Assembly: GCA_964500835.1 (NCBI GenBank) | Contig: CAZCQL010000007.1 | Span: forward strand, 31,871 to 95,870 | Source: an uncultured Bacteroides sp. | GTDB taxonomy: Bacteria; Bacteroidota; Bacteroidia; Bacteroidales; GCA-2748055 | Direction: 5' to 3' | DNA: 64,000 nt | Position numbers and translations under genes: made by a program | Notes under the pieces: model-generated | Databases searched by the model: none | Seen by the model: the letters and a program-made list of their open reading frames with translations, nothing else | What the model was told of the DNA's origin: nothing | Shown: positions 1-64,000 of the stretch, in pieces | Layout: the number at the start of each line of letters is the position of its first letter | How positions within the stretch are numbered: position 1 is the stretch's first letter

Positions 1-471
1 TCCGGATCCAATTCGTGCAAGAAAGGAAGCTCTCTCCCTCATATTGAGAGGATTGGTCAAACCCTTAATTTTATTTTCCAGAGATACCAGGCACATGGAC
101 AAGGCCCCCATGGAGGATGCACTTGAGGCTATTCCTGAGGAATGAGGGAATGTGTTGGCAGATTCAATTTGTAAGGAAGTGTGGGTAAGAACCGGCATGT
201 ATTTCCGTATCTCTTTGATGTAATTTTTAACGCGGTTCTCAAAAAATGGATCCACCATGCCTTCAAACTGGAAATGAATAGAAGGATTTTGAAAAAGCGG
301 ATCAAACTCATACTTGAGACGGGTCATGGTCCTTGCCACCTCCAAAGTCATGCTCAGGGAGGGGTTCCCAGGGAGCTGAACGGGACGTTTCCCCCAATAT
401 TTAATCAGGGCAATATTGGAAGGACATGACCAACCAACCGTTCCACTGCTACTCTTGTAACTCATTTCCAT
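1..471 (-). CDS. mvaD: Diphosphomevalonate (mevalonate diphosphate) decarboxylase, N-terminal part; the gene continues beyond the window start
   Basis: Absent from the ORF track because it has no stop inside the window. My minus-strand translation from the ATG at 471 (alternative 465) reads MEMSYKSSSGTVGWSCPSNIALIKYWGKRPVQLPGNPSLSMTL...QIESANTFPHSSGIASSASSMGALSMCL and stays open through base 1 (157 codons). NIALIKYWGK and the GHMP phosphate loop GIASSAS are hallmarks of MVD. The start overlaps the 3' end of the upstream kinase gene. Confidence 0.85.
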   Translation of the reverse strand, partial: MEMSYKSSSGTVGWSCPSNIALIKYWGKRPVQLPGNPSLSMTLEVARTMTRLKYEFDPLFQNPSIHFQFEGMVDPFFENRVKNYIKEIRKYMPVLTHTSLQIESANTFPHSSGIASSASSMGALSMCLVSLENKIKGLTNPLNMRERASFLARIGSG

Positions 472-1384
472 AGAATACAATATCCGAATACCTGTAGATA
501 ACCCGGATATCCATTTCATTAAGATAGGTAAACAATTCCTTCTCCTTTGCCTGTGACGCAATCATGACAAAATCCCCTCCCCAGGCTCCCAATGATTTTA
601 CACTTCCGGGAAGGCCGGGAAAACGGGAATCTGAAATCCGATCGATCCCTAATAATCCTGAAAGCGCCGTTTCGTGTTCATCCATCAAATTCTGAAATGT
701 CACCAGATCCCGGGCTTCCATCATGGCCTCGGTAAGGCAACTGAACCGATGGATGCTTTTAAAGTCAGGTTGAAGGCTCCCTGCGATCCTTTTCAAATGC
801 TCGTTGGTGGGTTGCTTAATTCCCAACCAGGCGAAATAGATCTGGTTTGAAAACGGAGGATGAAATGGAACATGCCGATAGTGCCACGAATTGTCTCGGA
901 TTCGATAAGAAATGGGGCCTTCAGCGATAGCACAGGCAACATCATAGCCCGACCCTTCGGATACCATAAAGTGCAGATCAAGGGGATTCACTTCGGCCCA
1001 CTCGGCTACCAGTGCGATTACCGAGGAGCTGCTTCCAAGCCCCCAGAGAGGTGAAAATTCCAGACGAGTTTCTACATCCCATTTGAACAGGTCTTCCTGA
1101 AAAGAAGGCATAAGTTCAATACAGGCCATGATTAAATTTCGCAACCATTCTGCTTTTACCGGATCATTTGTTTCCAGGATCTTTAGATTTGCCGGATCCA
1201 ATTTAGCAGTAAACCAGGATTGATCCAGGTAAAGAGCATTCCAGGATAATACCCTGTAGTGAACAGATCTTCTCAGCTGAAGTGATTGACCCAGCTTCAA
1301 TGGCAACGCGAGGCAGTTGGAGCCATACAAAACCATGTATTCGGCGCTGATTAAGAGTTTGCCATGTGTATGCAGTGATTTCAT
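449..1384 (-). CDS. GHMP-family kinase of the mevalonate cluster (GYDIA-type; putative phosphomevalonate kinase)
   Basis: 311-aa ORF with the GHMP motif GLGSSSSVIALV. The N-terminus GKLLISAEYMVLYG is phosphomevalonate-kinase-like. GSGYDVACA matches the GYDIA-type signature I recall from Bacteroidota mevalonate clusters. The gene lies between HMG-CoA reductase and MVD. Confidence 0.7.
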   Translation of the reverse strand: MKSLHTHGKLLISAEYMVLYGSNCLALPLKLGQSLQLRRSVHYRVLSWNALYLDQSWFTAKLDPANLKILETNDPVKAEWLRNLIMACIELMPSFQEDLFKWDVETRLEFSPLWGLGSSSSVIALVAEWAEVNPLDLHFMVSEGSGYDVACAIAEGPISYRIRDNSWHYRHVPFHPPFSNQIYFAWLGIKQPTNEHLKRIAGSLQPDFKSIHRFSCLTEAMMEARDLVTFQNLMDEHETALSGLLGIDRISDSRFPGLPGSVKSLGAWGGDFVMIASQAKEKELFTYLNEMDIRVIYRYSDIVFYGNELQE

Positions 1385-1392
1385 TGTGGGTT

Positions 1393-2703
1393 TTATTGAG
1401 TCCGGTTGGATTCCAGGAAAGCTGCCACATCTGCATAGGTAATCGTCAGGTATTTAAAGTGGTTTAAGGCGCTCTCAGCTTCTTCAGGCGATGCTTTCAG
1501 CTGTGTGAGTATATTGCTTAAATGCATTTTCATATGGCCGTGTTGAATCCCTAATGTAATGAGCGAACGCAACGCGTTAAAATTACTGGCCAGACCTACG
1601 GCTGCTACTACCTGCATCAGATACTCTGCTGAGGGAAATCCCAGTATTTCAAGTGAGGCCAACGCCAGTGGATGAATTCCTGTAAGTCCCCCTACCGATC
1701 CAACAGCCATCGGCACTTCAAGAGTGAACCTGAATGAGTTCTCTGATAATTCGGCGCAGGTGAGGCTGCTATACTGTGTGCTCCTGGAAGCAAAGGCATG
1801 TCCGCAAGCCTCCACGGCCCTGAAATCATTTCCTGTGGCCATAAGAACGGCGTCCATTCCATTGAATATTCCTTTGTTATGGGTTACAGCTCTGTAGGGA
1901 TCATGGACAGCAATTTGCACGGCTTTCACGAATTTTTGTGCAAATTCCTTCCCGCTTAATGAACGATCCACTTCTTCGAAAATAGAAGTTTCCCCCTCCA
2001 CATAACAAGTTACTCCGCATTCAGGAGTGTAGTTAGACAGGATGGACATGATGATGTCCAGTGTACCCGGAAATTCTCTGTTTTCCATCATCGCGGAAAG
2101 TTGGACAGCCAAAGCCTCCAGCACCGAGTTTATAAAATTCGCACCCATGGCATCGGCCGTTTGAAATGTGACAAACAATTGATATTGATCAGGCAGGTTT
2201 GGGTTAAGGGGTCTTATCTCCATTTCCTCCACACCGCCACCACGTTTTTCCATTCTCTGTATAATGGGTGTTACAGACTGGAGCAATTCCTTTTTATTCT
2301 GACTGAATACAGTTTGTAAGTCTTGCTCATTTCCCGACCATGTAAAATGAACCTGTCCAATCTTTCGCGTACCCGTCACCGTGGTATGGAATCCTCCATG
2401 AAGGGCCCAGAACTTGGCTGCATGTGAAGCTGCTGCCACCACTGAGCTTTCATCAGTAACCATGGGAACCGTTATCAGGGTATCATTTATCAGAAAATTA
2501 GGAGCCAGCCCCAGGGGATAGTAAAAGTTGGAGATTGTATTTTCGCTGATCTCTTCATAGATCCCCTGCAGCTTCGGATCTGAATGAAGATGTTCATCAA
2601 GTTTCCGGAGGGTCTCGCGAGACAACTGTGTCTGTTTTTGTAGCCAGGTTAGCTTTTCGCTCCGGGACAATTTTGAAAATCCGCTGACGACACGGGTTGG
2701 CAT
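1393..2703 (-). CDS. Hydroxymethylglutaryl-CoA reductase, class II
   Basis: 436-aa ORF. It carries DAMGANFINS and MAVGSVGGLTGIHP (class II HMGR catalytic motifs) and has the typical class II length. Confidence 0.9.
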   Translation of the reverse strand: MPTRVVSGFSKLSRSEKLTWLQKQTQLSRETLRKLDEHLHSDPKLQGIYEEISENTISNFYYPLGLAPNFLINDTLITVPMVTDESSVVAAASHAAKFWALHGGFHTTVTGTRKIGQVHFTWSGNEQDLQTVFSQNKKELLQSVTPIIQRMEKRGGGVEEMEIRPLNPNLPDQYQLFVTFQTADAMGANFINSVLEALAVQLSAMMENREFPGTLDIIMSILSNYTPECGVTCYVEGETSIFEEVDRSLSGKEFAQKFVKAVQIAVHDPYRAVTHNKGIFNGMDAVLMATGNDFRAVEACGHAFASRSTQYSSLTCAELSENSFRFTLEVPMAVGSVGGLTGIHPLALASLEILGFPSAEYLMQVVAAVGLASNFNALRSLITLGIQHGHMKMHLSNILTQLKASPEEAESALNHFKYLTITYADVAAFLESNRTQ

Positions 2704-2704
2704 G

Positions 2705-3706
2705 CTATTCTCTTAGGGTTAAGAAAGTATGTGCCATCTCCAGTCCCCTGACCTGGCACTGGACAAATTCCCGCAGGGGTGCATAGTCTTTCTGGGCATA
2801 GTTCAGAAAAGTTGAAGCCATGCCATAGAGAGCCGGGAGATTCGATTTTTTCAAAAGATAGTATCCATCCAGAAAATTTCTTACCCCACCGGAGATGATC
2901 AGCTCCTTGCAAACGGGTGCTTCAGCTGCAACCAGTTCATTTACATAGCCGAGCATGGAATAAACATCCTCACCTATGTTCGACAGCGGCTCATAGAGGG
3001 TCTGGCGGGCACCCACAGTGCGCTGTATCTCCACCTTGGCAAAATTCGTTCCCCCGAAAGCACCAAATTCAATGGCCTGTAAAGGTAGCTGCATAAGTTC
3101 CCTCAGACTTTCAGGTCCCATTCCCTGTCCGACCTCCTTTACAATCACCGGGAATGAGATCTGATCAAGCAGACGTTTGATGGTTTCCAGCGGTGGGGCA
3201 GTAAGAGTATCTCCTTCGAATTGGAGCCATTCTTGCATGGGATTCACATGAACAATCAATCCATCTGCCTTTAATTTTTTCAACAAATCAGAAGCTTTTG
3301 AAACCTTGTTCGTTGTCACAAGTTCTTCTATCTGGGCAATACCAAGGTTGGCCCACAGGGGAAGGTGGTCACCTATGATTTCCCTCATATTAAAATCCTC
3401 AAAATAGGTATCATCCTCCATGATGATCCTGCATGAACCAAGTCCCATGCCCATCCCAAATTCTCTACAGGCCCGGGCCAGGTTCCGGTTGATCGTGCCA
3501 GCCAGTTTCGTACCTCCAGTCATGCTGCTAACCCACATGGGAAGACGCAGCTCCTTGCCCAGGATGGTAAAAGGTTTCAAACCGGTATCCGGATGACCTT
3601 TCAATATGGGTTCGTAGTGGAACCTGCGATCCATTTCCGAAAGGGAAGTCTGGGACTTAAACGCCAGGTTTATATGATCTCTTTTCCTGTTTTCCAGATT
3701 TTCCAT
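2705..3706 (-). CDS. fni: Type 2 isopentenyl-diphosphate delta-isomerase (FMN-dependent IDI-2)
   Basis: TIM-barrel FMN enzyme motifs are present: MWVSSMTGGT, VKEVGQGMG, GAFGGTNFA, IISGGVRN. I placed the start at the internal MENLENRKRDHINLA (3706) rather than the ORF-track start 3880, which would overlap the upstream acyl-CoA dehydrogenase by 167 nt. Confidence 0.85.
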   Translation of the reverse strand: MENLENRKRDHINLAFKSQTSLSEMDRRFHYEPILKGHPDTGLKPFTILGKELRLPMWVSSMTGGTKLAGTINRNLARACREFGMGMGLGSCRIIMEDDTYFEDFNMREIIGDHLPLWANLGIAQIEELVTTNKVSKASDLLKKLKADGLIVHVNPMQEWLQFEGDTLTAPPLETIKRLLDQISFPVIVKEVGQGMGPESLRELMQLPLQAIEFGAFGGTNFAKVEIQRTVGARQTLYEPLSNIGEDVYSMLGYVNELVAAEAPVCKELIISGGVRNFLDGYYLLKKSNLPALYGMASTFLNYAQKDYAPLREFVQCQVRGLEMAHTFLTLRE

Positions 3707-3713
3707 AGGGTGG

Positions 3714-4868
3714 TTACCTGATTCCAAGGTGTCTCGAAATGACCATGCGGAGGATTTCTGATGTGCCTTCGCCCATCTCAAGGATTCGTTGGTCGCGGTA
3801 AAAACGTTCAATAGGATTTTCCTTGAGCAAGCCGTGGGCACCATGGATCTGGAGGGACTCATTGGCAATCTCACGGGCAATTTCTGAAGTGTATAACTTC
3901 ACCATGGCTGCTTCTTTTCCAAAAGGTTGTTCCTGGTCTTTCAACCAACAGGCTTTGTAAAGAAGGGTACGTGCAAGTTCAATTTTAGTTGCCATGTCAG
4001 CAAACTTAAATGAATTCACCTGGAAACTGCGAATGGGCCTGCCAAATTGAATACGTTGAGATGCATATTCCATGGCCATTTCGAATGCTCCCCGGGCCAA
4101 TCCAAGACCCATTGCAGCTATGGAAAGCCTTCCCCCGTCAAGGGTAGCCAGCATGATCCTGGATCCTTGTCCACGTTCTCCAAGTAAATTTTCTTTCGGG
4201 ACCGTTACATCCCTTAACTGCACTTTCCCGGTATCGGCACCACGCCACATCATTTTGGATTGGATGGTTTCTGTGGTATAACCAGGCGTATCCCTGTCCA
4301 CTAGAATTACTGATAATTCTTTACGTCCCTGCCCACGCTCACCGGTGACAACCTGAATGGTGACACCACCTGACATGGCAGATGAGATATTGGTAATGTA
4401 AATTTTCTCTCCATTGATGATCCAATTTCCGTTCTGCAGTATTGCCAGGGATTCGGTATTGTTTGAGTCAGACCCGGCATTGGATTCGGTCAGTCCGAAT
4501 GCCCATAATTTTTTTTCGGAGGTCAGTTTGGGTAGAAACTGCTGTTTTTGCTCCTCGGTACCATAGGTAAATATGGGTGCAATTCCCAGTGAATTATGTG
4601 CCGCCACTGTGGCAGCTTGAGAACCATCCACCCTGGCCAGTTCTTCAACCGCAATAATGTATGAGATGGTATCCAGACCCATTCCACCGTATTTCTCAGG
4701 CAGGTTGATGCGAAGTAATCCCATGTCGAACATTTTTCCTGTCAATTCAACTGAGAATAGTGCATTCTCATCCAGCTCACTGGCAAGGGGTTTAATCTCT
4801 TTTTCAGCAAAGGCCCGTACCTCTTCTCTTAATAAATGATGTTTTTCATTCAAAAATGGATCTCTCAT
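3714..4868 (-). CDS. Acyl-CoA dehydrogenase (isovaleryl-CoA dehydrogenase by context)
   Basis: 384-aa ORF with ACAD architecture and motifs (GLTESNAGSD, QIHGAHGLLKENPIERFYRDQRILEMGEGTSEI). The substrate assignment comes only from its position next to the methylcrotonyl-CoA carboxylase genes. Confidence 0.85.
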   Translation of the reverse strand: MRDPFLNEKHHLLREEVRAFAEKEIKPLASELDENALFSVELTGKMFDMGLLRINLPEKYGGMGLDTISYIIAVEELARVDGSQAATVAAHNSLGIAPIFTYGTEEQKQQFLPKLTSEKKLWAFGLTESNAGSDSNNTESLAILQNGNWIINGEKIYITNISSAMSGGVTIQVVTGERGQGRKELSVILVDRDTPGYTTETIQSKMMWRGADTGKVQLRDVTVPKENLLGERGQGSRIMLATLDGGRLSIAAMGLGLARGAFEMAMEYASQRIQFGRPIRSFQVNSFKFADMATKIELARTLLYKACWLKDQEQPFGKEAAMVKLYTSEIAREIANESLQIHGAHGLLKENPIERFYRDQRILEMGEGTSEILRMVISRHLGIR

Positions 4869-6868
4869 ATAGAAGCTAATGTAAGTAATATTTGATTTGT
4901 CTGCACCTGGTCTCCGACGGAAACCTGAATCTTTTCCACATTGGCACCAGATGCCGCCTGGATCTTATTTTCCATCTTCATTGATTCGATTACCAACAGG
5001 GGATCTCCTTCCGACACAGTGTCTCCCTCTTTCACATTGACCTGAACAACCCTGCCGTTAAGGGGAGCAGTAATTTTTCCGTTCCCCTCGCTATTTTCCC
5101 TTCCGGAAGATTCGATGAATCTCCTGTCCAGGATATCCATGCGTCTTAACCTGTATAATCGGCCGTCCAGGTCAAGTAATATTTCAGATCGATCGGTTGC
5201 CCCCCAGACTTTCAGGATCTGATTATTAATTCGGATCCAATAGGTATCGTTATCTCTCCGTTCGAGGGCAACCTTATAATCCTGGTCACTCAGATGGAGC
5301 CTCATCCTTTCACGTCCTTTTTGTATTTCATACCTGATCCTGTACTCTTCCCGATCTAAAAGAAGAAAAATTTCCGGAAGGATCCGCCAATGTCCAATTG
5401 TATGCCATGCAGATCCAAGGTGGTTTTCTGATGGAGGATTTCTTTGAAGCGCAATTAACGTGGCAGCTGAAAGTAAGTAACCCAGTTCCTGGCTGCGCCT
5501 GTTGTTCCTGTCATAAGAAAGAAGGGAATCCAGTTTCTCGTCTATGAACCTGGTGTGGATCATATTTTCTTTGAAATGACCCGATCGCAATATTCCGATA
5601 AGAAAATCGCGGTTCGTCCTTAATCCGGTGATACGGACCTCCTTCAGGGCACCAATTAATCTATTGCGTGCTTCGTCACGGCTCTTCCCTTTGACTACGA
5701 CCTTTGCAAGCATGGGATCATAATAGGGTTCTACCAGACTCCCTCTTTTAAATCCGCTATCGATCCGGACTCCCCTATTATCGGGAACCTGGAATGTGTC
5801 AATACGGCCGGTCGACGGCATAAAGTCATTTTCCGGATTTTCGGCATAAATACGGGCTTCTATGGCATGCCCATGGATGATAAGGTCTTCCTGTGTGAAT
5901 GATAAAGGATACCCTTCGCTTATTTTGATCTGTTCCTTTACAAGATCTACACCGCTGATCATTTCAGTTACCGGATGCTCCACCTGTATTCTGGTGTTCA
6001 TCTCCAGGAAGCAGATATCCTGGTTCATATTCATTAAAAACTCAACGGTACCTGCGTTGGTATATCCTATCCCCTCCGCCAGTTTTAATGCAAGCGTTGT
6101 GATGTGGTCCCGGATCTTCTTTGAAATTGACCCGGAAGGAGCTTCCTCAATTATTTTCTGGTTGCGTCGCTGTATGGAACACTCCCTCTCATACAGGTGA
6201 GCTATGTTTCCGTGATTATCGGCAATGACCTGTACTTCAATGTGCCTTGTGTTTTCAAGATATCTTTCAACGTATAGCTCACCCGATCCAAAATAACGGA
6301 GTGCTTCTCTTGAGGCTTTCCTTGCCTCCGATTCAAAGGTTTTCGCAGATTGGACGATCCTAATCCCTTTGCCACCTCCCCCATCAGACGGTTTGATCAG
6401 CAAGGGAAATTCACGCATTTTTTTACTGCCAATAAGAGATTCCAGAGTCCCAGCCTCTCCATCAAGTACCGGAATTCCCAATTCAAATGCTTTATTCCTG
6501 GCATTTGATTTGTTTCCCATGAGTCGGATCACTTCCGGTGAAGGTCCAATAAACCGGATTTTCCGTTGTTGGCATGCATGGGCGAATTCGGCGTTTTCTG
6601 CCAGGAATCCATACCCCGGATGAATGGCATCTACCTGGGCAATGGCAGCAATATCAAGGATTTTTCCGATACTCAGATAGGTTTGACTCAGGTCACCTGA
6701 ACCGAGGGAATAGGCTTCATCTGCTTCTGTCACAAATGGAAGATCTTTATCAAAATCGGAATGAACGACCACCGCAATTTTGTCCAATTCCCGGATGGCA
6801 CGGATAATTCTCCTGGCTATTTCACCCCTGTTGGCCACCAATATCCTATGAAAATTACTCTGTCTCAT
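4865..6868 (-). CDS. Biotin-dependent acyl-CoA carboxylase alpha subunit (biotin carboxylase + biotinyl carrier domain); methylcrotonyl-CoA carboxylase alpha by context
   Basis: ILVANRGEIARR marks the biotin carboxylase N-terminus. An ATP-grasp core is present, and the C-terminal VIESMKMEN is the biotinylation motif (MKM). The start is set at MRQSNFHRILVANRGEIA (6868); the longer ORF-track start 6901 is possible. Confidence 0.85.
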   Translation of the reverse strand: MRQSNFHRILVANRGEIARRIIRAIRELDKIAVVVHSDFDKDLPFVTEADEAYSLGSGDLSQTYLSIGKILDIAAIAQVDAIHPGYGFLAENAEFAHACQQRKIRFIGPSPEVIRLMGNKSNARNKAFELGIPVLDGEAGTLESLIGSKKMREFPLLIKPSDGGGGKGIRIVQSAKTFESEARKASREALRYFGSGELYVERYLENTRHIEVQVIADNHGNIAHLYERECSIQRRNQKIIEEAPSGSISKKIRDHITTLALKLAEGIGYTNAGTVEFLMNMNQDICFLEMNTRIQVEHPVTEMISGVDLVKEQIKISEGYPLSFTQEDLIIHGHAIEARIYAENPENDFMPSTGRIDTFQVPDNRGVRIDSGFKRGSLVEPYYDPMLAKVVVKGKSRDEARNRLIGALKEVRITGLRTNRDFLIGILRSGHFKENMIHTRFIDEKLDSLLSYDRNNRRSQELGYLLSAATLIALQRNPPSENHLGSAWHTIGHWRILPEIFLLLDREEYRIRYEIQKGRERMRLHLSDQDYKVALERRDNDTYWIRINNQILKVWGATDRSEILLDLDGRLYRLRRMDILDRRFIESSGRENSEGNGKITAPLNGRVVQVNVKEGDTVSEGDPLLVIESMKMENKIQAASGANVEKIQVSVGDQVQTNQILLTLASI

Positions 6869-7649
6869 GCCAGTCCGGTTTCCGTTTTTCAAAAAAGGCA
6901 TTCATTCCCTCTTGTCCCTCTGGAGAAATGCGGCGTTCAGCTATTAGAGCTGCTGTATATTCTTGTATTTGATCAGAAGAGGGGTCAGATTCCAGCCATC
7001 GCAGCAGATGTTTGATAGCTTTCATTGCTTCCGGACCGTTGGTGAGTAATGATGCGATAACGATTTCCATGGTTTGGCCAAGTGCTCCCACATCGCAAAT
7101 ATTATGTACAAATCCCGATGCTTTAGCTTCATAAGCATCAAAAGATCTTCCGGAGAGCATGAGTTCGGTGCTCCGGCCTACACCAAGCTTCCGCACCAGA
7201 AATGGTGCAATAGTGGCCGGGACCAGACCCAATTTTGCTTCTGAAAATGAGAAGTAGGCACTGTTTTCTGCAACCACTATATCTGAGACAGCTACCAGTC
7301 CATTAGCTCCCCCAATTGCCTTCCCATGAATCCCTGAGAGGACTATCAGGTGGGATTCCCAGAGAATCCTGAATAGGTTTGCCAGTTCCAAACTCTCTGA
7401 TCTAAGTTGCTCAGGAGACTGTCCCAATCCTTCCTTCAACCAGTTCAGGTCTGCGCCGCCGGAAAAGTGCCTGCCCGAAGAATTGATAGAGACTACCCTC
7501 ACTTCGTTGGTTGCTTCAACCCTTTTAATAAAAGCGGTCAGCTCCCTAATCATTGAAATATTCATTGCATTACAGACATCCGGTCTATTTAGTGTAATGG
7601 CTGCAACTGAACCCTTAACATCAGTGAGTATGGTATTCTGCTGTAGCAT
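6855..7649 (-). CDS. Enoyl-CoA hydratase/isomerase family protein (methylglutaconyl-CoA hydratase by context)
   Basis: Crotonase fold motifs are present: ITLNRPDVCNAM, FSGGADLNW, GKAIGGANGL. The start is chosen at MLQQNTILT (7649), directly abutting the stop of the upstream carboxyltransferase gene (7651). Confidence 0.8.
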   Translation of the reverse strand: MLQQNTILTDVKGSVAAITLNRPDVCNAMNISMIRELTAFIKRVEATNEVRVVSINSSGRHFSGGADLNWLKEGLGQSPEQLRSESLELANLFRILWESHLIVLSGIHGKAIGGANGLVAVSDIVVAENSAYFSFSEAKLGLVPATIAPFLVRKLGVGRSTELMLSGRSFDAYEAKASGFVHNICDVGALGQTMEIVIASLLTNGPEAMKAIKHLLRWLESDPSSDQIQEYTAALIAERRISPEGQEGMNAFFEKRKPDWHETE

Positions 7650-7650
7650 C

Positions 7651-9258
7651 TTACATCCTGTAAACTCCGGATCGGGGTGGTCCAAATTTTTGATTTAGCG
7701 ACATGGAAATAGAGAGGGCCAGAATCCGACGGGTATCGGCAGGATCAATAATGCCGTCATCCCAGAGCCTTGAGGTACTGTAATATGCCGATCCTTCAAT
7801 CTCATATTTTTTTAGAATTGGTTTGCGAATCCTTTCAAGTTCTTCGGTTGTCGGCTCTATTCCACTTGATTGAAGTTGTTCCTGTTTGATGCTGGAAAGC
7901 ACATCAGCCGCCTGCTCTCCTCCCATCACAGAGATTTTTGAGTTGGGCCACATGAACAGAAGATGGGGATCAAAGGCCCGGCCGGACATCGCATAGTTGC
8001 CTGCACCAAAGGACCCTCCAAAAATGATGGTAAACCTGGGCACCCTTGTGTTCGCAACGGCATGCACCATTTTAGCTCCATCCTTGGCAATCCCTCCATG
8101 TTCATATTGTCTCCCAATCATGAACCCGGAAATATTTTGCAAAAAAAGAATAGGAAGCCCCCTTTGGTCACAGAGATCTACAAAGTGAGTCCCTTTTAGA
8201 GAAGATTCTGAAAAAAGTATCCCGTTGTTCCCTACAATACCAACTGGGAATCCCATAATCCTGGCGAATCCCGTCACCAGGGTGGTCCCGTACCCTTTTT
8301 TAAATTCTGAAAATTCACTTCCATCTACCAGGCGTGCCATAATCTCACGCACATCCACCTGCTCACGGCTGGATTCAGGGATAAGGCCATAGAGTTCCTC
8401 AATATCGTATAGTGGATCTTTAACGGATTTCATATCCAGCTGTTGCCTGGGTGGGGCCTGGATGGTTTCGAAAATATCCCTGCAGATCTGTAAAGCATCC
8501 TGATCATTTTCGGCAAGGTGATCGGCTACTCCCGAAATGGTGGCATGGACGGCACCTCCCCCAAGCTCCTCGGCCGAAACCACCTCTCCTGTGGCGGCTT
8601 TTACCAGGGGGGGACCTCCCAGGAAGATCGTTCCCTGGTTTTTTACAATGATGGTCTCATCGCTCATTGCCGGAACATAAGCTCCACCGGCGGTACAAGA
8701 ACCCATCACAACAGATACCTGGGGAATACCGTTTGACGAAAGCTGGGCCTGATTGAAAAATATTCTTCCGAAATCATCCCTGTCGGGAAAGACCTCAGCC
8801 TGTTTAGGCAGGAATACTCCGCCCGAATCAACCAGGTAGATGCAAGGCAGATGGTTTTGAAGGGCTATTTGCTGGGCTCGCAGATGTTTCTTAATGGTCT
8901 CCTTAATATAAGTCCCTGCTTTAACACTGGCATCATTGGCAATGATAACTACTTCTTTGCCATGAAGCAGTCCGATGCCCGAGACGAGTCCGGCAGATGG
9001 AAACAGGTCATCATACTGACCAGTTGCGGCAAGCGGACTGAGTTCAAGAAATGGAGTGTTTGGATCCACCAGCAGGTTGATGCGATCTCTGGCCAATAGT
9101 TTACCCCTGGCACTATGTTTTTTTCTTGCTTCAGGAGATCCACCTTTTGTAACAGCTTCCAGTCTGGATCTCAATGTATCAAGCAATCCCAGATTTCTTG
9201 ATTTTCTTTCAAGAAAAACGGTGGATGAGCAATCTATCTGCGAGGTTATTATTTTCAA
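7651..9258 (-). CDS. Acyl-CoA carboxylase carboxyltransferase (beta) subunit; methylcrotonyl-CoA carboxylase beta by context
   Basis: 535-aa ORF of the carboxyl_trans family, with [31 protein letters not shown] and [18 protein letters not shown]. Length and layout match the MCC/PCC beta subunit. Confidence 0.85.
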
Positions 9259-9300
9259 AACGGCCTTCTTTTATGCAATAATACAAACTTATACTCTTTC

Positions 9301-10065
9301 CTACCTGTATCCTTCTTTGGGATCAATCTGCAAATACCTGGAAAGCCATCGGGTGCCGATGTAAAAGGGGAGGGTATCCACCAGGGCTGCAGTCATCTTG
9401 AACACATAATTTGATAAAATTAGAATAATTAGTCCATGGGCGACAGTTTCGCCGGGACTTATTGACATAGCATCGGTGAAAAAGTAGGTGATCAGGATCA
9501 CTGCAATCGAGTCAACCATTTGGCTTGTAAGGGTTGATCCGTTATTCCTGAGCCAAAGTGCCCTTCCCCGGGTCCGCCTTTTGATATAATGAAAAATCTG
9601 AACATCCACTAACTGGGCTGTGAGGTATGCTATCATAGAAGCCATTGTGGCCATAGTAGTCCATTTACGGATCTGAAAATAGGTCCGGTCGGGATGCGAA
9701 ATATCTGGCAGCCCATCTGGTCCCAGCGTGGTATGCGGAGGGAGTACACCTCCCAGCCAAAGTATAAATAATACCCATATGTTCAGGGCAAGGCCCACCC
9801 ATACTACCATATTGGCCCGTTTCTTCCCAAAAAGTTCACTGATAAAATCTGTACAGAGAAATGTGAGAGGGTATGGAAGGACTCCCACGAACACTACGAA
9901 TGGTATTTTTACAGATCCAATATTGAACGAAAGATCTATCTGCCGGGAGATTCCCAGGATATTCAATACTGCCAGAGTTCCAAGGAACAATCCCGAAAGA
10001 ATCACAAAAACAACTTCACGTCGGACAGCGATTTTTCTGTTATTACCTAAATCGTCCCCAAACAT
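9301..10065 (-). CDS. yhhQ: Queuosine-precursor transporter (YhhQ/VUT family, DUF165)
   Basis: 254-aa polytopic membrane protein. GVLPYPLTFLCTDFISELFGKKRA and the overall TM pattern are characteristic of the YhhQ family. Confidence 0.7.
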   Translation of the reverse strand: MFGDDLGNNRKIAVRREVVFVILSGLFLGTLAVLNILGISRQIDLSFNIGSVKIPFVVFVGVLPYPLTFLCTDFISELFGKKRANMVVWVGLALNIWVLFILWLGGVLPPHTTLGPDGLPDISHPDRTYFQIRKWTTMATMASMIAYLTAQLVDVQIFHYIKRRTRGRALWLRNNGSTLTSQMVDSIAVILITYFFTDAMSISPGETVAHGLIILILSNYVFKMTAALVDTLPFYIGTRWLSRYLQIDPKEGYR

Positions 10066-10120
10066 CCTTTATTTGCTTATGATGGTTAAAAATATAGATT
10101 TATTCTACAATCAAATCCCC

Positions 10121-10148
10121 GGAATGTTCAATCCGTTTGGAATGTTCA
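10121..10148. repeat. Perfect 10-bp direct repeat GGAATGTTCA, two copies with an 8-bp spacer, in the divergent promoter region
   Basis: Read directly from the sequence: GGAATGTTCA at 10121-10130 and again at 10139-10148, spacer ATCCGTTT. It lies 59-86 bp upstream of the ATG at 10207 and 56-83 bp upstream of the yhhQ start (10065, minus strand). Confidence 0.6.
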
Positions 10149-10206
10149 TTACTTGTTTTAAAAGATATTTAATTAATCACTTAATTGTAAGCTGCATATA
10201 GAGTAT

Positions 10207-13200
10207 ATGAAAACGGGAATTGGGAAATTGCTTCAGATTGAGCAGGGAAACCGGCCCATGATTGGGGCACTTCTGCTACAGGCCGTTTGTACCGGGATCT
10301 TTGTTGGGTCCCTGGAACTGGAGGCTAATGCTGTATTCCTGGAAACATTTGGTGCGGATCGCATTCCGCTGGCTATGATGATTTCCGGGGCGGCCGGCAT
10401 CCTCATTGCCACGATCTACAGCTATTTTAGCAAACAACTTGGAGTAAAAGCATTCGGAATGGTAAATCTCGCAGTGGTGATGGGAATCACCGCTGCATTG
10501 CTTATAGGTTTCCGATTACTTCAAAAAGAGCAACTCGATTTCACCGTTTTTGTCTTTACAGGCCCCATGGTTTTAATTACCCTGTTGGGATTCTGGATTA
10601 CTGTAAGAGGATTTCTATCACCGAGTAAAGGAAAGCAATTGACCGGCCTTATTGAAGTCGCTCTGATTGGAGGCATGGTATTGGCATTTGTGGCAGTTCC
10701 ACAATTGGTGAGATTGGGCGTCATGATCCAGAAGATACTCTATCTGGGTATGGGTAGTCTAATTATCGCCACAGGAGCACAGCTTTATGTGCTGACTCAG
10801 ATTGGCAGGTTTCACCACCGCTTTAGAAAGAGGGTGAAAAGTACAGGCCCCCTGGGATTGTTTTCGAACAGGTTTACCGGTTTGATGGCTGGTTTTGTGG
10901 TAATGGGTGTTGCAGTTGCAGTACTGCTTCAGTTTACTTTTTTATGGGTAACCGGAAACCGGTTCCCCGGTGGGATCGAACTTGTCTCTTTCCTTGGTTA
11001 CTTTTCCGGGATAATGATGGCACTGGCGTGGCTGATGAAAAGGTTCCTCTTTGGCTGGATCAAGAAAAAATACGGGATTCGAATGACCCTTTTGTTCTCA
11101 CCGGTTCTGTTGTTGCTATTAACTATTGCCTCAGCCATAGCAGGTGAGAGTTATGGATTTGCGGGCGAAGCACATCTTTTCACCTATTTTTTCATGCTGG
11201 TGGTATTTTCGAAATTCATTGGCAGAAGCATGAAGGAGTCTATGGAGGATCCATCCATGAACCTTATTTATCAGTCCCTGGATCCAAAGGACCGCCATAA
11301 TGTCCAATCGGGTATCGAAGGTGTACTAAGTCAGATAGGCGTTTTTACTGCGGGACTTTTCCTTGCGTGTTATGTCATGATAGGTTTCGTTGAGATTTAC
11401 CACGTGACTTACGTCTTGTTTGTGTTCCTGATCGTCTGGTTTTTTATTGGACTGGTCCTTTATCGCAGTTACCATAAAATGCTGGAAGTAACGCTTAAGT
11501 CTGACCGCATCAAAGACACGGTAGACGTAAGTTTGAAAGATCTGGTCAAAATGGATATGGAGAAGACGGCTTTTCCGATGGAATTACTGGAATTCAACGC
11601 ATATTATTATCATTATACTTCAAGGGATAAGTTACTCTCCTTGCTTAGCCATCCTCAAAGCAGGATACGCAGCCACATTTGGGATCATCTGTTGGAGTCT
11701 TCCCCCGGATTGCCTGAGCTAACGATCAGTCAGCTGTTGGCTAAGGAATCAGAGCCGGATATCAAAGCACAAATCAGAAAACTCGGTCAGCGAAAACTGA
11801 GGACAAGACTTGGATTACAGGAAGCTTTTATAAAAGAGCGGCTCGATCGATTTAGCGAAGAAAAGGTTGAACCTGACAATGCCATTGAAGAAGCATTTCA
11901 TTCCGGAGAAAGCAATGAGATCTTTGCAGCTCTCTATCATGTGGCAGAGGAGCACGACCGGACATTTCTTCCAGAAGTAATTTCCCTGCTGAGGGACAAG
12001 GATTCGGCAATTATAAGGGTGGCCATTTCCACTGCAGGCCAGATCGATACCGGTGGGAATGGCATAAAACTCATTGATTTTCTGGATCATCCAAAGCTAT
12101 ATTCCGGAGCATGGTCGGCTCTGGTTAAACAGGGTGAACGTGTGCTTGAGGAATTAGAGACTGCTTTTTATAAACCCGGCGCTCACATCAAATTGCAGAA
12201 GCGCGTCGTTTCGGTGATCTCGGCAATTGGGGGTGATCGGGCCGTGCAACTTCTGCTTGACAAACTTGATTACCATCACAGAGAGGTATTCCATTCTGTA
12301 GTGAGGGGACTATATGAGAATCAGTTCCAGGCCTCGGAGATCCAGGTTGCACTCATCCAGAATGCAATCCTCAGGATGGTCCATACCGGTACCTGGAACA
12401 TGGCCGCCAGAATCTCTGTCAGGACCGATGATCCCGGGGGAAGTCTGGCTAAAGCAATTGACCATGAGATCTGGGATGTCAATGAGGTGATCCTGATGTT
12501 AATGGCCATGATCTTCGACAGGCGGTCGGTACGTCGCATAAGGCTGAGTTTGCTTGACAGGGAAGAGGACGATCGGGGGATGTCCATTGAGTTATTGGAT
12601 CTGTTACTGAGTGAGCCTTTAAAAACTGTCCTTATTTCTTATTTTCAGGACGTTGCCGTAAGGGAGAAGATAGACAAACTAAAAGAATTGTATCCCATAG
12701 ATATCTTTCCAGTTGAAGTACTACTAAAAAGGATATTGAACCGTGATGGAACTCAAATGGGTGACTTTATCCGGATCTGCGTATTGGAAAGAATGGGGAA
12801 TGTGGATCGTTTTTTTGACGAACAACAGATAATTGCACAGGGATTTCATCCAAATCCCAAAATTCGTGAAACCGCAGCGCAATTATTGCGTAAAAACAAT
12901 CCTGAGCGGTTCAATATGGTCACAGAACGTCTGGATTTCCCGGACAATAGTTTCCCTGATCATGAGGACGCTGCAAAATGGTACATGGATACCACTATGA
13001 AGCTTACCGCTTGGAAATTGTTTTTGGATGTAGGAATAAATGCCCTGTTTAAGCTGGTTTCGGGACTACAGCCTTACTCCGAGGATGTCTTATCCGAAGG
13101 AGATTTTGTGGTTCTGGCAAGGTCAGCTGCAGCAGATGAATTTACTCCTCTTTCGTCGGGAATTGCGATTATTGCGGCATACCAGCCTGAAATTTTAGAG

Positions 13201-13332
13201 CAAATTCGTTATCTTGGTACTATCGGAACGTGTGAGGCGTACTTGATTGAAAGAGGAGAATTCATTGAACTTTTGTTTGATGACAGGAGTTTATTGCACG
13301 TTTTTTGTGCTTTTTTAAACCAAAGCACTTAA
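10207..13332 (+). CDS. Large polytopic membrane protein (~11-12 TM, MFS/nucleotide-translocase-like N-terminal third) with a ~600-aa cytoplasmic helical-repeat (HEAT-like) region and a degenerate cNMP-binding-like C-terminus
   Basis: 1041-aa ORF. Residues ~1-430 are a series of hydrophobic helices (e.g. IPLAMMISGAAGILIATIYSYF, VMGVAVAVLLQFTFLWV). The remainder is soluble, leucine-rich and alpha-helical in repeat character. The last ~110 aa (LFKLVSGLQPYSEDVLSEGDFVV...AYLIERGEFIELLFDDRSLLHVF) resemble a CAP/cNMP effector fold but lack a clear phosphate-binding cassette. The coding call is firm; the functional call is weak. Confidence 0.5.
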   Translation: MKTGIGKLLQIEQGNRPMIGALLLQAVCTGIFVGSLELEANAVFLETFGADRIPLAMMISGAAGILIATIYSYFSKQLGVKAFGMVNLAVVMGITAALLIGFRLLQKEQLDFTVFVFTGPMVLITLLGFWITVRGFLSPSKGKQLTGLIEVALIGGMVLAFVAVPQLVRLGVMIQKILYLGMGSLIIATGAQLYVLTQIGRFHHRFRKRVKSTGPLGLFSNRFTGLMAGFVVMGVAVAVLLQFTFLWVTGNRFPGGIELVSFLGYFSGIMMALAWLMKRFLFGWIKKKYGIRMTLLFSPVLLLLLTIASAIAGESYGFAGEAHLFTYFFMLVVFSKFIGRSMKESMEDPSMNLIYQSLDPKDRHNVQSGIEGVLSQIGVFTAGLFLACYVMIGFVEIYHVTYVLFVFLIVWFFIGLVLYRSYHKMLEVTLKSDRIKDTVDVSLKDLVKMDMEKTAFPMELLEFNAYYYHYTSRDKLLSLLSHPQSRIRSHIWDHLLESSPGLPELTISQLLAKESEPDIKAQIRKLGQRKLRTRLGLQEAFIKERLDRFSEEKVEPDNAIEEAFHSGESNEIFAALYHVAEEHDRTFLPEVISLLRDKDSAIIRVAISTAGQIDTGGNGIKLIDFLDHPKLYSGAWSALVKQGERVLEELETAFYKPGAHIKLQKRVVSVISAIGGDRAVQLLLDKLDYHHREVFHSVVRGLYENQFQASEIQVALIQNAILRMVHTGTWNMAARISVRTDDPGGSLAKAIDHEIWDVNEVILMLMAMIFDRRSVRRIRLSLLDREEDDRGMSIELLDLLLSEPLKTVLISYFQDVAVREKIDKLKELYPIDIFPVEVLLKRILNRDGTQMGDFIRICVLERMGNVDRFFDEQQIIAQGFHPNPKIRETAAQLLRKNNPERFNMVTERLDFPDNSFPDHEDAAKWYMDTTMKLTAWKLFLDVGINALFKLVSGLQPYSEDVLSEGDFVVLARSAAADEFTPLSSGIAIIAAYQPEILEQIRYLGTIGTCEAYLIERGEFIELLFDDRSLLHVFCAFLNQST

Positions 13333-13374
13333 ATTTTGGTTTAAGAGCAGTAATTGTAGATAATGAATTGAATT

Positions 13375-16300
13375 ATGGGCGGATCCTCATTGATCAAGAC
13401 CGGGGTGCTTCAGAGAAATCCATTTCCTGGCATCAGGCCATTTACCTCGGCCGAGGATAAATATTTTTTTGGCAGGGAAGGGGCTGTCATGGAGGTGGTG
13501 GAATCCCTCCTTGCAAATAGATTTGTAGCTCTCATTGGTGCTTCAGGCAGTGGGAAAACTTCGCTGATCCAATCGGGAATCATCCCCGAACTGATAACGG
13601 ATGAAAAACAGGAGTGGGTTCCGGTTTCCATCCGGCCAGGCCAAAAACCGGTTGAGAGCCTGATCCGGGGATTTCAGCAAGTGTTCCCGAAAAAGGTTAC
13701 CGAATCTGATGTGCAGTCATTTCTCTCGGGTTCTCAGAGCCTTGGAGACCTTGTAAATGAAAAAGGGCTGGGTAGTCACAACTACTACCTGGTCGTAGAT
13801 CAATTTGAAGAAATATTCCGGAATGGACTTTCTAGCAAGAAAAAGAAAAAAAATGGTCGGAGTCCCGAAACAGTTCGGTTTGTGGACCTCCTTATTAAGG
13901 CGGTAACTGAGGAAAAGCCAGGAATTTTTGTGATGATATCGATCCGTGCGGATTATATTGATGCATGTTCGATGTACCGCACTCTTACCGAGCAATTGAA
14001 CAGGAGCAAATACCTTCTTCCATTGATGGCCCGTGAAGCCTTGTCTAAAACTATTATGGGACCAATCCGTCTGGCAGGTGCAGTCGTTGAATCGGGATTT
14101 GAAGAGTACCTGTTGGATGATTTGGATGAAGTGGATACCCAACTACCCATGCTTCAGCATGCACTCATGCGTACATGGGACTATTGGACCATGCAAGGAA
14201 ATCCGGATCAACCCATAACTATAAGTGATTACCAGGCCATCGGAACCATCCGGAATGCCCTGAGTGACCAACTTGAAGAGGCATATGAGGAGCTAAACCA
14301 ACATCAGAAATCCATTTGTGAGAGGCTTTTCAAAACCATTACCTACAAGAGTGAGCAACATGATGGATTTCTGCGGGAAGCATCGCTGGGCAACATAGCC
14401 AGAATTTCTCAATGCAGTGTCGATGACCTGGCAGAAGTAGTGGAAGTTTTCAGAAAACCTGGTCGTGCCTTTATCTCTCCGCACAATACAGTGTCCTTAT
14501 CTTCAGATTCCCTGATTGAACTTTCGCATGAATCTCTCATCCGGATCTGGGACAGGCTTCAGGAATGGGTTGATGAAGAGGCAGACTCGATTGGCATGTA
14601 CCTAAGGCTCTCGGAGGCATCAGCACTATACCAGCAAGGCAGAACAGAATTATGGAGACCCCCTGAACTTCAGGTTGCGTTGAATTGGAGAGATTCTCAG
14701 AATCCCACACCTGCCTGGGGAGTTCAATATAATCCTGCCTTTGAGAGGGCCATGGTTTTTTTAACAACCAGTGAGGAAGATTACCTGTGGGATGAGGAAC
14801 GTAAGGTTATCTTGCAGCGTAGAAGATTGATCCTGAATCGGGCCATCGCCATATTTATGGGTGCATTAGTTATTGTTTTGGGGGTAGTCTTTTTTACTAA
14901 CAAGAACAAGCCCGCTGTAACAGAACAACCCGAACAATTAGCCGAGGATTATACATATGTACCTGAAAATCGTACAACAACACCAGCTGTCACCGAAGAG
15001 ATCCTCTTGGATCCGGTAGAGGATACATATCAGGATTCCGATCTACCTGGTTCAGATAATTTGGATCCGGGATCATCCGCGGAAACGGCACCTCTGCCTG
15101 TGGTTGAAAACAGGCAGCCACAAAACAGGCAAAATCCCGGAACCCAGGTTTCAAATAATTCCAGAAATAGACCAACTACACAACGGGAGATTGTTCCCAC
15201 ACCTGCGAGTTCGAATGAAGATACCCGATTAGAAAACCAGCAAAGGATCTTATCCCTTGCAAAGGAAGTATCAATGAAAAGTGTGGATATATCCAGAAAT
15301 CCTGATTTACAGGGACTTCTGGCCTATCAGGCGTATGAACTTAATTCCCGGTTTAATGGCAGGTATTACGATGTGGATATTTACAATGGTCTGTATGCCG
15401 CTTTAAAGAAGCTTATCTCCCCGGCCTATAACATTTATCCAAATATGAGGACCTCCATCAAATCAATTAAATGGCTGGATAGAACAGGCAGCATTTTGAC
15501 AGCAAGCAGCGATGGGTCCATTAAGATCCTTTCAGGAAATTATTCTAACCGGTCTTCACAGATTACCCTGAACAGCACAGGACTCAATAATGAATGCCTT
15601 GCCATAAGCCCGGATGAGCGGATTGCTGCAGTAGGCACCAACGGAGGTGGCCTGTTATTTATTGAATTGGAAAGGGAGGGTGAAGTGATCAACAGTAATA
15701 CGAGCCAGGGTAAAATCGTTTTATTCCTCGAAAACCTTGGAAATTCGGGCAGCTTTATTTCTGCCGGGACTGAGAATAGGATTCTTAAATGGGAGTATAG
15801 CAGTTTTGCAAGTTCCACACTTGTATCCACAGAAGCAAGACCTTCGGCACTGGCGGCTTCTTCCAATGGCCAAAAAGCTGCCTTCGGAACCAGAGACGGT
15901 AAACTATTTGAACTGGAAATAAATGCTCCGGATGGGATAAGACAAATTGGCGATTTCGGGCAGAATCATGTAAGGGCATTGTCATACAGCCCCGGAGGTC
16001 AATACCTGGTAGCCGGACTTCTTGATGGTACACTCAGGGTATTGGCCGGAGATGGCCGCAGCACCATTGCCACATTACGAGGCCCCGGTGCCCGGGTGGC
16101 AGACCTTGACTACAGTCCTGATGGCAGGTTCCTGGTGGCTGCATCTCATGATGGAAATGTGTACCTATGGAACACCTCTGATTGGAGTAACCCTCCCATC
16201 ATTTTCAACGAAAACAATGGGTTCGTGCTTGCCGTTTGTTTTAGCAGGAATAGTGGATATTTTTACAGCGGAAGCGTAGATTATCCACGTCTGATTGGAC

Positions 16301-16431
16301 GGCCTTCAGAATCATCTCAAATGGCCAATAATTTTTGTTCACTGGTGGGAAGGAACCTTACTCAGGCAGAATGGGACCAGTATTTTGGGGGAGATGTCCC
16401 TTATGAAAGAACCTGTTCTGAGGTAAATTAA
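13375..16431 (+). CDS. Membrane-anchored STAND-class P-loop NTPase with C-terminal WD40 beta-propeller
   Basis: 1018-aa ORF. The N-terminus NPFPGIRPFTSAEDKYFFGRE, Walker A GASGSGKTS and Walker B YYLVVDQFEEIF are present. Helical/wHTH-like signature segments follow: LPMLQHALMRTWDYW and LSHESLIRIWDRLQEWVDEE. A single TM helix (RRRLILNRAIAIFMGALVIVLGVVFFTNK, aa ~485-507, nt ~14827-14895) comes next, then a P/T/Q/N/E-rich linker (aa ~508-620). WD40-type repeats close the protein (ILTASSDGSIKIL, YLVAGLLDGTLRVL, FLVAASHDGNVYLW). Confidence 0.8.
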   Translation: MGGSSLIKTGVLQRNPFPGIRPFTSAEDKYFFGREGAVMEVVESLLANRFVALIGASGSGKTSLIQSGIIPELITDEKQEWVPVSIRPGQKPVESLIRGFQQVFPKKVTESDVQSFLSGSQSLGDLVNEKGLGSHNYYLVVDQFEEIFRNGLSSKKKKKNGRSPETVRFVDLLIKAVTEEKPGIFVMISIRADYIDACSMYRTLTEQLNRSKYLLPLMAREALSKTIMGPIRLAGAVVESGFEEYLLDDLDEVDTQLPMLQHALMRTWDYWTMQGNPDQPITISDYQAIGTIRNALSDQLEEAYEELNQHQKSICERLFKTITYKSEQHDGFLREASLGNIARISQCSVDDLAEVVEVFRKPGRAFISPHNTVSLSSDSLIELSHESLIRIWDRLQEWVDEEADSIGMYLRLSEASALYQQGRTELWRPPELQVALNWRDSQNPTPAWGVQYNPAFERAMVFLTTSEEDYLWDEERKVILQRRRLILNRAIAIFMGALVIVLGVVFFTNKNKPAVTEQPEQLAEDYTYVPENRTTTPAVTEEILLDPVEDTYQDSDLPGSDNLDPGSSAETAPLPVVENRQPQNRQNPGTQVSNNSRNRPTTQREIVPTPASSNEDTRLENQQRILSLAKEVSMKSVDISRNPDLQGLLAYQAYELNSRFNGRYYDVDIYNGLYAALKKLISPAYNIYPNMRTSIKSIKWLDRTGSILTASSDGSIKILSGNYSNRSSQITLNSTGLNNECLAISPDERIAAVGTNGGGLLFIELEREGEVINSNTSQGKIVLFLENLGNSGSFISAGTENRILKWEYSSFASSTLVSTEARPSALAASSNGQKAAFGTRDGKLFELEINAPDGIRQIGDFGQNHVRALSYSPGGQYLVAGLLDGTLRVLAGDGRSTIATLRGPGARVADLDYSPDGRFLVAASHDGNVYLWNTSDWSNPPIIFNENNGFVLAVCFSRNSGYFYSGSVDYPRLIGRPSESSQMANNFCSLVGRNLTQAEWDQYFGGDVPYERTCSEVN

Positions 16432-16446
16432 TTAAAACAATCTGAT

Positions 16447-17568
16447 ATGCGTAAATGGATCCTAATCATCATTTCTCTTTGTCTGGGGTGTCACTCCTTG
16501 GTGGCCCAGGATGTGGTGGGATGTACCCAACTTCTTGAAGATGCCAAAGAAGCCTATGCTGCAGGAATGGTGGAACTTGTGCCAGAGTTACTGCTCCCTT
16601 GTATAGAATCCGGAGGGATGACCGGAACCACTAAGCAGGAAGCATACAAACTATTGATCAATGCATATCTGTTCGATTACCTTCCTGAGGAGGCTGACAG
16701 CCTGATGGATGATTTTGTCGAAGAATTTCCTGACTACAGGGCCAGCGCATCAGATGCTTCCGAATTTGTATTATTGCTGGAGACACATCTTCGCGCCAGG
16801 GGTATTGATCCCAATGCAGTTGTAATTTCCGATGACCAGCGTAACCAGGTTACGGAGCCCGTTAGGACAAGTGATACAAGGGCCCGTTACAGAACTCCCT
16901 TTGTGTATGGCAATTCGATGGGCTTTATTGTAGGGTCCAATGGCACATTTCCTCAAATAATTGAAAGATACAGTATCGGAGACCCAGCGGCAGATAAAGG
17001 GAGTTTTGGTTTTGCCCCAGGATTTCAACTGGGTGCCACGATGAATTTATTACTGAACGACCGCCTGGAAACTTCTTTCGGGGTGCTCTATAACCGGACC
17101 AGATTCAGTTTTACGTCCTCGCCATTCCTTTTTTCCAGCTACACCTATGAAGAGTCACAGGACCATCTTCAGATACCCGCTGCCATGATATTTAAACTAA
17201 ATCCTGAAACCTCAGGAACAAGCGTTTATTTGCGGGTGGGAGTGGTCGCGGATTATTTGCTTGGGGCCTCAGGGGCAGGTACCCGGAGTTATACGGAGTC
17301 ATTAAGAGATATAGTTGTAGAGAAAACGAAGATCAAAGACTCTCGCGCCCGGATGAATTTGCATGGAATGGCAGGGCTGGGAGTAAGAATCCCTTTCGAA
17401 AGAGCATTTCTGTTTCTAGAGACCAGGATTACCTCAGGATTGTTCCTGGTCAACCGCGAAGAGAACCGATACGAAAACCAGGACCTGACCTGGTTACTCT
17501 ATCATGTAGATAGTGATTTCAGGATCCACCAGGTAAGCTTTTCTGCCGGAATTGCCTGGAATCTTTAA
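16447..17568 (+). CDS. Secreted protein with an N-terminal helical (TPR-like) region and a C-terminal outer-membrane beta-barrel (PorT/OMP_b-brl-like)
   Basis: The signal peptide is MRKWILIIISLCLGCHSLVAQD. The C-terminal ~200 aa show the alternating hydrophobic pattern of amphipathic beta strands (FGFAPGFQLGATMNLLL, SFGVLYNRTRFSF, VYLRVGVVADYLLG, GMAGLGVRIPF, HQVSFSAGIAWNL), ending in an aromatic-containing terminal strand. Confidence 0.55.
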   Translation: MRKWILIIISLCLGCHSLVAQDVVGCTQLLEDAKEAYAAGMVELVPELLLPCIESGGMTGTTKQEAYKLLINAYLFDYLPEEADSLMDDFVEEFPDYRASASDASEFVLLLETHLRARGIDPNAVVISDDQRNQVTEPVRTSDTRARYRTPFVYGNSMGFIVGSNGTFPQIIERYSIGDPAADKGSFGFAPGFQLGATMNLLLNDRLETSFGVLYNRTRFSFTSSPFLFSSYTYEESQDHLQIPAAMIFKLNPETSGTSVYLRVGVVADYLLGASGAGTRSYTESLRDIVVEKTKIKDSRARMNLHGMAGLGVRIPFERAFLFLETRITSGLFLVNREENRYENQDLTWLLYHVDSDFRIHQVSFSAGIAWNL

Positions 17569-17589
17569 AACCTCAAGAAGCAATTGACC

Positions 17590-18798
17590 ATGAAATACAA
17601 TATAATCATGTTATCCGCGTTTTTGGGTTTCCTTTTCTCGTGTGAACGGGAAATGTCGCCCGGGCAAGCGGAAAAGTTTATTAAATATTATGGGAACTTC
17701 CTGATGGATGAAGCCCGGGATGTAGAGGTGCTTGACGACGGGGGGTTTGCCATTTGCGGGATTGATTCTGTAGCGGACCTGGGGAAAAGAATGGTATTAA
17801 TTGTCACTGACAAATACGGCAATCTTAAAAACGGATTTCCTAATTATTACACCGAGGAAGGGTTGGAATCAGGAGCTAATGCCCTTGTACCCATACGAGG
17901 CGGGCAGGGAGGATTTCTAGTGGCTGGTTATCTGGAACGTCCGGTGATCAGTGCCGTAAATTCCGCAGATACCCAGAAGGACATGTTCCTTGTGAAAGTG
18001 TCGCCCACAGGTCAAGTAGGTTGGCAGGAGAGTTACGGAACTGTGGAAGATGAGGTTATACTCCATGTAACCGAGAGAATATCATCTGGATATATGCTGG
18101 CAGGGTACCAGGTGAAGGAAGGAAAATCGGATATCCTGATCATGGGTGTTGCCGAAGAGGGTGATTCTATTAAATTGGGACTGAACTACAACAATCCCTA
18201 TGCCGAAAATGGCAAAGCAAATTTTCTTCTAAATACTGGCGAGCAATACCTGTGCGTGTGTACCTACGATAAAATAGGGAAACAAGGTACCGATATCCTG
18301 GTTCTTGGTTTCGACGACGAGTTGAGCCCGATAGATAAGAATCTTACGGATGATTCCAACGAGTTTGGCACCTGCATCATTGAGGATGATCCAGACACTT
18401 ACCTGGTCCTGGGCAACCGAATAAATTCATCCGGCAAGATTGATATGGTTGTTCACGAAATAAAAACACAAGGTTTTTTAATTACCAGCTCTGTTTTGCG
18501 TGCAACGACTTCGGAGGGAAATATGGACATGATAGGAGAGAGGTTTGTGAAGACCGAAGATGGAAGGTATGCCATTGTTGGAACAAGACGTGGAGGAGGA
18601 AACAGCGATATTTTCCTGCAGTTCCTTACATCCGAGAAAATAGAATCGGGACGAATCATCTTTGGAACAACAGGCGAACAGTCGGGTGCCGATATTGGTC
18701 TCCCAGATGATGGAGGCATCGTTATTCTGGGTACAAGTAAATATGAAGACAATAGCATGATTTCGCTGATCAGGACCACCAATACAGGTGATCTTTAG
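17590..18798 (+). CDS. Lipoprotein with repeated beta-propeller-like units
   Basis: The lipoprotein signal is MKYNIIMLSAFLGFLFS-C. Units recur about every 45-60 aa with a D-G-G-aromatic...G core (DDGGFAICGI, GGFLVAGY, SSGYMLAGY, DGRYAIVGT, DDGGIVILGT) interleaved with D-hydrophobic-K/G strands (DMFLVKVSPTGQVGW, DILIMGV, DILVLGF). The start is set at the ATG 17590 rather than the TTG 17584. Confidence 0.5.
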   Translation: MKYNIIMLSAFLGFLFSCEREMSPGQAEKFIKYYGNFLMDEARDVEVLDDGGFAICGIDSVADLGKRMVLIVTDKYGNLKNGFPNYYTEEGLESGANALVPIRGGQGGFLVAGYLERPVISAVNSADTQKDMFLVKVSPTGQVGWQESYGTVEDEVILHVTERISSGYMLAGYQVKEGKSDILIMGVAEEGDSIKLGLNYNNPYAENGKANFLLNTGEQYLCVCTYDKIGKQGTDILVLGFDDELSPIDKNLTDDSNEFGTCIIEDDPDTYLVLGNRINSSGKIDMVVHEIKTQGFLITSSVLRATTSEGNMDMIGERFVKTEDGRYAIVGTRRGGGNSDIFLQFLTSEKIESGRIIFGTTGEQSGADIGLPDDGGIVILGTSKYEDNSMISLIRTTNTGDL

Positions 18799-18826
18799 CT
18801 GCTGTCATATAAGGAAATTGATTTTT

Positions 18827-21800
18827 ATGAGAAACGTATTGTTTCCTATACTACTCATGCTTTTGCCCCAGCTGCAGGAGACGGTCTCCGGGCAAATTAC
18901 AGCTTCAATAATTGGTGACGGAAGCGAGGTCTGCCAGGGTGATTCGCTCGAGGCATTTCTCTATTTTTCAGGCGGTGTGGAGCCCTGGAGCGTAGTGATC
19001 AATGATAATGACGGCGAATACCTGATTCTCGATTCCATATTCTCTCCGCATACAATATGGCTAAATCCGGATGTGGATAATTCCTATTACATTGCATCGG
19101 TGAAGGATAGCACAGGCACACCGGGCAATCCCCTGGGGGAAGCCGCGATTACTGTTCGTCAGATAACTCCGGTAACCATTGTAGCGGACCGGACAGCTTT
19201 TCTACCCGACGAATCTGGTATTGAGCTGGTTTCCTCCCCAGCAGGAGGGGCATTCTCCGGACCTGGAGTTGCTGGTAATGTTTTCTATCCCAGCATAGCT
19301 ACTTCAGACGGTTCACCGCATACCATTAGTTGCATCTATACCAATCAATTCGGTTGTATCAGTACCGATACTATCGATCTGCAAGTTCTTTCAAAGACTG
19401 CCAGTGTGTATATTGTTGCCGCTGGTGATACCATTAATGCCGTTTGTGATGATGGAGCGACCTATTACCTCAGAGGTTCCAATAAAGACAGCATACCAGG
19501 TTCCTTCGAACTCTTAGCGGCAGGGTCTGAGATTCCCATTCCGGGCCATATAACAGATGTAGACCCATTGGACAATGAAGCGACACTGGATCCTTTAGGA
19601 TTGTCTGGCGGGTACGATATTATCTATACATATGGTTTAGGAGAAGCTTCTGTTAGTTCCGCATACCGGTTCCTTGTAAATGATCTGGGAACCATTGGTA
19701 TTTCAACTCTTCCGGATACTGTCTGTAAAAATGCAATCCCAATCCTCCTGATTCCCGAATTAATAGGCAACGATCCGGAAGCCACATTCAGTTTAAGTGG
19801 CCTGGGTATCTCAGGAAATCAGAGCGATGGTTATTATTATAATCCATCTAATCAGGATGTTAGCGTTGGGAAAAATGAACTTACGCTGGATTACACCTCA
19901 TCTAATGGGTGCAAGGCTAAAAGTACCATCCAGGTCTACAATAGTTTCATTCCCACAGTCAATTTCACCGTTGATGCAGTGTGCCTGCCCATTAGCGGCG
20001 GGACAGTTTCTTTTACCAACCTTACCAGCGGGAAGTTTTCCGTTGAAAGGTGGGACTGGGATTTTGGGAATCCGGAAAGTGGATCAAATAATTCCAGTAC
20101 GCTGGAACATCCGGATCACTTTTACGCTGATCCGGGTTATCGTGAAATTTTTCTGACAGCTACCACATACGATGGATGTAGCACAAGCAATTCGCTGGAC
20201 ACGATCCTTGCCGATCAACCCGTAGCAGATTTCACCTGGCTTAATGATTGTTTTATCAGAAGCAAACGCACGGCAGTATTAGATAGGTCCGTTTCCACTT
20301 TTGCTGAAATTGACACCCTTATATGGACTTTCAAAACCAATAAGGGGGGTGTCCTGGGAGTTATTGGGAGCGGAGAACAGGGTGATACAATTGAGTTTCC
20401 GTTTACGTCAATTGACCAATATTTTGTTGAACTTCATGTGGAGAATGAAGTGGGATGCCCAAGTGATACAGTCAGGGAAATTGTGCTTAAACCGACCATT
20501 AAACTCTCCCGAGCCGGGTATGAGGAGGATTTTGACGGAGAATCTGGAAACTGGCTTGTTGCTTCTGCTAATAAGCAGGAAAGCTGGACCCTGGGTGTTC
20601 CCGATTTTGAAGGTTTTACACAGAATCCGGGAGATCTTGCCTGGTACACCGACCTCCCCGGTCACACCGATGGCTACCTGGAACAATCGTGGGTTCAGAG
20701 CCCGTGTTTTGATTTCAAGGGTTTATCACAACCGCTTATTCAACTCGACCTGATGAAAAGTTTTGTACCCGGCACGGATGGTGCCGTACTGCAATACCAG
20801 GATTTGGTTAGTGAAGGGTGGAAAACGATCGGGAAGGTGGGAGAAGGATTGAACTGGTATAATGAATATGGGATTTACAATGAGCCTGGCGGAAATAGTT
20901 TTGGTTGGGGCCTTGCGCTGTTTGAACCTGACCAGAAATGGGTTAATGCGGGATATTCACTGGATATGTTGTTGGGAAAACAGCATGTAAAATTCAGATT
21001 GGCTGTTGCCACAGGTGGCGCTCAGGAGATTGAGTCAGGACGGTTTAACCACGGATTTGCATTCGATAATTTTTTTATCGGCGACAGGCACCGGTATTCT
21101 GTCCTCGAACATTTTACAAATGCTTCTGATGAGGCCAGTAGTAAAGCAGATGAGGTAGTGGATGCATTTTCCACGGGGAATTCCGCAAACGTCGTTAATT
21201 TGCAATACCATCTGGATTACCCCGGTATTGATGCCATGAATATCAATAATCCTTATCCACCTTCCACCCGGTCGTTTTACTACGGGGTGCCTGATGTCCC
21301 GTATGCGGTGTTGAATGGGGGAATTGAATCGGGAACCCGGTATGACTTCTTGAATCCTTCAAACGAACCCAGCGATAACGCAGTAAAGAGGGCATCGCTT
21401 GAAATCCCTCTATTCAGCGTAGTACTGCAGGTAGAATATCTGGAAAGCCAGCTGGAGGCCACAGTGAAGGTCACTTGCACCGCCGACACTTTTGCATCCA
21501 ATCTCCAACTTTATGTGGCTGTCATGGAGAGGGAAGTTACAGCCTATACAGGATTGAACCTGGATACGATGTTCAGGAATGTAGTTCTGGACATGCTCCC
21601 AACGGCAGCCGGAAAATTATTAGGCAGTGAGTGGTACAAAGGTAAATCTGAAACAAGAACATTCTCCTGGGATTATAAAGAATACGTGGAAGACATAGAA
21701 GATCTTTCAGTGGTGGCTTTTGTTCAGGATCGTGATCACGGGAATGTACTCCAGGCAGATGCAAAACCACATACACCAGGAGTTGGGATTACCCATAGGA

Positions 21801-22060
21801 TCGGTACACATAGGGCGTTTTCGGTTTATCCCAATCCGGCTGTTGATCACCTGTTCGTCAACTTTGGGCACGGCGCACGATTAACCGGCCAAATAATGAT
21901 TGTTGACCTATCCGGCAAGACGGCCATGCAGTCGGACATCTCGCGGGGATACAGCATTCAGCGCTTTGATATTTCCATGCTCTCAAGGGGGATGTATATG
22001 ATATACTGGATGGATAGCGGAGAGGTGATAGGGCGTAAAAAGCTAGTCTTTACCAGGTAA
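18827..22060 (+). CDS. Large multidomain T9SS cargo protein: Ig-like/Cys-paired N-terminal repeats, PKD domains, jelly-roll (MAM/ConA-like) domain, Cys-less thioredoxin-like/Omp28-like region, T9SS C-terminal sorting domain
   Basis: The signal peptide is MRNVLFPILLMLLPQLQETVSGQ. The PKD signature is WDWDFGNPESGSNNSSTLEHPDHFYADPGYREIFLTATTYDGC. The C-terminal sorting domain is FSVYPNPAVDHLFVNF...IVDLSGKTAM...FDISMLSRGMYMIYW...RKKLVFTR. The start is set at ATG 18827 (the ORF-track GTG at 18788 overlaps the previous gene). Confidence 0.75.
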   Translation: MRNVLFPILLMLLPQLQETVSGQITASIIGDGSEVCQGDSLEAFLYFSGGVEPWSVVINDNDGEYLILDSIFSPHTIWLNPDVDNSYYIASVKDSTGTPGNPLGEAAITVRQITPVTIVADRTAFLPDESGIELVSSPAGGAFSGPGVAGNVFYPSIATSDGSPHTISCIYTNQFGCISTDTIDLQVLSKTASVYIVAAGDTINAVCDDGATYYLRGSNKDSIPGSFELLAAGSEIPIPGHITDVDPLDNEATLDPLGLSGGYDIIYTYGLGEASVSSAYRFLVNDLGTIGISTLPDTVCKNAIPILLIPELIGNDPEATFSLSGLGISGNQSDGYYYNPSNQDVSVGKNELTLDYTSSNGCKAKSTIQVYNSFIPTVNFTVDAVCLPISGGTVSFTNLTSGKFSVERWDWDFGNPESGSNNSSTLEHPDHFYADPGYREIFLTATTYDGCSTSNSLDTILADQPVADFTWLNDCFIRSKRTAVLDRSVSTFAEIDTLIWTFKTNKGGVLGVIGSGEQGDTIEFPFTSIDQYFVELHVENEVGCPSDTVREIVLKPTIKLSRAGYEEDFDGESGNWLVASANKQESWTLGVPDFEGFTQNPGDLAWYTDLPGHTDGYLEQSWVQSPCFDFKGLSQPLIQLDLMKSFVPGTDGAVLQYQDLVSEGWKTIGKVGEGLNWYNEYGIYNEPGGNSFGWGLALFEPDQKWVNAGYSLDMLLGKQHVKFRLAVATGGAQEIESGRFNHGFAFDNFFIGDRHRYSVLEHFTNASDEASSKADEVVDAFSTGNSANVVNLQYHLDYPGIDAMNINNPYPPSTRSFYYGVPDVPYAVLNGGIESGTRYDFLNPSNEPSDNAVKRASLEIPLFSVVLQVEYLESQLEATVKVTCTADTFASNLQLYVAVMEREVTAYTGLNLDTMFRNVVLDMLPTAAGKLLGSEWYKGKSETRTFSWDYKEYVEDIEDLSVVAFVQDRDHGNVLQADAKPHTPGVGITHRIGTHRAFSVYPNPAVDHLFVNFGHGARLTGQIMIVDLSGKTAMQSDISRGYSIQRFDISMLSRGMYMIYWMDSGEVIGRKKLVFTR

Positions 22061-22085
22061 TCCCGGATAATTCATTTGAGCCAAT

Positions 22086-25000
22086 ATGATCGCTATGAAC
22101 AGGATCTTGATTTCTGCCATACTAATTTCCGCACTTCTTTTTCAGGGTACAACCTTTGGTCAGGATGTGGAATCCAGTAAAGGTCCAGGGGATCCGACTG
22201 CAACTATTCTGGGTAGCGAGACAAATGTTTGCCTTGGTGATTCGGTAGAAGCGTACCTTTTTTTTACCGGCGATGGTCCCTGGAATGCTATTATCAACAA
22301 TAACAGCGGAGTATATCTAACACTTAAAGAGGTTGGAACTCCATATACAATTTGGCTTAAGCCGGAATTTGACGACCGGTATTATATTGCTCGTGTTGAA
22401 GATAGAAGAAGGAGGAGAGGGAAGACTAATGGCGAGGTTGAAGTTTACGTCTTTCAACCTACACCGGTTTCCATCCAACTCGAAAGGACTGCCTATTTCC
22501 AAAGTGAACCCGGTGTAAACCTGGTGGCAGTACCTGAAGGTGGTATGTTTTCTGGAAATGGGGTGGCAGGCAATATATTTTATCCCTTTATTGCCACACC
22601 TGACGGATCTCCGCACACAATTACCTACACCTATACAAATCAACATGGTTGTCATAGTACCGATGAAGCAGATATCCAGGTCCTTTATGGAGAGGGAGAG
22701 GTTTACCTCTTATCAGATGATGAGCCTGTCAGTTCAATCTGCGATGATGGAGAGACCTATGTGATCCTGGGATCGAACCTGGATGGCATTCCGGGTCTGT
22801 TTGAACTGAGGGAAGCAGGTTCCCCGGATCCTGTTTCAGGTCATATAGCTGATAAGGATCCTGAGGATGACATGGCAACACTCGATCCCACAGGATTGGC
22901 CGGACTGTACGACATTATCTATTCATATGAATTTGATGGTCTTAGGGCTGAGGTGACGTATCGATTCCAGGTGAACGATCTGGGTATCACAGGAATTGCC
23001 GACCTGCCGGATACTGTTTGCAAGAGCAGTAATCCTTATCCCCTGGTACCTGAAATGCTTGAAAATGATCCGGGAGCCATTTACTTTTTTATTGGTCCTG
23101 GTGTATCGGGGAACCAGACAGATGGGTACTATTTTAATCCGGCTGATCCGGATGTCCCAATTGGAGAGATTGAAATTCTTCTGGAATATACCTCCTCGGG
23201 GGGCTGCTCTTCCAGCATAACAATCAAAGTAACCAATCTAGCCGTGCCTGATGTAGATTTTACCCTTACACCCGTGTGCTTACCGGAGGAGGGAGGTGTG
23301 GTTACTTTCAAAAATCTTACCACGGGAAAGCACATGGTGGATGCCTGGAGCTGGGACTTTGGAGATCCTTTAAGCGGTGAAAATAATTATAGCTCAAAAG
23401 AAAATCCGGGGCATTATTATGAGGAAGCCGGGCGCTACCAAATTAGTCTTACCGCCACTACTTTTGGAGGGTGCAAGGTTCTCTATCCATTAGATACTGT
23501 CCTGACAGATCAACCAGATGCAGATTTTACCTGGTTAAGTGATTGTTTTATCGATGGAGAAAAAGTCAGGTTTGTGGACAAATCCCTCTCCTCCTTCTCC
23601 ACCATGGATACATTGATCTGGACGTTCATGACTGAGGATGAATCGGTGCTTGGCATCACAGGAAAGAACTCTACTACGGATACAGTAGAATTTCTGTTTA
23701 CTAGCCTGGATACCTACCGGGTCAATTATTTGGTCCGTAATCATGTGGGATGTGAGGGTGATTCGACAAAAGAAATCATCTTAAAACCTATAAGCTTATT
23801 GACTGATTCAGGCTATGAGGATGATTTTAACGGAGAGAAAAGTGACTGGTTTACAGGATCCGATGGTCCAAATTTAAGCTGGATTCGGGAGGAGCCTGAC
23901 TTCGCAGGATTTCGTCAGGAAGCTGGTGATCTGGCTTGGTTTACTGCCCTTCCGTCTAATAATCCCGGGTATTTGGAAAATTCCTGGGTAGAGAGTCAAT
24001 GCTTTGATTTCAGCACCAGAAATTATCCATTCCTTACGATGGATCTCATGAAGAGTTTCACACCGGGCATTGACGGTGCGGTTCTTCAGTATCAGGATCT
24101 TGTGAGCGATGGATGGAAGACCCTTGGGAATCCCGGAGAGGGAACAGGGTGGTATAATGTGACGGAGATCTTTAATAGACCCGGAGGAAGCAACTACGGA
24201 TGGGGATTAAACCTCTTTAATCCGAATACCGAATGGGTAAATGCGAGTCATCATCTGGATGTGGTTACCGGTCATCCCCATGTAAAATTCAGAATAGCCA
24301 TTGCTACCGAAGGAGCCCATGAAATAGACTCGGGGCGCTATAACCACGGATTTGCTTTTGACAACATATTCATTGGCGAACGCGTGAAAATATCCCTGCT
24401 GGAGTATTTCACGAACTCTTCGACCATGGAGTCCAAAGTGGCCGATGATGTGGTTGATATACTTGCCATGAATCATTCAGGGAACCTGCTGGACCTGCAA
24501 TTTCATATGGATTATCCGGGAGTAGATCCCATGAATGTAAATAATCCTTACCCTCCCTCAACAAGATCTTTTAAATATGGAATTCAGGGTGTCCCGTCTG
24601 CAGTGTTGAACGGTGGAACCAGCTCTGACCACCGGTTCGATTTTTCAGATCCTTTCAACGAACCAAATGAAGAGATATTGCAGCAAGCTTCCCTTGAGAT
24701 TCCTCTGTTTGACGTGGACCTGGAGGTGGATTGGATGGAAGACAGACTTGAAGCAAATGTGATAGTTACCTGCAAGTCAGACACATTTAACTCGAATCTT
24801 CAACTTTATGTTGCAGTCATTGAAACTGCCGTATCTGCTTATACGGGACTTAACCAGGATACCCTGTTCAGGAATGTAGTCCTGGATATACTTCCTACAC
24901 CAGCCGGGAAACTTCTTGGAAATGTTTGGTTCAGTGGAAGGACCGATACAAGGACGTATTCCTGGAATTATAAGAATTGGGTGGAGGATATTGAAGATTT

Positions 25001-25355
25001 AGGAGTGGTTGCCTTCGTACAGGACAGGGATAATGGCCAAGTGTTGCAGGCAGCGTCCGAAACCCTGACACCTCAGGTGGGTTTGCTGCAACTGCCTAAG
25101 GAGCCCCCGAGGTTAACTATCTACCCCAATCCTGCAGTTGACAGGTTCTATGTGAATCTGGGAAGCCATGATATTGGCTACGGAGTTATACACATCATGG
25201 ATCTTTCAGGAAAACTTGTCAGCACTGTTGGAGTACGGCCTGGATTTAGCCTGTATCAATTGGATATTTCAACTATCCCGAGAGGAATGTACATGGTGTA
25301 CTGGCTTGAAGAAAGAGAAGTTAAAGGGCGTAATAAGCTGGTAATTACTCAATAA
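22086..25355 (+). CDS. Tandem paralog of the preceding T9SS cargo protein, with the same domain order
   Basis: It aligns colinearly by eye with the 18827-22060 product over the full length, e.g. QLYVAVIETAVSAYTGLNQDTLFRNVVLDILPTPAGKLLG vs QLYVAVMEREVTAYTGLNLDTMFRNVVLDMLPTAAGKLLG. The PKD signature is WSWDFGDPLSGENNYSSKENPGHYYEEAGRYQISLTATTFGGC. The T9SS CTD is LTIYPNPAVDRFYVNL...IMDLSGKLV...LDISTIPRGMYMVYW...RNKLVITQ. Confidence 0.75.
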   Translation: MIAMNRILISAILISALLFQGTTFGQDVESSKGPGDPTATILGSETNVCLGDSVEAYLFFTGDGPWNAIINNNSGVYLTLKEVGTPYTIWLKPEFDDRYYIARVEDRRRRRGKTNGEVEVYVFQPTPVSIQLERTAYFQSEPGVNLVAVPEGGMFSGNGVAGNIFYPFIATPDGSPHTITYTYTNQHGCHSTDEADIQVLYGEGEVYLLSDDEPVSSICDDGETYVILGSNLDGIPGLFELREAGSPDPVSGHIADKDPEDDMATLDPTGLAGLYDIIYSYEFDGLRAEVTYRFQVNDLGITGIADLPDTVCKSSNPYPLVPEMLENDPGAIYFFIGPGVSGNQTDGYYFNPADPDVPIGEIEILLEYTSSGGCSSSITIKVTNLAVPDVDFTLTPVCLPEEGGVVTFKNLTTGKHMVDAWSWDFGDPLSGENNYSSKENPGHYYEEAGRYQISLTATTFGGCKVLYPLDTVLTDQPDADFTWLSDCFIDGEKVRFVDKSLSSFSTMDTLIWTFMTEDESVLGITGKNSTTDTVEFLFTSLDTYRVNYLVRNHVGCEGDSTKEIILKPISLLTDSGYEDDFNGEKSDWFTGSDGPNLSWIREEPDFAGFRQEAGDLAWFTALPSNNPGYLENSWVESQCFDFSTRNYPFLTMDLMKSFTPGIDGAVLQYQDLVSDGWKTLGNPGEGTGWYNVTEIFNRPGGSNYGWGLNLFNPNTEWVNASHHLDVVTGHPHVKFRIAIATEGAHEIDSGRYNHGFAFDNIFIGERVKISLLEYFTNSSTMESKVADDVVDILAMNHSGNLLDLQFHMDYPGVDPMNVNNPYPPSTRSFKYGIQGVPSAVLNGGTSSDHRFDFSDPFNEPNEEILQQASLEIPLFDVDLEVDWMEDRLEANVIVTCKSDTFNSNLQLYVAVIETAVSAYTGLNQDTLFRNVVLDILPTPAGKLLGNVWFSGRTDTRTYSWNYKNWVEDIEDLGVVAFVQDRDNGQVLQAASETLTPQVGLLQLPKEPPRLTIYPNPAVDRFYVNLGSHDIGYGVIHIMDLSGKLVSTVGVRPGFSLYQLDISTIPRGMYMVYWLEEREVKGRNKLVITQ

Positions 25356-25410
25356 GCTGGTATTACACAGAAGCTGGGTTTTAGATGAGAAACATGAAAT
25401 TTCTTTGTGC

Positions 25411-26619
25411 TCAGGCCTCGGTTTGGAGGGCCATTTCTATCTCCCGGGCCAGTGCGATTAGCTGGTTCGATTCCTCCTCGTTTGGATAAAACCTTGCTGA
25501 TATTCCCTCCCTCACCACCTTCAATTTAAGATTATTCAGGTGCTCCTCGATAAGCTTCACTGCTTCTCCACTCCATCCGAATGATCCAAACACGGCTGCC
25601 GGCTTTCCCTTATCCCGGATTGGGTTAATGACAGAAAAAAGCTTATAGATTGGAAGGAGTGTATTTTGGTTGATGGTTGGCGATCCGATAATAATGCCAT
25701 CGGCCCTGGCTACATGCTCTTCAAGGTCACCGAGTAATATATTCTCAATATCCAATAGGTCAACCGTGACGTTACTGGTGTGTTTCAGACTTTCAGCCAC
25801 CTGAATTGCCATCTCCTTTGTGAATCCATAGGCAGAGACAAAGGCCACTAATACCCTGTTGTCCTTCCGGGTATCGTTCAGGTATTGCATCGCAAGTTTC
25901 TCTGATCGATCTATTTTCGCCTGCCAGGTTGAACGCAAAATGGGTCCATGTCCGGGACAAATTGTATCGATCGGCAAAGACTTTATTTTTTCGATTGCCC
26001 TAAGCATAAACTTGCTGTATGGTTTCATGATCACATCAAAATAGTAATCAAATGCCTCTGAATAATCTTCAATGAGGTCATCTATCATACGTGCATCCGC
26101 GTAGTGGGCCCCGAATGAATCGCAGGTAAAGAGCAATCCGTCCTCTTCAAGGTACGAATAGATTGTATCGGGCCAGTGAAGGTTTGGTGCACCGATGATT
26201 CTAAGTTTTCTGTCACCCAGATCAATGACATCACCATCTTTCACTCTTTGAGAATTAAAGGTTCTACCCATCATTTCCCCCAGGTAGGATAATGCTTGGC
26301 CGCTTCCTACTACCGTAGCTTTTGGGGCCAGTTCAAGCAGATGACCCAGGGAGCCCGAATGATCTGGTTCGGTATGATTGCAGATAATGTACTCTATCTC
26401 AGCGGGATCGGTTTGTGAAAGTAGTTTCTCTTTATATTCAGGCCAGAAGGCCTCCTTCACAGTATCAATAACTGCTTTCTTCCGGCTGTGAATTAAATAT
26501 GAATTGTATGTGGTTCCATACCTTGTCTCCATCACAATGTCGAAGGTGACCAGGTCATAGTCTACCACACCAATCCAGCTGACGTTTTCCGATACTTTCA
26601 GCACGTGTGTATTATCCAT
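25411..26619 (-). CDS. Flavodiiron protein (FprA family; metallo-beta-lactamase-like diiron domain + flavodoxin domain), an O2/NO reductase
   Basis: 402-aa ORF. The diiron ligand motif CNHTEPDHSGSL lies in the N-terminal lactamase-like domain. The C-terminal flavodoxin-like domain carries VLVAFVSAYGFTKEMA and GSPTINQNT. Length and order are typical of class A FDPs. Confidence 0.85.
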   Translation of the reverse strand: MDNTHVLKVSENVSWIGVVDYDLVTFDIVMETRYGTTYNSYLIHSRKKAVIDTVKEAFWPEYKEKLLSQTDPAEIEYIICNHTEPDHSGSLGHLLELAPKATVVGSGQALSYLGEMMGRTFNSQRVKDGDVIDLGDRKLRIIGAPNLHWPDTIYSYLEEDGLLFTCDSFGAHYADARMIDDLIEDYSEAFDYYFDVIMKPYSKFMLRAIEKIKSLPIDTICPGHGPILRSTWQAKIDRSEKLAMQYLNDTRKDNRVLVAFVSAYGFTKEMAIQVAESLKHTSNVTVDLLDIENILLGDLEEHVARADGIIIGSPTINQNTLLPIYKLFSVINPIRDKGKPAAVFGSFGWSGEAVKLIEEHLNNLKLKVVREGISARFYPNEEESNQLIALAREIEMALQTEA

Positions 26620-26647
26620 TTATGAACCTGTATTAGGCTGCAAATAT

Positions 26648-26683
26648 AAAAAAAAGCTGCTCCGCCGAGGCGAAACAGCTCTT
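26648..26683 (-). terminator. Rho-independent terminator downstream of the small secreted-protein gene
   Basis: The minus strand reads GAGCTGTTTCGCCTCGGCGGAGCAGCTTTTTTTT. The nested GC-rich stem (AGCTG/CAGCT outer, CGCC/GGCG inner) is followed by a T8 run. Confidence 0.6.
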
Positions 26684-26720
26684 GAAAACTCACAATCTGA
26701 ATGTAACGGACCTTAAATTT

Positions 26721-26951
26721 TTAGGATTTTTTACCCTCGCATTTTTTTGAACAGTCGCCACCACTTTTTTCTGATGTAGTGCATTCGCTGCTCTTTTTAG
26801 TTGTTTCTGATTTCTTTTCAGTCTCGGCTTTCTTAGGATCTTCTTCCTGGAGAGCTACTACCGTTAGGGCATTGCTATTTACAGCAATTGCAGGGGCACT
26901 AATACCTCCTACAAAAAGGGCAAGTGCCAAAGTGATTAATACTTTTTTCAT
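26721..26951 (-). CDS. Small secreted Lys/Glu/Ser-rich protein with a C-terminal three-Cys cluster, function unknown
   Basis: 76-aa ORF. The signal peptide is MKKVLITLALALFVGGISAPAIA. The mature part is low complexity (EEDPKKAETEKKSETTKKSSE) and ends in CTTSEKSGGDCSKKCEGKKS. It has its own terminator and an A-rich leader directly upstream of the ATG. Confidence 0.5.
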   Translation of the reverse strand: MKKVLITLALALFVGGISAPAIAVNSNALTVVALQEEDPKKAETEKKSETTKKSSECTTSEKSGGDCSKKCEGKKS

Positions 26952-27020
26952 ATTTTTTTTTGTTTCTTATGCAAGTGCAATATACCGGAAGAATACACAT
27001 ATTGCTGTTAACAGGATGTT

Positions 27021-27043
27021 AAAAAAGACTCGCAAGTCTTTTA
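27021..27043 (-). terminator. Rho-independent terminator at the end of the ftsH-cdsA-psd gene string
   Basis: The minus strand reads TAAAAGACTTGCGAGTCTTTTTTAAC. The stem AAGACT/AGTCTT with loop TGCG starts inside the psd stop codon and is followed by a T-run. Confidence 0.6.
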
Positions 27044-27694
27044 TTTGAGAAGAGCCACAGGTGATATGCTGCCCGTAACTTTCTGATTAATTTTCACTCT
27101 GATATCGGCATCGAGCGGCAAGAATAAATCCAGCCGGGACCCGAATTTTATAAAGCCCATTTCTTTGCCCTGGTTCGCCACGCCATTTTCTGTGGCGTAG
27201 CATCTGATCCTTCGGGCAACGTAGCCCGCCACTTGCCTAACGAGTATAGGGCCGCAGGGTGTCTCAATGCCCAAAGAATATCTTTCATTACGTGACGATG
27301 ATTTGGGATGTCTTGCCAGAAGGTATTGGCCAGGATGGTATTTTAGGTAACCAATTTTACCACTTGCAGGGTAATAGTTAATATGTACGTCGTGGATACT
27401 CATAAAGATAGATACCTGGATACAAGGTCCTTCAATGTATTCTTCCTGTTCGACTTTTTCTATGGCTACGACTTTGCCATCGGCTGGTGCAATAATGTAA
27501 TTTTCATCCAAAAAAGGCCGCCTGCGAGGTATACGGAAAAATCTCAAAACCAAAATCAGTATACCCATCGAAATGAGAGAGGTGAAATAATTCGCCTGAT
27601 AGGGCAATAAGAGGGCTGAAACTGCAACCAGGGAAAGGAGGCCCGTTGCGGTTATGGCAACAATGCCCTTGCCTTCCCGGTGAATTTTTATCAT
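27041..27694 (-). CDS. psd: Phosphatidylserine decarboxylase (short Bacteroidota type)
   Basis: 217-aa ORF with N-terminal TM segments. The pyruvoyl-forming region is GFIKFGSRLDLFLP (GS motif). It lies immediately downstream of cdsA. Confidence 0.8.
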   Translation of the reverse strand: MIKIHREGKGIVAITATGLLSLVAVSALLLPYQANYFTSLISMGILILVLRFFRIPRRRPFLDENYIIAPADGKVVAIEKVEQEEYIEGPCIQVSIFMSIHDVHINYYPASGKIGYLKYHPGQYLLARHPKSSSRNERYSLGIETPCGPILVRQVAGYVARRIRCYATENGVANQGKEMGFIKFGSRLDLFLPLDADIRVKINQKVTGSISPVALLK

Positions 27695-28485
27695 GCGATC
27701 AGTTTTAATACGATCAAGAATACTAAAATGGACGGTGCCACAAATAATAAAGAATCAAAACGGTCCAGGATACCTCCGTGACCAGGTAGTAATTCTCCCA
27801 GGTTCTTCACGTTAATTTTTCTTTTTAAACGGGATTCATAAAGATCACCTGCCAGCCCAAGGCTACTTGTTATCACAGAAAAAATGATCCATCTCTCCAA
27901 TGTAAACTCACCCGATATCGAGAAAATGATCCATCCGCTGAACAATGTAAAAAGCACACCACCCAGAAATCCTTCCCAGGTTTTGCCGGGCGAAATCCGG
28001 GGTGTCATTTTGTGTTTACCGACCAGACTTCCAACCACATACGCTAAGGAGTCATTTACCCAGATCAGCGCAATAATTGACAAGGGCATCAGGGATTGGA
28101 AGGCTTTCACCTCTTCGATCCAACCAAGAAGAAAGAATGAAGTTAATGGAACTGCTAACCAGATAAGGATCAACCTACCCCCCATATTGAATCCCGACCA
28201 TATAAAACCAATTATCCAGCCTGTTGCCGGAATAAAATACCAGGCAGGACTCCATTGATACTGCAGTATCACAAATGACAAAGGCATCAGCAATCCTGCT
28301 GATAACGCCATGGTTAGATGTGAGGAGGTTTTCCATTGCAAAAATAGAGGGTTCAGCTCTCTCAACCCCAGCCAGTAGACAAGTAATATTATCCCAAGAA
28401 AGGGAACCGGGCCGAGAAGAATTGATCCTGCAAACAGGATGATCAGTAATATCCCGGTGAGGCTGCGAAGGATCAGCTCTTTCAA
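27691..28485 (-). CDS. cdsA: Phosphatidate cytidylyltransferase (CDP-diglyceride synthase)
   Basis: It carries the CTP_transf_1 signature SRLKRKINVKNLGELLPGHGGILDRFDSLLF and is a polytopic membrane protein. Confidence 0.85.
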   Translation of the reverse strand: MKELILRSLTGILLIILFAGSILLGPVPFLGIILLVYWLGLRELNPLFLQWKTSSHLTMALSAGLLMPLSFVILQYQWSPAWYFIPATGWIIGFIWSGFNMGGRLILIWLAVPLTSFFLLGWIEEVKAFQSLMPLSIIALIWVNDSLAYVVGSLVGKHKMTPRISPGKTWEGFLGGVLFTLFSGWIIFSISGEFTLERWIIFSVITSSLGLAGDLYESRLKRKINVKNLGELLPGHGGILDRFDSLLFVAPSILVFLIVLKLIA

Positions 28486-28691
28486 GTTTCTTCAAATTCC
28501 TGGATCAGCTTTTTAGCCCTGATCACGTTGTCCCGGTGGACATATAACTCAATGTCTCCGAACTTGTAAGCCGAATCCTGTTTATTAATGAGAAAGGATT
28601 GCATGTTGTGGTCTGTCAACATTTGATGCACCAATTCTGCTATATACGGATTCCCGGAGGAATAGATATGAACCTGGTTGCTATCCATCAA
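28482..28691 (-). CDS. Small DUF2007-like protein (putative signal-transduction fold)
   Basis: 69-aa ORF translationally coupled on both sides (4-nt overlaps with ftsH and cdsA). The pattern IYSSGNPYIAELVHQMLTDHNMQSFLINKQDS...RAKKLIQEFE resembles the DUF2007 family often found next to ftsH in Bacteroidota. Confidence 0.5.
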   Translation of the reverse strand: MMDSNQVHIYSSGNPYIAELVHQMLTDHNMQSFLINKQDSAYKFGDIELYVHRDNVIRAKKLIQEFEET

Positions 28692-30793
28692 GTGGCCTGC
28701 TCTTCTGTTTTCTCTTCAGTTTGATCCTTGATTTGGGTCTCAATTTCTTCTTCTGCTTTGACAACCACTTTTTTCTTAGCTCTTTTTGTGACTTTCTCCT
28801 TATCATTCTTCCTGTGGGGACTTTCAGGAAATGATTCTTCGCTGGTCCATGGGCGTTTTCCGAATATCTTTTCCAGGTCGTCGCTGAAAATCACCTCTTT
28901 TTCAAGGAGGATTCCTGCCAACTTATTCAGGCCTTCATTATTCTCCTTCAAGAGGGCTTTAGCCCTTTCATATTGTACTTCAATCAATCCTTTTACTTCT
29001 TCATCGATGGTTTCCGCAGTTTTCTCGCTGTAGGGTTTATTAAAGGCAAAATCCTGTTGTCCGCTAGAATCATAATAACTGAGATTCCCAATCTTTTCGC
29101 TCATGCCAAAGAATGAAATCATTGCAAATGCTTGTTTTGTAACCCGCTCCAGGTCATTTAAAGCACCGGTGGATATTTTATTGAACGTAACCTCTTCTGA
29201 TGCCCGTCCTCCAAGGGCTGAACACATCTCATCAAGCATCTGTTCGGTGGTAGTAATCTGACGCTCCTCGGGCAGGTACCATGCAGCTCCCAGGGCCCGG
29301 CCCCTTGGTATGATGGTCACCTTCACCAGCGGATTAGCATGCTCAAGCAACCAGCTAATCGTGGCATGCCCGGCTTCATGAAATGCAATAGTTCGCTTCT
29401 CCTCCTTTTTTATGATCTTATTCTTCTTTTCCAAGCCTCCGATGATCCGGTCGACAGCATCTAGAAAATCCTGGCGTTCGACCATCTTTTTATCGTTTCT
29501 GGCAGCGATCAGGGCGGATTCATTACATACATTGGCAATGTCGGCTCCTGAAAATCCAGGAGTCTGTTTGGCGAGAAAGTCCACATCCACCGATTTGTCA
29601 ATCCTAATTGGTTTCATATGAACCTCAAAGATTGCCCTGCGTTCGTTCAGGTCTGGCAATTCCACGTGAATTTGGCGATCAAATCTACCGGCTCGCAACA
29701 ACGCGTTATCAAGCACATCCGACCGGTTAGTTGCTGCAAGGATGATGACCCCGCTGTTGCTGCTAAATCCATCCATTTCAGTCAGCAATTGATTCAGGGT
29801 GTTTTCACGTTCGTCATTGGAGCCAAAATTAGGATTCCGGCCTCTGGCCCTTCCCACCGCATCGATCTCATCAATAAAAACTATACATGGAGCTTTTTCT
29901 TTTGCCTGCTTGAAAAGGTCCCGCACCCTGGATGCCCCCACACCCACAAACATCTCCACAAAATCGGACCCGGACATGGAGAAAAATGGTACGTTTGCTT
30001 CCCCGGCCACTGCTTTTGCCAAGAGGGTCTTTCCCGTGCCCGGAGGTCCCACAAGCAGGGCACCCTTTGGAATCTTCCCCCCCAGTTCTGTATATTTCTT
30101 AGGATGTTTCAGGAATTCAACAATCTCCCTGATTTCAACCTTAGCCTCTTCCAATCCGGCTACATCGTGAAAATCGGTTTTTACATTTGTGTCTTTATCA
30201 AAGATCTGCGCCTTGGATTTTCCAACGCTGAATATATTGCTGGCTCCACCACCGCCTCCACCACCCATCCGGCGGAGCATATAGATCCAGATTCCCAGTA
30301 TTAACAAAAATGGAAGTACCCAGAGCATGATCTCTCCGATATAGTTCCTTCGTGTGGCTGTAGTATACGTAGGTCTGTTCTCGGAGGGCAGTTCATTCAT
30401 CACCTTGTTTAGTTCACCTACGAAAACATCCTGACTAATAATATTAAAAAAATATTGGGGCAAAGATTGCCCAAGTACTGTATTGGTTTTCTGGGATTTA
30501 ACGTCTTCAAATTCAGCATCGGTGAGACGCTCAGGTTTAATATAAATCTCCACCTTTTCCTTGTTCACAATAACGATTTTTTCGATATCTCCTTTCTGCA
30601 GGATCTGAAAAAATCTATTGGAATCGATCTCTTTTAATCCACCACTGGAACTCAGAAACTGAATTCCGATCATTACCAACAGGATTATCCCTATGATCCA
30701 GTACGAATTAAATTTGGGTTTGTTGGCACCACCGGGCTTATTTCCAAGGTTACCTCCGGGAAACCTTCCGGGATTAATTTTTTTATCAGCCAT
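28688..30793 (-). CDS. ftsH: ATP-dependent zinc metalloprotease FtsH
   Basis: Walker A is [13 protein letters not shown] and Walker B is IVFIDEIDA. The second region of homology [20 protein letters not shown] and the zinc motif HEAGHA are present, along with two N-terminal TM helices. Confidence 0.95.
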
Positions 30794-30805
30794 AATTATT
30801 TTTTT

Positions 30806-31177
30806 CTATGCGTATTCCACCCTCTTCACTTTTCCGTCGGCCCAAAGCTCTTCAAGTTTATAGAAGGACCTGTATTCCTCCTGGAATACGTGGACAAGGA
30901 TGTCAAAAAAATCCAGCAGGACCCACTGGCTGTTCAGGAGACCTTCCACATGGTGGGCCCTGATTTTTGCTTCCTCTTTCAGTTTTTTCTCAATGGATTC
31001 AGTGATAGCTCCCACCTGTGTAACTGACTCTCCGTGACAAATAATAAAACAATCACAGATGGAATTTTCAACCTGTGAAAGATCAATCGTAACGATCTGG
31101 TGTCCTTTTTTCTCCTGGATTGCCTCGATAATCAACCGATGTTTTTGTTCCACACTCAAAGAATCCCTTTCCTCCAT
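30806..31177 (-). CDS. rsfS: Ribosome silencing factor RsfS
   Basis: 123-aa ORF with DCFIICHGESVTQVGAI...WVLLDFFDILVHVFQEEYRSFYKLEELW, typical of the RsfS/iojap family. Confidence 0.85.
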   Translation of the reverse strand: MEERDSLSVEQKHRLIIEAIQEKKGHQIVTIDLSQVENSICDCFIICHGESVTQVGAITESIEKKLKEEAKIRAHHVEGLLNSQWVLLDFFDILVHVFQEEYRSFYKLEELWADGKVKRVEYA

Positions 31178-31313
31178 CTGCCTATTTATTCACAAAGGTA
31201 ATGATTTTAGATGTTACAATTTTGTAATTTCGAGACGCTTCACCGCCCAGACCTGATAACATTCATTAGCCTCAATTGTTGTTTATGCAAGGATAATAGT
31301 CAAAAACTGTACC

Positions 31314-32060
31314 ATGGGTATAAAATGGATCAAACTTGACAGCATCGCGTCGACCAATTCGTACATTACGGAATTAATGAAGGTTGGGAAAGCGAAGGAA
31401 GAGCTTGTAGTGACGGCTGATTATCAAGACACTGGGAAAGGTCAGGGGGATCATTTGTGGCAAAGCAACAAGGGCGAAAACCTTTTAATGAGTATTCTCC
31501 TTCACCCTGCATTTTTGTCAGCATCCGATCAATTTCAGCTCTCCAGGTTGACCTCACTGGCCATTTGCGATATCCTGGCATCTTTGGATCTGGAGCCAGT
31601 TATTAAATGGCCGAATGATATTCTTACGGAGTGGGGAAAAATCGCTGGAATTTTAATCGAACACGCTATTTCAGGTCGCGCCATTTCACACACCATTATT
31701 GGAATTGGTCTGAATTTGAACCAATCAGTCTTTCCTGAATTTCCAATCAGTGCCACCTCAGTTGCCCTGGAAAAAGGGAACACCCTATCTCCATACAAGA
31801 TAGCAGAGCAATTGCTGAAGAGGATTTTATCCAGGTATGATCAGCTAAAAAACGGAATAGGCAATGTGCTGGAATTGGAATACCTCAAAAGATTGCATTT
31901 GATCGATCAGCGGTCCAGTTTCTTAATCGGAGGAAATGAGTGCCAGGGGGTGATCCGGGGAGTTACCCACATCGGTGAGCTTCAGGTTGAGATCGATGGA
32001 AATGTAAAGACCTTCGGACATCAGGAGATTAGGTTGAAAGTGAGCAACCGGAGGAACTGA
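31314..32060 (+). CDS. birA: Biotin--[acetyl-CoA-carboxylase] ligase, class I (no N-terminal HTH)
   Basis: 248-aa ORF with DSIASTNSY and the biotin-binding loop QDTGKGQGDHLWQS (GRGRxGR-type position). KWPNDIL is present, followed by a C-terminal SH3-like tail. The length excludes the repressor HTH domain. Confidence 0.8.
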   Translation: MGIKWIKLDSIASTNSYITELMKVGKAKEELVVTADYQDTGKGQGDHLWQSNKGENLLMSILLHPAFLSASDQFQLSRLTSLAICDILASLDLEPVIKWPNDILTEWGKIAGILIEHAISGRAISHTIIGIGLNLNQSVFPEFPISATSVALEKGNTLSPYKIAEQLLKRILSRYDQLKNGIGNVLELEYLKRLHLIDQRSSFLIGGNECQGVIRGVTHIGELQVEIDGNVKTFGHQEIRLKVSNRRN

Positions 32061-32108
32061 GCCGACAGGTGAAGAAAGTGACAAGTGGGAAAGTTAGGGT
32101 GTAGCTCA

Positions 32109-32534
32109 CTAAAAACTGAATCCTTCCATTTTGTCGATAAGGCTATTTACAAACATCTTCAGGGGAGATTTGATCATCGGCAGGAGCATTCTGTTTACAT
32201 GTGGTTCAACCGTTACTTTGATCCTGGTATCATTTTCCGCCACTTGTTTTAGTTGAATCCATATGGAGAACTGGTATTTTGAAAACTCGGGTCTTGAGGC
32301 CATTTTCACCAGTTTATTCGGAGTTTTTTCTACCATTTGCAACCCTGTTCGGCCAAGGGGTTCCACCTGGAAACTGCATTGATCTTCGGAAGATTCCCAT
32401 CCGCTAACTTTGCCTTCCGGGAGAAGATCCTTAAAGTTGTGAAAATTAGTAATGAATTTGAAAATCTTTTGATCACTGTGGTTGGACGTACCTATTTTAC
32501 TTTCAATCTTCACCTCTGATTGTATTTTATTCAC
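32109..32534 (-). CDS. SRPBCC-superfamily (START/CoxG-like) small protein, function unknown
   Basis: 141-aa ORF. The size and the strand/helix pattern (N-terminal beta strands, long C-terminal helix LKMFVNSLIDKMEG) suggest a Bet v1-like fold. No catalytic motif was recognised. Confidence 0.35.
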   Translation of the reverse strand: MNKIQSEVKIESKIGTSNHSDQKIFKFITNFHNFKDLLPEGKVSGWESSEDQCSFQVEPLGRTGLQMVEKTPNKLVKMASRPEFSKYQFSIWIQLKQVAENDTRIKVTVEPHVNRMLLPMIKSPLKMFVNSLIDKMEGFSF

Positions 32535-32542
32535 TTGTCAGA

Positions 32543-33175
32543 TTATCTGTTCCAGGTTCCTGGATCTTTTCTCCATTGCCTGAGCATTTTTTCCTGCTCC
32601 GTTTTTATCTCACCCGATTCCAGAGCCACCTCGATTAATGTATGGTAATCGGTCAGTGTAACCAGTTGGATATTTGCATCCTTAAAATTTTTTTCAGCCA
32701 CCTTGAATCCGTAGGAAAATATGGCAACCATCCCCATCACTTCAGCTCCGGCTTCGCGCAGGGCTTCCACAGCTTTGAGAGAACTTCCCCCTGTGCTCAC
32801 AAGGTCTTCTACCAGAATCACTTTTTGCCCGGCTGCAATTCTTCCTTCCACTCTGTTTTTTCGTCCGTGTTCCTTGGCCGATGAACGAATATAGACAAAT
32901 GGGAGCTCCATCTCATCTGCTACCAATACTCCCTGGGCTATGGCTCCAGTAGCCACGCCTGCAATCACATCGGGGATGATAAAATGTTCGCTAATGGTCT
33001 TTACAAACGCCTCTTTTATTAAAGTCCGGATCTTTGGTTCCGATAGGGTGACGCGGTTGTCACAATAGATTGGAGAGTGCCAGCCTGAGGCCCAAATGAA
33101 GGGTTTTGTGGGTTCGAGTATTATTGCTTTACTTTGCAACAAATAGCCGGCTACCTGTTTTTTGATATTGGCCAT
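32543..33175 (-). CDS. pyrE: Orotate phosphoribosyltransferase
   Basis: PFIWASGWHSPIYCDNR is present, along with the PRPP-binding motif VILVEDLVSTGGSS. The start is set at MANIKKQVAGYLL (33175). Confidence 0.9.
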   Translation of the reverse strand: MANIKKQVAGYLLQSKAIILEPTKPFIWASGWHSPIYCDNRVTLSEPKIRTLIKEAFVKTISEHFIIPDVIAGVATGAIAQGVLVADEMELPFVYIRSSAKEHGRKNRVEGRIAAGQKVILVEDLVSTGGSSLKAVEALREAGAEVMGMVAIFSYGFKVAEKNFKDANIQLVTLTDYHTLIEVALESGEIKTEQEKMLRQWRKDPGTWNR

Positions 33176-33182
33176 CTGACAA

Positions 33183-33797
33183 ATGTATAAAGTTTTTTTC
33201 AACGATCGAGTGGTATATTTTTACGATGATCTTGCGAAGTCAAAAAAAAAGGACAGAGACCTTTATTACAGGTTTGAAAACGGCCGGAGTCTGCCAGAGA
33301 TGGTGGAGTATTTTTCCTCCCAGAAACAGATAAAAAGCCTCCATATCTATCATAATGAACTTCCGGAACTCATTGAGAAGTTTAAATCATGCTTCACCCT
33401 GGTTGACGCGGCAGGCGGTCTGGTATTTAATTCAAAAGGAGCATTCCTGGTCATAAAACGAAACGATGTCTGGGATCTGCCAAAAGGCAAACTTGAGAAA
33501 AATGAAGGTTTCAGGGGGGCGGCACTCAGGGAAGTTGAGGAGGAAACCGGACTAAAGAAACTTGTGGCGAGGCAACCCATTATCTCCACCTACCATACGT
33601 ACCATCTGGCAGATCACCGGATGTTAAAAAGAACCCAATGGTTTGAAATGCTTTACCCGGGGAATAAGGAGCCTGTCCTTCAAGCTAAGGAGGGTATCAC
33701 AAGGTACCGGTGGGTGGAGCCCGGGAAGACGGACTTCCTCATCAAAAACACCTATGGGAGCATTATAGATGTTTTAAAGCTCAAGAAGCTCCTCTAG
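33183..33797 (+). CDS. NUDIX hydrolase
   Basis: The Nudix box is GKLEKNEGFRGAALREVEEETGL (GX5EX7REUXEEXGU). An N-terminal extension of about 70 aa precedes it. Confidence 0.8.
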   Translation: MYKVFFNDRVVYFYDDLAKSKKKDRDLYYRFENGRSLPEMVEYFSSQKQIKSLHIYHNELPELIEKFKSCFTLVDAAGGLVFNSKGAFLVIKRNDVWDLPKGKLEKNEGFRGAALREVEEETGLKKLVARQPIISTYHTYHLADHRMLKRTQWFEMLYPGNKEPVLQAKEGITRYRWVEPGKTDFLIKNTYGSIIDVLKLKKLL

Positions 33798-35231
33798 CTA
33801 AATCTCACCCTTTGAACGCATAATCCTGAAGAGCTGCTGTTCAAATCCATCAGAAGGAAGTGTGGAAGGCGACAGAATCAGGTCTCCATCCGGACCAATA
33901 AGGTAAGCTGTTGGAAATGCTTTTACAAGAAAATCTGAAAGGATACCTGGCTGACCATCGAAATACAGGACCTTCCAACCATAGCCGTTCCTTTTCATGA
34001 ATTCCTTTACCTGTAATTCATTTTCGGCCACCATCACAGTCACCACCTGCAGGTAAGCCTGATGTTTTAGGATGAAAGATTGGAGATATGGATACTCCAT
34101 CATACAACCGTAGTTATCCGGCGTACAAAACATGAGGTACACATATTTGCCCAGGAAGTCTCTTGGTGTACAAAGGGTTCCATCCAGGTCAGACAATTGA
34201 AATTCTGGTGGAGGATGACCTATAACCAGGCTTGCGAGCTTCCTTTTCAACTGAGAGGTATAAATTGCGAAGTGCAGAGATACTGGATTTTGAATCATGG
34301 AATCCAGGAGCATCAGTATGGCATCTTTGTGGACATTCCCTTCATAAAAAAGATTTGACAACCCTTGCAGCAAGACCATGTCGGCAAGAGTATCGTTCCA
34401 GATTGCCGGATGTTTTCCGATGGTATATCTGACACTGTCAATATATTGGGTTCGGTTGATGTGTCTCCACAGGTCTTTCCCCAGTGGAGTTCTTGAATAA
34501 TAATAAATAAAGCCCTTAAACATGGCACCGAATAACTCCATGAAGCCGGGATGCGAAGTCCTGACTACTGGTCCCAGGTAATCCCGGCTGATGGTCTCGA
34601 GTCCTGTCCTGCCCTCATTTAACTTCAGCACACCATATTTGTATCTTCTATAATCCACGAAGAACTGAGCTGTATCCATGGCAAAGGTCAACTCGATGGA
34701 TCGTTCGATTGAATCTAAATTACTCTTTTTTCCAATCCTTCTGTTCATAATCACACTCTCATTAACCTCGTAAAACAGGGTGTCAAACCGCGCGATCATA
34801 TGATTCAATTCAGGAGCATCATTTACACATAGATTTGAATCTAAGGATGAGCGAGACAACACCTTCAGTGCTACTTCCAGAGGTTGAAAAAAGGGCGAGA
34901 TCATTTCGGCATACGCTTTCTCGCGATAGAGAGGTAATTCAATTTCGTAACTGATCCCCGGTTCCACAAAAAGGTAGGCCCTGTATACCCCGGTCACCAC
35001 ATGGATCAGGGTACTGGATTCCACCTCAGTAGAAAATTCAAAATGACCGAGGCTGGTGCAAACCACTCGTCTCACAGAGCCAGGAATGGTGATAAATGGA
35101 TTATTGTCTAATGTGATTTGAAGAGATTTTCCACTGTAATCCGGATTAGACCCATGTATGGAAACCGTTTGACCTAAAAGAAATCCCCACCCCCACAGCA
35201 ACATCCCACAAGCAACTCCATATACTCTCAT
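33798..35231 (-). CDS. Secreted protein with a C-terminal TlpA/thioredoxin-like domain lacking the canonical CxxC
   Basis: 477-aa ORF with a signal-like N-terminus MRVYGVACGMLLWGWGFLLGQ. The C-terminal ~130 aa follow the TlpA-like layout (FLGKYVYLMFCTPDNYGCMMEYPYLQ...AFPTAYLIGPDGDL), but the position of WCxPC holds C-TPDNYG-C. Confidence 0.5.
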   Translation of the reverse strand: MRVYGVACGMLLWGWGFLLGQTVSIHGSNPDYSGKSLQITLDNNPFITIPGSVRRVVCTSLGHFEFSTEVESSTLIHVVTGVYRAYLFVEPGISYEIELPLYREKAYAEMISPFFQPLEVALKVLSRSSLDSNLCVNDAPELNHMIARFDTLFYEVNESVIMNRRIGKKSNLDSIERSIELTFAMDTAQFFVDYRRYKYGVLKLNEGRTGLETISRDYLGPVVRTSHPGFMELFGAMFKGFIYYYSRTPLGKDLWRHINRTQYIDSVRYTIGKHPAIWNDTLADMVLLQGLSNLFYEGNVHKDAILMLLDSMIQNPVSLHFAIYTSQLKRKLASLVIGHPPPEFQLSDLDGTLCTPRDFLGKYVYLMFCTPDNYGCMMEYPYLQSFILKHQAYLQVVTVMVAENELQVKEFMKRNGYGWKVLYFDGQPGILSDFLVKAFPTAYLIGPDGDLILSPSTLPSDGFEQQLFRIMRSKGEI

Positions 35232-35716
35232 CAGAGGTACTCTTTAATGTCTATTTGCGCCGGGAGGAACTGGGATGCATCACCTCCATTGCGGATAATG
35301 TCCCTGATAATGGTTGAGTTAATAGGAGTATGCTCCGGCGAAGTTAGCAGGAAAATTGATTCCACCTCCGGTAACATTTTCTTATTGATCTGGGCAATGG
35401 CCCTTTCATATTCGAAGTCTGCAGAAGTCCTGATTCCCCTGAGCATATGGGTGGCCCCAACCCTTCTGCAGTAGTCAACTGTCAACCCTCTATATGAATC
35501 GGCATTCACGTTTTCATGCAATGTAAACACCTGGTTTACCATCTCCACCCGGGCTTCAATTTTTAATAAGGGCTGCTTGGTGGAGTGGATACCTATGGCG
35601 ACTATTATCTTGTCGAATAAGCCAAGTGCACGGAGCACAATTTTTTCATGGCCGATGGTAAACGGATCGAAAGAGCCCGGAAAAACAGCAATTTTTTGCA
35701 TTTCCTTTTTTTTCAA
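35231..35716 (-). CDS. coaD: Phosphopantetheine adenylyltransferase
   Basis: IAVFPGSFDPFTIGHEKIV carries the (H/T)xGH nucleotidyltransferase motif. ISSTIIR-like INSTIIRD is also present. The ORF is 161 aa. Confidence 0.9.
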   Translation of the reverse strand: MKKKEMQKIAVFPGSFDPFTIGHEKIVLRALGLFDKIIVAIGIHSTKQPLLKIEARVEMVNQVFTLHENVNADSYRGLTVDYCRRVGATHMLRGIRTSADFEYERAIAQINKKMLPEVESIFLLTSPEHTPINSTIIRDIIRNGGDASQFLPAQIDIKEYL

Positions 35717-35726
35717 AGGTAGTATT

Positions 35727-37955
35727 TTACTTAATTTCTTTTCTTTTATTCGCGCTCACAAACAACACGTTTCCCATCCTTTCGTAGCCGGTATATAGTT
35801 TATATCCTTCAGTTTTCAAGCGTTCATGCCTGAATCCGACAATCGTCAGGTCAGCATCGACGGATATCTCCCCGATGACCTCACGGGTTTCTTTATCCCT
35901 GTCGGCGCTGATCAGGCTAATGTTAGCCAGAGAAATTGGTAGTCGCCCCTCTTTAATAAGCACTTTTAGTTCTTCTCTCTTCCTGCTGGCCTCTTCGGGT
36001 TGGTAAATTGCAAAAATCTTGATGATCCCCTCCTTCCATTCAGGATGGCCGAGGATTATATAGCCCAGCAGGATCATCAAATTGGCGTTATCGTAGTCGG
36101 TGGATGTAATCCATATATCTATCTGTTTCTTGTATCCGAAACCTTTGTATGAGGTGTTAAGCACGCAAAGGTCAAATCCAGTGGCGTAAAGAATGTCATG
36201 GGTATTCAGGGCCTCCTCCAGTGCTTCGGGATTGGACTGAGAAAACTCGAAGAGTATCATGTTATTTCCCTTCCCTGAGATTCCAGAAAGCTGGATCACC
36301 TGCGCTATGGCCGAAGTGTAGGAAGGACTGATAATTGTATCCAGGTATACCTTGTTTTTGCTACCCGCAGCAAGGTGGATCAGTTTGCTGAGTATCTCTT
36401 TAGATTCCTTATTGGTTTTCTCAGTGAGGAATCCTTTGATGTAGTGAATGTATGTGCCAAATCCATATTTGAGAGAGATCCACCTGAGAATATCAAAAGC
36501 ACTTCGTCGCATAAATGTGTCCTGCGAAACACAGATCGTAAATGGCCGCCAGTGTTCGTCCAGGTCTTCGCGGTCGGCCCGTTGAGCCAGGATCTGCAAC
36601 TGTCTGCTAGCCTGGAATACCACCCCCCTGAACAGGTTCACCAGACCCTTTTCCTTCCGTTTATAGCTTGAAACCGTCACATAGATACCAGTCATCACAA
36701 TCAGCGAGAGTAACGCATAAGGTGCATTCATCTTAAACATTAGCCAAAATGAAGTTACTGCTCCAATTAACGAAACGTACCACCTGGATTTGAATGTGGG
36801 GCGGTAGGACGGATCTGCTGCGAAGTGCTCAAGAAGAGAAATTACACAGATCACTCCATACGTAACCATGAAAAACATGGAGATGATTTGCGCTACAAAA
36901 TCGATATCCCCAAAAGCCACAAATATAAATCCAATGACAATGCTTATCAGTCCTGCATTGGTGGGATCATTATCTTTCACCCTTCCCCTGGACAACCAAC
37001 CATTTAGACGTGATCCGGGGAAGACATCATCGTATCCCATGGCTTGCAGTGTTCTTGGAGCGACCATGAGAGATCCGAGTGCAGATGACAACGAGGCTGC
37101 AGCCAGGCCAATGGGAATGATGGGACCCCAGAGTGCGATTTTTTCCATAATCAATTGATCAGATGCCAGCTCGTCGGGGCTTGCACTGATGGCAAGTTTA
37201 TAGGCCACCAGGAGGTATATGACAAATCCACCCAATGTGGCCCAGAGGGTCCCCCTGGGAATAGATTTACTAGGGTCCTTCAGATCTCCTGAAAGACCAA
37301 GTCCAGCCACAAGTCCAGTAAATGCTGGAAAAATAATGGTAAAAACGAGGAAAAAATCATCAGGATTCCGGATCTGGGCTTTTAATACCAAAGGATGATC
37401 CGGAAGAGTAGATTTTCCGAGAAAGAAAAAAAGCAGGGAGGTGAATAGCAAAGCAACTACGACGTAGAGGGCCTTCATCCCCACGTTGGCTCCCCTGGCA
37501 AGAATAATGACAGAGAGAAGGGTCATGCTGACCAGCCCGATCCACCGTTTATCTATCAGAGGTGTATTAATCTCGTAATGAAGGAACCTGATAACCGGAT
37601 CGAATGCTTCCGAGAAGGCAATCACATAAAATGCCACACTGATGGCCTGGCTGAGGAAGAGTGCTATTCCGATAGCAGCTCCGATATTAATGCCAAAGGA
37701 ACGGCTGATAATGTGATAGGCGCCTCCTCCCTGTACTTTCTGGTTGGTAGCAATTTCGGCCACCGCCATGGAAGTTGGGATTGTTACCATATGGCCAAGA
37801 AGAATGATTCCTATCACTCCAATGAATCCCTGATGTCCAACGGCATACCCAAATCTGAGAAAGAGAATCGCTCCCAGGATCGTTGAGATGGCGGTCATAA
37901 AGACCGGGAGAGTGCCGAAATTGGCAGTCGTTCTATGTGGATGGGAATTTGACAT
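35727..37955 (-). CDS. APC-superfamily transporter of the cation-chloride-cotransporter (SLC12-like) type with a large cytoplasmic C-terminal domain
   Basis: About 12 TM helices are followed by a ~290-aa soluble domain. The N-terminal FGTLPVFMTAISTILGAILFLRFGY resembles the CCC/AAAP family signature. The start is set at MSNSHPHRTT (37955). Confidence 0.65.
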   Translation of the reverse strand: MSNSHPHRTTANFGTLPVFMTAISTILGAILFLRFGYAVGHQGFIGVIGIILLGHMVTIPTSMAVAEIATNQKVQGGGAYHIISRSFGINIGAAIGIALFLSQAISVAFYVIAFSEAFDPVIRFLHYEINTPLIDKRWIGLVSMTLLSVIILARGANVGMKALYVVVALLFTSLLFFFLGKSTLPDHPLVLKAQIRNPDDFFLVFTIIFPAFTGLVAGLGLSGDLKDPSKSIPRGTLWATLGGFVIYLLVAYKLAISASPDELASDQLIMEKIALWGPIIPIGLAAASLSSALGSLMVAPRTLQAMGYDDVFPGSRLNGWLSRGRVKDNDPTNAGLISIVIGFIFVAFGDIDFVAQIISMFFMVTYGVICVISLLEHFAADPSYRPTFKSRWYVSLIGAVTSFWLMFKMNAPYALLSLIVMTGIYVTVSSYKRKEKGLVNLFRGVVFQASRQLQILAQRADREDLDEHWRPFTICVSQDTFMRRSAFDILRWISLKYGFGTYIHYIKGFLTEKTNKESKEILSKLIHLAAGSKNKVYLDTIISPSYTSAIAQVIQLSGISGKGNNMILFEFSQSNPEALEEALNTHDILYATGFDLCVLNTSYKGFGYKKQIDIWITSTDYDNANLMILLGYIILGHPEWKEGIIKIFAIYQPEEASRKREELKVLIKEGRLPISLANISLISADRDKETREVIGEISVDADLTIVGFRHERLKTEGYKLYTGYERMGNVLFVSANKRKEIK

Positions 37956-38085
37956 GCCATTCACAGCACAATTCACCCTGAAGATTACATAAAAAATCTG
38001 AAATGAGTGCAGCATTTGCCCGTTTTTTGTCCTCCGGGATTTTTATAACTTGCACTCCGAAGAGACAGAGTACCATTTGCGCCTC

Positions 38086-38838
38086 ATGGAAAAACTCTTA
38101 CGAATCCTTATCGTCGATGATGAACCTGAAGCCCGGGAGCTTCTCAAGTATACCCTTCAGGAGGAAGAAGGATTAAAGGTTGTGGCACTGGCAGGGAATG
38201 TGGATGAAGCAGTTCAACTTTTAATGAAGGAGGGTCCCGATCTCGTTTTCCTGGATATTCAAATGCCTGATAAGGATGGATTCAATTTCATTGAGCAGAT
38301 TCATCAAGCGGGATTATATCCGGGAATCATATTCGTCACTGCCTACGAGCACTACGCAATCAAGGCTATTAGAAACTCTGTATTTGATTATATCCTTAAG
38401 CCGATCCGAAGGGATGATCTGGTCAGAGCAATTAGGCGGTTCCGCACCAGGAATGAAAAGAATCAAGAACAGGATCTTAGCCAACTCTTGCATGCACTTC
38501 TGAATTCAGTTCCTGGCAAGATCAAACTTAATACCCGTTCGGGTTATATCCTCATTAATCCGAATGAGGTGGTGTACTGTCAGGCCGATGGCAATTACAC
38601 CTATCTTCAGCTAATTAGTGGTATCAGGGAGCTTACTACTCAAAATCTGGGCACCATTGAGGATTATTTGAAAGGAGGGAGTTTTTTTCGAGCCAGCAGA
38701 TCTTACCTGGTAAATTTGAGGTATTTATCCCGTGTCGACCGAAGGAGCTGTAGCTGCTTATTTGAATATCAAGGAGATTCGTACTCGATCAAGATCCCGG
38801 CGCAAAAAATAAAGGTACTTGAAGCAAGTTTTTCCTGA
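38086..38838 (+). CDS. LytTR-family two-component response regulator
   Basis: The receiver domain has ILIVDDEPEA and the phospho-acceptor context DLVFLDIQMPDKDG. The C-terminal LytTR domain has VYCQADGNYTYL...FFRASRSYLVNL. The start is set at MEKLLRILIVDD. Confidence 0.85.
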   Translation: MEKLLRILIVDDEPEARELLKYTLQEEEGLKVVALAGNVDEAVQLLMKEGPDLVFLDIQMPDKDGFNFIEQIHQAGLYPGIIFVTAYEHYAIKAIRNSVFDYILKPIRRDDLVRAIRRFRTRNEKNQEQDLSQLLHALLNSVPGKIKLNTRSGYILINPNEVVYCQADGNYTYLQLISGIRELTTQNLGTIEDYLKGGSFFRASRSYLVNLRYLSRVDRRSCSCLFEYQGDSYSIKIPAQKIKVLEASFS

Positions 38839-38851
38839 GGGTTCCTGAGGG
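38832..38851 (+). repeat. Perfect tandem duplication TTCCTGAGGG x2 spanning the response-regulator stop codon
   Basis: Read directly from the sequence: 38832-38841 and 38842-38851 are identical, and the TGA stop at 38836-38838 lies in copy 1. Confidence 0.9.
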
Positions 38852-38992
38852 AAATGCTTTATCCGTAAAAACAGAGGGTTCACATTCCAGAATCGATCTT
38901 TCACACAATAAGTCCGAATTCTCTTTCCATTGCCTGGATCGGTGCCTACATTAGACCTGTCATAATGCCTTACGAACCTTAAATTCTGAGCT

Positions 38993-39163
38993 ATGGTAGA
39001 AGTATTTAACCTTGAAGGCATGCCCGTTTATAAGTACCGTTCCCGGGAAGAAGATTCATTTGCTATCTCTGATTTGGAAGGAAAGGGGCTCCCTTGCGGC
39101 ATATATTTCGTAAAAATAAGAAAGCCCCATGGAATTGAAACAGGTAAGCTTTTAATCTGTTAA
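38993..39163 (+). pseudogene. Orphan T9SS C-terminal sorting-domain fragment (remnant of a lost cargo gene, or a tiny stand-alone ORF)
   Basis: The 56-codon ORF falls below the track cutoff. My translation is MVEVFNLEGMPVYKYRSREEDSFAISDLEGKGLPCGIYFVKIRKPHGIETGKLLIC*. This matches the distal two-thirds of a T9SS CTD (V-x-V/I-aromatic-N-x-x-G...; I-D/S-L-x-x-L-x-x-GIYFVKI...K-L-I). No signal peptide or upstream passenger domain is present, and stops occur in frame just upstream. Confidence 0.35.
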
Positions 39164-41604
39164 GCCAGCATCAGTGGTTGTGTAACCTTTTCCTTAAGTA
39201 GAACAAAATCCATTAACTCGGATATTTGACTTACATACTGGAACTGTAATCCACGCCGGTAAATTTCATTTATTTCTTCGACATCCTTTCTGTTTTCAAC
39301 TGATATGGCTATATCGGTGATCCCTGCTCTTTTTGCTGCCAGTATCTTCTCTTTGATGCCACCAACCGGAAGGACCTTACCCCGGAGTGTTATTTCACCG
39401 GTCATCGCCACATTCTCTCTTACTTTACGCTGGGTGAACGCTGAAGTGATTGAGGTCATCATGGCTACTCCTGCCGAAGGGCCGTCCTTTGGAATAGCCC
39501 CCTCGGGCACATGTACGTGCACATTGTATTTCTTAAAGAGAGCCGTTTTAAGTTCAAATTTTGATGCGTGTGATTTTAAAAACTCCAGGGCCAGTACTGC
39601 CGATTCTTTCATTACGTCGCCAAGGTTCCCGGTAAGTGTTAATTTACCTTCACCCTGACTGAGGGAAGTTTCTACAAAAAGTATCTCACCGCCATGGGCA
39701 GTCCAAGCCAAACCTGTGACAACACCAGCATGTTTGTTACCATCATATTTATCCCTTATGTATCGGGGGGGGCCAAGTATTTCCTGGACAATTTTTATGC
39801 TGAGAGTGCTTTCATAACTATCTTCAAAAGCGATATGTTTAGCAACGACCCTTACAAGCTTAGCAATCTGTTTATCCAGTTGTCTGACTCCCGATTCCCG
39901 GGTATGGCTTTCGATGAGATATTCAAGTGTTTTAGCTGGAATGGAAAGTTGATTTTTGGCCACCCCATGATTCTCTTTTTGCTTGGGAATCAGGTGTCTT
40001 CGAGCAATTTGTATTTTTTCTTCAACGATGTATCCGGATAGATCAATTATCTCCATCCGGTCAAGTAATGCTGGATTGATTCCGGCGGTGGTATTGGCTG
40101 TGGCAATAAACATGACTCTTGAGAGGTCATAATCCAATTCCAGAAAGTTATCGTGAAAATTGCTGTTCTGTTCCGGATCGAGAACTTCCAGGAGTGCGGA
40201 CGCTGGATTCCCTTGTGCATCCCTGCCTACCTTGTCTATCTCATCCAGTACGAAAACCGGATTGGACGATTTCACTTTTTTTAGATTTTGTATCACTCGT
40301 CCAGGCATGGCACCAATATATGTTTTGCGGTGTCCCCTGATTTCAGCCTCATCGTGAAGACCACCAAGTGACATTCTGACATACTTGCGGTTCAAAGCCT
40401 CCGCGATGGATTTTCCCAGAGAAGTTTTGCCAACACCCGGAGGTCCAACTAAGCAGAGTATCGGTGATTTCAGATCTCCTTTAAGTTTCAACACAGCGAG
40501 GTGCTCCAGAATCCTGTCTTTCACTTTTTCCAGGCCAAAATGATCCTTATCCAGGATCCGGCTTGCCCTTTTCAAATTAAAATTGTCCTTTGTAAATTCG
40601 TTCCAGGGAAGCTCAACCAAAGTCTGTATATAATTAATCTGGACAGAATACTCACCTGTAGCCGGATTGAGTCTCAGTAATTTGTCTAATTCCTTTTGAA
40701 AGGCTACTGCAACCTCCTTGCTCCATTTCTTTTTCTTCGCCTTTTCCTTGAAATCAATCACTTCCTGATCCTGCGGGGATCCTCCTAATTCATCCTGGAT
40801 GGTTTTCATCTGCTGGTGAAGCAAAAATTCTCTTTGCTGCTGATCCAGGTCATTTTTAACTTTAATCTGAATGTCATTTTTTAGCTCAAGCATCTGGACC
40901 TCCTTGGAGAGGCTTTCCAGGAGTATAAATCCCCTTTTCGAGACACTATTGGTTTCCAGTAAATCCTGCTTTTGCTTGAGTGAGAGCTCACTGTTAGAAG
41001 CAAGAAAATTGACAAGAAAAGATGGGCTCTCAATATTTTTCACTGCAAAGGTAGCTTCTGTAGGTATATTGGAAGAAAGCTTGATGATCTTTATAGAAAG
41101 CTCTTTCAATGCGGCTGCTACAGCTTTGGCCTCGCCGGCTGGTTCTTCTTTTGCATCTTCCAGTGGGGTGATCTTTGCTACATGGTAAGGTTTTTCGGTA
41201 AGAAGATCATCCAGTGAAAATCTTTTCCTTCCTTGGATAATCACCGAGGTAGTTCCATCGGGCATTTCAAGAATCTTTAAAATCTGAGCAACCGTCCCAA
41301 TCCTGTAAAGGTTATCAAGTTCGGGGTCATCGATGGAGCCATCCTTCTGAGCAACGGCACCCAGGATTTTATTCTTCTTAAATACTTCCTGAACTAACCT
41401 TAAAGACTTATCCCTTCCTACGGTAATGGGAATTACTACACCCGGGAAAAGTACCGTATTCCTTAAGGGCAGAATGGGCAGGACGTCGGGAATGTTCATT
41501 TTTTTAAGATCCTCTTCTTCCTCTTCTGAAAGCAAAGGAATATATTCTGTCTCTTCATCCATGGGAATCATCACATTATTTGGACCATAAAACTTATCTT
41601 GCAT
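39160..41604 (-). CDS. lon: ATP-dependent Lon protease (LonA)
   Basis: A Lon N-terminal domain is present (LPLRNTVLFPGVVIPITVGR). Walker A is GPPGVGKTSLGKS. The protease domain carries the catalytic Ser context PKDGPSAGVAM and the Lys context ITLRGKVLPVGGIKEK. Confidence 0.95.
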   Translation of the reverse strand: MQDKFYGPNNVMIPMDEETEYIPLLSEEEEEDLKKMNIPDVLPILPLRNTVLFPGVVIPITVGRDKSLRLVQEVFKKNKILGAVAQKDGSIDDPELDNLYRIGTVAQILKILEMPDGTTSVIIQGRKRFSLDDLLTEKPYHVAKITPLEDAKEEPAGEAKAVAAALKELSIKIIKLSSNIPTEATFAVKNIESPSFLVNFLASNSELSLKQKQDLLETNSVSKRGFILLESLSKEVQMLELKNDIQIKVKNDLDQQQREFLLHQQMKTIQDELGGSPQDQEVIDFKEKAKKKKWSKEVAVAFQKELDKLLRLNPATGEYSVQINYIQTLVELPWNEFTKDNFNLKRASRILDKDHFGLEKVKDRILEHLAVLKLKGDLKSPILCLVGPPGVGKTSLGKSIAEALNRKYVRMSLGGLHDEAEIRGHRKTYIGAMPGRVIQNLKKVKSSNPVFVLDEIDKVGRDAQGNPASALLEVLDPEQNSNFHDNFLELDYDLSRVMFIATANTTAGINPALLDRMEIIDLSGYIVEEKIQIARRHLIPKQKENHGVAKNQLSIPAKTLEYLIESHTRESGVRQLDKQIAKLVRVVAKHIAFEDSYESTLSIKIVQEILGPPRYIRDKYDGNKHAGVVTGLAWTAHGGEILFVETSLSQGEGKLTLTGNLGDVMKESAVLALEFLKSHASKFELKTALFKKYNVHVHVPEGAIPKDGPSAGVAMMTSITSAFTQRKVRENVAMTGEITLRGKVLPVGGIKEKILAAKRAGITDIAISVENRKDVEEINEIYRRGLQFQYVSQISELMDFVLLKEKVTQPLMLA

Positions 41605-41742
41605 AGTATTCTCCTCTTCAGTTATTTCAACGTCAATCTGTCATATCTGCTCATTTTTAGCAGGTCTGACGATAAGGTCAATAAGCGTGCCAAGTTTAAT
41701 ACGTTCCGGGAGTGGTATTTGTTTTAAAAACACCTGCCATAC

Positions 41743-41760
41743 TGTGATTAAATTAACAAT
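41743..41760. promoter_or_regulatory. Candidate Rex operator upstream of rex
   Basis: CTGTGATTAAATTAACAA (41742-41759) compares with the Rex consensus TTGTGAAnnnnTTCACAA, with half sites TGTGA / TAACA. There are three mismatches overall, and the site lies 38-55 bp upstream of the rex ATG. Confidence 0.35.
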
Positions 41761-41797
41761 ATTTTGTAGTATTGTAGAATAACACCTCTCAGGCTCT

Positions 41798-42421
41798 ATG
41801 TTATTACCGGAAAGAACAGTCGAAAGACTCAGTGAATATCGAAGATCCCTGCTGGATTGTCTGGAAGAAGGAAGAACACATATTTACTCCCACGAACTTG
41901 CAGGACTTCACCACAATACAGCTGTTCAGGTAAGGCGGGATATCATGTTCATTGGATATACCAGCATGCAACGGAAGGGATATGATGTGAGAGAACTCAT
42001 CGATGTAATTGGTGGGATTCTTGATTCAGAGAAAGGTCTCAATGTGGCAGTTATTGGTCTGGGTAATCTTGGACGTGCTGTGACCACCTACTTTATGGGA
42101 AAACGTTCAAAGCTCAACATCATTGCCACATTTGATGTGGATGCCAACAAGATCGACCGTGTAATTTCTGGAGTAAAATGTTATCCGTTAAGCAAGCTTA
42201 AGGAATTAGTTACCTCCCACCACATCTCCATTGCCATAATGACTGTTCCGGCAGATTCCGCCATTGAAGTCTCAAAGACACTCGTGAAAGCCGGCATTAA
42301 AGGGGTCCTTAATTTTACTACTGTACCATTGAGTGTGTCGCCCAATGTGTACCTGGATGAATACGACATGATCACTTCCCTGGAGAAAGTGGCTTATTTT
42401 GTAAAAATGGCAAGAAGGTAG
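41798..42421 (+). CDS. rex: Redox-sensing transcriptional repressor Rex
   Basis: The N-terminal wHTH is TVERLSEYRRSL...ELAGLHHNTAVQVRRDI. The Rossmann NADH-binding motif is VAVIGLGNLGRAV. The ORF is 207 aa. Confidence 0.85.
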   Translation: MLLPERTVERLSEYRRSLLDCLEEGRTHIYSHELAGLHHNTAVQVRRDIMFIGYTSMQRKGYDVRELIDVIGGILDSEKGLNVAVIGLGNLGRAVTTYFMGKRSKLNIIATFDVDANKIDRVISGVKCYPLSKLKELVTSHHISIAIMTVPADSAIEVSKTLVKAGIKGVLNFTTVPLSVSPNVYLDEYDMITSLEKVAYFVKMARR

Positions 42422-42523
42422 TGAAATGTTAAAAAAACATAATTTTTTTGTTAAAATACCTGTCGGGTGCAACATAAATCAGCCATATTGGTTAATATAG
42501 CTGGAAAGTAATTGTTGGGGTGC

Positions 42524-42584
42524 AAGGCAAGTTGCGAATCTTTTGAGGGTTTTAGGGAGAGTAGCAACTTGCCTTATTTTTTTT
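42524..42584 (+). terminator. Long-stem hairpin followed by a T-run (rex terminator or structured leader/sRNA element)
   Basis: AAGGCAAGTTGC (42524-42535) pairs perfectly with GCAACTTGCCTT (42564-42575) to form a 12-bp stem. The loop is 28 nt, and the stem is followed by A + T8 (42576-42584). Confidence 0.45.
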
Positions 42585-42652
42585 CTATTTTTCTGCTGTT
42601 CGGCTATGTTCTAAGACACTCCTATTCCTTCCGGGACATATTTCTGCTTTCT

Positions 42653-42660
42653 TATCTTTG
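42653..42660 (+). promoter_or_regulatory. Bacteroidota-type -7 promoter box (TAnnTTTG) upstream of the acyl-CoA synthetase gene
   Basis: TATCTTTG at 42653-42660 lies 21 bp upstream of the ATG at 42681. I found no clear -33 TTTG partner. Confidence 0.3.
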
Positions 42661-42680
42661 GATCAGTAAACCAGATCCGA

Positions 42681-44747
42681 ATGATCAATAGACAACTTAT
42701 TGAACCTGAGAGCATTGTGGTTGTAGGCGCGTCCAACGATGTAGCTAAACCAGGAGGGAAGTTATTTCATAATATTCATACTGGAACTTTTAAAGGAAAG
42801 CTTTATGCGTTAAATCCTAAAGAGGATGTAATACAAGGAGTTACATCCTACAGGAATGTAAAAAATCTACCACCTTCCGACCTGGCATTTCTGGCTGTTC
42901 CTGCGGCACTCTGCCCAAAAATTATTAAAGACCTTGCCGAGAATAACGATACCAGGGCCTTCATCATAGTATCAGCTGGATTCAGTGAAGAGGGTGACGA
43001 GGGTATGCAGATTGAAATGGAAATTGTACAAATATGTAAAAAATATGAGGCAGCATTAATAGGTCCGAATTGCATCGGTGTGATGACTCCAGACTACCAG
43101 GGAGTTTTTACCGCACCAATTCCCAGGCTTGATCCACAGGGTTGCGATTTTATATCAGGAAGTGGTGCCACGGCAGTGTTTATAATGGAAGCAGGATTAC
43201 AGAAAGGACTGAAATTCAATCAAATCTTTTCAGTTGGCAACTCTGCACAGTTGGGTGTTGAAGATATTTTGCAATACTTTGATGAAACATACCATGAAGG
43301 CTCATCTTCTAAAGTTAAGATTCTGTATTTTGAAACAATTAAAAATCCCGACCTGCTGCTCAGCCATGCCACATCCTTAATCCGGAAAGGATGTGGGATT
43401 GCAGCAATAAAAGCCGGTACCACCAATGCCGGCAGCAGGGCAGCTTCTTCGCATACCGGTGCTTTGGCAAGTTCAGATATGGCTGTTGATGCCCTTTTCA
43501 GGAAAGCAGGTATTGTCAGGTGTTACGGGAGAGAAGATCTCACCACCGTGGCATCGGTGTGGTTACACGCTCCATTGCGTGGGAGAAACCTTGCTATCAT
43601 TACTCATGCCGGAGGACCTGCTGTAATGCTCACCGACGTTTTGTCACAGGGAGGAATGGAGGTGCCCCAACTTAAAGGTCCCGAGGTTGAACGGTTACTG
43701 ACCCACCTCTATCCCGGTTCATCTGCATCCAATCCCATCGATATATTGGCTACAGGAAATGCGGAACAACTGGGACATTGCATCGATTTCTGTGAATCTG
43801 CCTTTAACGAGATCGATGGGATCGTGGTAATTTTTGGCACACCTGGATTGGCGCCGGTTTTTGATGTATACGAAGTGCTTGATCAGAGGATACAGTCTTG
43901 CAGCAAACCCATTTACCCTGTTCTTCCGTCAGTCATAACAGCCAGGGAAGAGGTTCAGGAGTTTCTTGCAAAGGGTCATATCAATTTCCCGGATGAGGTG
44001 CTGCTTGGTCACGCACTAACCAGAATTTTCAATACCTCTGCTCCGGCCGGTAGCAAACCGTACCTCGATGGAATTGAAGTAGAGGTTATCAGGGAAATAA
44101 TCGACGCAGCAGACAATGGCTATCTGTCGCCAGGGGAAATACAGCAGATACTGGATGCGGGAAGAATTCCCCGGGTGACCGAGGGCATTGCAAAGACTGA
44201 AGGATCTCTTAGCGAGCTGGCAGAGAAAACTGGCTATCCGCTTGTCATGAAAGTTATGGGTCCTATACATAAATCTGACGTGGGTGGCGTGGTTCTCGGA
44301 ATCGAAAATGAGATGGATCTGTTGAGTGCTTTTCACAGATTGAGTAAGATAGACGGCTCCAAAGGAGTGCTGGTACAACCCATGATGGAAGGTATGGAAT
44401 TGTTTGCCGGGGCTACCTATGAACCTTCCTTTGGACATGTAGTACTCTGTGGGGTGGGAGGTATTTATGTGGAGGTACTGAAGGATTATGCCTCAGGTCT
44501 TGCGCCCCTTTCCATAGCTGAGACTGGACAGATGATACACTCCCTGAGCAGTTATCAATTGTTGAGGGGTATTCGCGGAAAGGAAGGGATTAATATTCAA
44601 TTGTTTGAGGAAATAATCGCCAGATTGTCCACCATACTCAGGTATGCCAGGGAAATAGTGGAACTGGACTTAAATCCCATTATGGCGAAAGGGGACCAGC
44701 TGCTGGTTGTGGATGCCAGAGTCAGGATTGAAAAAAGGGTTATATAA
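42681..44747 (+). CDS. ADP-forming acetyl/acyl-CoA synthetase (acetate--CoA ligase family; fused alpha and beta domains)
   Basis: 688-aa ORF. The N-terminal CoA-binding/succinyl-CoA-synthetase-like region has IVVVGASNDVAKPGG, GPNCIGV and the phosphohistidine context SSHTGALASS. The C-terminal ATP-grasp domain has YPLVMKVMGPIHKSDVGGV. Confidence 0.8.
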   Translation: MINRQLIEPESIVVVGASNDVAKPGGKLFHNIHTGTFKGKLYALNPKEDVIQGVTSYRNVKNLPPSDLAFLAVPAALCPKIIKDLAENNDTRAFIIVSAGFSEEGDEGMQIEMEIVQICKKYEAALIGPNCIGVMTPDYQGVFTAPIPRLDPQGCDFISGSGATAVFIMEAGLQKGLKFNQIFSVGNSAQLGVEDILQYFDETYHEGSSSKVKILYFETIKNPDLLLSHATSLIRKGCGIAAIKAGTTNAGSRAASSHTGALASSDMAVDALFRKAGIVRCYGREDLTTVASVWLHAPLRGRNLAIITHAGGPAVMLTDVLSQGGMEVPQLKGPEVERLLTHLYPGSSASNPIDILATGNAEQLGHCIDFCESAFNEIDGIVVIFGTPGLAPVFDVYEVLDQRIQSCSKPIYPVLPSVITAREEVQEFLAKGHINFPDEVLLGHALTRIFNTSAPAGSKPYLDGIEVEVIREIIDAADNGYLSPGEIQQILDAGRIPRVTEGIAKTEGSLSELAEKTGYPLVMKVMGPIHKSDVGGVVLGIENEMDLLSAFHRLSKIDGSKGVLVQPMMEGMELFAGATYEPSFGHVVLCGVGGIYVEVLKDYASGLAPLSIAETGQMIHSLSSYQLLRGIRGKEGINIQLFEEIIARLSTILRYAREIVELDLNPIMAKGDQLLVVDARVRIEKRVI

Positions 44748-44827
44748 CACATGCTCCATATGCTTTAAGGCACAACTGTTTTTTTCTCCTTTACCTAATT
44801 TCACTCCGGATTTCAAAAGCTGCTTAT

Positions 44828-46150
44828 ATGACACCGATACCCATTTCGGAACATATTGTTAATGAAGTAATTGATGCCTTTGGCATTCACCCTGTGGGAA
44901 AGGCTACCATCCGGGAGCTGGTAAAAATCGTAAACGATATTGAGGAGCTCACAGGCGATGAATTTATTCGCATGGAAATGGGGGTCCCTGGCCTGGAGCC
45001 CACGTTTGTAGGAACTGAAGCTGAAATGATTGCCCTACGCAAGGGAGTTGCATCGGAATACCCAAACATAGAAGGGATAAAGCCTCTAAAAGAGGAGGCA
45101 GCCAGGTTTATAAAATTATTTTTGAATGTGGAAGTTGAATCCATTCATTGTGTTCCCACGGTAGGTTCAATGATGGGTGGGATGGCGGCATTTATGGTGG
45201 TAAACCGGTCGGATAATAAACGTTCCGGAACATTATTTCTGGATCCCGGTTTTCCGGTTCAAAAGCAACAATGCCTGGTATTGGGACATACGTTTGGTTC
45301 CTTTGATCTATATGATTACAGGGGAACTAAGCTAAAAGCCAAGATTGAGGAGGAAATAGAAAAAGGACACTATTCATCCATCCTTTATTCTAATCCAAAC
45401 AATCCTTCGTGGATCTGTCTCACCGAGAAAGAACTAAAGATAATAGGCGAATTATCCATAAAGCATGACCTGACAGTTATTGAAGACCTGGCCTATCTTG
45501 GAATGGATTTCCGTAAAGATATCTCGAAGCCCGGAATTTCTCCATACCAATCCACCGTGGCGAAATACACAAACAATTACCTACTGCTGATATCCAGTTC
45601 AAAGGCATTCAGCTATGCGGGCCAGAGGATTGGGATGATAATCATTGCTCCTGACCTTTTTAAAAGGAAGTACCCCGACCTTAAACGCTATTATAACTCA
45701 GAAAAGTTTGGTCATGCAATGATTTATGGAGCACTCTATGCCCTTTCAGGTGGGGCCTCCCATACCGCTCAGTATGCGTTAGCTGCCATCTTCAAAGCAG
45801 TTAACAACGGTACCTATAACTACATCGATGAAGTAAAGGAGTATGGGGCCAAGGCGGTCATCATGAAAAGCTTGTTCAGGAAATATGGATTCAATCTGGT
45901 CTACGATAAGGACCTGGAGGAACCTCTTGCCGACGGATTCTATTTCACTATTTCCTACCCGGGCTTTAGCGGCCAGCAATTGGTGCAGGAATTGCTCTAT
46001 TATGGTATAAGTGCAGTTTCGCTAGAAATTACAGGGAGTTCCCGAATAGAAGGAATCAGGGCATGCGTGTCGAAGGTGAGGCGGGATCAAATGGATATGC
46101 TGGAAGAACGATTGATCTGTTTTAGGGAAAATCACCCCATCCCGAAATAA
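44828..46150 (+). CDS. PLP-dependent aminotransferase, class I/II
   Basis: 440-aa ORF. The PLP-lysine motif is SSSKAFSYAGQRIG, with YSNPNNPS upstream. Substrate is not assignable from the sequence alone. Confidence 0.8.
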   Translation: MTPIPISEHIVNEVIDAFGIHPVGKATIRELVKIVNDIEELTGDEFIRMEMGVPGLEPTFVGTEAEMIALRKGVASEYPNIEGIKPLKEEAARFIKLFLNVEVESIHCVPTVGSMMGGMAAFMVVNRSDNKRSGTLFLDPGFPVQKQQCLVLGHTFGSFDLYDYRGTKLKAKIEEEIEKGHYSSILYSNPNNPSWICLTEKELKIIGELSIKHDLTVIEDLAYLGMDFRKDISKPGISPYQSTVAKYTNNYLLLISSSKAFSYAGQRIGMIIIAPDLFKRKYPDLKRYYNSEKFGHAMIYGALYALSGGASHTAQYALAAIFKAVNNGTYNYIDEVKEYGAKAVIMKSLFRKYGFNLVYDKDLEEPLADGFYFTISYPGFSGQQLVQELLYYGISAVSLEITGSSRIEGIRACVSKVRRDQMDMLEERLICFRENHPIPK

Positions 46151-46257
46151 TAAATTTTATCCCAAATAAGCTGCAAAGTCGCAAACCTATACAATTACAG
46201 CAAGGAAGGAATATGAGAATTATTACATTTGGTACGTATACATAAAAAAAGAACAGC

Positions 46258-46485
46258 ATGGCAAAAGCCGTTGGAGCCATTGTAGTAGATGTAGAAAGGT
46301 GTAAAGGATGCCAGGTGTGTATGGTGAATTGTCCTACAGAGACCATTAGCATGGCTGAGGAAGTGAATGGAAAAGGATACTATTTTGCCTATATGCACTA
46401 TCCGGAGAACTGCACCGGATGTACAAATTGCGCGGTGGTCTGTCCCGACGGGGTAATATCAGTATACAGAGTGAAGCATAATTAA
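46258..46485 (+). CDS. 2-oxoacid:ferredoxin oxidoreductase delta subunit (2x[4Fe-4S] ferredoxin)
   Basis: Two cluster motifs are present, CKGCQVCMVNCP and CTGCTNCAVVCP. The ORF is 75 aa and sits directly upstream of the alpha subunit. Confidence 0.8.
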   Translation: MAKAVGAIVVDVERCKGCQVCMVNCPTETISMAEEVNGKGYYFAYMHYPENCTGCTNCAVVCPDGVISVYRVKHN

Positions 46486-46496
46486 AGATGGGTTAG

Positions 46497-47567
46497 ATGA
46501 AAGAACTGGCACTAATGAAGGGGAATGAGGCCATTGCAGAAGCTGCTATCAGGGCGGGTATGGATGCGTATTTTGGATATCCCATCACACCCCAGTCAGA
46601 AGTTATGGAATACCTTATGCTGCAGAAGCCGGATGAACGGACAGGAATGGTTGTTCTTCAAGCAGAAAGCGAAATTGCATCTATAAACATGGTTTATGGA
46701 GCTGCCGGGACAGGCAAGAGGGTGATGACTTCCTCTTCCAGTCCTGGAATCAGTCTGATGCAGGAAGGTATCAGTTACATTGCCGGCGCTGAACTTCCTT
46801 GTCTGATCGTCAATGTGGTCAGGGGAGGTCCGGGATTGGGAACCATTCAACCTTCACAGGCAGATTACTTCCAATCCACCAAAGGTGGGGGCCATGGGGA
46901 TTACCGACTTATCGTACTTGCTCCGGCATCGGTTCAGGAGATGGCAGATTTTGTTGATTTGGGAATAGAGCTGGCTTTCAAATACCGAAATCCTGCTTTG
47001 ATACTCACAGATGGCCTTGTCGGACAGATGATGGAAAAAGTGGAACTACCCGCACAGAAGGAGAGGGTAGATACGTTTGATCAATCCTGGGTCACCACGG
47101 GTAAAACCAAGGACCGGGAGCGGAACATCATTACTTCGCTAAACCTGGATCCGGATCGCCAGTACGCACATAATCTGAAGTTGCAGGAGAAGTACAGAAG
47201 CATGAAACAGGATGTAATGTTTGAAAAAATCGAATGTGATGACGCGGAATTTTTGCTCGTAGCGTATGGATCCAGTGCACGGATATGCCAAAAAGTTGTG
47301 GATATCGCAAGGGGCAGAGGCAAGCGAATCGGATTGTTGAGGCCCCAAACCGTATACCCCTTTCCCACTGATGAACTCTCCAGACTGGCGAGACGCGTCA
47401 AAGGGATGATGGCCGTGGAATTGAGTTCTGGTCAGATGGTGGAAGATGTGAAACTTGCTGTAAATGGTAGAGTGCCGGTATACCATTATGGAATGCTGGG
47501 TGGTAAGATTCATTCACCCGAGGACGTTTTAGGTGCTGTTGAAGAGAAATTCTTAGGAGGATTTTAG
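46497..47567 (+). CDS. 2-oxoacid:ferredoxin oxidoreductase alpha subunit
   Basis: MKGNEAIAEAAIRAGMDAYFGYPITPQSE is a typical KorA/VorB N-terminus. The ORF is 356 aa. Confidence 0.85.
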   Translation: MKELALMKGNEAIAEAAIRAGMDAYFGYPITPQSEVMEYLMLQKPDERTGMVVLQAESEIASINMVYGAAGTGKRVMTSSSSPGISLMQEGISYIAGAELPCLIVNVVRGGPGLGTIQPSQADYFQSTKGGGHGDYRLIVLAPASVQEMADFVDLGIELAFKYRNPALILTDGLVGQMMEKVELPAQKERVDTFDQSWVTTGKTKDRERNIITSLNLDPDRQYAHNLKLQEKYRSMKQDVMFEKIECDDAEFLLVAYGSSARICQKVVDIARGRGKRIGLLRPQTVYPFPTDELSRLARRVKGMMAVELSSGQMVEDVKLAVNGRVPVYHYGMLGGKIHSPEDVLGAVEEKFLGGF

Positions 47568-48347
47568 ATGGATATTAAAGAAATTATAAAGCCGGAAAAC
47601 CAGGTTTACAGGCGAACCCCACTTATGACCGATGCCACCCTTTCCTATTGTCCTGGCTGTGGTCACGGAACTATCCATCGCCTGATCATGGAAGTGGTGG
47701 AAGAAATGGGGATCCAGTCCGATACGATCGGGATTGCACCTGTAGGCTGTTCGGTGATTGCATATGATTTTATGGATGTGGATTTTACCCAAGCAGCTCA
47801 TGGGCGTGCGCCAGCTGTAGCTACCGGGATTAAACGGTTATGGCCGGATAAGATCGTATTTACATACCAGGGAGATGGAGACCTTGCGGCCATCGGAACC
47901 GGGGAAACCATTCATGCCTGTAACCGGGGTGAGAATATCACAATCTTCTTTGTGAATAACGGGATATACGGGATGACCGGAGGTCAGATGGCTCCCACAA
48001 CATTAGAAGGTATGAAGTCATCCACCTCTCCTTATGGCCGGAACCGTGAGACCATGGGGCCACCCTATAAAATAACTGAGATGATTGCCCGGCTTCCCGG
48101 AACCTATTATGTAACACGGCAGTCGGTGCATAAGCCCGGACCGGTTAGGAAATCCAAAAAAGCGATTCGTAAGGCACTTGAGAATCAGAAGAATAATAAG
48201 GGGTTGTCTTTTATTGAGTTTGTGTCAAATTGTAATTCGGGGTGGAAGATGACTCCCAATGAGTCCAATAGTTGGATGGAGGAGAATATGTTTCAATTTT
48301 TTCCAATGGGGGATATAAAGGTTGATGGCGAGTTAGTAAATGGCTAA
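47568..48347 (+). CDS. 2-oxoacid:ferredoxin oxidoreductase beta subunit (TPP-binding)
   Basis: YCPGCGHG is present, with the TPP-binding region GDGDLAAIG...NNGIYGMTGGQ. The start abuts the alpha-subunit stop. Confidence 0.85.
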   Translation: MDIKEIIKPENQVYRRTPLMTDATLSYCPGCGHGTIHRLIMEVVEEMGIQSDTIGIAPVGCSVIAYDFMDVDFTQAAHGRAPAVATGIKRLWPDKIVFTYQGDGDLAAIGTGETIHACNRGENITIFFVNNGIYGMTGGQMAPTTLEGMKSSTSPYGRNRETMGPPYKITEMIARLPGTYYVTRQSVHKPGPVRKSKKAIRKALENQKNNKGLSFIEFVSNCNSGWKMTPNESNSWMEENMFQFFPMGDIKVDGELVNG

Positions 48348-48420
48348 TGGGTAGGGTATTAGTAGCGGGCGGTTAGTGGAATAGAATTAGCGGGCGAAGA
48401 ATATGCAAACGTAAAATGGT

Positions 48421-48975
48421 ATGACGGAAGAAATAATCATCGCCGGATTTGGCGGACAGGGTGTCCTTTCGATGGGTAAAATTCTTGCCTATTCGGGGAT
48501 CATGCAGGATCAGGAAGTGAGCTGGATGCCATCTTATGGACCGGAAATGCGCGGCGGGACAGCCAATGTTACTGTGATACTTAGTGACGATCGTGTCAGT
48601 TCTCCTGTGCTGCAGAGCTACGACACGGCCATTTTGCTTAATCAGCAATCGGTAGACAAATTTGAGTCAAGGACCAAACCAGGTGGATTAATAATCTATG
48701 ATCCTAATGGTATAACCCTGCATCCCCGAAGGGATGATATCCGGATCTTTCAGGTTGAGGCTGCCGAAGAAGCTGCCCGAATGAAGTCCCCGATCACATT
48801 CAACATGGTGGTGCTGGGAGCCTTTATTAAGGTAAATCCAGTTGTAACTTTTGAAAACGTGATGAAGGGCCTTCATAAGTCGCTGCCGGAAAGGCACCAC
48901 CACCTGATCCCGGTCAATGAAAAGGCAATTCTGAGAGGAATGGAGATTGTCAAAGAGGCCAGGCTAACGGTCTGA
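48421..48975 (+). CDS. 2-oxoacid:ferredoxin oxidoreductase gamma subunit
   Basis: IIIAGFGGQGVLSMGKILA...YGPEMRGGTANV is typical of the gamma subunit. The ORF is 184 aa. Confidence 0.85.
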   Translation: MTEEIIIAGFGGQGVLSMGKILAYSGIMQDQEVSWMPSYGPEMRGGTANVTVILSDDRVSSPVLQSYDTAILLNQQSVDKFESRTKPGGLIIYDPNGITLHPRRDDIRIFQVEAAEEAARMKSPITFNMVVLGAFIKVNPVVTFENVMKGLHKSLPERHHHLIPVNEKAILRGMEIVKEARLTV

Positions 48976-49554
48976 GTTTTTCTTTTCGTAGAAGTGCATT
49001 TCGCGCATATAATCGTAGGCAGCTGCAGGCATCAGATGTCTGATATCTTTTCCTTCGTGAATGGCACGGCGGATAAAACTTGATGAGATTTCCATGAGGG
49101 GTGCTTCCACGACAGTTGCATTAGGCAGGAGGGAAGCGGCGGCCAGATCAGCTCCCGGACGAGGATAGATCAAGCGGTGGTATTTTTCCGCTATCAGTTT
49201 AGCATGTTTCCATTTAGAAAATGTGCGCAAACCATCGGCTCCCATAACCAATTGAAACTCGCTTCCGGGATTTTTCTCCTCCAGGTAAGCGAGTGTATCG
49301 ATGGTATATGATGGTGTTGGTAAACGGAACTCGATATCAGATGCCCTGAAGCGTTCGTCCTCCTGAATAGCCAGCCGTACCATTTCTAATCGGTGATAGT
49401 CTTTTAATAGTGATTTTTTCTCTTTCAGGGGATTTTGGGGACTTACCACGAACCAGAGTTGTTCCAGGTCACTGAATTCGATTATATAATTGGCTATGGC
49501 CAGATGTCCAATATGGATTGGATTAAAAGATCCGAAATAAAGTCCTGTGATCAT
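48964..49554 (-). CDS. nadD: Nicotinate-nucleotide adenylyltransferase
   Basis: GLYFGSFNPIHIGHLAIA is the nucleotidyltransferase HxGH motif. ISSSFIR is also present. The ORF is 196 aa. Confidence 0.9.
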   Translation of the reverse strand: MITGLYFGSFNPIHIGHLAIANYIIEFSDLEQLWFVVSPQNPLKEKKSLLKDYHRLEMVRLAIQEDERFRASDIEFRLPTPSYTIDTLAYLEEKNPGSEFQLVMGADGLRTFSKWKHAKLIAEKYHRLIYPRPGADLAAASLLPNATVVEAPLMEISSSFIRRAIHEGKDIRHLMPAAAYDYMREMHFYEKKNSDR

Positions 49555-50117
49555 TGTTCCAGGAATTTTTTCACAAGGTTTTCCGAATCTGATAATGCCT
49601 GTTCGAGGTTATCGTTCACAACCACATGATCGAATTGATCCGCAAACTGCATCTCAAAACCGGCTTTACCCAATCTTTTTTGCAAGGTTTCCTTGTCATC
49701 TGTACCCCTTAATCTTAGCCTTTCTTCAAGTACGTCTAATGAAGGTGGTTTTACAAATATTGCGCATGCTCTATCTCCATATTCCTTTTTTAGATTTAGT
49801 CCTCCTACCACATCTATATCAAAAAGAGCGTGCTTCCCGTTGTTCCATATTCTATCGACTTCGCTGCGGAGCGTGCCATAGTATTGCCCTGTGTACACCT
49901 CTTCCCATTCGATGAATGAATTGTCACCGATCTTTTTGTGGAATGATCCCGGTGAGATAAAATAGTAATCCCTGCCATCTTCCTCACCCTTTCGGGGCAT
50001 TCGGGATGTAGCTGAAATACTGAATGCCAGCCCGAAATTTTGTTTGATCAGGTGTTGCACAATGGTTGATTTGCCAGAGCCAGACGGGGCACTGAATATT
50101 AGAAGCTTTCCAATCAT
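49551..50117 (-). CDS. gmk: Guanylate kinase
   Basis: The P-loop is SAPSGSGKST. Also present are TSRMPRKGEEDGRDYYF and YGT. The ORF is 188 aa. Confidence 0.9.
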   Translation of the reverse strand: MIGKLLIFSAPSGSGKSTIVQHLIKQNFGLAFSISATSRMPRKGEEDGRDYYFISPGSFHKKIGDNSFIEWEEVYTGQYYGTLRSEVDRIWNNGKHALFDIDVVGGLNLKKEYGDRACAIFVKPPSLDVLEERLRLRGTDDKETLQKRLGKAGFEMQFADQFDHVVVNDNLEQALSDSENLVKKFLEQ

Positions 50118-50992
50118 TAAAGCACGTTGAGGATCTGTTCCTTAATCCGTTCCAATTCATCCTTCATTTCAACCACCAGCCTCTGGATATCTGCATGATT
50201 GGCTTTTGATCCAAGAGTATTTATCTCACGCCCCATTTCCTGGGAGATGAATCCTAATTTTTTACCTGCAGGGCCCGATTCTTCCATGGTTTCCAAAAAG
50301 TAGGTGCAATGGTTCATCAATCTAACTTTCTCTTCAGAGATATCCAGTTTCTCAATATAATAAATGAGTTCCTGTTCAAACCGGTTTTCATCTACCTGGT
50401 CTTTTTTTAAAAAAGTGGCAAGGTTCTTCCCGATACGGTCCCTTATCTGCGTAATCCGGTCCTCTTCGTGCTGCGGAATCATGGATAACTTATCAGATAT
50501 GGAAGAAACTCTCTGGCGCAGGTCACTGTCCAGTGCCTCCCCCTCCTGAACCCTAAATTCATTGACCTGCCACAACGCGAGTTGAATTGAGGATCTAACT
50601 TCCTTCCACTCCTTTTCCCCTAATTCAGGTTTTTCTGAATGAATGGTATCGGGCATCCGCATCACCGTATTCAGTAATTCCATGGATGACTGAAGACCCA
50701 AATCGCCTGATATTTTGATTAGTTGTTCATAATAGCTTTTTACAACGGCCTCATTGATTTTTCCTGTGCCGGTTTCGCTGGTAAGGTCAAAGTAAAAGGA
50801 ACAGTCCACCTTTCCCCGTTCCAATTCACCAGCAATGAGCTGTCGGATTTCCATTTCCTTTTCCTTATAAAGAGAAGGGAGCCTGGTGTTGGTGTCCAGT
50901 TGCTTGCTGTTTAAGGATTTAATCTCGATTGTCAGTTTCTTATCAGGGAGTATGCATTCAGCTTTTCCATATCCGGTCATAGATCTGATCAT
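50117..50992 (-). CDS. yicC: YicC-family stress-induced protein
   Basis: MIRSMTGYGKAE starts the protein, and the C-terminal FISQEMGREINTLGSKAN is the YicC N- and C-terminal signature. The ORF is 291 aa. Confidence 0.85.
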   Translation of the reverse strand: MIRSMTGYGKAECILPDKKLTIEIKSLNSKQLDTNTRLPSLYKEKEMEIRQLIAGELERGKVDCSFYFDLTSETGTGKINEAVVKSYYEQLIKISGDLGLQSSMELLNTVMRMPDTIHSEKPELGEKEWKEVRSSIQLALWQVNEFRVQEGEALDSDLRQRVSSISDKLSMIPQHEEDRITQIRDRIGKNLATFLKKDQVDENRFEQELIYYIEKLDISEEKVRLMNHCTYFLETMEESGPAGKKLGFISQEMGREINTLGSKANHADIQRLVVEMKDELERIKEQILNVL

Positions 50993-51095
50993 GGGTCAAT
51001 TGTATTCTATGTAACGTAAAATTAGTAAAATAGAGTGAACTGACTAATTTTCTAAATTTTGATATGGATTGTGTGATAGCGTCTTAGATCATTGG

Positions 51096-54000
51096 TTAAT
51101 TGGCCATAGGAATTGTAAAACTGAAGGTAGTGCCCAATCCTGGCTTGCTCTGGACAGTAATCTCACCTCCGTTTTTCTCCACAAATTCACGACAAATAAT
51201 CAATCCCAGTCCGGTTCCCTTCTCGCCAGCGGTCCCTGTAGATTTAACCTTCTCATCAATGCGAAAAAGTTTATTCATATTCTCTTCCGGAATCCCTATT
51301 CCTTCGTCTATCACACTTACCTTAATATGTTTCTCATTGGTCTGCAATTTCACTGATATTTCCTTATCCCGGTCTGTAAATTTTACTGCATTAGTCAATA
51401 AATTCCTGATTACACTGTGAATCATATCCCGGTCGCCATAGGCAAAAACTTCCTCATTTCCTGGTGAAAGCAGCATGATACCCTTTTTCTCAGCAAGTAG
51501 TTTGTGTAGGTTAAGATTCTCCTGGACAAGTGTGCTAAGATTGAATCTTACTGGCTCAAACTTAAGCCTGCCGCGTTGTGAGCTGGACCAGGTAAGCAGG
51601 TTTTCCAGTAAGTCTAGAAGGTGCTTCACCGACTTATTTATCTTTTTGAATCCGGCTTTGTGGTCCTCTTTATCTGCCTCGTCAAAACTTTCTACCATTA
51701 ATTCGCTAATGGAGAGAAGGCTGGAGAACGGATTTTTCAGGTCATGGGAGATGATGGAGAAGAACTTATCCTTGGTAGCATTTAGTTCCATTAAGTTCTT
51801 TTCTGATTCCCGGAGGGCTTCATTGGCCTGACTAATTTGTTGATTCTGGGATTTAAGCAACCTGTTTGTCCGGGACTTGACTAAATAAATATAGATCATT
51901 ATTGCAATGGCAGAGGCTACCACTACCTCCAGAAGGAGGAACCACCAGGCTTGCCAGTATGGTGGAGTGATCGCTATGCGGAGTTGCATAGGAGGGTCAC
52001 TCCGGTAACCATCCAGATTTTCGGCTACAACCTTTAACACATATAAGCCAGGCTTCATGTTGGTGTAAGAGACATAATTTCGGGTGCCTGCGTTGTTCCA
52101 ATCTGTTTCCAGGTTTTCCATAATGTAAGAGTACCTGAGCTTCCCGTGCTGCAGGTTATTAAGAGCAGTAAATTCGATTGAAAAAAAACGATGTTTGTAG
52201 TCCAGAACGATCTCCTCCATATAGGTCACATTCTCACTGGAGTAGTACTCTCCCTCAAACTCGACAATGCGACCGGGATCTTTTTCAAATTCCTCCTCCA
52301 GGTCCACTCCGGCAATTTTGACATCTTTTCCCATCACCTCCAATTTGGTGAGGGTTACCTCGGTAACGTTCCGAATTGGTTCCAGGCTGTTAGGATCGAT
52401 CACGTTTAAACCATATACGCCACCAAAAAACAGCCTCCCGTCCTCACTCCTGTGGTAGGCACCCCCGTTAAATTCGTTGCTTTGCAAGCCATCATTCATG
52501 TCATAGTTTTTTGCCTCAAACGTTTCCAGGTCAAAACGGATAATTCCCCGGTTAGTGCTTAACCAAATATGGTTATCGCTATCGGGCAGAACCCCATAGA
52601 TCACTTCATTGGCCAGTCCTTCAACGACCCCAAACCGTCGAAATGATTCCGTGGCAGGGTAGAACATATTCAGTCCGCTATTGGTCCCAATCCAAAACCT
52701 GCCTTTGTCATCTTCGTGGATGGAAAAAACGATATTGTCTGAAATGGAGGTCGGATCTTCCGGGTCGTGTTGAAAACTGATGCAGCTACCGTCTTCCAAG
52801 TTCATTTTGCAGAGGCCACCTCCGTAGGTGCCCACCCAAAGGTTGTCCTCCCTGTCCTGGTAAATAGCGGAATATATGAAATTATGCATGGGTACATCCC
52901 CTTCACTGGCACCCATCAGAAACCGCCGGAAGGAAGTTCCATCTCCTTCCAGAAGATTTAGTCCGTTCCGGGTGCCTACCCAAATATTACCATACCGGTC
53001 CTCATACACAGTTCTCACCGAGTTGTCAGAAATAGTAGATGGATCGGCAGGATCATTTTTAAAATGGGAGAATGAATGCTCAAAGGGATTGAAAAGGTCC
53101 AATCCACCTCCATCGGTACCAACCCAAATCCGATTTTTACTGTCCTGGAAAACTTTCCTCACTGAGGAATTTGAAAGTGAAGCAGGGTTAAGAGGATTGT
53201 GGTCGTAATGTGTAAATGTGCCAGTGTGTTGATTATAACAACTAATTCCATGAGCATTGGTACCAAACCACAGGGTACTGTCTGCAGTTTCGGATATGGT
53301 CCATACAAACGAACTAGCCAGACTATTTGAATTAAAAGGATTATTTTTAAATAAGGTGAATCTGTTGGACTGGGGGTCCAGAATACTAACGCCGGCACCA
53401 AATGTACCAAACCACATAGCACCGGATCTATCCTGGAATATGCAGTTAATAGAGTTCTCTGAAAGGCTTTGAGGATCGGCTGGATTGTGGATGAAATGGT
53501 TGTAGTCCAGGGTAGCCTCGTCGATCTTGTATACCCCATCCCCAAAGGTTCCAAACCAGATATATCCATCACGGTCCTCTAGAAGTGGCTCACTGGGATC
53601 TAATGAAAGAGAACGATTCGCCCCTCCTACATCAAGTACTTTCTCCAGTTTCAGTTCGGCTCCCCGGTAACAGTAAAGCCCTTCTGTGGTAAGGGCCCAT
53701 ACCTGGCCAAGATTGTCGGGCAAAACCCTGCTGATTTTCGTTTCAGGATCGTCAAATCCAGCCGGAATGTGAAGGTGTTGCCCTTCCAATGTAAGATCCA
53801 GTTTAATCAGACCCGATTCAGTTCCCATCCACAATGCATCCTCACCATAGGTCATCTGCAAAATTGGCGTATTCTCATCAAGCAGTCCGCCAGCTGTTTC
53901 ATTGAAGAACAGGCCAGACTTATTGTCATAGCTAAATAACCCCTGGTAAGTACTTATCCAAAAAGCGCCAGATTCATCCTGAATGAAACCCGTAATGTGC

Positions 54001-54533
54001 GATGTAAGACCTGAAAGTTCAGGCTCATCGGGACTAATCCGTTCTATTTCATTGGTAAACCGATCAACCCTGTTCAGTCCTTTAATGGTCCCTACCCATA
54101 CATCATTATGAATATCGGCTTCAATGGCCGTGACCGAATCATTGGAAAGTGAAAGTAGCGAGGCAGGATCATGTCTCATCGCAGTGAAAACTCCGGTCCG
54201 TGGGTTGTACTTCGTTAGTCCGCCTCTCGAACCAAGCCAAATCATCCCGGATTTGTCTTCGAATACTAATTCTACCCACTTATTGGCGAGAATGTTATGC
54301 TGATCAGTAGTAGCTCCATAGACGGTAATGGACTGACCATCATATTTATTTAAGCCATCTTCTGTTCCAAACCAGATGAATCCTTTTGAATCCTGATAAA
54401 TGGTATACACCGAGCTAAGGGAAAGCCCGTCATTGATAGTGATTTGCTGGAATCGAACATACTCATCCTGTCCAAACAAAGGGACATTCAGTAGAAAGGG
54501 CACTAAAAAAAGATAAAGATATCTCTTAATCAT
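51096..54533 (-). CDS. Sensor histidine kinase with a periplasmic double beta-propeller/Y_Y_Y sensor (HTCS-like but lacking receiver and AraC output domains)
   Basis: A signal/TM segment is followed by many two-component-regulator-propeller repeats (WFGT..GL..Y/F recurring, e.g. IWFGTEDGLNKYD, MWFGTFGAGVSIL). A Y_Y_Y-like region (YSYIMENLETDWN) and a TM helix (WWFLLLEVVVASAIAIMIYIYLV) follow. A coiled coil, the HisKA H-box FFSIISHDLKNPF, and the HATPase N/G boxes NLLTNAVKFT and GTGLGL complete the protein. The ORF ends about 15 aa after the ATPase domain. Confidence 0.85.
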   Translation of the reverse strand: MIKRYLYLFLVPFLLNVPLFGQDEYVRFQQITINDGLSLSSVYTIYQDSKGFIWFGTEDGLNKYDGQSITVYGATTDQHNILANKWVELVFEDKSGMIWLGSRGGLTKYNPRTGVFTAMRHDPASLLSLSNDSVTAIEADIHNDVWVGTIKGLNRVDRFTNEIERISPDEPELSGLTSHITGFIQDESGAFWISTYQGLFSYDNKSGLFFNETAGGLLDENTPILQMTYGEDALWMGTESGLIKLDLTLEGQHLHIPAGFDDPETKISRVLPDNLGQVWALTTEGLYCYRGAELKLEKVLDVGGANRSLSLDPSEPLLEDRDGYIWFGTFGDGVYKIDEATLDYNHFIHNPADPQSLSENSINCIFQDRSGAMWFGTFGAGVSILDPQSNRFTLFKNNPFNSNSLASSFVWTISETADSTLWFGTNAHGISCYNQHTGTFTHYDHNPLNPASLSNSSVRKVFQDSKNRIWVGTDGGGLDLFNPFEHSFSHFKNDPADPSTISDNSVRTVYEDRYGNIWVGTRNGLNLLEGDGTSFRRFLMGASEGDVPMHNFIYSAIYQDREDNLWVGTYGGGLCKMNLEDGSCISFQHDPEDPTSISDNIVFSIHEDDKGRFWIGTNSGLNMFYPATESFRRFGVVEGLANEVIYGVLPDSDNHIWLSTNRGIIRFDLETFEAKNYDMNDGLQSNEFNGGAYHRSEDGRLFFGGVYGLNVIDPNSLEPIRNVTEVTLTKLEVMGKDVKIAGVDLEEEFEKDPGRIVEFEGEYYSSENVTYMEEIVLDYKHRFFSIEFTALNNLQHGKLRYSYIMENLETDWNNAGTRNYVSYTNMKPGLYVLKVVAENLDGYRSDPPMQLRIAITPPYWQAWWFLLLEVVVASAIAIMIYIYLVKSRTNRLLKSQNQQISQANEALRESEKNLMELNATKDKFFSIISHDLKNPFSSLLSISELMVESFDEADKEDHKAGFKKINKSVKHLLDLLENLLTWSSSQRGRLKFEPVRFNLSTLVQENLNLHKLLAEKKGIMLLSPGNEEVFAYGDRDMIHSVIRNLLTNAVKFTDRDKEISVKLQTNEKHIKVSVIDEGIGIPEENMNKLFRIDEKVKSTGTAGEKGTGLGLIICREFVEKNGGEITVQSKPGLGTTFSFTIPMAN

Positions 54534-54645
54534 TCCGGCAATCGTGGTAGCATTAGTATCAATATGATATGCAAATATCGATCCAAGTTACCCAAACGGA
54601 ATGTTTAAATCAATGAAGAATTCGTTAAATTATGTTATAACATAT

Positions 54646-54927
54646 TTATTTTGTGACCTCTACGCCTCTCCAAAAAGCTACGTGATCCTTGATTCCTTTT
54701 GCCAGATTTGATGGAGCGGGATAGTACCAGGCAGCATCCTTGTTCACAGTACCATCTACTTCAAGACTATAATATGATGCTGTTCCTTTCCAATGGCAAA
54801 CGGTCTGAGTCTCACTGGGTTTAAAGAAATCGGGCCTGATCGAATCCTGGGGAAAATAGTGGTTGCCTTCTATAATTTTTGTATCATCGCTCTCAGCGAC
54901 GACCTCTCCGTTCCAAATAGCTTTCAT
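54646..54927 (-). CDS. DUF427 domain protein
   Basis: MKAIWNGEVVAESDDTKIIEGNHYFPQDSI...CHWKGTASYYSL...AAWYYPAP matches the DUF427 family pattern. The start is set at MKAIWNG (93 aa) rather than the ORF-track start 54993. Confidence 0.7.
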   Translation of the reverse strand: MKAIWNGEVVAESDDTKIIEGNHYFPQDSIRPDFFKPSETQTVCHWKGTASYYSLEVDGTVNKDAAWYYPAPSNLAKGIKDHVAFWRGVEVTK

Positions 54928-54977
54928 ATGATTATGAGTTTGTTTACAATACTGTAGTCGCTTAGAATCTGAATTCC

Positions 54978-55940
54978 TTACTGTTTTTTCCACAAAGAAT
55001 TAACAAAATACTGATTGTGGTCGAAAAAGTTTTTTACTACCTGAAATCCGCTTTTTCCGGACAAATTCCGGATCATCGGCAGGTCATACTTCTGAGATCG
55101 TTCGGTATATATGGCTTCCCATTTTCTGAATGAAATTGTTTCATCGGAGCAGTGAAAATATACTTCCTGATCCACGGTACTAACCAGGTAGCTCTTTGCG
55201 GCACCTGTATCCGGATCATAACAGGGCTCATGCCTGAATAAGTCTGGATTAAAATCAGCGCCCAGTTCCCGGTTCATTCTCCTTAGAAGATTCAGGTTGA
55301 AATCCCTGGTAAAACCATGGGGGTCGTTATAGGCACTTCGAATTACCTCCGGATCCTTTTTTAAATCGAGCCCGATAAAAAGCAGGTCATCCGGTCGCAT
55401 GGCTCTGTTGAGTTGCGCAAGAAAATTTATGCTCTTTTTAAGGTTGAAGTTTCCCAGGTTCGAACCTAAAAACATCACCACTTTCCGGTTCGGATAATCA
55501 TGCGAGAGATCCTCCAACATATGAAAGTAGTCCCCTGTACGGGATTCGACGACCAGGTCAGGAAACCTACCCCGAATTTTACCAACGAGTTGGTAACCAG
55601 CCTCTTCTGAAATGTCTATGGGGATATACCTGAATGGAGTATTCTCTGAAAGCAGAATTTCAAGGAGGATCTGTGTTTTTTGTCCGTCACCTGCCCCTAA
55701 TTCTACCAAATCAATTGCACCGCACTTGTCACAAAACATCCTGCTAATAGTTCGCTTATTAGTTTCAAAGATTTCTGCTTCACAATTGGTAAGATAATAT
55801 TCGGACATACCCATGATTTGCTGGAAGATCCGGCTTCCTTCCGAATCGTAAAAGTATTTTGAGGATATCTTTTTTTTCTGAAGTTTCAGCCCTTCCATCA
55901 ATTCGAGGACTTCGGTGGTAAGTTCAAACGTTTTCTGCAT
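54978..55940 (-). CDS. EgtD-like SAM-dependent amino-acid N-alpha-methyltransferase (histidine-betaine/hercynine synthase family)
   Basis: 320-aa ORF. YFYDSEGSRIFQQIMGMSEYYLTNCEAEIF and the SAM motif DLVELGAGDGQKT are present. FLGSNLGNF and the C-terminal FRHEPCYDPDTGAAKSYLVS also match. The layout is colinear with the EgtD/EanA family (Methyltransf_33). Confidence 0.75.
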   Translation of the reverse strand: MQKTFELTTEVLELMEGLKLQKKKISSKYFYDSEGSRIFQQIMGMSEYYLTNCEAEIFETNKRTISRMFCDKCGAIDLVELGAGDGQKTQILLEILLSENTPFRYIPIDISEEAGYQLVGKIRGRFPDLVVESRTGDYFHMLEDLSHDYPNRKVVMFLGSNLGNFNLKKSINFLAQLNRAMRPDDLLFIGLDLKKDPEVIRSAYNDPHGFTRDFNLNLLRRMNRELGADFNPDLFRHEPCYDPDTGAAKSYLVSTVDQEVYFHCSDETISFRKWEAIYTERSQKYDLPMIRNLSGKSGFQVVKNFFDHNQYFVNSLWKKQ

Positions 55941-55954
55941 AAAGATGTAAATTA

Positions 55955-56239
55955 TTAATAATTCTTGATTTTCATCTGCATTTTTATCTTGTAATAGTCG
56001 CTGCTTCTACCATTGTCCTTACAGCTGATTTGAATTTCCATTAGAATAATCAAAGCACTTAATGTAAAGATAACAGGAAATGAAGCACCCACCGATGCCA
56101 GGGCTTCTTTGCCAAGAAATCGGCCAACAATAATCTGGTCAACGAACGTATATAGCTGTTGGAACATATGTCCCACCCACATGGGGATAGCAAAATGAAA
56201 GATGTTTCTGCCCTCGCTACCTTCTGTTAAATCCTTCAT
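55955..56239 (-). pseudogene. Truncated MATE-family efflux transporter (N-terminal ~65 aa only)
   Basis: MKDLTEGSEGRNIFHFAIPMWVGHMFQQLYTFVDQIIVGRFLGKEALASVGASFPVIFTLSALI is a typical MATE N-terminus (TM1-TM2). After about residue 66 the frame runs into AT-rich non-homologous sequence and stops at 94 aa, whereas a full MATE protein is ~450 aa. Confidence 0.65.
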
Positions 56240-56352
56240 TTAATGAAAAGAGCCGGTAAAGGTCGGCAATTTTTATCATTTCGCATCCTGGGAATTCTTT
56301 TTTATTGACAACACAATTCTGGTATACCAATATCTGGTGTGGGAATGTACTT

Positions 56353-57480
56353 CTATTTTTGTTTCTCTGACAGGTATTGTTTATAATATGACTCAATGAT
56401 CTTAGCTTTTTTAAGACTGGCCTCAGCTTTCCGGACAAGGAAATCTTTCTTCGATTCACCTTTTCTTTTGGATTCAAAAATGGGATCCGCAGAAAGCTCT
56501 TCTTTATAGGGCTTATCATAATATTTCATGACGAAAATTTCGGGATGAACCTCCCATCGGGTTAAGTCGCCGGCATACGAAATGCTGTAAAATGATTTCC
56601 CGTTCGGGTGATAGACCAGGTCCAGAATTGCTTCTTCATTGTCCAGATAATGATAAATGCGTTCTCCGGAATTCACATCCCAAAGTATCAGGGACTGATC
56701 GGCTGATCCGCTCACCAGATACTGTCCGTCGGGACTGAATGCCACCTCCAATACCATATCCCTGTGTCCTTTCAGCAGGTGAATCAGTTTTTCTTCCTTC
56801 AAATCATACATTCTGACGGTTTTGTCCTTCGAAGCTACAGCGAGCCAGCGACTGTCGGGGCTGAAAGATACATCATAAATATCCTGGGTTGGGCCATCCA
56901 GGGTTTTTGCTACCTGACGGGTTGCCATATCCCAGATTTTTATTTTAAGGTCATTGCTGCCACTGGCGATCCATCGGTTGTCCGGACTGATGGACACCGA
57001 CATGGTGACGTCTTCATGACCTTTCATCCTTTTCAGCAGAACGCTGTTGTATACATCCCACAGAAGAAACGTCTTGTTAAAGGCCGAGGATACAGCGTAT
57101 TTCCCATCACTGCTAATATCCGCATTCCAGATGGTTGTCGCATGGGCATTCCAGTTGGCCAGATGCTTTCCGGTTAAATCCCACAACTTTATGGTATTGT
57201 CGCCGGCTGTCAAAACAAAGTCCATTTTTGGCGGCATATCCATGGCATTAACCGCTTTTAAATGCGCATTTTCAACCACAAGTTCTGGTTCAAAGTTTTC
57301 AGAATCCAGTAACCTGAATGAACCATCTTGAAACCCAGCCAATAAGAATTTTCCATCAGGTGAGATATTAATGGAGGTAAGAATGGTTTTATAAACTACC
57401 CTTTTTAGAATGTAAGAATCGTCCTGGCCCCAGGCCAGAGCTCTAGCAGAAAGAAGCAGAATCAGGATGGAAATTTTCAT
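56353..57480 (-). CDS. Secreted WD40-repeat beta-propeller protein with a Lys-rich helical tail
   Basis: The signal peptide is MKISILILLLSARALAWGQ. About seven WD40 units follow (LLAGFQDGSFRLLD, VLTAGDNTIKLWD, IASGSNDLKIKIWD, LAVASKDKTVRMYD, LVSGSADQSLILWD). The C-terminus is KGESKKDFLVRKAEASLKKAKIIESYYKQYLSEKQK. Confidence 0.8.
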   Translation of the reverse strand: MKISILILLLSARALAWGQDDSYILKRVVYKTILTSINISPDGKFLLAGFQDGSFRLLDSENFEPELVVENAHLKAVNAMDMPPKMDFVLTAGDNTIKLWDLTGKHLANWNAHATTIWNADISSDGKYAVSSAFNKTFLLWDVYNSVLLKRMKGHEDVTMSVSISPDNRWIASGSNDLKIKIWDMATRQVAKTLDGPTQDIYDVSFSPDSRWLAVASKDKTVRMYDLKEEKLIHLLKGHRDMVLEVAFSPDGQYLVSGSADQSLILWDVNSGERIYHYLDNEEAILDLVYHPNGKSFYSISYAGDLTRWEVHPEIFVMKYYDKPYKEELSADPIFESKRKGESKKDFLVRKAEASLKKAKIIESYYKQYLSEKQK

Positions 57481-57612
57481 GGATCTTCTGTTTTTTACTA
57501 AGATACAGCACCTTATGTGAAGAAAACAAAATTTCTTTGCACAAGTAGTAAGGATTGGGAGTTAGATTGCAAAATTCCTGATTATTGGAGTCGGTTGAAT
57601 GGCTAGTTATAG

Positions 57613-57647
57613 TACCTTTGCAGACCATTGATCTTTATTTAGTTTTG
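57613..57647 (+). promoter_or_regulatory. Two TAnnTTTG (-7 type) boxes upstream of the metal permease gene
   Basis: TACCTTTG lies at 57613-57620 and TAGTTTTG at 57640-57647. The ATG I prefer is at 57682. Confidence 0.3.
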
Positions 57648-57681
57648 ATTGTTATATTTATCCGTTGAGGAGGAAGCAGTG

Positions 57682-58947
57682 ATGGGGATCGTGAATGAAT
57701 ATGCAGTTGAATTGGCTCATTTGGTAAATGAAATGGCACCCTACCTCTTATTGGGGTTCCTGTTTGCAGGTATTCTCAGGGTAGTTTTCCCAAAAAAAGT
57801 CATCTCCAGGTATATGGGGCAGCGCAACTTTCGTTCGGTGCTAAATGCGTCCTTATTAGGTGTTCCATTACCGCTCTGCTCGTGCGGAGTTCTTCCGACA
57901 GGAATAGGGTTTTTTAAAAATGGTGCCAGCCGTGGGTCCACCATTTCCTTTCTTATCTCAACCCCCCAAACCGGAGTAGATTCCATTTTTGCAACCTATT
58001 CCTTACTTGGACTTCCCCTGGCAATTATCAGGCCGGCAGTGGCATTAATTACCGGAGTTTTTGGAGGGGTCACGGGGAACTTATCAGAGAAGAAGAGAGA
58101 AGAAAGCATATCTGATATAAACGCCCCGGAAGAGGAGCACGACCGCACTGTGAAAGAACTTTTCAGGTATGGTTTTGTGGAACTGCTCCAGGATATTTCA
58201 AAGTGGTTGATTATCGGAATGCTCTTAGCTGCATTTTTGTCGGTGCTGATCCCTGAAGACTTTTTTATCAATGGTATTGCCAGTGAGTACCTGGCTATGG
58301 TTCTAATGCTGGCAGCATCCATACCACTTTATATCTGTGCTACAGGATCCATCCCTATTGCGGCCGTTCTGCTCATGAAAGGATTATCTCCCGGTGCTGC
58401 GCTTGTGCTGTTAATGGCCGGTCCGGCCACAAACATTGCCACCATGGCCGTGATTGGAAATGCAATGGGCAGGCGATCACTCAGGATCTACCTTACCAGC
58501 ATTATAGGTGGGGCACTTTTATTCGGGATACTGGTTAATGAACTGGTGCCAAGGGAATGGGTATTAGGATCCATCCCCATTGACCTGCATGACGGATTAT
58601 ATACACATTCCGCAACGTGGATTCGGTGGATTTCATCCGCAGCGTTGGTGTTGCTGATTATCAACGGATATGTAATAAAGATAATTACAAGACGAAGAGA
58701 CCAGATTGGAAATAAAGCAAAGTCAGAACATATGCAAACAACTATTCACAATTTCAGGGTTGACGGGATGACTTGTAGTCATTGCAAGGCCAGCGTAGAG
58801 AATGGATTAAAAAAGAATCCATCCATGAGGGAAGTCCTGGCCGATCCTGATCTGAACATGGTTACGATCGAAGCAGCAGTCATCAATGATTCAGTTGTTC
58901 AGGAAACTGTAGAGAGCCTTGGTTATAGGTATAGAGGAAGGCTCTGA
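57682..58947 (+). CDS. Permease (DUF318 / SO_0444-like putative Cu/Zn efflux family) fused to a C-terminal heavy-metal-associated (HMA) domain
   Basis: The N-terminus MAPYLLLGFLFAGILRVVFP and the paired-Cys membrane motif LPLCSCGVLP are present. The C-terminal ~70 aa form an HMA domain with GMTCSHCKASVE. The start is set at MGIVNEY. Confidence 0.7.
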   Translation: MGIVNEYAVELAHLVNEMAPYLLLGFLFAGILRVVFPKKVISRYMGQRNFRSVLNASLLGVPLPLCSCGVLPTGIGFFKNGASRGSTISFLISTPQTGVDSIFATYSLLGLPLAIIRPAVALITGVFGGVTGNLSEKKREESISDINAPEEEHDRTVKELFRYGFVELLQDISKWLIIGMLLAAFLSVLIPEDFFINGIASEYLAMVLMLAASIPLYICATGSIPIAAVLLMKGLSPGAALVLLMAGPATNIATMAVIGNAMGRRSLRIYLTSIIGGALLFGILVNELVPREWVLGSIPIDLHDGLYTHSATWIRWISSAALVLLIINGYVIKIITRRRDQIGNKAKSEHMQTTIHNFRVDGMTCSHCKASVENGLKKNPSMREVLADPDLNMVTIEAAVINDSVVQETVESLGYRYRGRL

Positions 58948-58985
58948 TTTTTAATTGATTATTACATGAAAGATATTTATCATTC

Positions 58986-61454
58986 ATGACACTGAACGAC
59001 TTGCATACCGGTGATTCTGCCACCATTATCCGGATCCGGGGCAGGGGAGCCTTTCGGAAGCGACTTACCGAAATGGGTTTTATCCGTGGTAAACCTGTCA
59101 CGGTGCTGAAAGCGGCTCCTTTAAAAGATCCGGTGGAATACAGGATATTGGACAGCAATGTATCCCTGCGCAGAAGTGAGGCCAGTTTGATAGAGGTTGA
59201 GGATGCTCCATTCCGCGAAACGGCTATCTTCTCGCAGACAGGGGTCTTTCCTTCCTCGGTACGTAATCCTCTTGAACAAAGTCAGGGAAAAACCATCGAT
59301 GTGGCACTTGTTGGGAATCCCAACTGCGGCAAAACAACACTGTTTAACAGGGTATCCCGCTCACGTGAACACGTAGGAAATTATGCCGGTGTCACAGTAG
59401 ATTCCAAGGAGGCTATATTTCGCCATAAGGGCTACACATTCAAAATCACTGATCTTCCCGGCACCTATTCCCTTTCTGATTATTCCATCGAAGAGAGGTT
59501 CGTGAGAGAGCATATCCTGCACAAGAAACCCGACGTTGTTGTGAATGTGGTTGACGCCAATAACCTGGAACGGAACCTCTATCTTACAAGCCAGTTGCTG
59601 GATATGGATATAACCGTTGTACTGGCCCTGAATATGTACGACGATTTGCTTAGCCGGAAGGATAAATTGGATATCGGCCTGCTCAGCAAATTATTAGGAA
59701 TACGCGTAGTCCCCACAATCAGTAACCGTGGCAAGGGTATCTACCGCTTACTTAATCACGTGATCCGTGTGTATGAAGGTGATGACCCGGATATTCGACA
59801 CATTCACATAAATTATGGTGAGGAGATTGAACATTCGGTACATAAGCTGCAGGAACTGGTCAGGAAAACCCCTTCACTTACCGACAACTTCTCCTCCAGA
59901 TTCCTCTCGCTGAAATTACTGGAACGAGACGAAAACATAACTAATCTGATTTCCGGAACAGATAACTTTATCGAGATTCAGGAAGCTGCCAGTGAGGAGG
60001 TCAACCGAATCAAACACCTTTTAAAGGAGGGACCAGAGACTCTGGTTACTGATGCAAGGTATGGATTTATTGCAGGCGCACTCAAAGAAACCATGAAAAA
60101 GAGTGGTAAGAATCCTGGATTTACAAGATCTCATAAAATAGACAATATCCTTACCAACAAGTACCTGGGACTACCCATCTTCCTTGGTTTTTTATGGCTC
60201 ATGTTCCATGCTACCTTTACCCTTGGTAACTATCCCATGGACTGGATTGCACGTGGAGTAGATCTCTTGAGCAACTTCCTGAGATTACATCTTGCTGAAG
60301 GAGTTCTGAAGGATTTACTTGTGGACGGAATAGTCGGCGGGGTAGGTGGAGTCATTGTATTTTTACCCAACATCCTTATTCTTTTCTTTTTCATTTCGCT
60401 CATGGAAGATACAGGATATATGGCCCGTACTGCATTTATTATGGATAAGGTAATGCATTTGTTTGGCCTGCATGGGAAGTCATTTATTCCCCTGATTATG
60501 GGTTTCGGGTGCAATGTTCCTGCCATTATGGCTACCCGCACGCTGGAGAACAGAAACGACCGTCTTCTAACCATGTTAATCATCCCTTTTATGTCCTGTA
60601 GCGCCCGATTGCCTGTGTATGTGCTGGTGGCCGGGGCAATATTCCCCGGCAGGGCAGGGAATATTATCTTTTTGCTTTATATCATAGGAGTAGCCTTCTC
60701 GATGCTTATGTCGATCCTCTTCAAGAATATTCTATTTAAAAACAGGGAGGCTCCATTTGTGATGGAATTGCCTGTGTACAGGAATCCCGGAATGAGGGTA
60801 ATATTGCGACACATGTGGAACAAAGGAGTACATTATCTGAAAAAAATGGGTGGGGTGATCCTAATCGCCTCTATCGTAATTTGGATATTGGGATATTTTC
60901 CCAGGAATGTGGAATATTCAAAAAATTACCAGGGCCTCATAGCCCAGGAGGAGCAGAAAGTGGAATCTTCACAGGAAAATCTTTTCATGTTAAAACGTGA
61001 GATGGAAGCCGAACGTCAGGAATATTCCTATATCGGTTGGCTTGGGAAATCCATTGAGCCGGTCATCAAACCGCTGGGATTTGACTGGAAAATGGGGATC
61101 AGTCTGGTAACCGGTTTTGCGGCCAAGGAAATTGTAGTGAGTACCATGGGTGTGCTCTACCAGGCTGATGCTGGAATCCTGGATGGTGAGTCTGCCTCTT
61201 TGCAAACCCGTATCCGGGAACAGGTATATGCATCAGGCCCGAGGGCAGGAGAGACAGTTTTTACCCCTCTTGCGGGCTTATCATTTCTTCTTTTTGTTCT
61301 GTTCTATCTTCCCTGTGTGGCAGTGATTACCGCTGTGGGAAGAGAGTCGGGCAGCTGGAAGTGGGCAGGTTTTGTTTTGTTCTATACCACTGCTATTGCG
61401 TGGGTAGCCAGCTTTGTTGTATATCAGGTCGGAAGCTTGCTCCAATTGGGATGA
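58986..61454 (+). CDS. feoB: Ferrous iron transporter, FeoA-FeoB fusion
   Basis: The N-terminal FeoA SH3-like domain reads GDSATIIRIRGRGAFRKRLTEMGFIRGKPVTV. The FeoB G domain has VALVGNPNCGKTTLFN and DLPGTYSL. A C-terminal polytopic gate domain follows. The ORF is 822 aa. Confidence 0.9.
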   Translation: MTLNDLHTGDSATIIRIRGRGAFRKRLTEMGFIRGKPVTVLKAAPLKDPVEYRILDSNVSLRRSEASLIEVEDAPFRETAIFSQTGVFPSSVRNPLEQSQGKTIDVALVGNPNCGKTTLFNRVSRSREHVGNYAGVTVDSKEAIFRHKGYTFKITDLPGTYSLSDYSIEERFVREHILHKKPDVVVNVVDANNLERNLYLTSQLLDMDITVVLALNMYDDLLSRKDKLDIGLLSKLLGIRVVPTISNRGKGIYRLLNHVIRVYEGDDPDIRHIHINYGEEIEHSVHKLQELVRKTPSLTDNFSSRFLSLKLLERDENITNLISGTDNFIEIQEAASEEVNRIKHLLKEGPETLVTDARYGFIAGALKETMKKSGKNPGFTRSHKIDNILTNKYLGLPIFLGFLWLMFHATFTLGNYPMDWIARGVDLLSNFLRLHLAEGVLKDLLVDGIVGGVGGVIVFLPNILILFFFISLMEDTGYMARTAFIMDKVMHLFGLHGKSFIPLIMGFGCNVPAIMATRTLENRNDRLLTMLIIPFMSCSARLPVYVLVAGAIFPGRAGNIIFLLYIIGVAFSMLMSILFKNILFKNREAPFVMELPVYRNPGMRVILRHMWNKGVHYLKKMGGVILIASIVIWILGYFPRNVEYSKNYQGLIAQEEQKVESSQENLFMLKREMEAERQEYSYIGWLGKSIEPVIKPLGFDWKMGISLVTGFAAKEIVVSTMGVLYQADAGILDGESASLQTRIREQVYASGPRAGETVFTPLAGLSFLLFVLFYLPCVAVITAVGRESGSWKWAGFVLFYTTAIAWVASFVVYQVGSLLQLG

Positions 61455-61524
61455 TTTTTTATATCTTGCGCCCCATCTGATAAAAAAATACGGAACGTCA
61501 GTTTGAAACCGAAAATATATTGAT

Positions 61525-64000
61525 ATGTTGAAAAGATTATCTTTCCTTGTCTCAATGCCCTTCATGGGCATCCTATTAATACTGTTAATTGTTGTATTAG
61601 CACTTGGAACTTTTGTGGAAAGTTCCTACGGCCGCGAAACTGCCTATGCAGTTGTTTATGGAACGCATTGGTTTGAATTATTGCTTTTGGTAATGGGGAC
61701 CAACGTGGTGGGGGTGATGATAAAACAGAAGTTTTTCAAGCGAAAAAAGATTGTGATTTTTATCTTTCACCTGGCATTTATCCTGATTCTTGCAGGGGCT
61801 GCCATTACCCGTTTTATTAGTTATGAAGGGAACATGCATATCCGGGAAAATGCTACCTCGAGCAGTATATTGAGTAGCAATGCCTATGTGGATATTAGCC
61901 TTCAGGCCAACGGAGATGAACTAGTGCAAAGCAAAAAGGTCAGGTTGACAGACCTTACACCAGGCGATTACAGAATGACCACCCGGGTTGGAGGCGAAAA
62001 GGTAAGGATTAAATCGGTTGGATACATGTCCGATGCCATAGAGCAATATGTAGCCTCTCCGGGTGGAGATCCATTCCTTCAGATTGTGCTGGTAACTCAG
62101 CAGCAATTCGCTGTTGGGATTCCGTCAGGTAATACCGTCGAGTCTATGGGAACCAGAATCTCCTTAAATAATCCGGATACGACAGCCGTACTGAGATTTG
62201 TATCTGAAGGCCAAAATATCCTGCTATATGCTCCGTTTGCGGTCTCCGTTGGACAAATGGGCGGGAAGACCGAAGAGAAGTATGAGCCGGGGGCAGCCAT
62301 TCCTGTCAGTAGGAATACTCTTTATACGGTTGGTCCTATGAAGATGGCAGTGCAAACTTTTATTCCGTCGGCCAAAAAGCAGCTGGTGAGAGCACCTGCC
62401 AGTCAACAAGGCAATCATTTAGGAGCCGTAAAGTTAAAAATTGATTATAAAGGCATGATCACCGAACTCTTTGTGCCTGGTTTGGCCAGGGTGAAGGGTA
62501 CTCCCGTATCCGGTTCGATGGGTGATTTGTCCTATTCAATTGCCTATGGATCAAAGGAAATTCCAATCCCATTTTCACTCTTCCTTAAAGATTTTCAGGT
62601 TGAGCGGTATCCCGGATCCAACAGTCCTTCTTCCTTTGCCAGTGATGTTGTTCTAATGGATCCGGAAATGGGGATCGATGAGGACAGGAGGATATTTATG
62701 AATAATGTATTAAAGCACCGGGGATTCAGGTTTTACCAGGCATCGTATGACACGGACGAGCTTGGGACTGTATTATCGGTGAATAAAGACGCTGCCGGAA
62801 CGTTTGTGACGTATATGGGTTACTTAGTATTGATAGGCGGGATGATCCTGGCCTTGTTTATGCGCAATACACGGTTTGCAAAAATCGCTAAAAATTCAGC
62901 TACCTCGGTCAAGATACTCATCCTCGGGCTACTGATATTGGGTGGGAACATACAGCTATTTTCCCAGGAGGTGCCTCCAAAAGAGGTAGCAGAAGAGTTT
63001 GGATACTTGTGGGTCCAGGATAAGGGTGGTCGATTCGAACCTATGAACACTCTTGCCAACGAGGTGGTGCGGAAGATCACCAAGAAAACAAAATTTGAAG
63101 AATATACCTCCGACCAGGTCCTTCTGGGTATGATATTGTACCCAAACGCATGGCAGCAAAAACCTCTTTTTAAAATTAAGAATTCCGAATTGCAACAAAT
63201 AATCGGATATAAGGGAGAGCTGGTCAGTTTCAATGACCTGATGGACGCTTCAGGAAATTACATCTTGTCCGAGTTAGTGAATAGTGCTTATGCCAAGGAA
63301 GTTGCGTCACAGACGGATCTCGATAAGGAGGTGATCAAATTGGACGACCGGCTAAATGCCCTATACCTGGTGAGGTCAGGCGGACTGATCCGTATTTTGC
63401 CCGATGCCGAAGCAGAGAACCACAAATGGGCCTCTGTGAGCGAAGCCATGATGGGACAGATGAAAGCCACTTCCGATACCATGTCCAACGTATTTCTGAA
63501 CTACCTGGGAGCCCTTCAGACAGGTGATTATATGACTGCCAGATTATATTTGAGCATGCTCCATCGGAACCAGCAAAAGACTATTGAAGTGCTTCCAACT
63601 GAAGCTAAAAAGAAATTGGAGATTACTTACAACAAAATCAATGTATTTTCCAGGTTATCAATATTTTACGGATTGGTTGGGATGCTGTTAATGGTTGTCC
63701 AATTCTTGATTGTATTCAAACCACGTAAATTATTCAAATGGTTGTTTTTCGCTGGTGCGGGTATGCTGGTATTGGCATTTCTAGTTCATTCATTTGCACT
63801 TGCGAGCAGGTGGTACATCAGTGGGCACGCTCCTCTGAGCAACGGTTATGAATCAATGATATTTGTCTCTTTTGTAACCATGCTGGCCGGCATAATCTTT
63901 ATGAAGCGATCGGGATATGCGGTTGCTCTTACTGCTATTCTGGCATCTTTGTCCCTAATGGTGGCTGGCATGAGCAATATGAATCCGGAGATCACCAACC
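61525..64000 (+). CDS. ccsA: Cytochrome c biogenesis protein, fused ResB-like/CcsA (CcsBA, system II), 5' part; runs off the window end
   Basis: Absent from the ORF track because it has no stop in the window. My translation from ATG 61525 reads MLKRLSFLVSMPFMGILLILLIVVLALGTFVESSYGRETAYAVVYGTHWFELLLLVMG (ResB-like N-terminus). Near the end, in the same frame, it reads LVHSFALASRWYISGHAPLSNGYESMIFVSFVTMLAGIIF...MNPEITN (CcsA-type). I spot-checked the frame at the 5' end and near the 3' end; it reads open at both and through base 64000. Confidence 0.8.
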   Translation, partial: MLKRLSFLVSMPFMGILLILLIVVLALGTFVESSYGRETAYAVVYGTHWFELLLLVMGTNVVGVMIKQKFFKRKKIVIFIFHLAFILILAGAAITRFISYEGNMHIRENATSSSILSSNAYVDISLQANGDELVQSKKVRLTDLTPGDYRMTTRVGGEKVRIKSVGYMSDAIEQYVASPGGDPFLQIVLVTQQQFAVGIPSGNTVESMGTRISLNNPDTTAVLRFVSEGQNILLYAPFAVSVGQMGGKTEEKYEPGAAIPVSRNTLYTVGPMKMAVQTFIPSAKKQLVRAPASQQGNHLGAVKLKIDYKGMITELFVPGLARVKGTPVSGSMGDLSYSIAYGSKEIPIPFSLFLKDFQVERYPGSNSPSSFASDVVLMDPEMGIDEDRRIFMNNVLKHRGFRFYQASYDTDELGTVLSVNKDAAGTFVTYMGYLVLIGGMILALFMRNTRFAKIAKNSATSVKILILGLLILGGNIQLFSQEVPPKEVAEEFGYLWVQDKGGRFEPMNTLANEVVRKITKKTKFEEYTSDQVLLGMILYPNAWQQKPLFKIKNSELQQIIGYKGELVSFNDLMDASGNYILSELVNSAYAKEVASQTDLDKEVIKLDDRLNALYLVRSGGLIRILPDAEAENHKWASVSEAMMGQMKATSDTMSNVFLNYLGALQTGDYMTARLYLSMLHRNQQKTIEVLPTEAKKKLEITYNKINVFSRLSIFYGLVGMLLMVVQFLIVFKPRKLFKWLFFAGAGMLVLAFLVHSFALASRWYISGHAPLSNGYESMIFVSFVTMLAGIIFMKRSGYAVALTAILASLSLMVAGMSNMNPEITN

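Follow-up and report, generated by a model that had tools for sequence, protein, structure and literature searches.

The cluster described here occupies positions 10207-25355 of the window (the whole 64,000-nucleotide stretch analysed) and is composed of six genes in a row on the plus strand of an uncultured Bacteroidales genome, where all the features given below also lie: g1 (10207-13332, 1041 aa), g2 (13375-16431, 1018 aa), g3 (16447-17568, 373 aa), g4 (17584-18798, or 17590-18798 from the ATG start, 404 or 402 aa), g5 (18788-22060, or 18827-22060 from the probable ATG start, 1090 or 1077 aa) and g6 (22086-25355, 1089 aa). From g1 to g6 the intergenic gaps measure 42, 15, 21, 28 and 25 nt, the g3/g4 gap shortening to 15 nt if a TTG start is used; the ORF listing thus returns the head-to-tail genes and the 15-42 nt gaps of the preliminary description. 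The neighbours on both sides (9301-10065 and 25411-26619) are on the minus strand and, as that description had it, belong to housekeeping blocks. The upstream block encodes Vut_1, an acyl-CoA carboxyltransferase and an enoyl-CoA hydratase; the downstream block has genes for a flavodiiron protein, Psd, CdsA and FtsH. The stretch between the divergently oriented Vut_1 and g1 genes (10066..10206) is presumed, solely from the gene layout, to hold the promoter of the cluster; reading of its sequence found no exact Bacteroidetes -7 motif.

The g1 protein is predicted to be an inner membrane protein with a cytoplasmic solenoid, composed of an NTT (ATP/ADP-translocase-like) and a HEAT part with a degenerate cNBD-like tail. 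The polytopic layout with a helical-repeat tail reported earlier stands, with the correction that g1 is a member of the already described NTT-HEAT(-cNBD) fusion family (PMC5381601). Full-length homologs, 55-86% identical to it, carry the JGI names "ATP:ADP antiporter" or "MFS permease"; PF03219, PF07690, PF13646 and PF00027 are present in distant ones. The NTT/TLC-like transporter domain (10243..11514, residues ~13-436) has twelve long helices in the AF2 model, which is the 12-helix MFS/NTT fold; NTT1 ATP/ADP translocators are its best Foldseek matches in the PDB (target-normalised TM-scores 0.65-0.71), and the g1 profile (alignment A2) matches AtNTT1 (9j3j) over residues 111-424 with E=2e-17. 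The HEAT/alpha-solenoid (11575..12930, residues ~457-908), modelled as helices only with pLDDT about 80-88, matches HEAT-type alphaRep proteins over residues 555-703 (E=1e-21), HEAT_2 itself scoring slightly below the Pfam cut-off. The C-terminal alpha/beta domain (12970..13320, residues ~922-1038) is possibly a degenerate cyclic-nucleotide-binding domain; its matches to cNBDs in the PDB are weak (E about 0.4), the model has only three short strands, and PF00027 is found in the distant homologs only.

The g2 protein is a STAND NTPase for which Pfam and alignment A1 give an nSTAND1 domain, one transmembrane helix, a variable tether and a WD40 propeller; more than 120 clusters of full-length homologs are found at 53% identity or above. 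The cytoplasmic nSTAND1 domain (13420..14640, residues 16-422; PF20703, E=6e-83, 280 bits) has the Walker A motif GASGSGKTS (G55-S63) and the Walker B motif VVDQFEE (D142, E145); G55, G60, K61, S63, D142, Q143 and E145 are invariant in alignment A1, and the NTPase motifs are also retained in distant relatives. The following juxtamembrane helical segment (14641..14841, residues 423-489) is the most conserved region of the protein, with a mean identity of 73% among close-tier sequences and of 55% to those of the distant tier, and provided the pattern A[FY]ERAMVF used in the locus scan. The transmembrane helix (14842..14898, residues ~490-508) is the hydrophobic stretch AIAIFMGALVIVLGVVFFT, which has the positively charged ILQRRRLILNR N-terminal to it; an N-in/C-out orientation is expected from the positive-inside rule and from the requirement of the NTPase for cytoplasmic ATP. 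A low-complexity tether rich in P, T, E, S, N and Q (14899..15294, residues ~509-640), hypervariable in orthologs (21% identity, 114-151 aa), presumably crosses the periplasm and would place the WD40 beta-propeller with its C-terminal tail (15295..16428, residues 641-1018; WD40 and beta-propeller Pfam families) on the periplasmic side. In the close tier the propeller is 68% identical as against 63% for the NTPase, and C955, C988 and C1014 of propeller and tail are invariant in A1.

The product of g3 is predicted to be a small outer-membrane beta-barrel (OMP_b-brl_2, PF13568, over residues 180-332; 35.3 bits, cut-off 27) with an SPI signal peptide, of which A20-Q21 is almost invariant, and a periplasmic N-terminal helical domain (16510..16821, residues ~22-125) in which C26 and C52 are invariant. 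This domain occurs in 234 representative proteins at E<=1e-3; among the 150 matches listed it lies at residues ~22-120, and nearly all the full-length proteins have 330-390 aa. By its sequence distribution the domain is specific to the family. In Runella rosea a TonB-dependent receptor encoded beside a STAND homolog has this domain (E=7e-17) N-terminal to its Plug, the position held by the signalling domain in FecA-type transducers; this fusion is a single case and does not recur among the best 150 domain relatives. We propose that the domain is a contact module for the STAND propeller.

No Pfam family is found in g4, and its 292 homologs are likewise all unnamed and without Pfam domains. The AF2 model is all-beta (pLDDT 85, pTM 0.84) and its Foldseek matches are propellers, including CylK, Sec12, BamB and sialidases; with the lipobox LFSC, in which C20 is invariant, g4 models as a beta-propeller lipoprotein. 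The protein may face either the periplasm or the cell surface; the acidic C-E-x-E that begins with the lipid-anchor Cys resembles the Bacteroidetes lipoprotein export signal.

The last two genes encode T9SS type-A cargo paralogs, 53.9% identical over 1090 columns in blastp. The g5 protein has an Ig-like N-terminal region, PKD, a jelly-roll-like domain and an Omp28-like domain, followed by a C-terminal domain (CTD) at 21824-22042 (PF18962 37.2 bits, TIGR04183 28.6, PKD_4 29.6, Omp28 35.6), and contains numerous invariant Cys; searches of the PDB with its sequence returned PKD and CTD relatives only. The architecture of g6 is the same, with the CTD at 25119-25346; Por_Secre_tail and PKD_4 are found in both, while Omp28 is over the cut-off in g5 and under it in g6. 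The two paralogs of about 1090 aa noted before are present at this locus, but such a pair is not usual: one cargo gene is present in 25 of the 29 close-tier loci whose entire cargo region is visible. Deeper-branching clusters have one giant cargo gene of 1500-2500 aa.

In a sample of 80 Bacteroidota loci, with denominators varying by partner, STAND homologs are adjoined by g1 (53/54), the barrel (55/67), the lipoprotein (50/56) and the cargo (41/48). Of the 39 loci that extend far enough in both directions, 25 have the exact order g1-STAND-OMP-lipoprotein-cargo; searches begun from distant g1 homologs arrive at the same cluster. That the six genes form one unit, as first proposed, is thus borne out by strong co-conservation. 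The alternative, that the six genes are unrelated and that two or more independent units merely happen to follow one another on the same strand, could draw on a weak AU-rich hairpin at the g1/g2 junction. This hairpin does not reach significance (z=-1.3), consensus matches for promoters and terminators are as frequent as chance predicts, no significant internal terminator was seen, the gaps are very short, and order and adjacency are preserved in dozens of independent Bacteroidota genomes down to 31-38% identity; we consider accidental adjacency, which the neighbourhood data contradict, extremely improbable. The cluster is previously undescribed and is conserved across the phylum Bacteroidota.

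Profile and structure searches confirmed and sharpened the domain calls, and placed none of the members in a characterised system; in agreement with the earlier failure to match a known operon type, PADLOC gave no meaningful match for the cluster, and Pfam, NCBIfam and the literature hold no corresponding system. At E<=0.1 in Pfam and NCBIfam the six proteins contain no nuclease, protease, TIR, kinase, HTH or cyclase domain, and no DNA-binding, sigma-factor or cyclase output domain is present within the window. The absence of a recognisable effector thus holds for the window and not for deeper-branching versions, which carry between g1 and g2 a HAMP-PP2C phosphatase (a HAMP-SpoIIE/PP2C gene is present in 15 loci) and a triple TIR-like (DUF4062/TIR-like) protein, the DUF4062+TIR_2 protein being encoded directly upstream of the STAND gene. 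The cluster in the window reads as a derived, reduced version whose lineage lost the PP2C and TIR-like genes.

These deeper-branching clusters bear on the possibility of an NLR-like anti-phage or anti-competitor system, in which the propeller or a surface module would detect an invader and the STAND protein would oligomerise, leading to growth arrest or death; older versions would act by NAD+ depletion via the TIR-like protein, and the window version via g1 as a nucleotide-leak effector. The nSTAND1 domain was originally defined in predicted conflict systems, antiviral STANDs have the same NOD plus repeat-sensor architecture, the Swarozyc defence system uses a DUF4062, TIR-like NADase, and some relatives of the cluster are carried on large secondary replicons. 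We nevertheless regard such a role as unlikely. The locus is fixed between housekeeping genes over deep divergence and no defence island is seen; PADLOC models give no match and no relatives are found on viral contigs; the propeller is conserved as well as the NTPase in the close tier, which would not be expected of an arms-race sensor; and neither the TIR-like nor the PP2C gene is present here. The DUF4062-like module, in which the Gln of the motif S-x-x-[ED]-x-Q is invariant and the expected position lacks an invariant Glu, may also count against it. The NTT domain, moreover, appears dispensable, since in three genomes (L075, L077, L079) the STAND gene is adjoined by the HEAT and C-terminal part of g1 alone.

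The close linkage of barrel, lipoprotein and cargo might instead suggest a cargo-specific T9SS accessory, comparable to PorP/SprF-type adaptors for SprB or to paired S-layer proteins, in which g3 and g4 would anchor or assemble g5 and g6 into a surface layer or adhesin under nucleotide-dependent control exerted at the inner membrane by the STAND protein and g1. The cargo has binding-type domains only (PKD, jelly-roll, redox-inactive Omp28/thioredoxin-like) and many conserved Cys, the number and size of its genes differ between loci in an otherwise constant cluster, and in one locus (L072) a further STAND paralog adjoins a CHU_C (type-B) T9SS cargo. Against this, STAND NTPases are switches and assembly motors are unknown among them, and no homology to T9SS components, PorP/SprF and PorE included, was found. 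Furthermore g1 and STAND persist without barrel, lipoprotein and cargo both in a whole Rikenellaceae-like clade and inside contractile-injection-system loci, and in Runella a TonB-dependent receptor replaces this triad, in a cluster that also has two STAS proteins and an RsbW-like kinase. We regard an assembly role as unlikely, slightly more so than a defence role.

Our preferred reading, to which we give a probability of about 0.45, is that the cluster is a trans-envelope signalling system specific to Bacteroidota, chromosomal and inherited vertically, of which the window carries a reduced version, and not a mobile defence island. Vertical inheritance is supported by the lack of viral relatives and of defence-model matches together with the flanks, Vut_1 upstream and flavodiiron/Psd/CdsA/FtsH downstream being often retained in Bacteroidales down to 36% STAND identity. 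The architecture of g2 is of signalling type, given its invariant NTPase motifs, single transmembrane helix, hypervariable tether, conserved propeller and most conserved juxtamembrane segment. The envelope layout first predicted agrees with the 12-helix fold of g1, the single helix of g2, the SPI signal and barrel of g3, the lipobox of g4 and the CTDs of g5 and g6, and the suggested sensing across the envelope gains support from the HAMP-PP2C, the STAS and RsbW-like proteins and the TonB receptor with the g3 domain in relatives.

The analysis establishes the gene content, the domain identities, the predicted folds, the co-conservation and the variant architectures; from these we infer the topology, every protein contact, the signal direction and the output as follows. 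The surface proteins g5 and g6, the g4 propeller lipoprotein and the g3 barrel would form an outer-membrane module, whose disulfide-containing g3 N-terminal domain, reaching into the periplasm, would contact the WD40 propeller of g2, suspended there on its tether of about 130 residues from the single transmembrane helix. Binding or release of a partner at the propeller could be passed through this helix and the juxtamembrane segment to the cytoplasmic NTPase, which would exchange nucleotide and oligomerise like other STAND proteins. The best candidate for output or partner is g1, because of its linkage to the STAND protein, the tightest in the cluster; the HEAT solenoid would be the cytoplasmic partner, as the three genomes with the HEAT and C-terminal part alone and the lineages keeping g1 and STAND without the outer-membrane module suggest, and may control the NTT-type transporter domain. 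It counts against this reading that the window has no output domain, so that the pathway would end in a protein without assigned activity. Older versions of the cluster would also feed the HAMP-PP2C phosphatase, of partner-switching type, and the triple TIR-like protein. That nSTAND1 proteins and TIR/DUF4062 domains are otherwise known from conflict systems also counts against a signalling view, as does the occurrence of the TonB-receptor fusion in a single case. The propeller is intact in the Rikenellaceae-like clade that lacks the outer-membrane module, and may therefore read something else.

The six genes of the cluster, designated g1 to g6, all lie on the plus strand and were found in the ORF listing at 10207-13332 (g1, NTT-HEAT protein), 13375-16431 (g2, STAND NTPase), 16447-17568 (g3, barrel protein), 17584-18798 with an ATG start at 17590 (g4, lipoprotein), 18788-22060 with a probable ATG start at 18827 (g5) and 22086-25355 (g6), the last two encoding T9SS cargo proteins. 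In the same listing the intergenic gaps from g1 to g6 are 42, 15, 21, 28 and 25 nt, which confirms both the coordinates and the spacing of the preliminary description. The genes bordering the cluster on both sides are on the opposite strand. They belong to housekeeping blocks comprising a Vut_1 transporter, an acyl-CoA carboxyltransferase and an enoyl-CoA hydratase upstream, and a flavodiiron protein, phosphatidylserine decarboxylase, CdsA and FtsH downstream; the remainder of the window likewise carries housekeeping genes. At 58986-61454 (+) FeoA is fused to FeoB in a single 822 aa ORF for ferrous iron transport. The G+C content runs on without a break at the cluster, and scans of the window detected neither tRNA genes nor Rfam matches. 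Scans for sigma-70 promoters, the Bacteroidetes -7 motif and terminators returned matches at chance frequency only and were uninformative. RNA folding gave no significant structure in the region after g6, and the sole structure at any junction, an AU-rich hairpin with an 11-bp stem across the g1 stop codon just 5' of g2 (13296-13345), was not significant when compared to shuffled sequences (z=-1.3).

Homologs of the STAND protein are abundant as full-length orthologs in metagenome-assembled genomes (MAGs) of Bacteroidota. A scan with one genome per species yielded 80 loci, all in Bacteroidota, which were grouped by identity to the STAND protein of the window into a close tier (50-79%, Bacteroidales MAGs) and a distant tier (31-38%), the latter including Cytophagales, Chitinophagaceae and Rikenellaceae and the isolates Splendidivirga corallicola and Raineya orbicola. 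All ORFs of these loci were labelled with custom-built family profiles, and a locus was counted only if its sequence extended far enough on the side in question. The STAND gene is accompanied by g1 in 53/54 loci, by the barrel gene in 55/67, by the lipoprotein gene in 50/56 and by a g5-like cargo gene in 41/48; the exact architecture of the window is found in 25 of the 39 loci whose sequence extends far enough in both directions. Some of the missing partners are broken ORFs which are still found by tblastn, and a search starting from distant g1 homologs instead of the STAND protein arrives at the same cluster. The preliminary description had allowed for an accidental adjacency of the six genes; against these partner counts that explanation clearly fails and is effectively excluded. 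In Bacteroidales the upstream Vut_1 and downstream flavodiiron genes are kept even at 36% STAND identity, and because of this conservation the comparison points to an old, vertically inherited locus. No relatives of the cluster were found in a scan of viral contigs, and a few are on large, non-mobilizable secondary replicons. Four loci (L036, L037, L046 and L061) have g1, the STAND gene or both broken up into several ORFs, which may be pseudogenes or frameshift errors of long-read assemblies. Just upstream of the cluster, one MAG (L002/L025, 1-4678) has a reverse transcriptase of a group II intron and an additional T9SS cargo gene with FG-GAP, and its cargo region is rearranged into genes for 1323 and 516 aa.

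The product of g1 had been described as a polytopic protein with a helical tail. The membrane and helical build holds, and the description can be completed: by its sequence and predicted fold g1 is a member of the NTT-HEAT(-cNBD) fusion family and a predicted transporter. This assignment is made because of the domains of its homologs, its profile matches and its AlphaFold model. Homologs carry the JGI names ATP:ADP antiporter or MFS permease, and distant ones contain TLC (PF03219), MFS_1, HEAT_2 and cNMP_binding (PF00027) domains. The family profile matches the plant ATP/ADP carrier NTT1 (AtNTT1; E=2e-17) and HEAT-type alphaRep proteins (E=1e-21), while in g1 itself HEAT_2 scores 27.3 bits, just below the cut-off of 27.7. 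In the model (pLDDT 75) a helical solenoid comes after twelve membrane helices, and the top Foldseek matches are NTT1 translocator structures. For the C-terminal 110 residues nothing better than a degenerate cyclic-nucleotide-binding domain (cNBD) can be proposed: matches to cNBDs in the PDB are weak (E about 0.4), PF00027 matches weakly and in distant homologs only, and the model has three short strands rather than a full beta-barrel. NTT-HEAT(-cNBD) fusions were described in 2017 by Major, Embley and Williams as widespread, monophyletic and of unknown function (PMC5381601). As in these proteins, an N-terminal NTT/TLC domain is followed in g1 by HEAT repeats, and distant homologs in the same type of cluster have a recognisable cNMP-binding domain; however, the published work reported no linkage to STAND NTPases or envelope genes (PMC5381601), the possible cNBD of the window's protein is at best degenerate, and in some relatives the NTT domain is wholly lost. 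A literature search for these fusions, which had most subscription journals outside its range, found the term NTT-HEAT in three papers, and no functional study was among them.

The g2 protein is composed of an nSTAND1 NTPase, a juxtamembrane segment, one transmembrane (TM) helix with a run of arginines just N-terminal to it, a tether and a WD40 propeller. The match to nSTAND1 (PF20703) scores 280 bits versus a cut-off of 27.1 (E=6e-83; residues 16-422, profile positions 1-374 of 379). Walker A (GASGSGKTS, pattern GxxxxGK[ST]) and Walker B (VVDQFEE) are intact, G55, G60, K61, S63, D142 and E145 are invariant in an alignment of 13 orthologs, and the motifs are kept in distant relatives. As the NTPase needs ATP it is placed in the cytoplasm, and the propeller would accordingly lie beyond the inner membrane. 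The propeller has invariant cysteines near its end and within the close tier matches the NTPase in conservation (68% versus 63%); the juxtamembrane segment is the most conserved stretch of the protein and only the tether (114-151 residues, hypervariable and rich in Pro, Thr, Glu, Ser, Asn and Gln) varies freely. Because of this distribution of conserved and variable parts, g2 appears to fit a signalling system better than an arms race.

The remaining four genes constitute a putative outer-membrane module. In g3 a signal peptide precedes an N-terminal helical domain, which has two invariant cysteines, and an OMP_b-brl_2 barrel; the g3 profile had no match in a sequence search of the PDB. Among 1.84 billion representative proteins, 234 match the N-terminal domain. 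In the best 150 of the 234 the domain is at residues ~22-120 and the full-length proteins are nearly all of 330-390 aa, and because position and size are this uniform among those matches the domain is taken to be specific to the barrel family of g3, with one rare but telling exception in Runella described below. The lipobox of g4 is L-F-S-C, with C20 invariant in 26 homologs, and the protein is confidently modelled as a beta-propeller (pLDDT 85, pTM 0.84) whose likeness to CylK, Sec12, BamB and sialidases is of fold only. The lipid-anchor cysteine is followed by acidic residues (C-E-x-E) resembling the Bacteroidetes lipoprotein export signal reported by Lauber et al. 2016 (mBio), so that g4 may face either the periplasm or the surface. 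The two cargo proteins g5 and g6 are 54% identical to each other, and each contains a PKD domain, an Omp28-like domain and a type-A T9SS sorting domain (CTD; PF18962, 37.2 and 37.3 bits, cut-off 27; TIGR04183, 28.6 and 25.2 bits, cut-off 23). Read from the sequence, their hydrophobic N-termini, taken as signal peptides, end in G-Q, and both proteins are predicted to be secreted. Both have many invariant cysteines and no enzyme-like region, and a PDB sequence search with the cargo profiles found PKD and CTD relatives only. A PUL/SusCD identity was rejected, as the six proteins contain no Plug, TonB_dep_Rec or SusD family and g4 is a propeller and not a SusD-like helical protein. Also rejected was the T9SS core (Por/Gld), none of whose families is present.

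The absence of a recognisable effector, one of the points of the preliminary description, stands for the window: none of the six proteins has a nuclease, protease, TIR, kinase, HTH or cyclase domain, and no effector domain as in anti-phage STAND systems was found fused to or beside the NTPase. It does not extend to deeper-branching versions of the cluster, in which one or two genes are inserted between g1 and the STAND gene. The first encodes a HAMP-SpoIIE (PP2C) phosphatase of 650-680 aa and the second a protein of 430-510 aa with three TIR/flavodoxin-like modules (N-terminal TIR-like, DUF4062 and TIR_2). Both are present in L047:6551-9992, L049, L050, L052, L053, L060, L066 and L083:13221-16735. 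DUF4062 has recently been shown to be a TIR-like NADase (PMC13174449). In the DUF4062-like motif of the cluster, S-x-x-[ED]-x-Q, the Gln is invariant, at a position for which one might have predicted an acidic residue, and the sole invariant Glu of the TIR-like family lies outside this motif. A PDB search with the family profile gave weak matches to bacterial TIR domains for the N-terminal module only, so that no catalytic Glu was located in the DUF4062-like module. Neither inserted gene is found in the window or within close-tier clusters, the one close-tier PP2C match (L041) being about 5 kb upstream of g1; by this comparison the window carries a reduced version of the cluster.

These older versions bear on the question of whether the locus is a conflict or defence system. 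The nSTAND1 papers of Kaur, Burroughs, Iyer and Aravind (2020-2021) deal with conflict systems that are cytoplasmic and have fused effectors (PMC8195603, PMC7159879), and g2 is a bona fide member in which an NTPase with intact Walker A and B is followed by a WD40 repeat sensor; the TIR-like gene directly upstream of STAND in related clusters adds to the resemblance. However, g2 has no N-terminal effector or adaptor domain, its TM helix and long tether would put the propeller outside the cytoplasm, and this sensor does not diversify but is conserved. Across deep divergence the locus has kept its site among housekeeping genes, apparently by vertical descent. It is linked to genes for a barrel, a lipoprotein, cargo of the T9SS and an NTT-HEAT protein, and in the window version has lost the TIR-like gene. 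PADLOC assigned the six proteins to no defence system, with two trivial matches only (a WD40 stretch and a P-loop), and the patchy, mobile, defence-island distribution typical of defence systems was not found. A role in conflict is thus considered unlikely.

The cargo genes differ in number and size between loci. In the close tier a single cargo gene is present in 25/29 loci showing the whole cargo region. Distant-tier loci have one cargo gene, a giant of 1500-2500 aa, which ends in the same module of PKD, jelly-roll, Omp28 and CTD. A Rikenellaceae-like clade has g1 and STAND only, between topoisomerase IV/shikimate kinase genes and phosphoglycerate mutase. In three genomes of this clade, all Bacteroidales MAGs (L075:8227-9954, L077:8228-9955 and L079:8227-9954), g1 is shortened to 575 aa, consisting of HEAT and the C-terminal part with the NTT domain gone, and lies directly 5' of a STAND gene with intact NTPase motifs, the outer-membrane module being absent. 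Because these three genomes keep the HEAT part without NTT, the HEAT solenoid, and not the transporter, is by comparative evidence the part tied to the STAND protein through evolution. For the same reason the proposal that the NTT domain acts as effector is weakened. In a further variant, on a Runella rosea plasmid (NZ_CP030852.1, 8522-25115; L087), the gene order is STAS, GlgX, STAS, RsbW-like kinase, STAND, TonB-dependent receptor, GNAT, a g1-like NTT-HEAT protein and a Reg_prop/Y_Y_Y histidine kinase. Residues 31-123 of the TonB-dependent receptor, just before the Plug, match the N-terminal domain of g3 (E=7e-17). The window itself, at 51096-54533 (-), has a 1145 aa sensor kinase of the same type as the one that ends the Runella cluster (Reg_prop/Y_Y_Y/HisKA/HATPase_c), in which no receiver or DNA-binding domain was detected. 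On Persicobacter psychrovividus pPP2 (L086, 8795-14994) and on a metagenomic contig (L084, 10001-23282) the g1-like and STAND pair is inside or beside a contractile-injection-system locus with genes for sheath, tube, baseplate, PAAR, tape measure, GH18 and DUF4255/Pvc16_N. A machine for secretion or anchoring of its own cargo would explain the triad of barrel, lipoprotein and cargo, but it leaves unexplained that g1 and STAND persist without the triad and that a TonB-dependent receptor can stand in for these three, and we regard it as quite improbable.

The reading we favour, with a probability of about 0.45, is that of a trans-envelope signalling system, because a switch NTPase is tethered to a propeller, the barrel has a private periplasmic domain, HEAT is a steady companion, and relatives contain classical signalling parts (HAMP-PP2C, STAS, RsbW-like kinase). 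In such a system the outer-membrane module would report to the g2 propeller, by way of the N-terminal periplasmic domain of g3, which appears transplantable onto a TonB-dependent receptor at the position of a FecA-type signalling domain; the g4 propeller and the secreted surface proteins would complete the outer side. The g2 NTPase would then switch and oligomerise, and the HEAT domain of g1, its constant cytoplasmic companion, would be the receiver. That this receiver in turn alters the NTT-type transporter is doubtful. Protein contacts, signal direction and output are all inferred. The trans-envelope interpretation of the preliminary description is partly supported and is sharpened in four respects, with g1 identified, STAND-HEAT recognised as the conserved core, the window copy as reduced and the g3 N-terminal domain as a portable periplasmic module, and its functional side stays conjectural. 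Conceivable, though rather unlikely, is the more far-reaching version of a phylum-wide housekeeping NLR-like receptor with an extracytoplasmic propeller, in which STAND would read a T9SS surface complex via the barrel and switch the NTT-HEAT protein of the inner membrane. If true, NTT-HEAT fusions would for the first time have a functional context, and no STAND protein would have been known before to act as a transducer across the envelope.

Other known arrangements resemble parts of the cluster. As in FecA-FecR-FecI, the gene for a barrel that has an additional periplasmic domain at its N-terminus lies next to one for a single-pass protein of the inner membrane, whose periplasmic part would face the outer membrane and whose cytoplasmic part would carry the signal. 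The Runella variant is the only relative with a TonB-dependent receptor, and in it the g3 domain takes the place of STN before the Plug. In contrast to the Fec system, an NTPase switch serves as inner-membrane component, the barrel of the window is small and not a TonB-dependent receptor, and the window has no STN-domain TonB-dependent receptor, anti-sigma factor or ECF sigma factor. T9SS cargo with dedicated outer-membrane partners is represented by SprB with SprF/PorP-like proteins and by the paired S-layer proteins TfsA/TfsB. Large type-IX-secreted proteins next to an outer-membrane barrel, and two adjacent paralogous cargo genes, are common ground, whereas the CTD of g5/g6 is type-A and not type-B, g3 is an OMP_b-brl_2 barrel with no detected similarity to PorP/SprF, and the unit here also has a STAND NTPase and an NTT-HEAT protein. 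Partner-switching (RsbU-type PP2C, STAS antagonist, RsbW-type kinase) is echoed in related clusters with a HAMP-SpoIIE phosphatase, or STAS and a HATPase_c_2 kinase, beside STAND, but such genes are absent from the window and none of the examined loci has a linked sigma factor.

The domain families of the cluster are all known ones, and both g1 and g2 belong to families already described. For their combination in this cluster no description was found in a literature search that had most subscription journals outside its scope, nor did any paper in it bring T9SS, STAND and NTPase together. We regard the cluster as a putative signalling module based on STAND, facing outward and connected with the outer membrane. 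In the current view, STAND/NLR-type NTPases sense in the cytoplasm and carry or recruit effectors. One that is linked across the envelope, has no effector and shows the conservation of a core gene would widen the roles supposed for this protein class in bacteria. The cluster is also the first genomic context for NTT-HEAT(-cNBD) fusions, whose functional link, to judge from the data, is the HEAT part. The cluster would moreover be a regulatory module tied to type-IX-secreted surface proteins, and surface display in Bacteroidota governs adhesion, gliding and polymer use. As there are cultured carriers, namely Splendidivirga corallicola, Raineya orbicola, Runella rosea and Persicobacter, these hypotheses are directly testable. 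Separately, the Cytophagales MAG SKYG131 (L072, 1-23090) carries three STAND-family ORFs within 23 kb and no g1, barrel or lipoprotein gene, and one of these ORFs is directly preceded by a 1676 aa IgGFc_binding and CHU_C (type-B T9SS) cargo.

Follow-up and report, generated by a model that had tools for sequence, protein, structure and literature searches.

A nSTAND1 NTPase with a predicted periplasmic WD40 propeller in a conserved Bacteroidota envelope gene cluster

The gene described here encodes a nSTAND1 family NTPase with intact Walker A and Walker B motifs that almost certainly resides in the inner membrane, with its N-terminus in the cytoplasm and its predicted WD40 propeller in the periplasm. 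We consider it likely that the protein is a bitopic inner-membrane switch with a periplasmic propeller, belonging to a conserved, envelope-spanning gene set. Its layout is normal for a very large, uncharacterised family, and the lineage to which it belongs lacks the effector gene that accompanies most of its relatives.

Results

A nSTAND1 NTPase module without an effector domain

The gene (Table 1) encodes a protein of 1018 amino acids (aa) plus a stop codon, for which a 100% identical entry exists in a public collection, and 7163 homologs were recovered at E<=1e-10. Pfam PF20703 matches aa 16-422 over model positions 1-374 of 379, with an E-value of 6.2e-83 and 280 bits against a cut-off of 27.1 bits. 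The module is modelled mostly at pLDDT 86-96, the helical and winged-helix-like elements that follow the P-loop domain being placed with high confidence. Among 53 close and 34 diverse homologs, G55, G60, K61 and S63 of Walker A and E145 of Walker B are invariant, and D142 is nearly so; R191, G229-P230 and H385-E386 are conserved at what would correspond to the sensor-1 Arg, the GxP motif and the winged-helix His of STAND proteins. Apaf-1 structures were the top full-length structural matches in Foldseek, at approximately 11% sequence identity, and a profile search of PDB sequences returned WD40 matches only, identifying no solved nSTAND1 relative by sequence. Scans with NCBIfam and PADLOC were uninformative for the NTPase and the adjoining genes, the two PADLOC matches being marginal (21 bits over the WD40 repeats, 16 bits over the P-loop).

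An earlier note on this DNA had proposed that the NTPase module lies right at the N-terminus and that no effector domain precedes it. Indeed, the NPFPG motif occupies aa 15-19, leaving 14 residues before it, and no effector domain was found at either terminus using Pfam, the structure model or Foldseek.

Table 1. Positions in the window of the STAND gene, its parts and the neighbouring genes.
Feature	Position	Strand	Basis
Upstream partner: 11-12 TM transporter-like domain, HEAT repeats, cNMP-binding-like end (1041 aa)	10207..13332	+	
Whole gene: nSTAND1 NTPase, TM helix, spacer, WD40 propeller	13375..16431	+	open ORF and translation
nSTAND1 NTPase module (aa 16-422): P-loop domain, helical domain, winged helix	13420..14640	+	Pfam PF20703
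Walker A GASGSGKTS (aa 55-63; K61)	13537..13563	+	motif, conservation
Walker B YLVVDQFEE (aa 138-146; D142, E145/E146)	13786..13812	+	motif, conservation
Predicted cytoplasmic-side basic cluster RKVILQRRRLILNR (aa 476-489)	14800..14841	+	6 K/R
Predicted single transmembrane helix AIAIFMGALVIVLGVVFFT (aa 490-508)	14842..14898	+	hydropathy, conservation
Predicted periplasmic spacer, about 105 aa (508-612), Pro/Thr/Gln/Asn/Glu-rich, disordered	14899..15207	+	pLDDT 29-37, composition
Three-helix bundle before the propeller (aa 612-681)	15208..15417	+	structure model
Seven-bladed WD40 beta-propeller (aa 695-977)	15457..16305	+	model, Foldseek, Pfam WD40/propeller matches
C-terminal cap, motif C988..RNLTxxEW..Y..PY..TC1014	16306..16428	+	conservation
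Downstream partner: outer-membrane protein, signal peptide, TPR-like five-helix N-domain, small beta-barrel (373 aa)	16447..17568	+	
Lipoprotein (404 aa), lipobox LFSC	17584..18798	+	sequence
Two paralogous T9SS cargo genes (1090 and 1089 aa); PKD, Omp28-like, Por_Secre_tail	18788..25355	+	Pfam, NCBIfam

A single predicted membrane-spanning helix and its probable orientation

Hydropathy analysis singled out aa 490-508, a run of 19 uncharged residues with a mean Kyte-Doolittle value of 2.74, as the sole 19-residue window above 1.6 (runner-up 1.40). In a simple sum on the Hessa scale it comes to approximately -2.9 kcal/mol compared with +8.0 for the next best window. In the structure model it forms part of one long helix spanning aa 456-508. 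The hydrophobic segment proposed in the earlier note is thus indeed the only one, but it is 19 rather than 23 residues long (24 when LILNR is counted). The difference between its basic N-side and a C-side with only two Lys, also described there, is borne out by counts over 15 residues on either side of the helix, with 6 K/R preceding it and 2 K following it, the latter succeeded by acidic residues.

These features extend to the whole family. The helix lies at the same place in 120 of 120 close homologs and is kept in all full-length proteins among 149 additional distant cluster representatives. In close homologs, the 15-residue flank preceding the helix carries 5-9 K/R and the one following it mostly 1-3; in distant representatives the corresponding counts are typically 4-9 and 0-4. 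Helix and charge asymmetry were present in every full-length homolog examined (approximately 260, down to approximately 28% identity), and it is the hydrophobicity of the segment that is conserved, not the identity of its residues. Since it has been kept in place across close and distant homologs, the hydrophobic helix is no chance feature.

A single helix with a positive-inside bias, preceded by a P-loop NTPase without a signal peptide, points to an N-in/C-out orientation. The same orientation is favored by features of the C-terminal side, namely a co-varying pair of cysteines, a spacer of conserved length and downstream genes for outer-membrane proteins across phyla. Together, these observations support the topology predicted in the earlier note. 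The Bacteroidota O-glycosylation motif D[ST][AILVMT] was not enriched in the C-terminal half of the protein (0.12 versus 0.20 per 100 aa).

Spacer, propeller and cap

The linker that follows the helix has the Pro/Thr/Gln/Asn/Glu-rich composition reported before, its length being corrected from about 110 to about 105 aa. Median spacer length is approximately 107 aa in close and distant homologs alike. Proline and glycine together make up 14% of the spacer in close homologs and 2% in distant ones, where A/E/K/Q/R/L/M account for 70% and the sequence is coiled-coil-like. Hence, the length of the spacer is conserved, whereas its chemistry switches between disordered and coiled-coil-like.

Beyond the spacer, the three helices of the bundle (aa 612-637, 643-659 and 667-681) are modelled at pLDDT >90, with L645, L648, A650 and G662 among its conserved columns. 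The WD40 repeats noted earlier resolve in the structure model into a propeller of seven blades and 27 modelled strands, with target-normalised TM-scores of 0.84-0.87 against seven-bladed WD40 structures (PkwA 5yzv, WDR61 3ow8 and WDR5). C988 and C1014 of the cap do not vary among close homologs, and at least 90% of diverse homologs retain them. Both cysteines occur in 205 proteins, neither in 23 and one only in 3 (Fisher p 9e-29, uncorrected for relatedness among the sequences). This pattern suggests that the cap is probably disulfide-stapled.

A conserved cluster of envelope genes

The STAND gene is separated by 42 nt from the gene upstream and by 15 nt from the gene downstream. The upstream protein has a HEAT_2 match in Pfam and a TM count taken from its hydrophobic peaks; a cNMP_binding match was obtained for its Fulvivirga ortholog. 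In most Bacteroidota loci this HEAT/cNMP gene lies near the STAND gene on the same strand. The downstream outer-membrane protein (OMP) matches OMP_b-brl_2 in Pfam and is modelled at pLDDT 89, with helices at aa 26-117 and a barrel at aa 157-372 that resembles OmpA, OmpW, OprG and OmpX in a structure search. Its helical N-domain carries a Cys pair. In most loci, an HMM of this N-domain, built from small-barrel proteins only, matches the gene that follows the STAND gene. These matches include the N-termini of TonB-receptor-like (Plug) proteins of approximately 850-917 aa, whose genes immediately follow the STAND gene in Chitinophagia, Sphingobacteriia and Thermoanaerobaculia loci, with 11 matches at E 5e-22 to 1e-7 and one at E 0.007. 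In Terriglobia loci a Phenol_MetA_deg barrel ending in YRYSF takes the place of the N-domain protein.

The lipoprotein, for which no Pfam or NCBIfam match was found, has orthologs that come after the OMP gene in many Bacteroidota loci, and orthologous large T9SS cargo genes close the cluster in many loci. Both cargo proteins combine a signal peptide with a T9SS C-terminal sorting domain. With a signal-peptide outer-membrane barrel, a lipoprotein and two secreted cargo proteins, the genes downstream do encode exported proteins, as the earlier note had stated. No ECF sigma or anti-sigma family was found among the cluster genes in Pfam or NCBIfam, and partners in relatives include HAMP-PP2C proteins.

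The order of the cluster is conserved across Bacteroidales, Cytophagales and Flavobacteriales. It is flanked by syntenic housekeeping genes, with yhhQ and MCC upstream and flavodiiron, psd, cdsA and ftsH downstream, and this synteny holds across genomes with protein identities of only 54-62%. Conserved housekeeping synteny at such protein identity argues for vertical inheritance, not for a mobile defence island. Counts from a scan of the cluster for terminators and sigma-70 promoters, a class that does not cover Bacteroidota promoters, were not above those of shuffled sequence; operon status therefore rests on the gaps of 15-42 nt and the conserved order.

An effector gene upstream in most relatives

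The nSTAND1+TM+propeller family spans at least five phyla, its sequence clusters numbering in the thousands. A Chloroflexota locus (L009) would have represented a sixth phylum, but it was left out of the count because it resembles Bacteroidales in gene order and tree position, so that mis-binning is likely. In 47 of the 79 loci placed in the tree, a TIR_2+DUF4062 gene lies directly upstream of the STAND gene, and a profile of this partner matched 50 ORFs in the 83 fetched loci. DUF4062 has been reported as a TIR-like NADase. The profile had no match, even at E<=10, in the window, that is, the whole 64-kb stretch of DNA analysed here, and the gene is absent from the window's 18-member clade (100/99 support). 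Because most relatives possess the TIR+DUF4062 gene upstream, the lack of an effector is a property of the lineage and not of the family.

Discussion

Taken together, our findings suggest that the protein most likely functions as a nucleotide switch that works across the envelope and is connected to the outer membrane. The P-loop, helical and winged-helix domains (aa 16 to approximately 480) would form a cytoplasmic nucleotide switch, the one helix at aa 490-508 would span the membrane, and the spacer would place the bundle, propeller and cap in the periplasm. The gene set would then run from the HEAT/cNMP membrane protein and the STAND NTPase through the outer-membrane barrel with its TPR-like N-domain to the lipoprotein and the T9SS-secreted surface proteins. 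Gene adjacency suggests that the propeller may bind the OMP N-domain. A change in the outer membrane or periplasm could then be relayed through the single helix to the STAND module, which would change its nucleotide state and oligomerise at the cytoplasmic face of the membrane.

For most other lineages, the TIR+DUF4062 (NADase-type) protein encoded immediately upstream is the probable cytoplasmic output. Since that gene is absent from the window's clade, and no recognisable output domain was found there, the output must differ, with the HEAT/cNMP membrane protein encoded upstream as the nearest candidate.

It is tempting to speculate further, albeit tentatively, that these proteins form a phylum-spanning group of 'outside-in' NLR-like receptors, wired to the outer membrane through the TPR-like N-domain of a partner, with the window's clade as a domesticated, effector-less derivative. 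If so, a periplasmic repeat sensor would be paired with either a barrel or a TonB-receptor-like protein. Proteins of the window's clade would have ceased to trigger NAD+ depletion and would instead report on, or control, the T9SS-secreted surface protein via the HEAT/cNMP protein.

An unlikely alternative is that the protein works inside-out as a mechanical or assembly factor of the TolA/TonB kind, in which the NTPase positions, assembles or energises the barrel, the lipoprotein and the giant T9SS-secreted protein without any sensing. The conserved spacer is a long A/E/K/Q-rich helix in most relatives, resembling TolA domain II, and in Bacteroidota the linkage to barrel, lipoprotein and T9SS cargo is constant; the lack of an effector in the window's lineage would also fit. 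However, STAND NTPases are generally known as switches, not motors, and reportedly act as slow switches and oligomerisation platforms (Leipe et al. 2004; Danot et al. 2009). Furthermore, the spacer is disordered in the window's lineage and could not transmit force, and the TIR/DUF4062, HAMP-PP2C and cNMP-binding partners of relatives point to signalling.

We regard it as quite unlikely that the protein is an anti-phage, NLR-like sensor for abortive infection, which would detect phage components or damage in the periplasm or outer membrane and trigger cell death or growth arrest. Such a role has a clear rationale: nSTAND1 was defined in predicted counter-invader systems (Kaur et al. 2021, PMC8195603), the STAND plus WD40 plan is like that of Apaf-1 and Avs, and the gene preceding most relatives combines TIR and DUF4062 domains, which are NADase effectors in characterised defence systems. 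Nevertheless, that gene is missing from the window and its clade, the PADLOC matches do not rise beyond noise, the housekeeping synteny fits vertical descent and the fixed partners are envelope and surface proteins. Finally, that the hydrophobic segment is a buried or oligomerisation helix, or that the topology is inverted, leaving the propeller cytoplasmic as in Apaf-1, is very improbable: the cytosolic location of WD40 sensors in, as far as is known, all characterised STAND proteins and the lack of O-glycosylation motif enrichment speak for it, but against it stand the hydropathy of the 19 uncharged residues with no second hydrophobic segment, the conservation of hydrophobicity over approximately 260 homologs, the positive-inside bias, the paired cap cysteines, the outer-membrane partner genes across phyla and the need, were the topology inverted, to export a 480-aa P-loop NTPase without a signal peptide.

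For the trans-envelope switch that we favor, it is the placement of the sensor that sets the design apart. To our knowledge, all characterised STAND/NLR switches (Apaf-1, plant and animal NLRs, MalT, Avs and bNACHT) sense their ligand in the compartment of the NTPase. With the repeat sensor across the membrane from the NTPase, the present design would be a transmembrane receptor form of the NLR plan. The gene is a typical family member, so the news it brings as a single gene is modest. Its layout has been catalogued in print but is not known to have been discussed; four points appear to be new to print, namely the association with a dedicated N-domain at the outer membrane, a spacer whose length is conserved, the cysteine pair of the cap and the effector-less lineage in a T9SS-linked envelope cluster. 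Both the topology and the role of an NLR-like switch in Bacteroidota envelope biology now become directly testable questions.

Comparison with known systems

The closest precedent is the architecture 'nSTAND1+TM+BetaPropeller', which occurs 278 times as a string in the supplement of Kaur, Iyer, Burroughs and Aravind (eLife 2021; PMC8195603, Figure 2 source data). The main text of that paper contains a single mention of nSTAND1 and leaves topology undiscussed. NTPase family and domain order are the same as here, with one TM segment between NTPase and repeats and a C-terminal propeller. The earlier note's caveat that the architecture may not be unique was right, and an understatement: this is the standard layout of a huge family. 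In that supplement, a TIR+DUF4062 gene often precedes the NTPase gene, and the entries of a Cytophagales bacterium and of a 'Bacteroides sp.' show an upstream 11-TM+cNMP gene ('TMx11+cNMP'), as here. In those entries a TIR+DrHyd (DUF4062) gene lies between it and the NTPase, a gene missing from the locus and clade described here; in these two Bacteroidota entries the downstream genes are absent from the display or given as '?'. The disordered spacer of the window's lineage also differs from the coiled-coil-like one found elsewhere in the family.

Apaf-1 and the NWD1/TEP1-type proteins share the succession of a STAND nucleotide switch and one or more WD40 propellers. Indeed, TEP1 and NWD1 unite DUF4062, a STAND NTPase and WD40 repeats, the same set that two genes carry in most lineages of the family. 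Those proteins are wholly cytosolic and have an effector or adaptor fused at the N-terminus, whereas the present protein has a TM helix between the switch and a single seven-bladed propeller, and has no effector either fused or adjacent.

Much like the arrangement predicted here, cell-surface signalling through TonB-dependent transducers (FecA-FecR-FecI type) pairs a single-pass N-in/C-out inner-membrane protein, bearing a periplasmic C-terminal domain, with an adjoining gene for an outer-membrane protein that has an extra periplasmic N-terminal domain. The likeness is closest in Chitinophagia, Sphingobacteriia and Thermoanaerobaculia, where the partner is a Plug-domain, TonB-receptor-like protein. 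It is an analogy of design only: the cluster lacks ECF sigma and anti-sigma domains, a STAND NTPase makes up the cytoplasmic part, the outer-membrane partner has a TPR-like N-domain rather than an STN domain and the window's barrel is small, of OmpA/OmpW size.

The resemblance to cyanobacterial and actinobacterial proteins mentioned in the earlier note is likewise found in print, where a cytoplasmic enzyme or STAND part is followed by a TM helix and a predicted 'extracellular WD40' (PMC7475262). 'Transmembrane STAND ATPases' are named in passing as protease-fused sensors in Pepco systems in a further report (10.1101/2025.11.14.688446), and the Kaur supplement contains CASPASE+nSTAND1+TM+BetaPropeller rows (PMC8195603). 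Unlike the protein described here, which has no effector and belongs to a conserved envelope cluster, these caspase- or protease-linked transmembrane STAND proteins lie in variable, conflict-type loci and have a caspase, trypsin or kinase effector fused at the N-terminus.

An apparently intact nucleotide switch joined to a seven-bladed propeller

The STAND gene is an open reading frame whose product combines an NTPase with a C-terminal propeller. Pfam places the nSTAND1 NTPase family PF20703 on aa 16-422 (model positions 1-374 of 379; 280 bits against a cut-off of 27.1; E 6.2e-83) and WD40 and propeller families on aa ~690-985. The motifs named in the earlier note are all present, with NPFPG at aa 15-19, Walker A GASGSGKTS containing K61, and Walker B VVDQFEE. 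Alignments of 53 close and 34 diverse homologs revealed that G55, G60, K61, S63 and E145 are invariant and that D142, R191, P230, H385 and E386 are invariant or almost so. The first four residues form the STAND Walker A site, and E145 and D142 the Walker B site; R191, P230 and H385/E386 appear to occupy the sensor 1, GxP and winged-helix His sites. Given the conservation of these motif positions, the nucleotide switch looks intact.

An AlphaFold2 model built from the 53 homologs (mean pLDDT 83) resolves the protein into the regions listed in the table. It has seven propeller blades, and the linker singled out in the earlier note is disordered. The best full-length structural matches in the PDB are Apaf-1 structures, while the propeller alone matches the seven-bladed WD40 domains of PkwA (5yzv), WDR61 and WDR5 with target-normalised TM-scores of 0.84-0.87. 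Neither the model nor the PDB comparison revealed an extra enzymatic or effector-like domain at either end, which for the N-terminus agrees with the earlier note.

Features of the STAND protein (AlphaFold2 model, aa) and of its gene cluster (window, nt)
Feature	Position	Strand	Length	Description
NTPase, helical and winged-helix module	up to aa ~455			confident
One unbroken helix	aa 456-508			hydrophobic segment at its end
Disordered spacer	aa 508-612			pLDDT 29-37
Three-helix bundle	aa 612-681
Seven-bladed propeller	aa 695-977			27 strands
C-terminal cap	after propeller			short
HEAT/cNMP membrane protein gene	10207-13332	+	1041 aa	11-12 TM (weak MFS-like), HEAT repeats, C-terminal cNMP-binding-like region
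Hairpin-plus-T-run matches	13296-13328	+		two, weak and overlapping, at very end of upstream gene; regional count not above shuffled sequence
STAND gene	13375-16431	+	1018 aa
OMP gene	16447-17568	+		carries the N-domain module
Lipoprotein gene	17584-18798	+	404 aa	lipobox LFSC; kept after OMP gene in many Bacteroidota loci
T9SS cargo gene 1	18788-22060	+		PKD, Omp28-like, Por_Secre_tail
T9SS cargo gene 2	22086-25355	+		paralog; same domains

A single transmembrane helix and a probable periplasmic C-terminal half

A 19-residue hydropathy scan gave a single peak at aa 490-508 (AIAIFMGALVIVLGVVFFT), with a mean of 2.74 against 1.40 for the runner-up window in the protein. A simple sum on the Hessa insertion scale yields about -2.9 kcal/mol for the helix and +8.0 for the runner-up. 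The hydrophobic string, previously quoted as 23 residues, is 19 by count, or 24 with the preceding LILNR. Of the 15 residues preceding the helix, six are Arg/Lys; the 15 that follow include two Lys and then acidic residues.

Homologs retain the helix, a point the earlier note had left to be checked. A word-indexed search returned 7163 homologs at E<=1e-10, and in the best 120 of these (53-100% identity, ~1000 aa) the hydrophobic peak is single and in the same position throughout, with 5-9 K/R before it and mostly 1-3 after. An exhaustive HMMER search over 1.84 billion cluster representatives returned 13,591 at E<=1e-30, many of which probably owe the match to WD40 only. In the top 150 (28-40% identity), every full-length protein carries the helix, at ~aa 460-550, typically with 4-9 K/R ahead of it and 0-4 behind; for one multi-peak representative, P0198, the scan did not settle its position. 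Hydrophobicity of the stretch is kept while residue identity varies, the alignment consensus being 'x' throughout. Conserved hydrophobicity with unconserved identity is the usual mark of a lipid-facing helix.

Two further features bear on the side of the membrane on which the C-terminal half lies. The cap carries the motif C..RNLTxxEW..Y..PY..TC, and among 231 homologs with a recognisable motif, in a count uncorrected for relatedness, 205 have both cysteines, 23 neither and 3 only one; in at least two of these three the upstream search window was shortened. Such joint gain or loss is the pattern expected of a disulfide pair. Stable disulfides form in the periplasm, and the predicted bond is therefore an indication that the C-terminal half lies outside the cytoplasm. 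The spacer from helix to bundle has a median of ~107 residues in close and distant homologs alike. Its chemistry differs, being Pro/Gly-containing and disordered in the window's clade and coiled-coil-like in others (70% A/E/K/Q/R/L/M, 2% P+G). Constant length despite altered chemistry suggests a ruler across the periplasm.

Taken together, we consider it highly probable that the protein is N-in/C-out. Inverted topology is disfavored, as it would need export of a 480-aa P-loop NTPase without a signal peptide. The observation made in the earlier note is confirmed, and its interpretation, a propeller outside the cytoplasm, is supported by the helix, the K/R bias, the Cys pair, the spacer and the outer-membrane partner genes.

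A conserved gene cluster with an outer-membrane partner

The cluster lies on one strand in the order HEAT/cNMP membrane protein, STAND, OMP barrel, lipoprotein and two paralogous T9SS cargo genes, with successive gaps of 42, 15 and 15 nt, an overlap and 25 nt. The identical order occurs in metagenomic contigs with STAND proteins of 54-62% identity, and the flanks are again those of the window, with yhhQ and methylcrotonyl-CoA carboxylase at one end and flavodiiron protein, psd, cdsA and ftsH at the opposite end. It is also found in Bacteroidales, Cytophagales and Flavobacteriales genomes with STAND proteins 29-38% identical. The recurring order and housekeeping flanks fit a core envelope module inherited vertically rather than a mobile defence island.

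Orthologs of the HEAT/cNMP membrane protein are encoded near the STAND gene in most Bacteroidota loci; the supplement of Kaur et al. lists them as 'TMx11+cNMP'. The lipoprotein has no match in Pfam, NCBIfam or PADLOC. T9SS cargo is single-copy in relatives, sometimes ~2000 aa long.

The OMP gene starts 15 nt past the STAND stop, and its product has a signal peptide. In its model (pLDDT 89), the N-domain is TPR-like, with five helices and a Cys pair; a flexible link joins it to a small beta-barrel, for which OmpA, OmpW, OprG and OmpX are matches. An N-domain HMM built solely from small Bacteroidota barrels also matches the N-termini of ~850-917-aa proteins whose genes directly follow that for the STAND protein in Chitinophagia, Sphingobacteriia and Thermoanaerobaculia (eleven at E 5e-22 to 1e-7, one at E 0.007). 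The L053 homolog, the one member of this set scanned with Pfam, has a TonB-dependent-receptor Plug domain; the others have in common an SVSKKAE motif after the N-domain, and their C-termini are mostly aromatic and barrel-like. In Terriglobia the downstream gene encodes another barrel, Phenol_MetA_deg, with C-terminus YRYSF. With barrels encoded after the STAND gene in Bacteroidota, Thermoanaerobaculia and Terriglobia, the outer-membrane partner gene is constant across phyla though barrel type varies.

The ~95-aa TPR-like module with its Cys pair is thus common to small OmpA/OmpW-sized barrels and to the large TonB-receptor-like (Plug) proteins, and no Pfam family covers it. Besides the window, it occurs just after the STAND gene in the homolog loci L040, L050, L053, L056, L058, L060, L063, L064 and L068-L070. 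Where found, it is always close to an nSTAND1-TM-propeller gene and nearly always directly 3' of it.

Probable loss of a NADase-type partner

Many loci carry an extra gene between the transporter-like gene and the STAND gene. One such family encodes ~480-510-aa proteins with TIR_2 and DUF4062 domains; its profile identified 50 ORFs immediately 5' of the STAND gene, the loci belonging to Cytophagales, Chitinophagales, Sphingobacteriales, some Bacteroidales, Acidobacteriota, Planctomycetota and one Proteobacteria MAG. Three preprints of 2026 concern DUF4062 in anti-phage defence, and at least two of them describe it as a TIR-like NADase in defence systems and in human TEP1. In a Blastopirellula MAG (L072) the upstream gene (6430-8925) fuses a Ser/Thr kinase to TIR and DUF4062, and the STAND protein (8938-17028) reaches 2696 aa. 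Some Bacteroidales-type loci (L010, 6922-8967; L008, 5581-7593; L019, L022, L041, L057, L006 and L009) carry a HAMP and SpoIIE (PP2C phosphatase) gene of ~670 aa that follows the transporter-like gene and precedes the STAND or TIR gene, a further signalling-type partner.

Even at E<=10, the 64-kb window contains no match to the TIR+DUF4062 profile. A maximum-likelihood tree of NTPase halves, whose root was not established, puts the window in an 18-member clade (support 100/99) that lacks the partner throughout; 47 of the 62 tree rows outside the clade have it. A long branch (1.29) carries the window's six-member subclade. Because the partner is present across five phyla, its loss in the window's clade is the simpler reading of these distributions.

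TIR-bearing and TIR-less clusters occur in Fulvivirga, Ohtaekwangia (L012 versus L024; L043 versus L020/L027) and Cyclobacteriaceae; each locus compared comes from a different MAG, and the two versions may be paralogs co-existing in one genome. An apparent Chloroflexota occurrence, L009, was rejected, as its cluster is Bacteroidales-type and groups inside Bacteroidales in the tree; it is probably a mis-binned contig.

Discussion

The name nSTAND1 goes back to Kaur, Iyer, Burroughs and Aravind (eLife 2021), with one main-text mention and nothing there on membranes. Their Figure 2 source data list 'nSTAND1+TM' 412 times and 'nSTAND1+TM+BetaPropeller' 278 times, bearing out the earlier suspicion that the architecture may not be unique; a 'Bacteroides sp.' row gives the downstream genes as '?'. 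By virtue of these rows, the architecture and two neighbours are already published, and the STAND protein is typical of a family that has been catalogued but is uncharacterised. Elsewhere, cyanobacterial orthocaspases were predicted in a 2020 review to have an 'extracellular WD40' following a TM helix, and a 2025 preprint placed 'transmembrane STAND ATPases' among sensors fused to proteases. For some DGR-diversified targets, one of them NACHT-containing, Doré et al. (2024) predicted sensor domains in the periplasm. The literature searched contained no discussion of the case for this topology, of an N-domain link to the outer membrane, of a spacer acting as a ruler, of the paired cap cysteines or of a clade without an effector. 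What is of interest is the family as a whole, in which the NLR design takes a transmembrane form tied to the outer membrane, together with the apparent loss of the usual NADase-type partner from the window's clade.

A phage-defence sensor is a weakened explanation, since an effector is missing in the window's lineage, synteny is conserved and PADLOC matches above noise are absent. A TolA-like assembly factor working inside-out is likewise made less likely by the disorder of the spacer and by the signalling-type partners found in relatives. A cytoplasmic propeller is contradicted by the Cys pair, the spacer length, the outer-membrane partner gene and the shared N-domain.

We favor an envelope sensor in which the propeller would dock on the N-domain of the outer-membrane protein, and an outer-membrane or periplasmic change would be relayed through the TM helix to the STAND module. 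The module might then switch nucleotide state and oligomerise at the membrane. Lineages with a TIR gene would use the TIR/DUF4062 protein as output; for the window's lineage, the nearest candidate is the HEAT/cNMP membrane protein encoded by the adjacent gene. Such a design would resemble FecA-FecR cell-surface signalling, in which a single-pass N-in/C-out inner-membrane protein reads the N-terminal extension of an outer-membrane protein. However, the window's cluster has no sigma/anti-sigma component, and the likeness is hence one of analogy, not membership.
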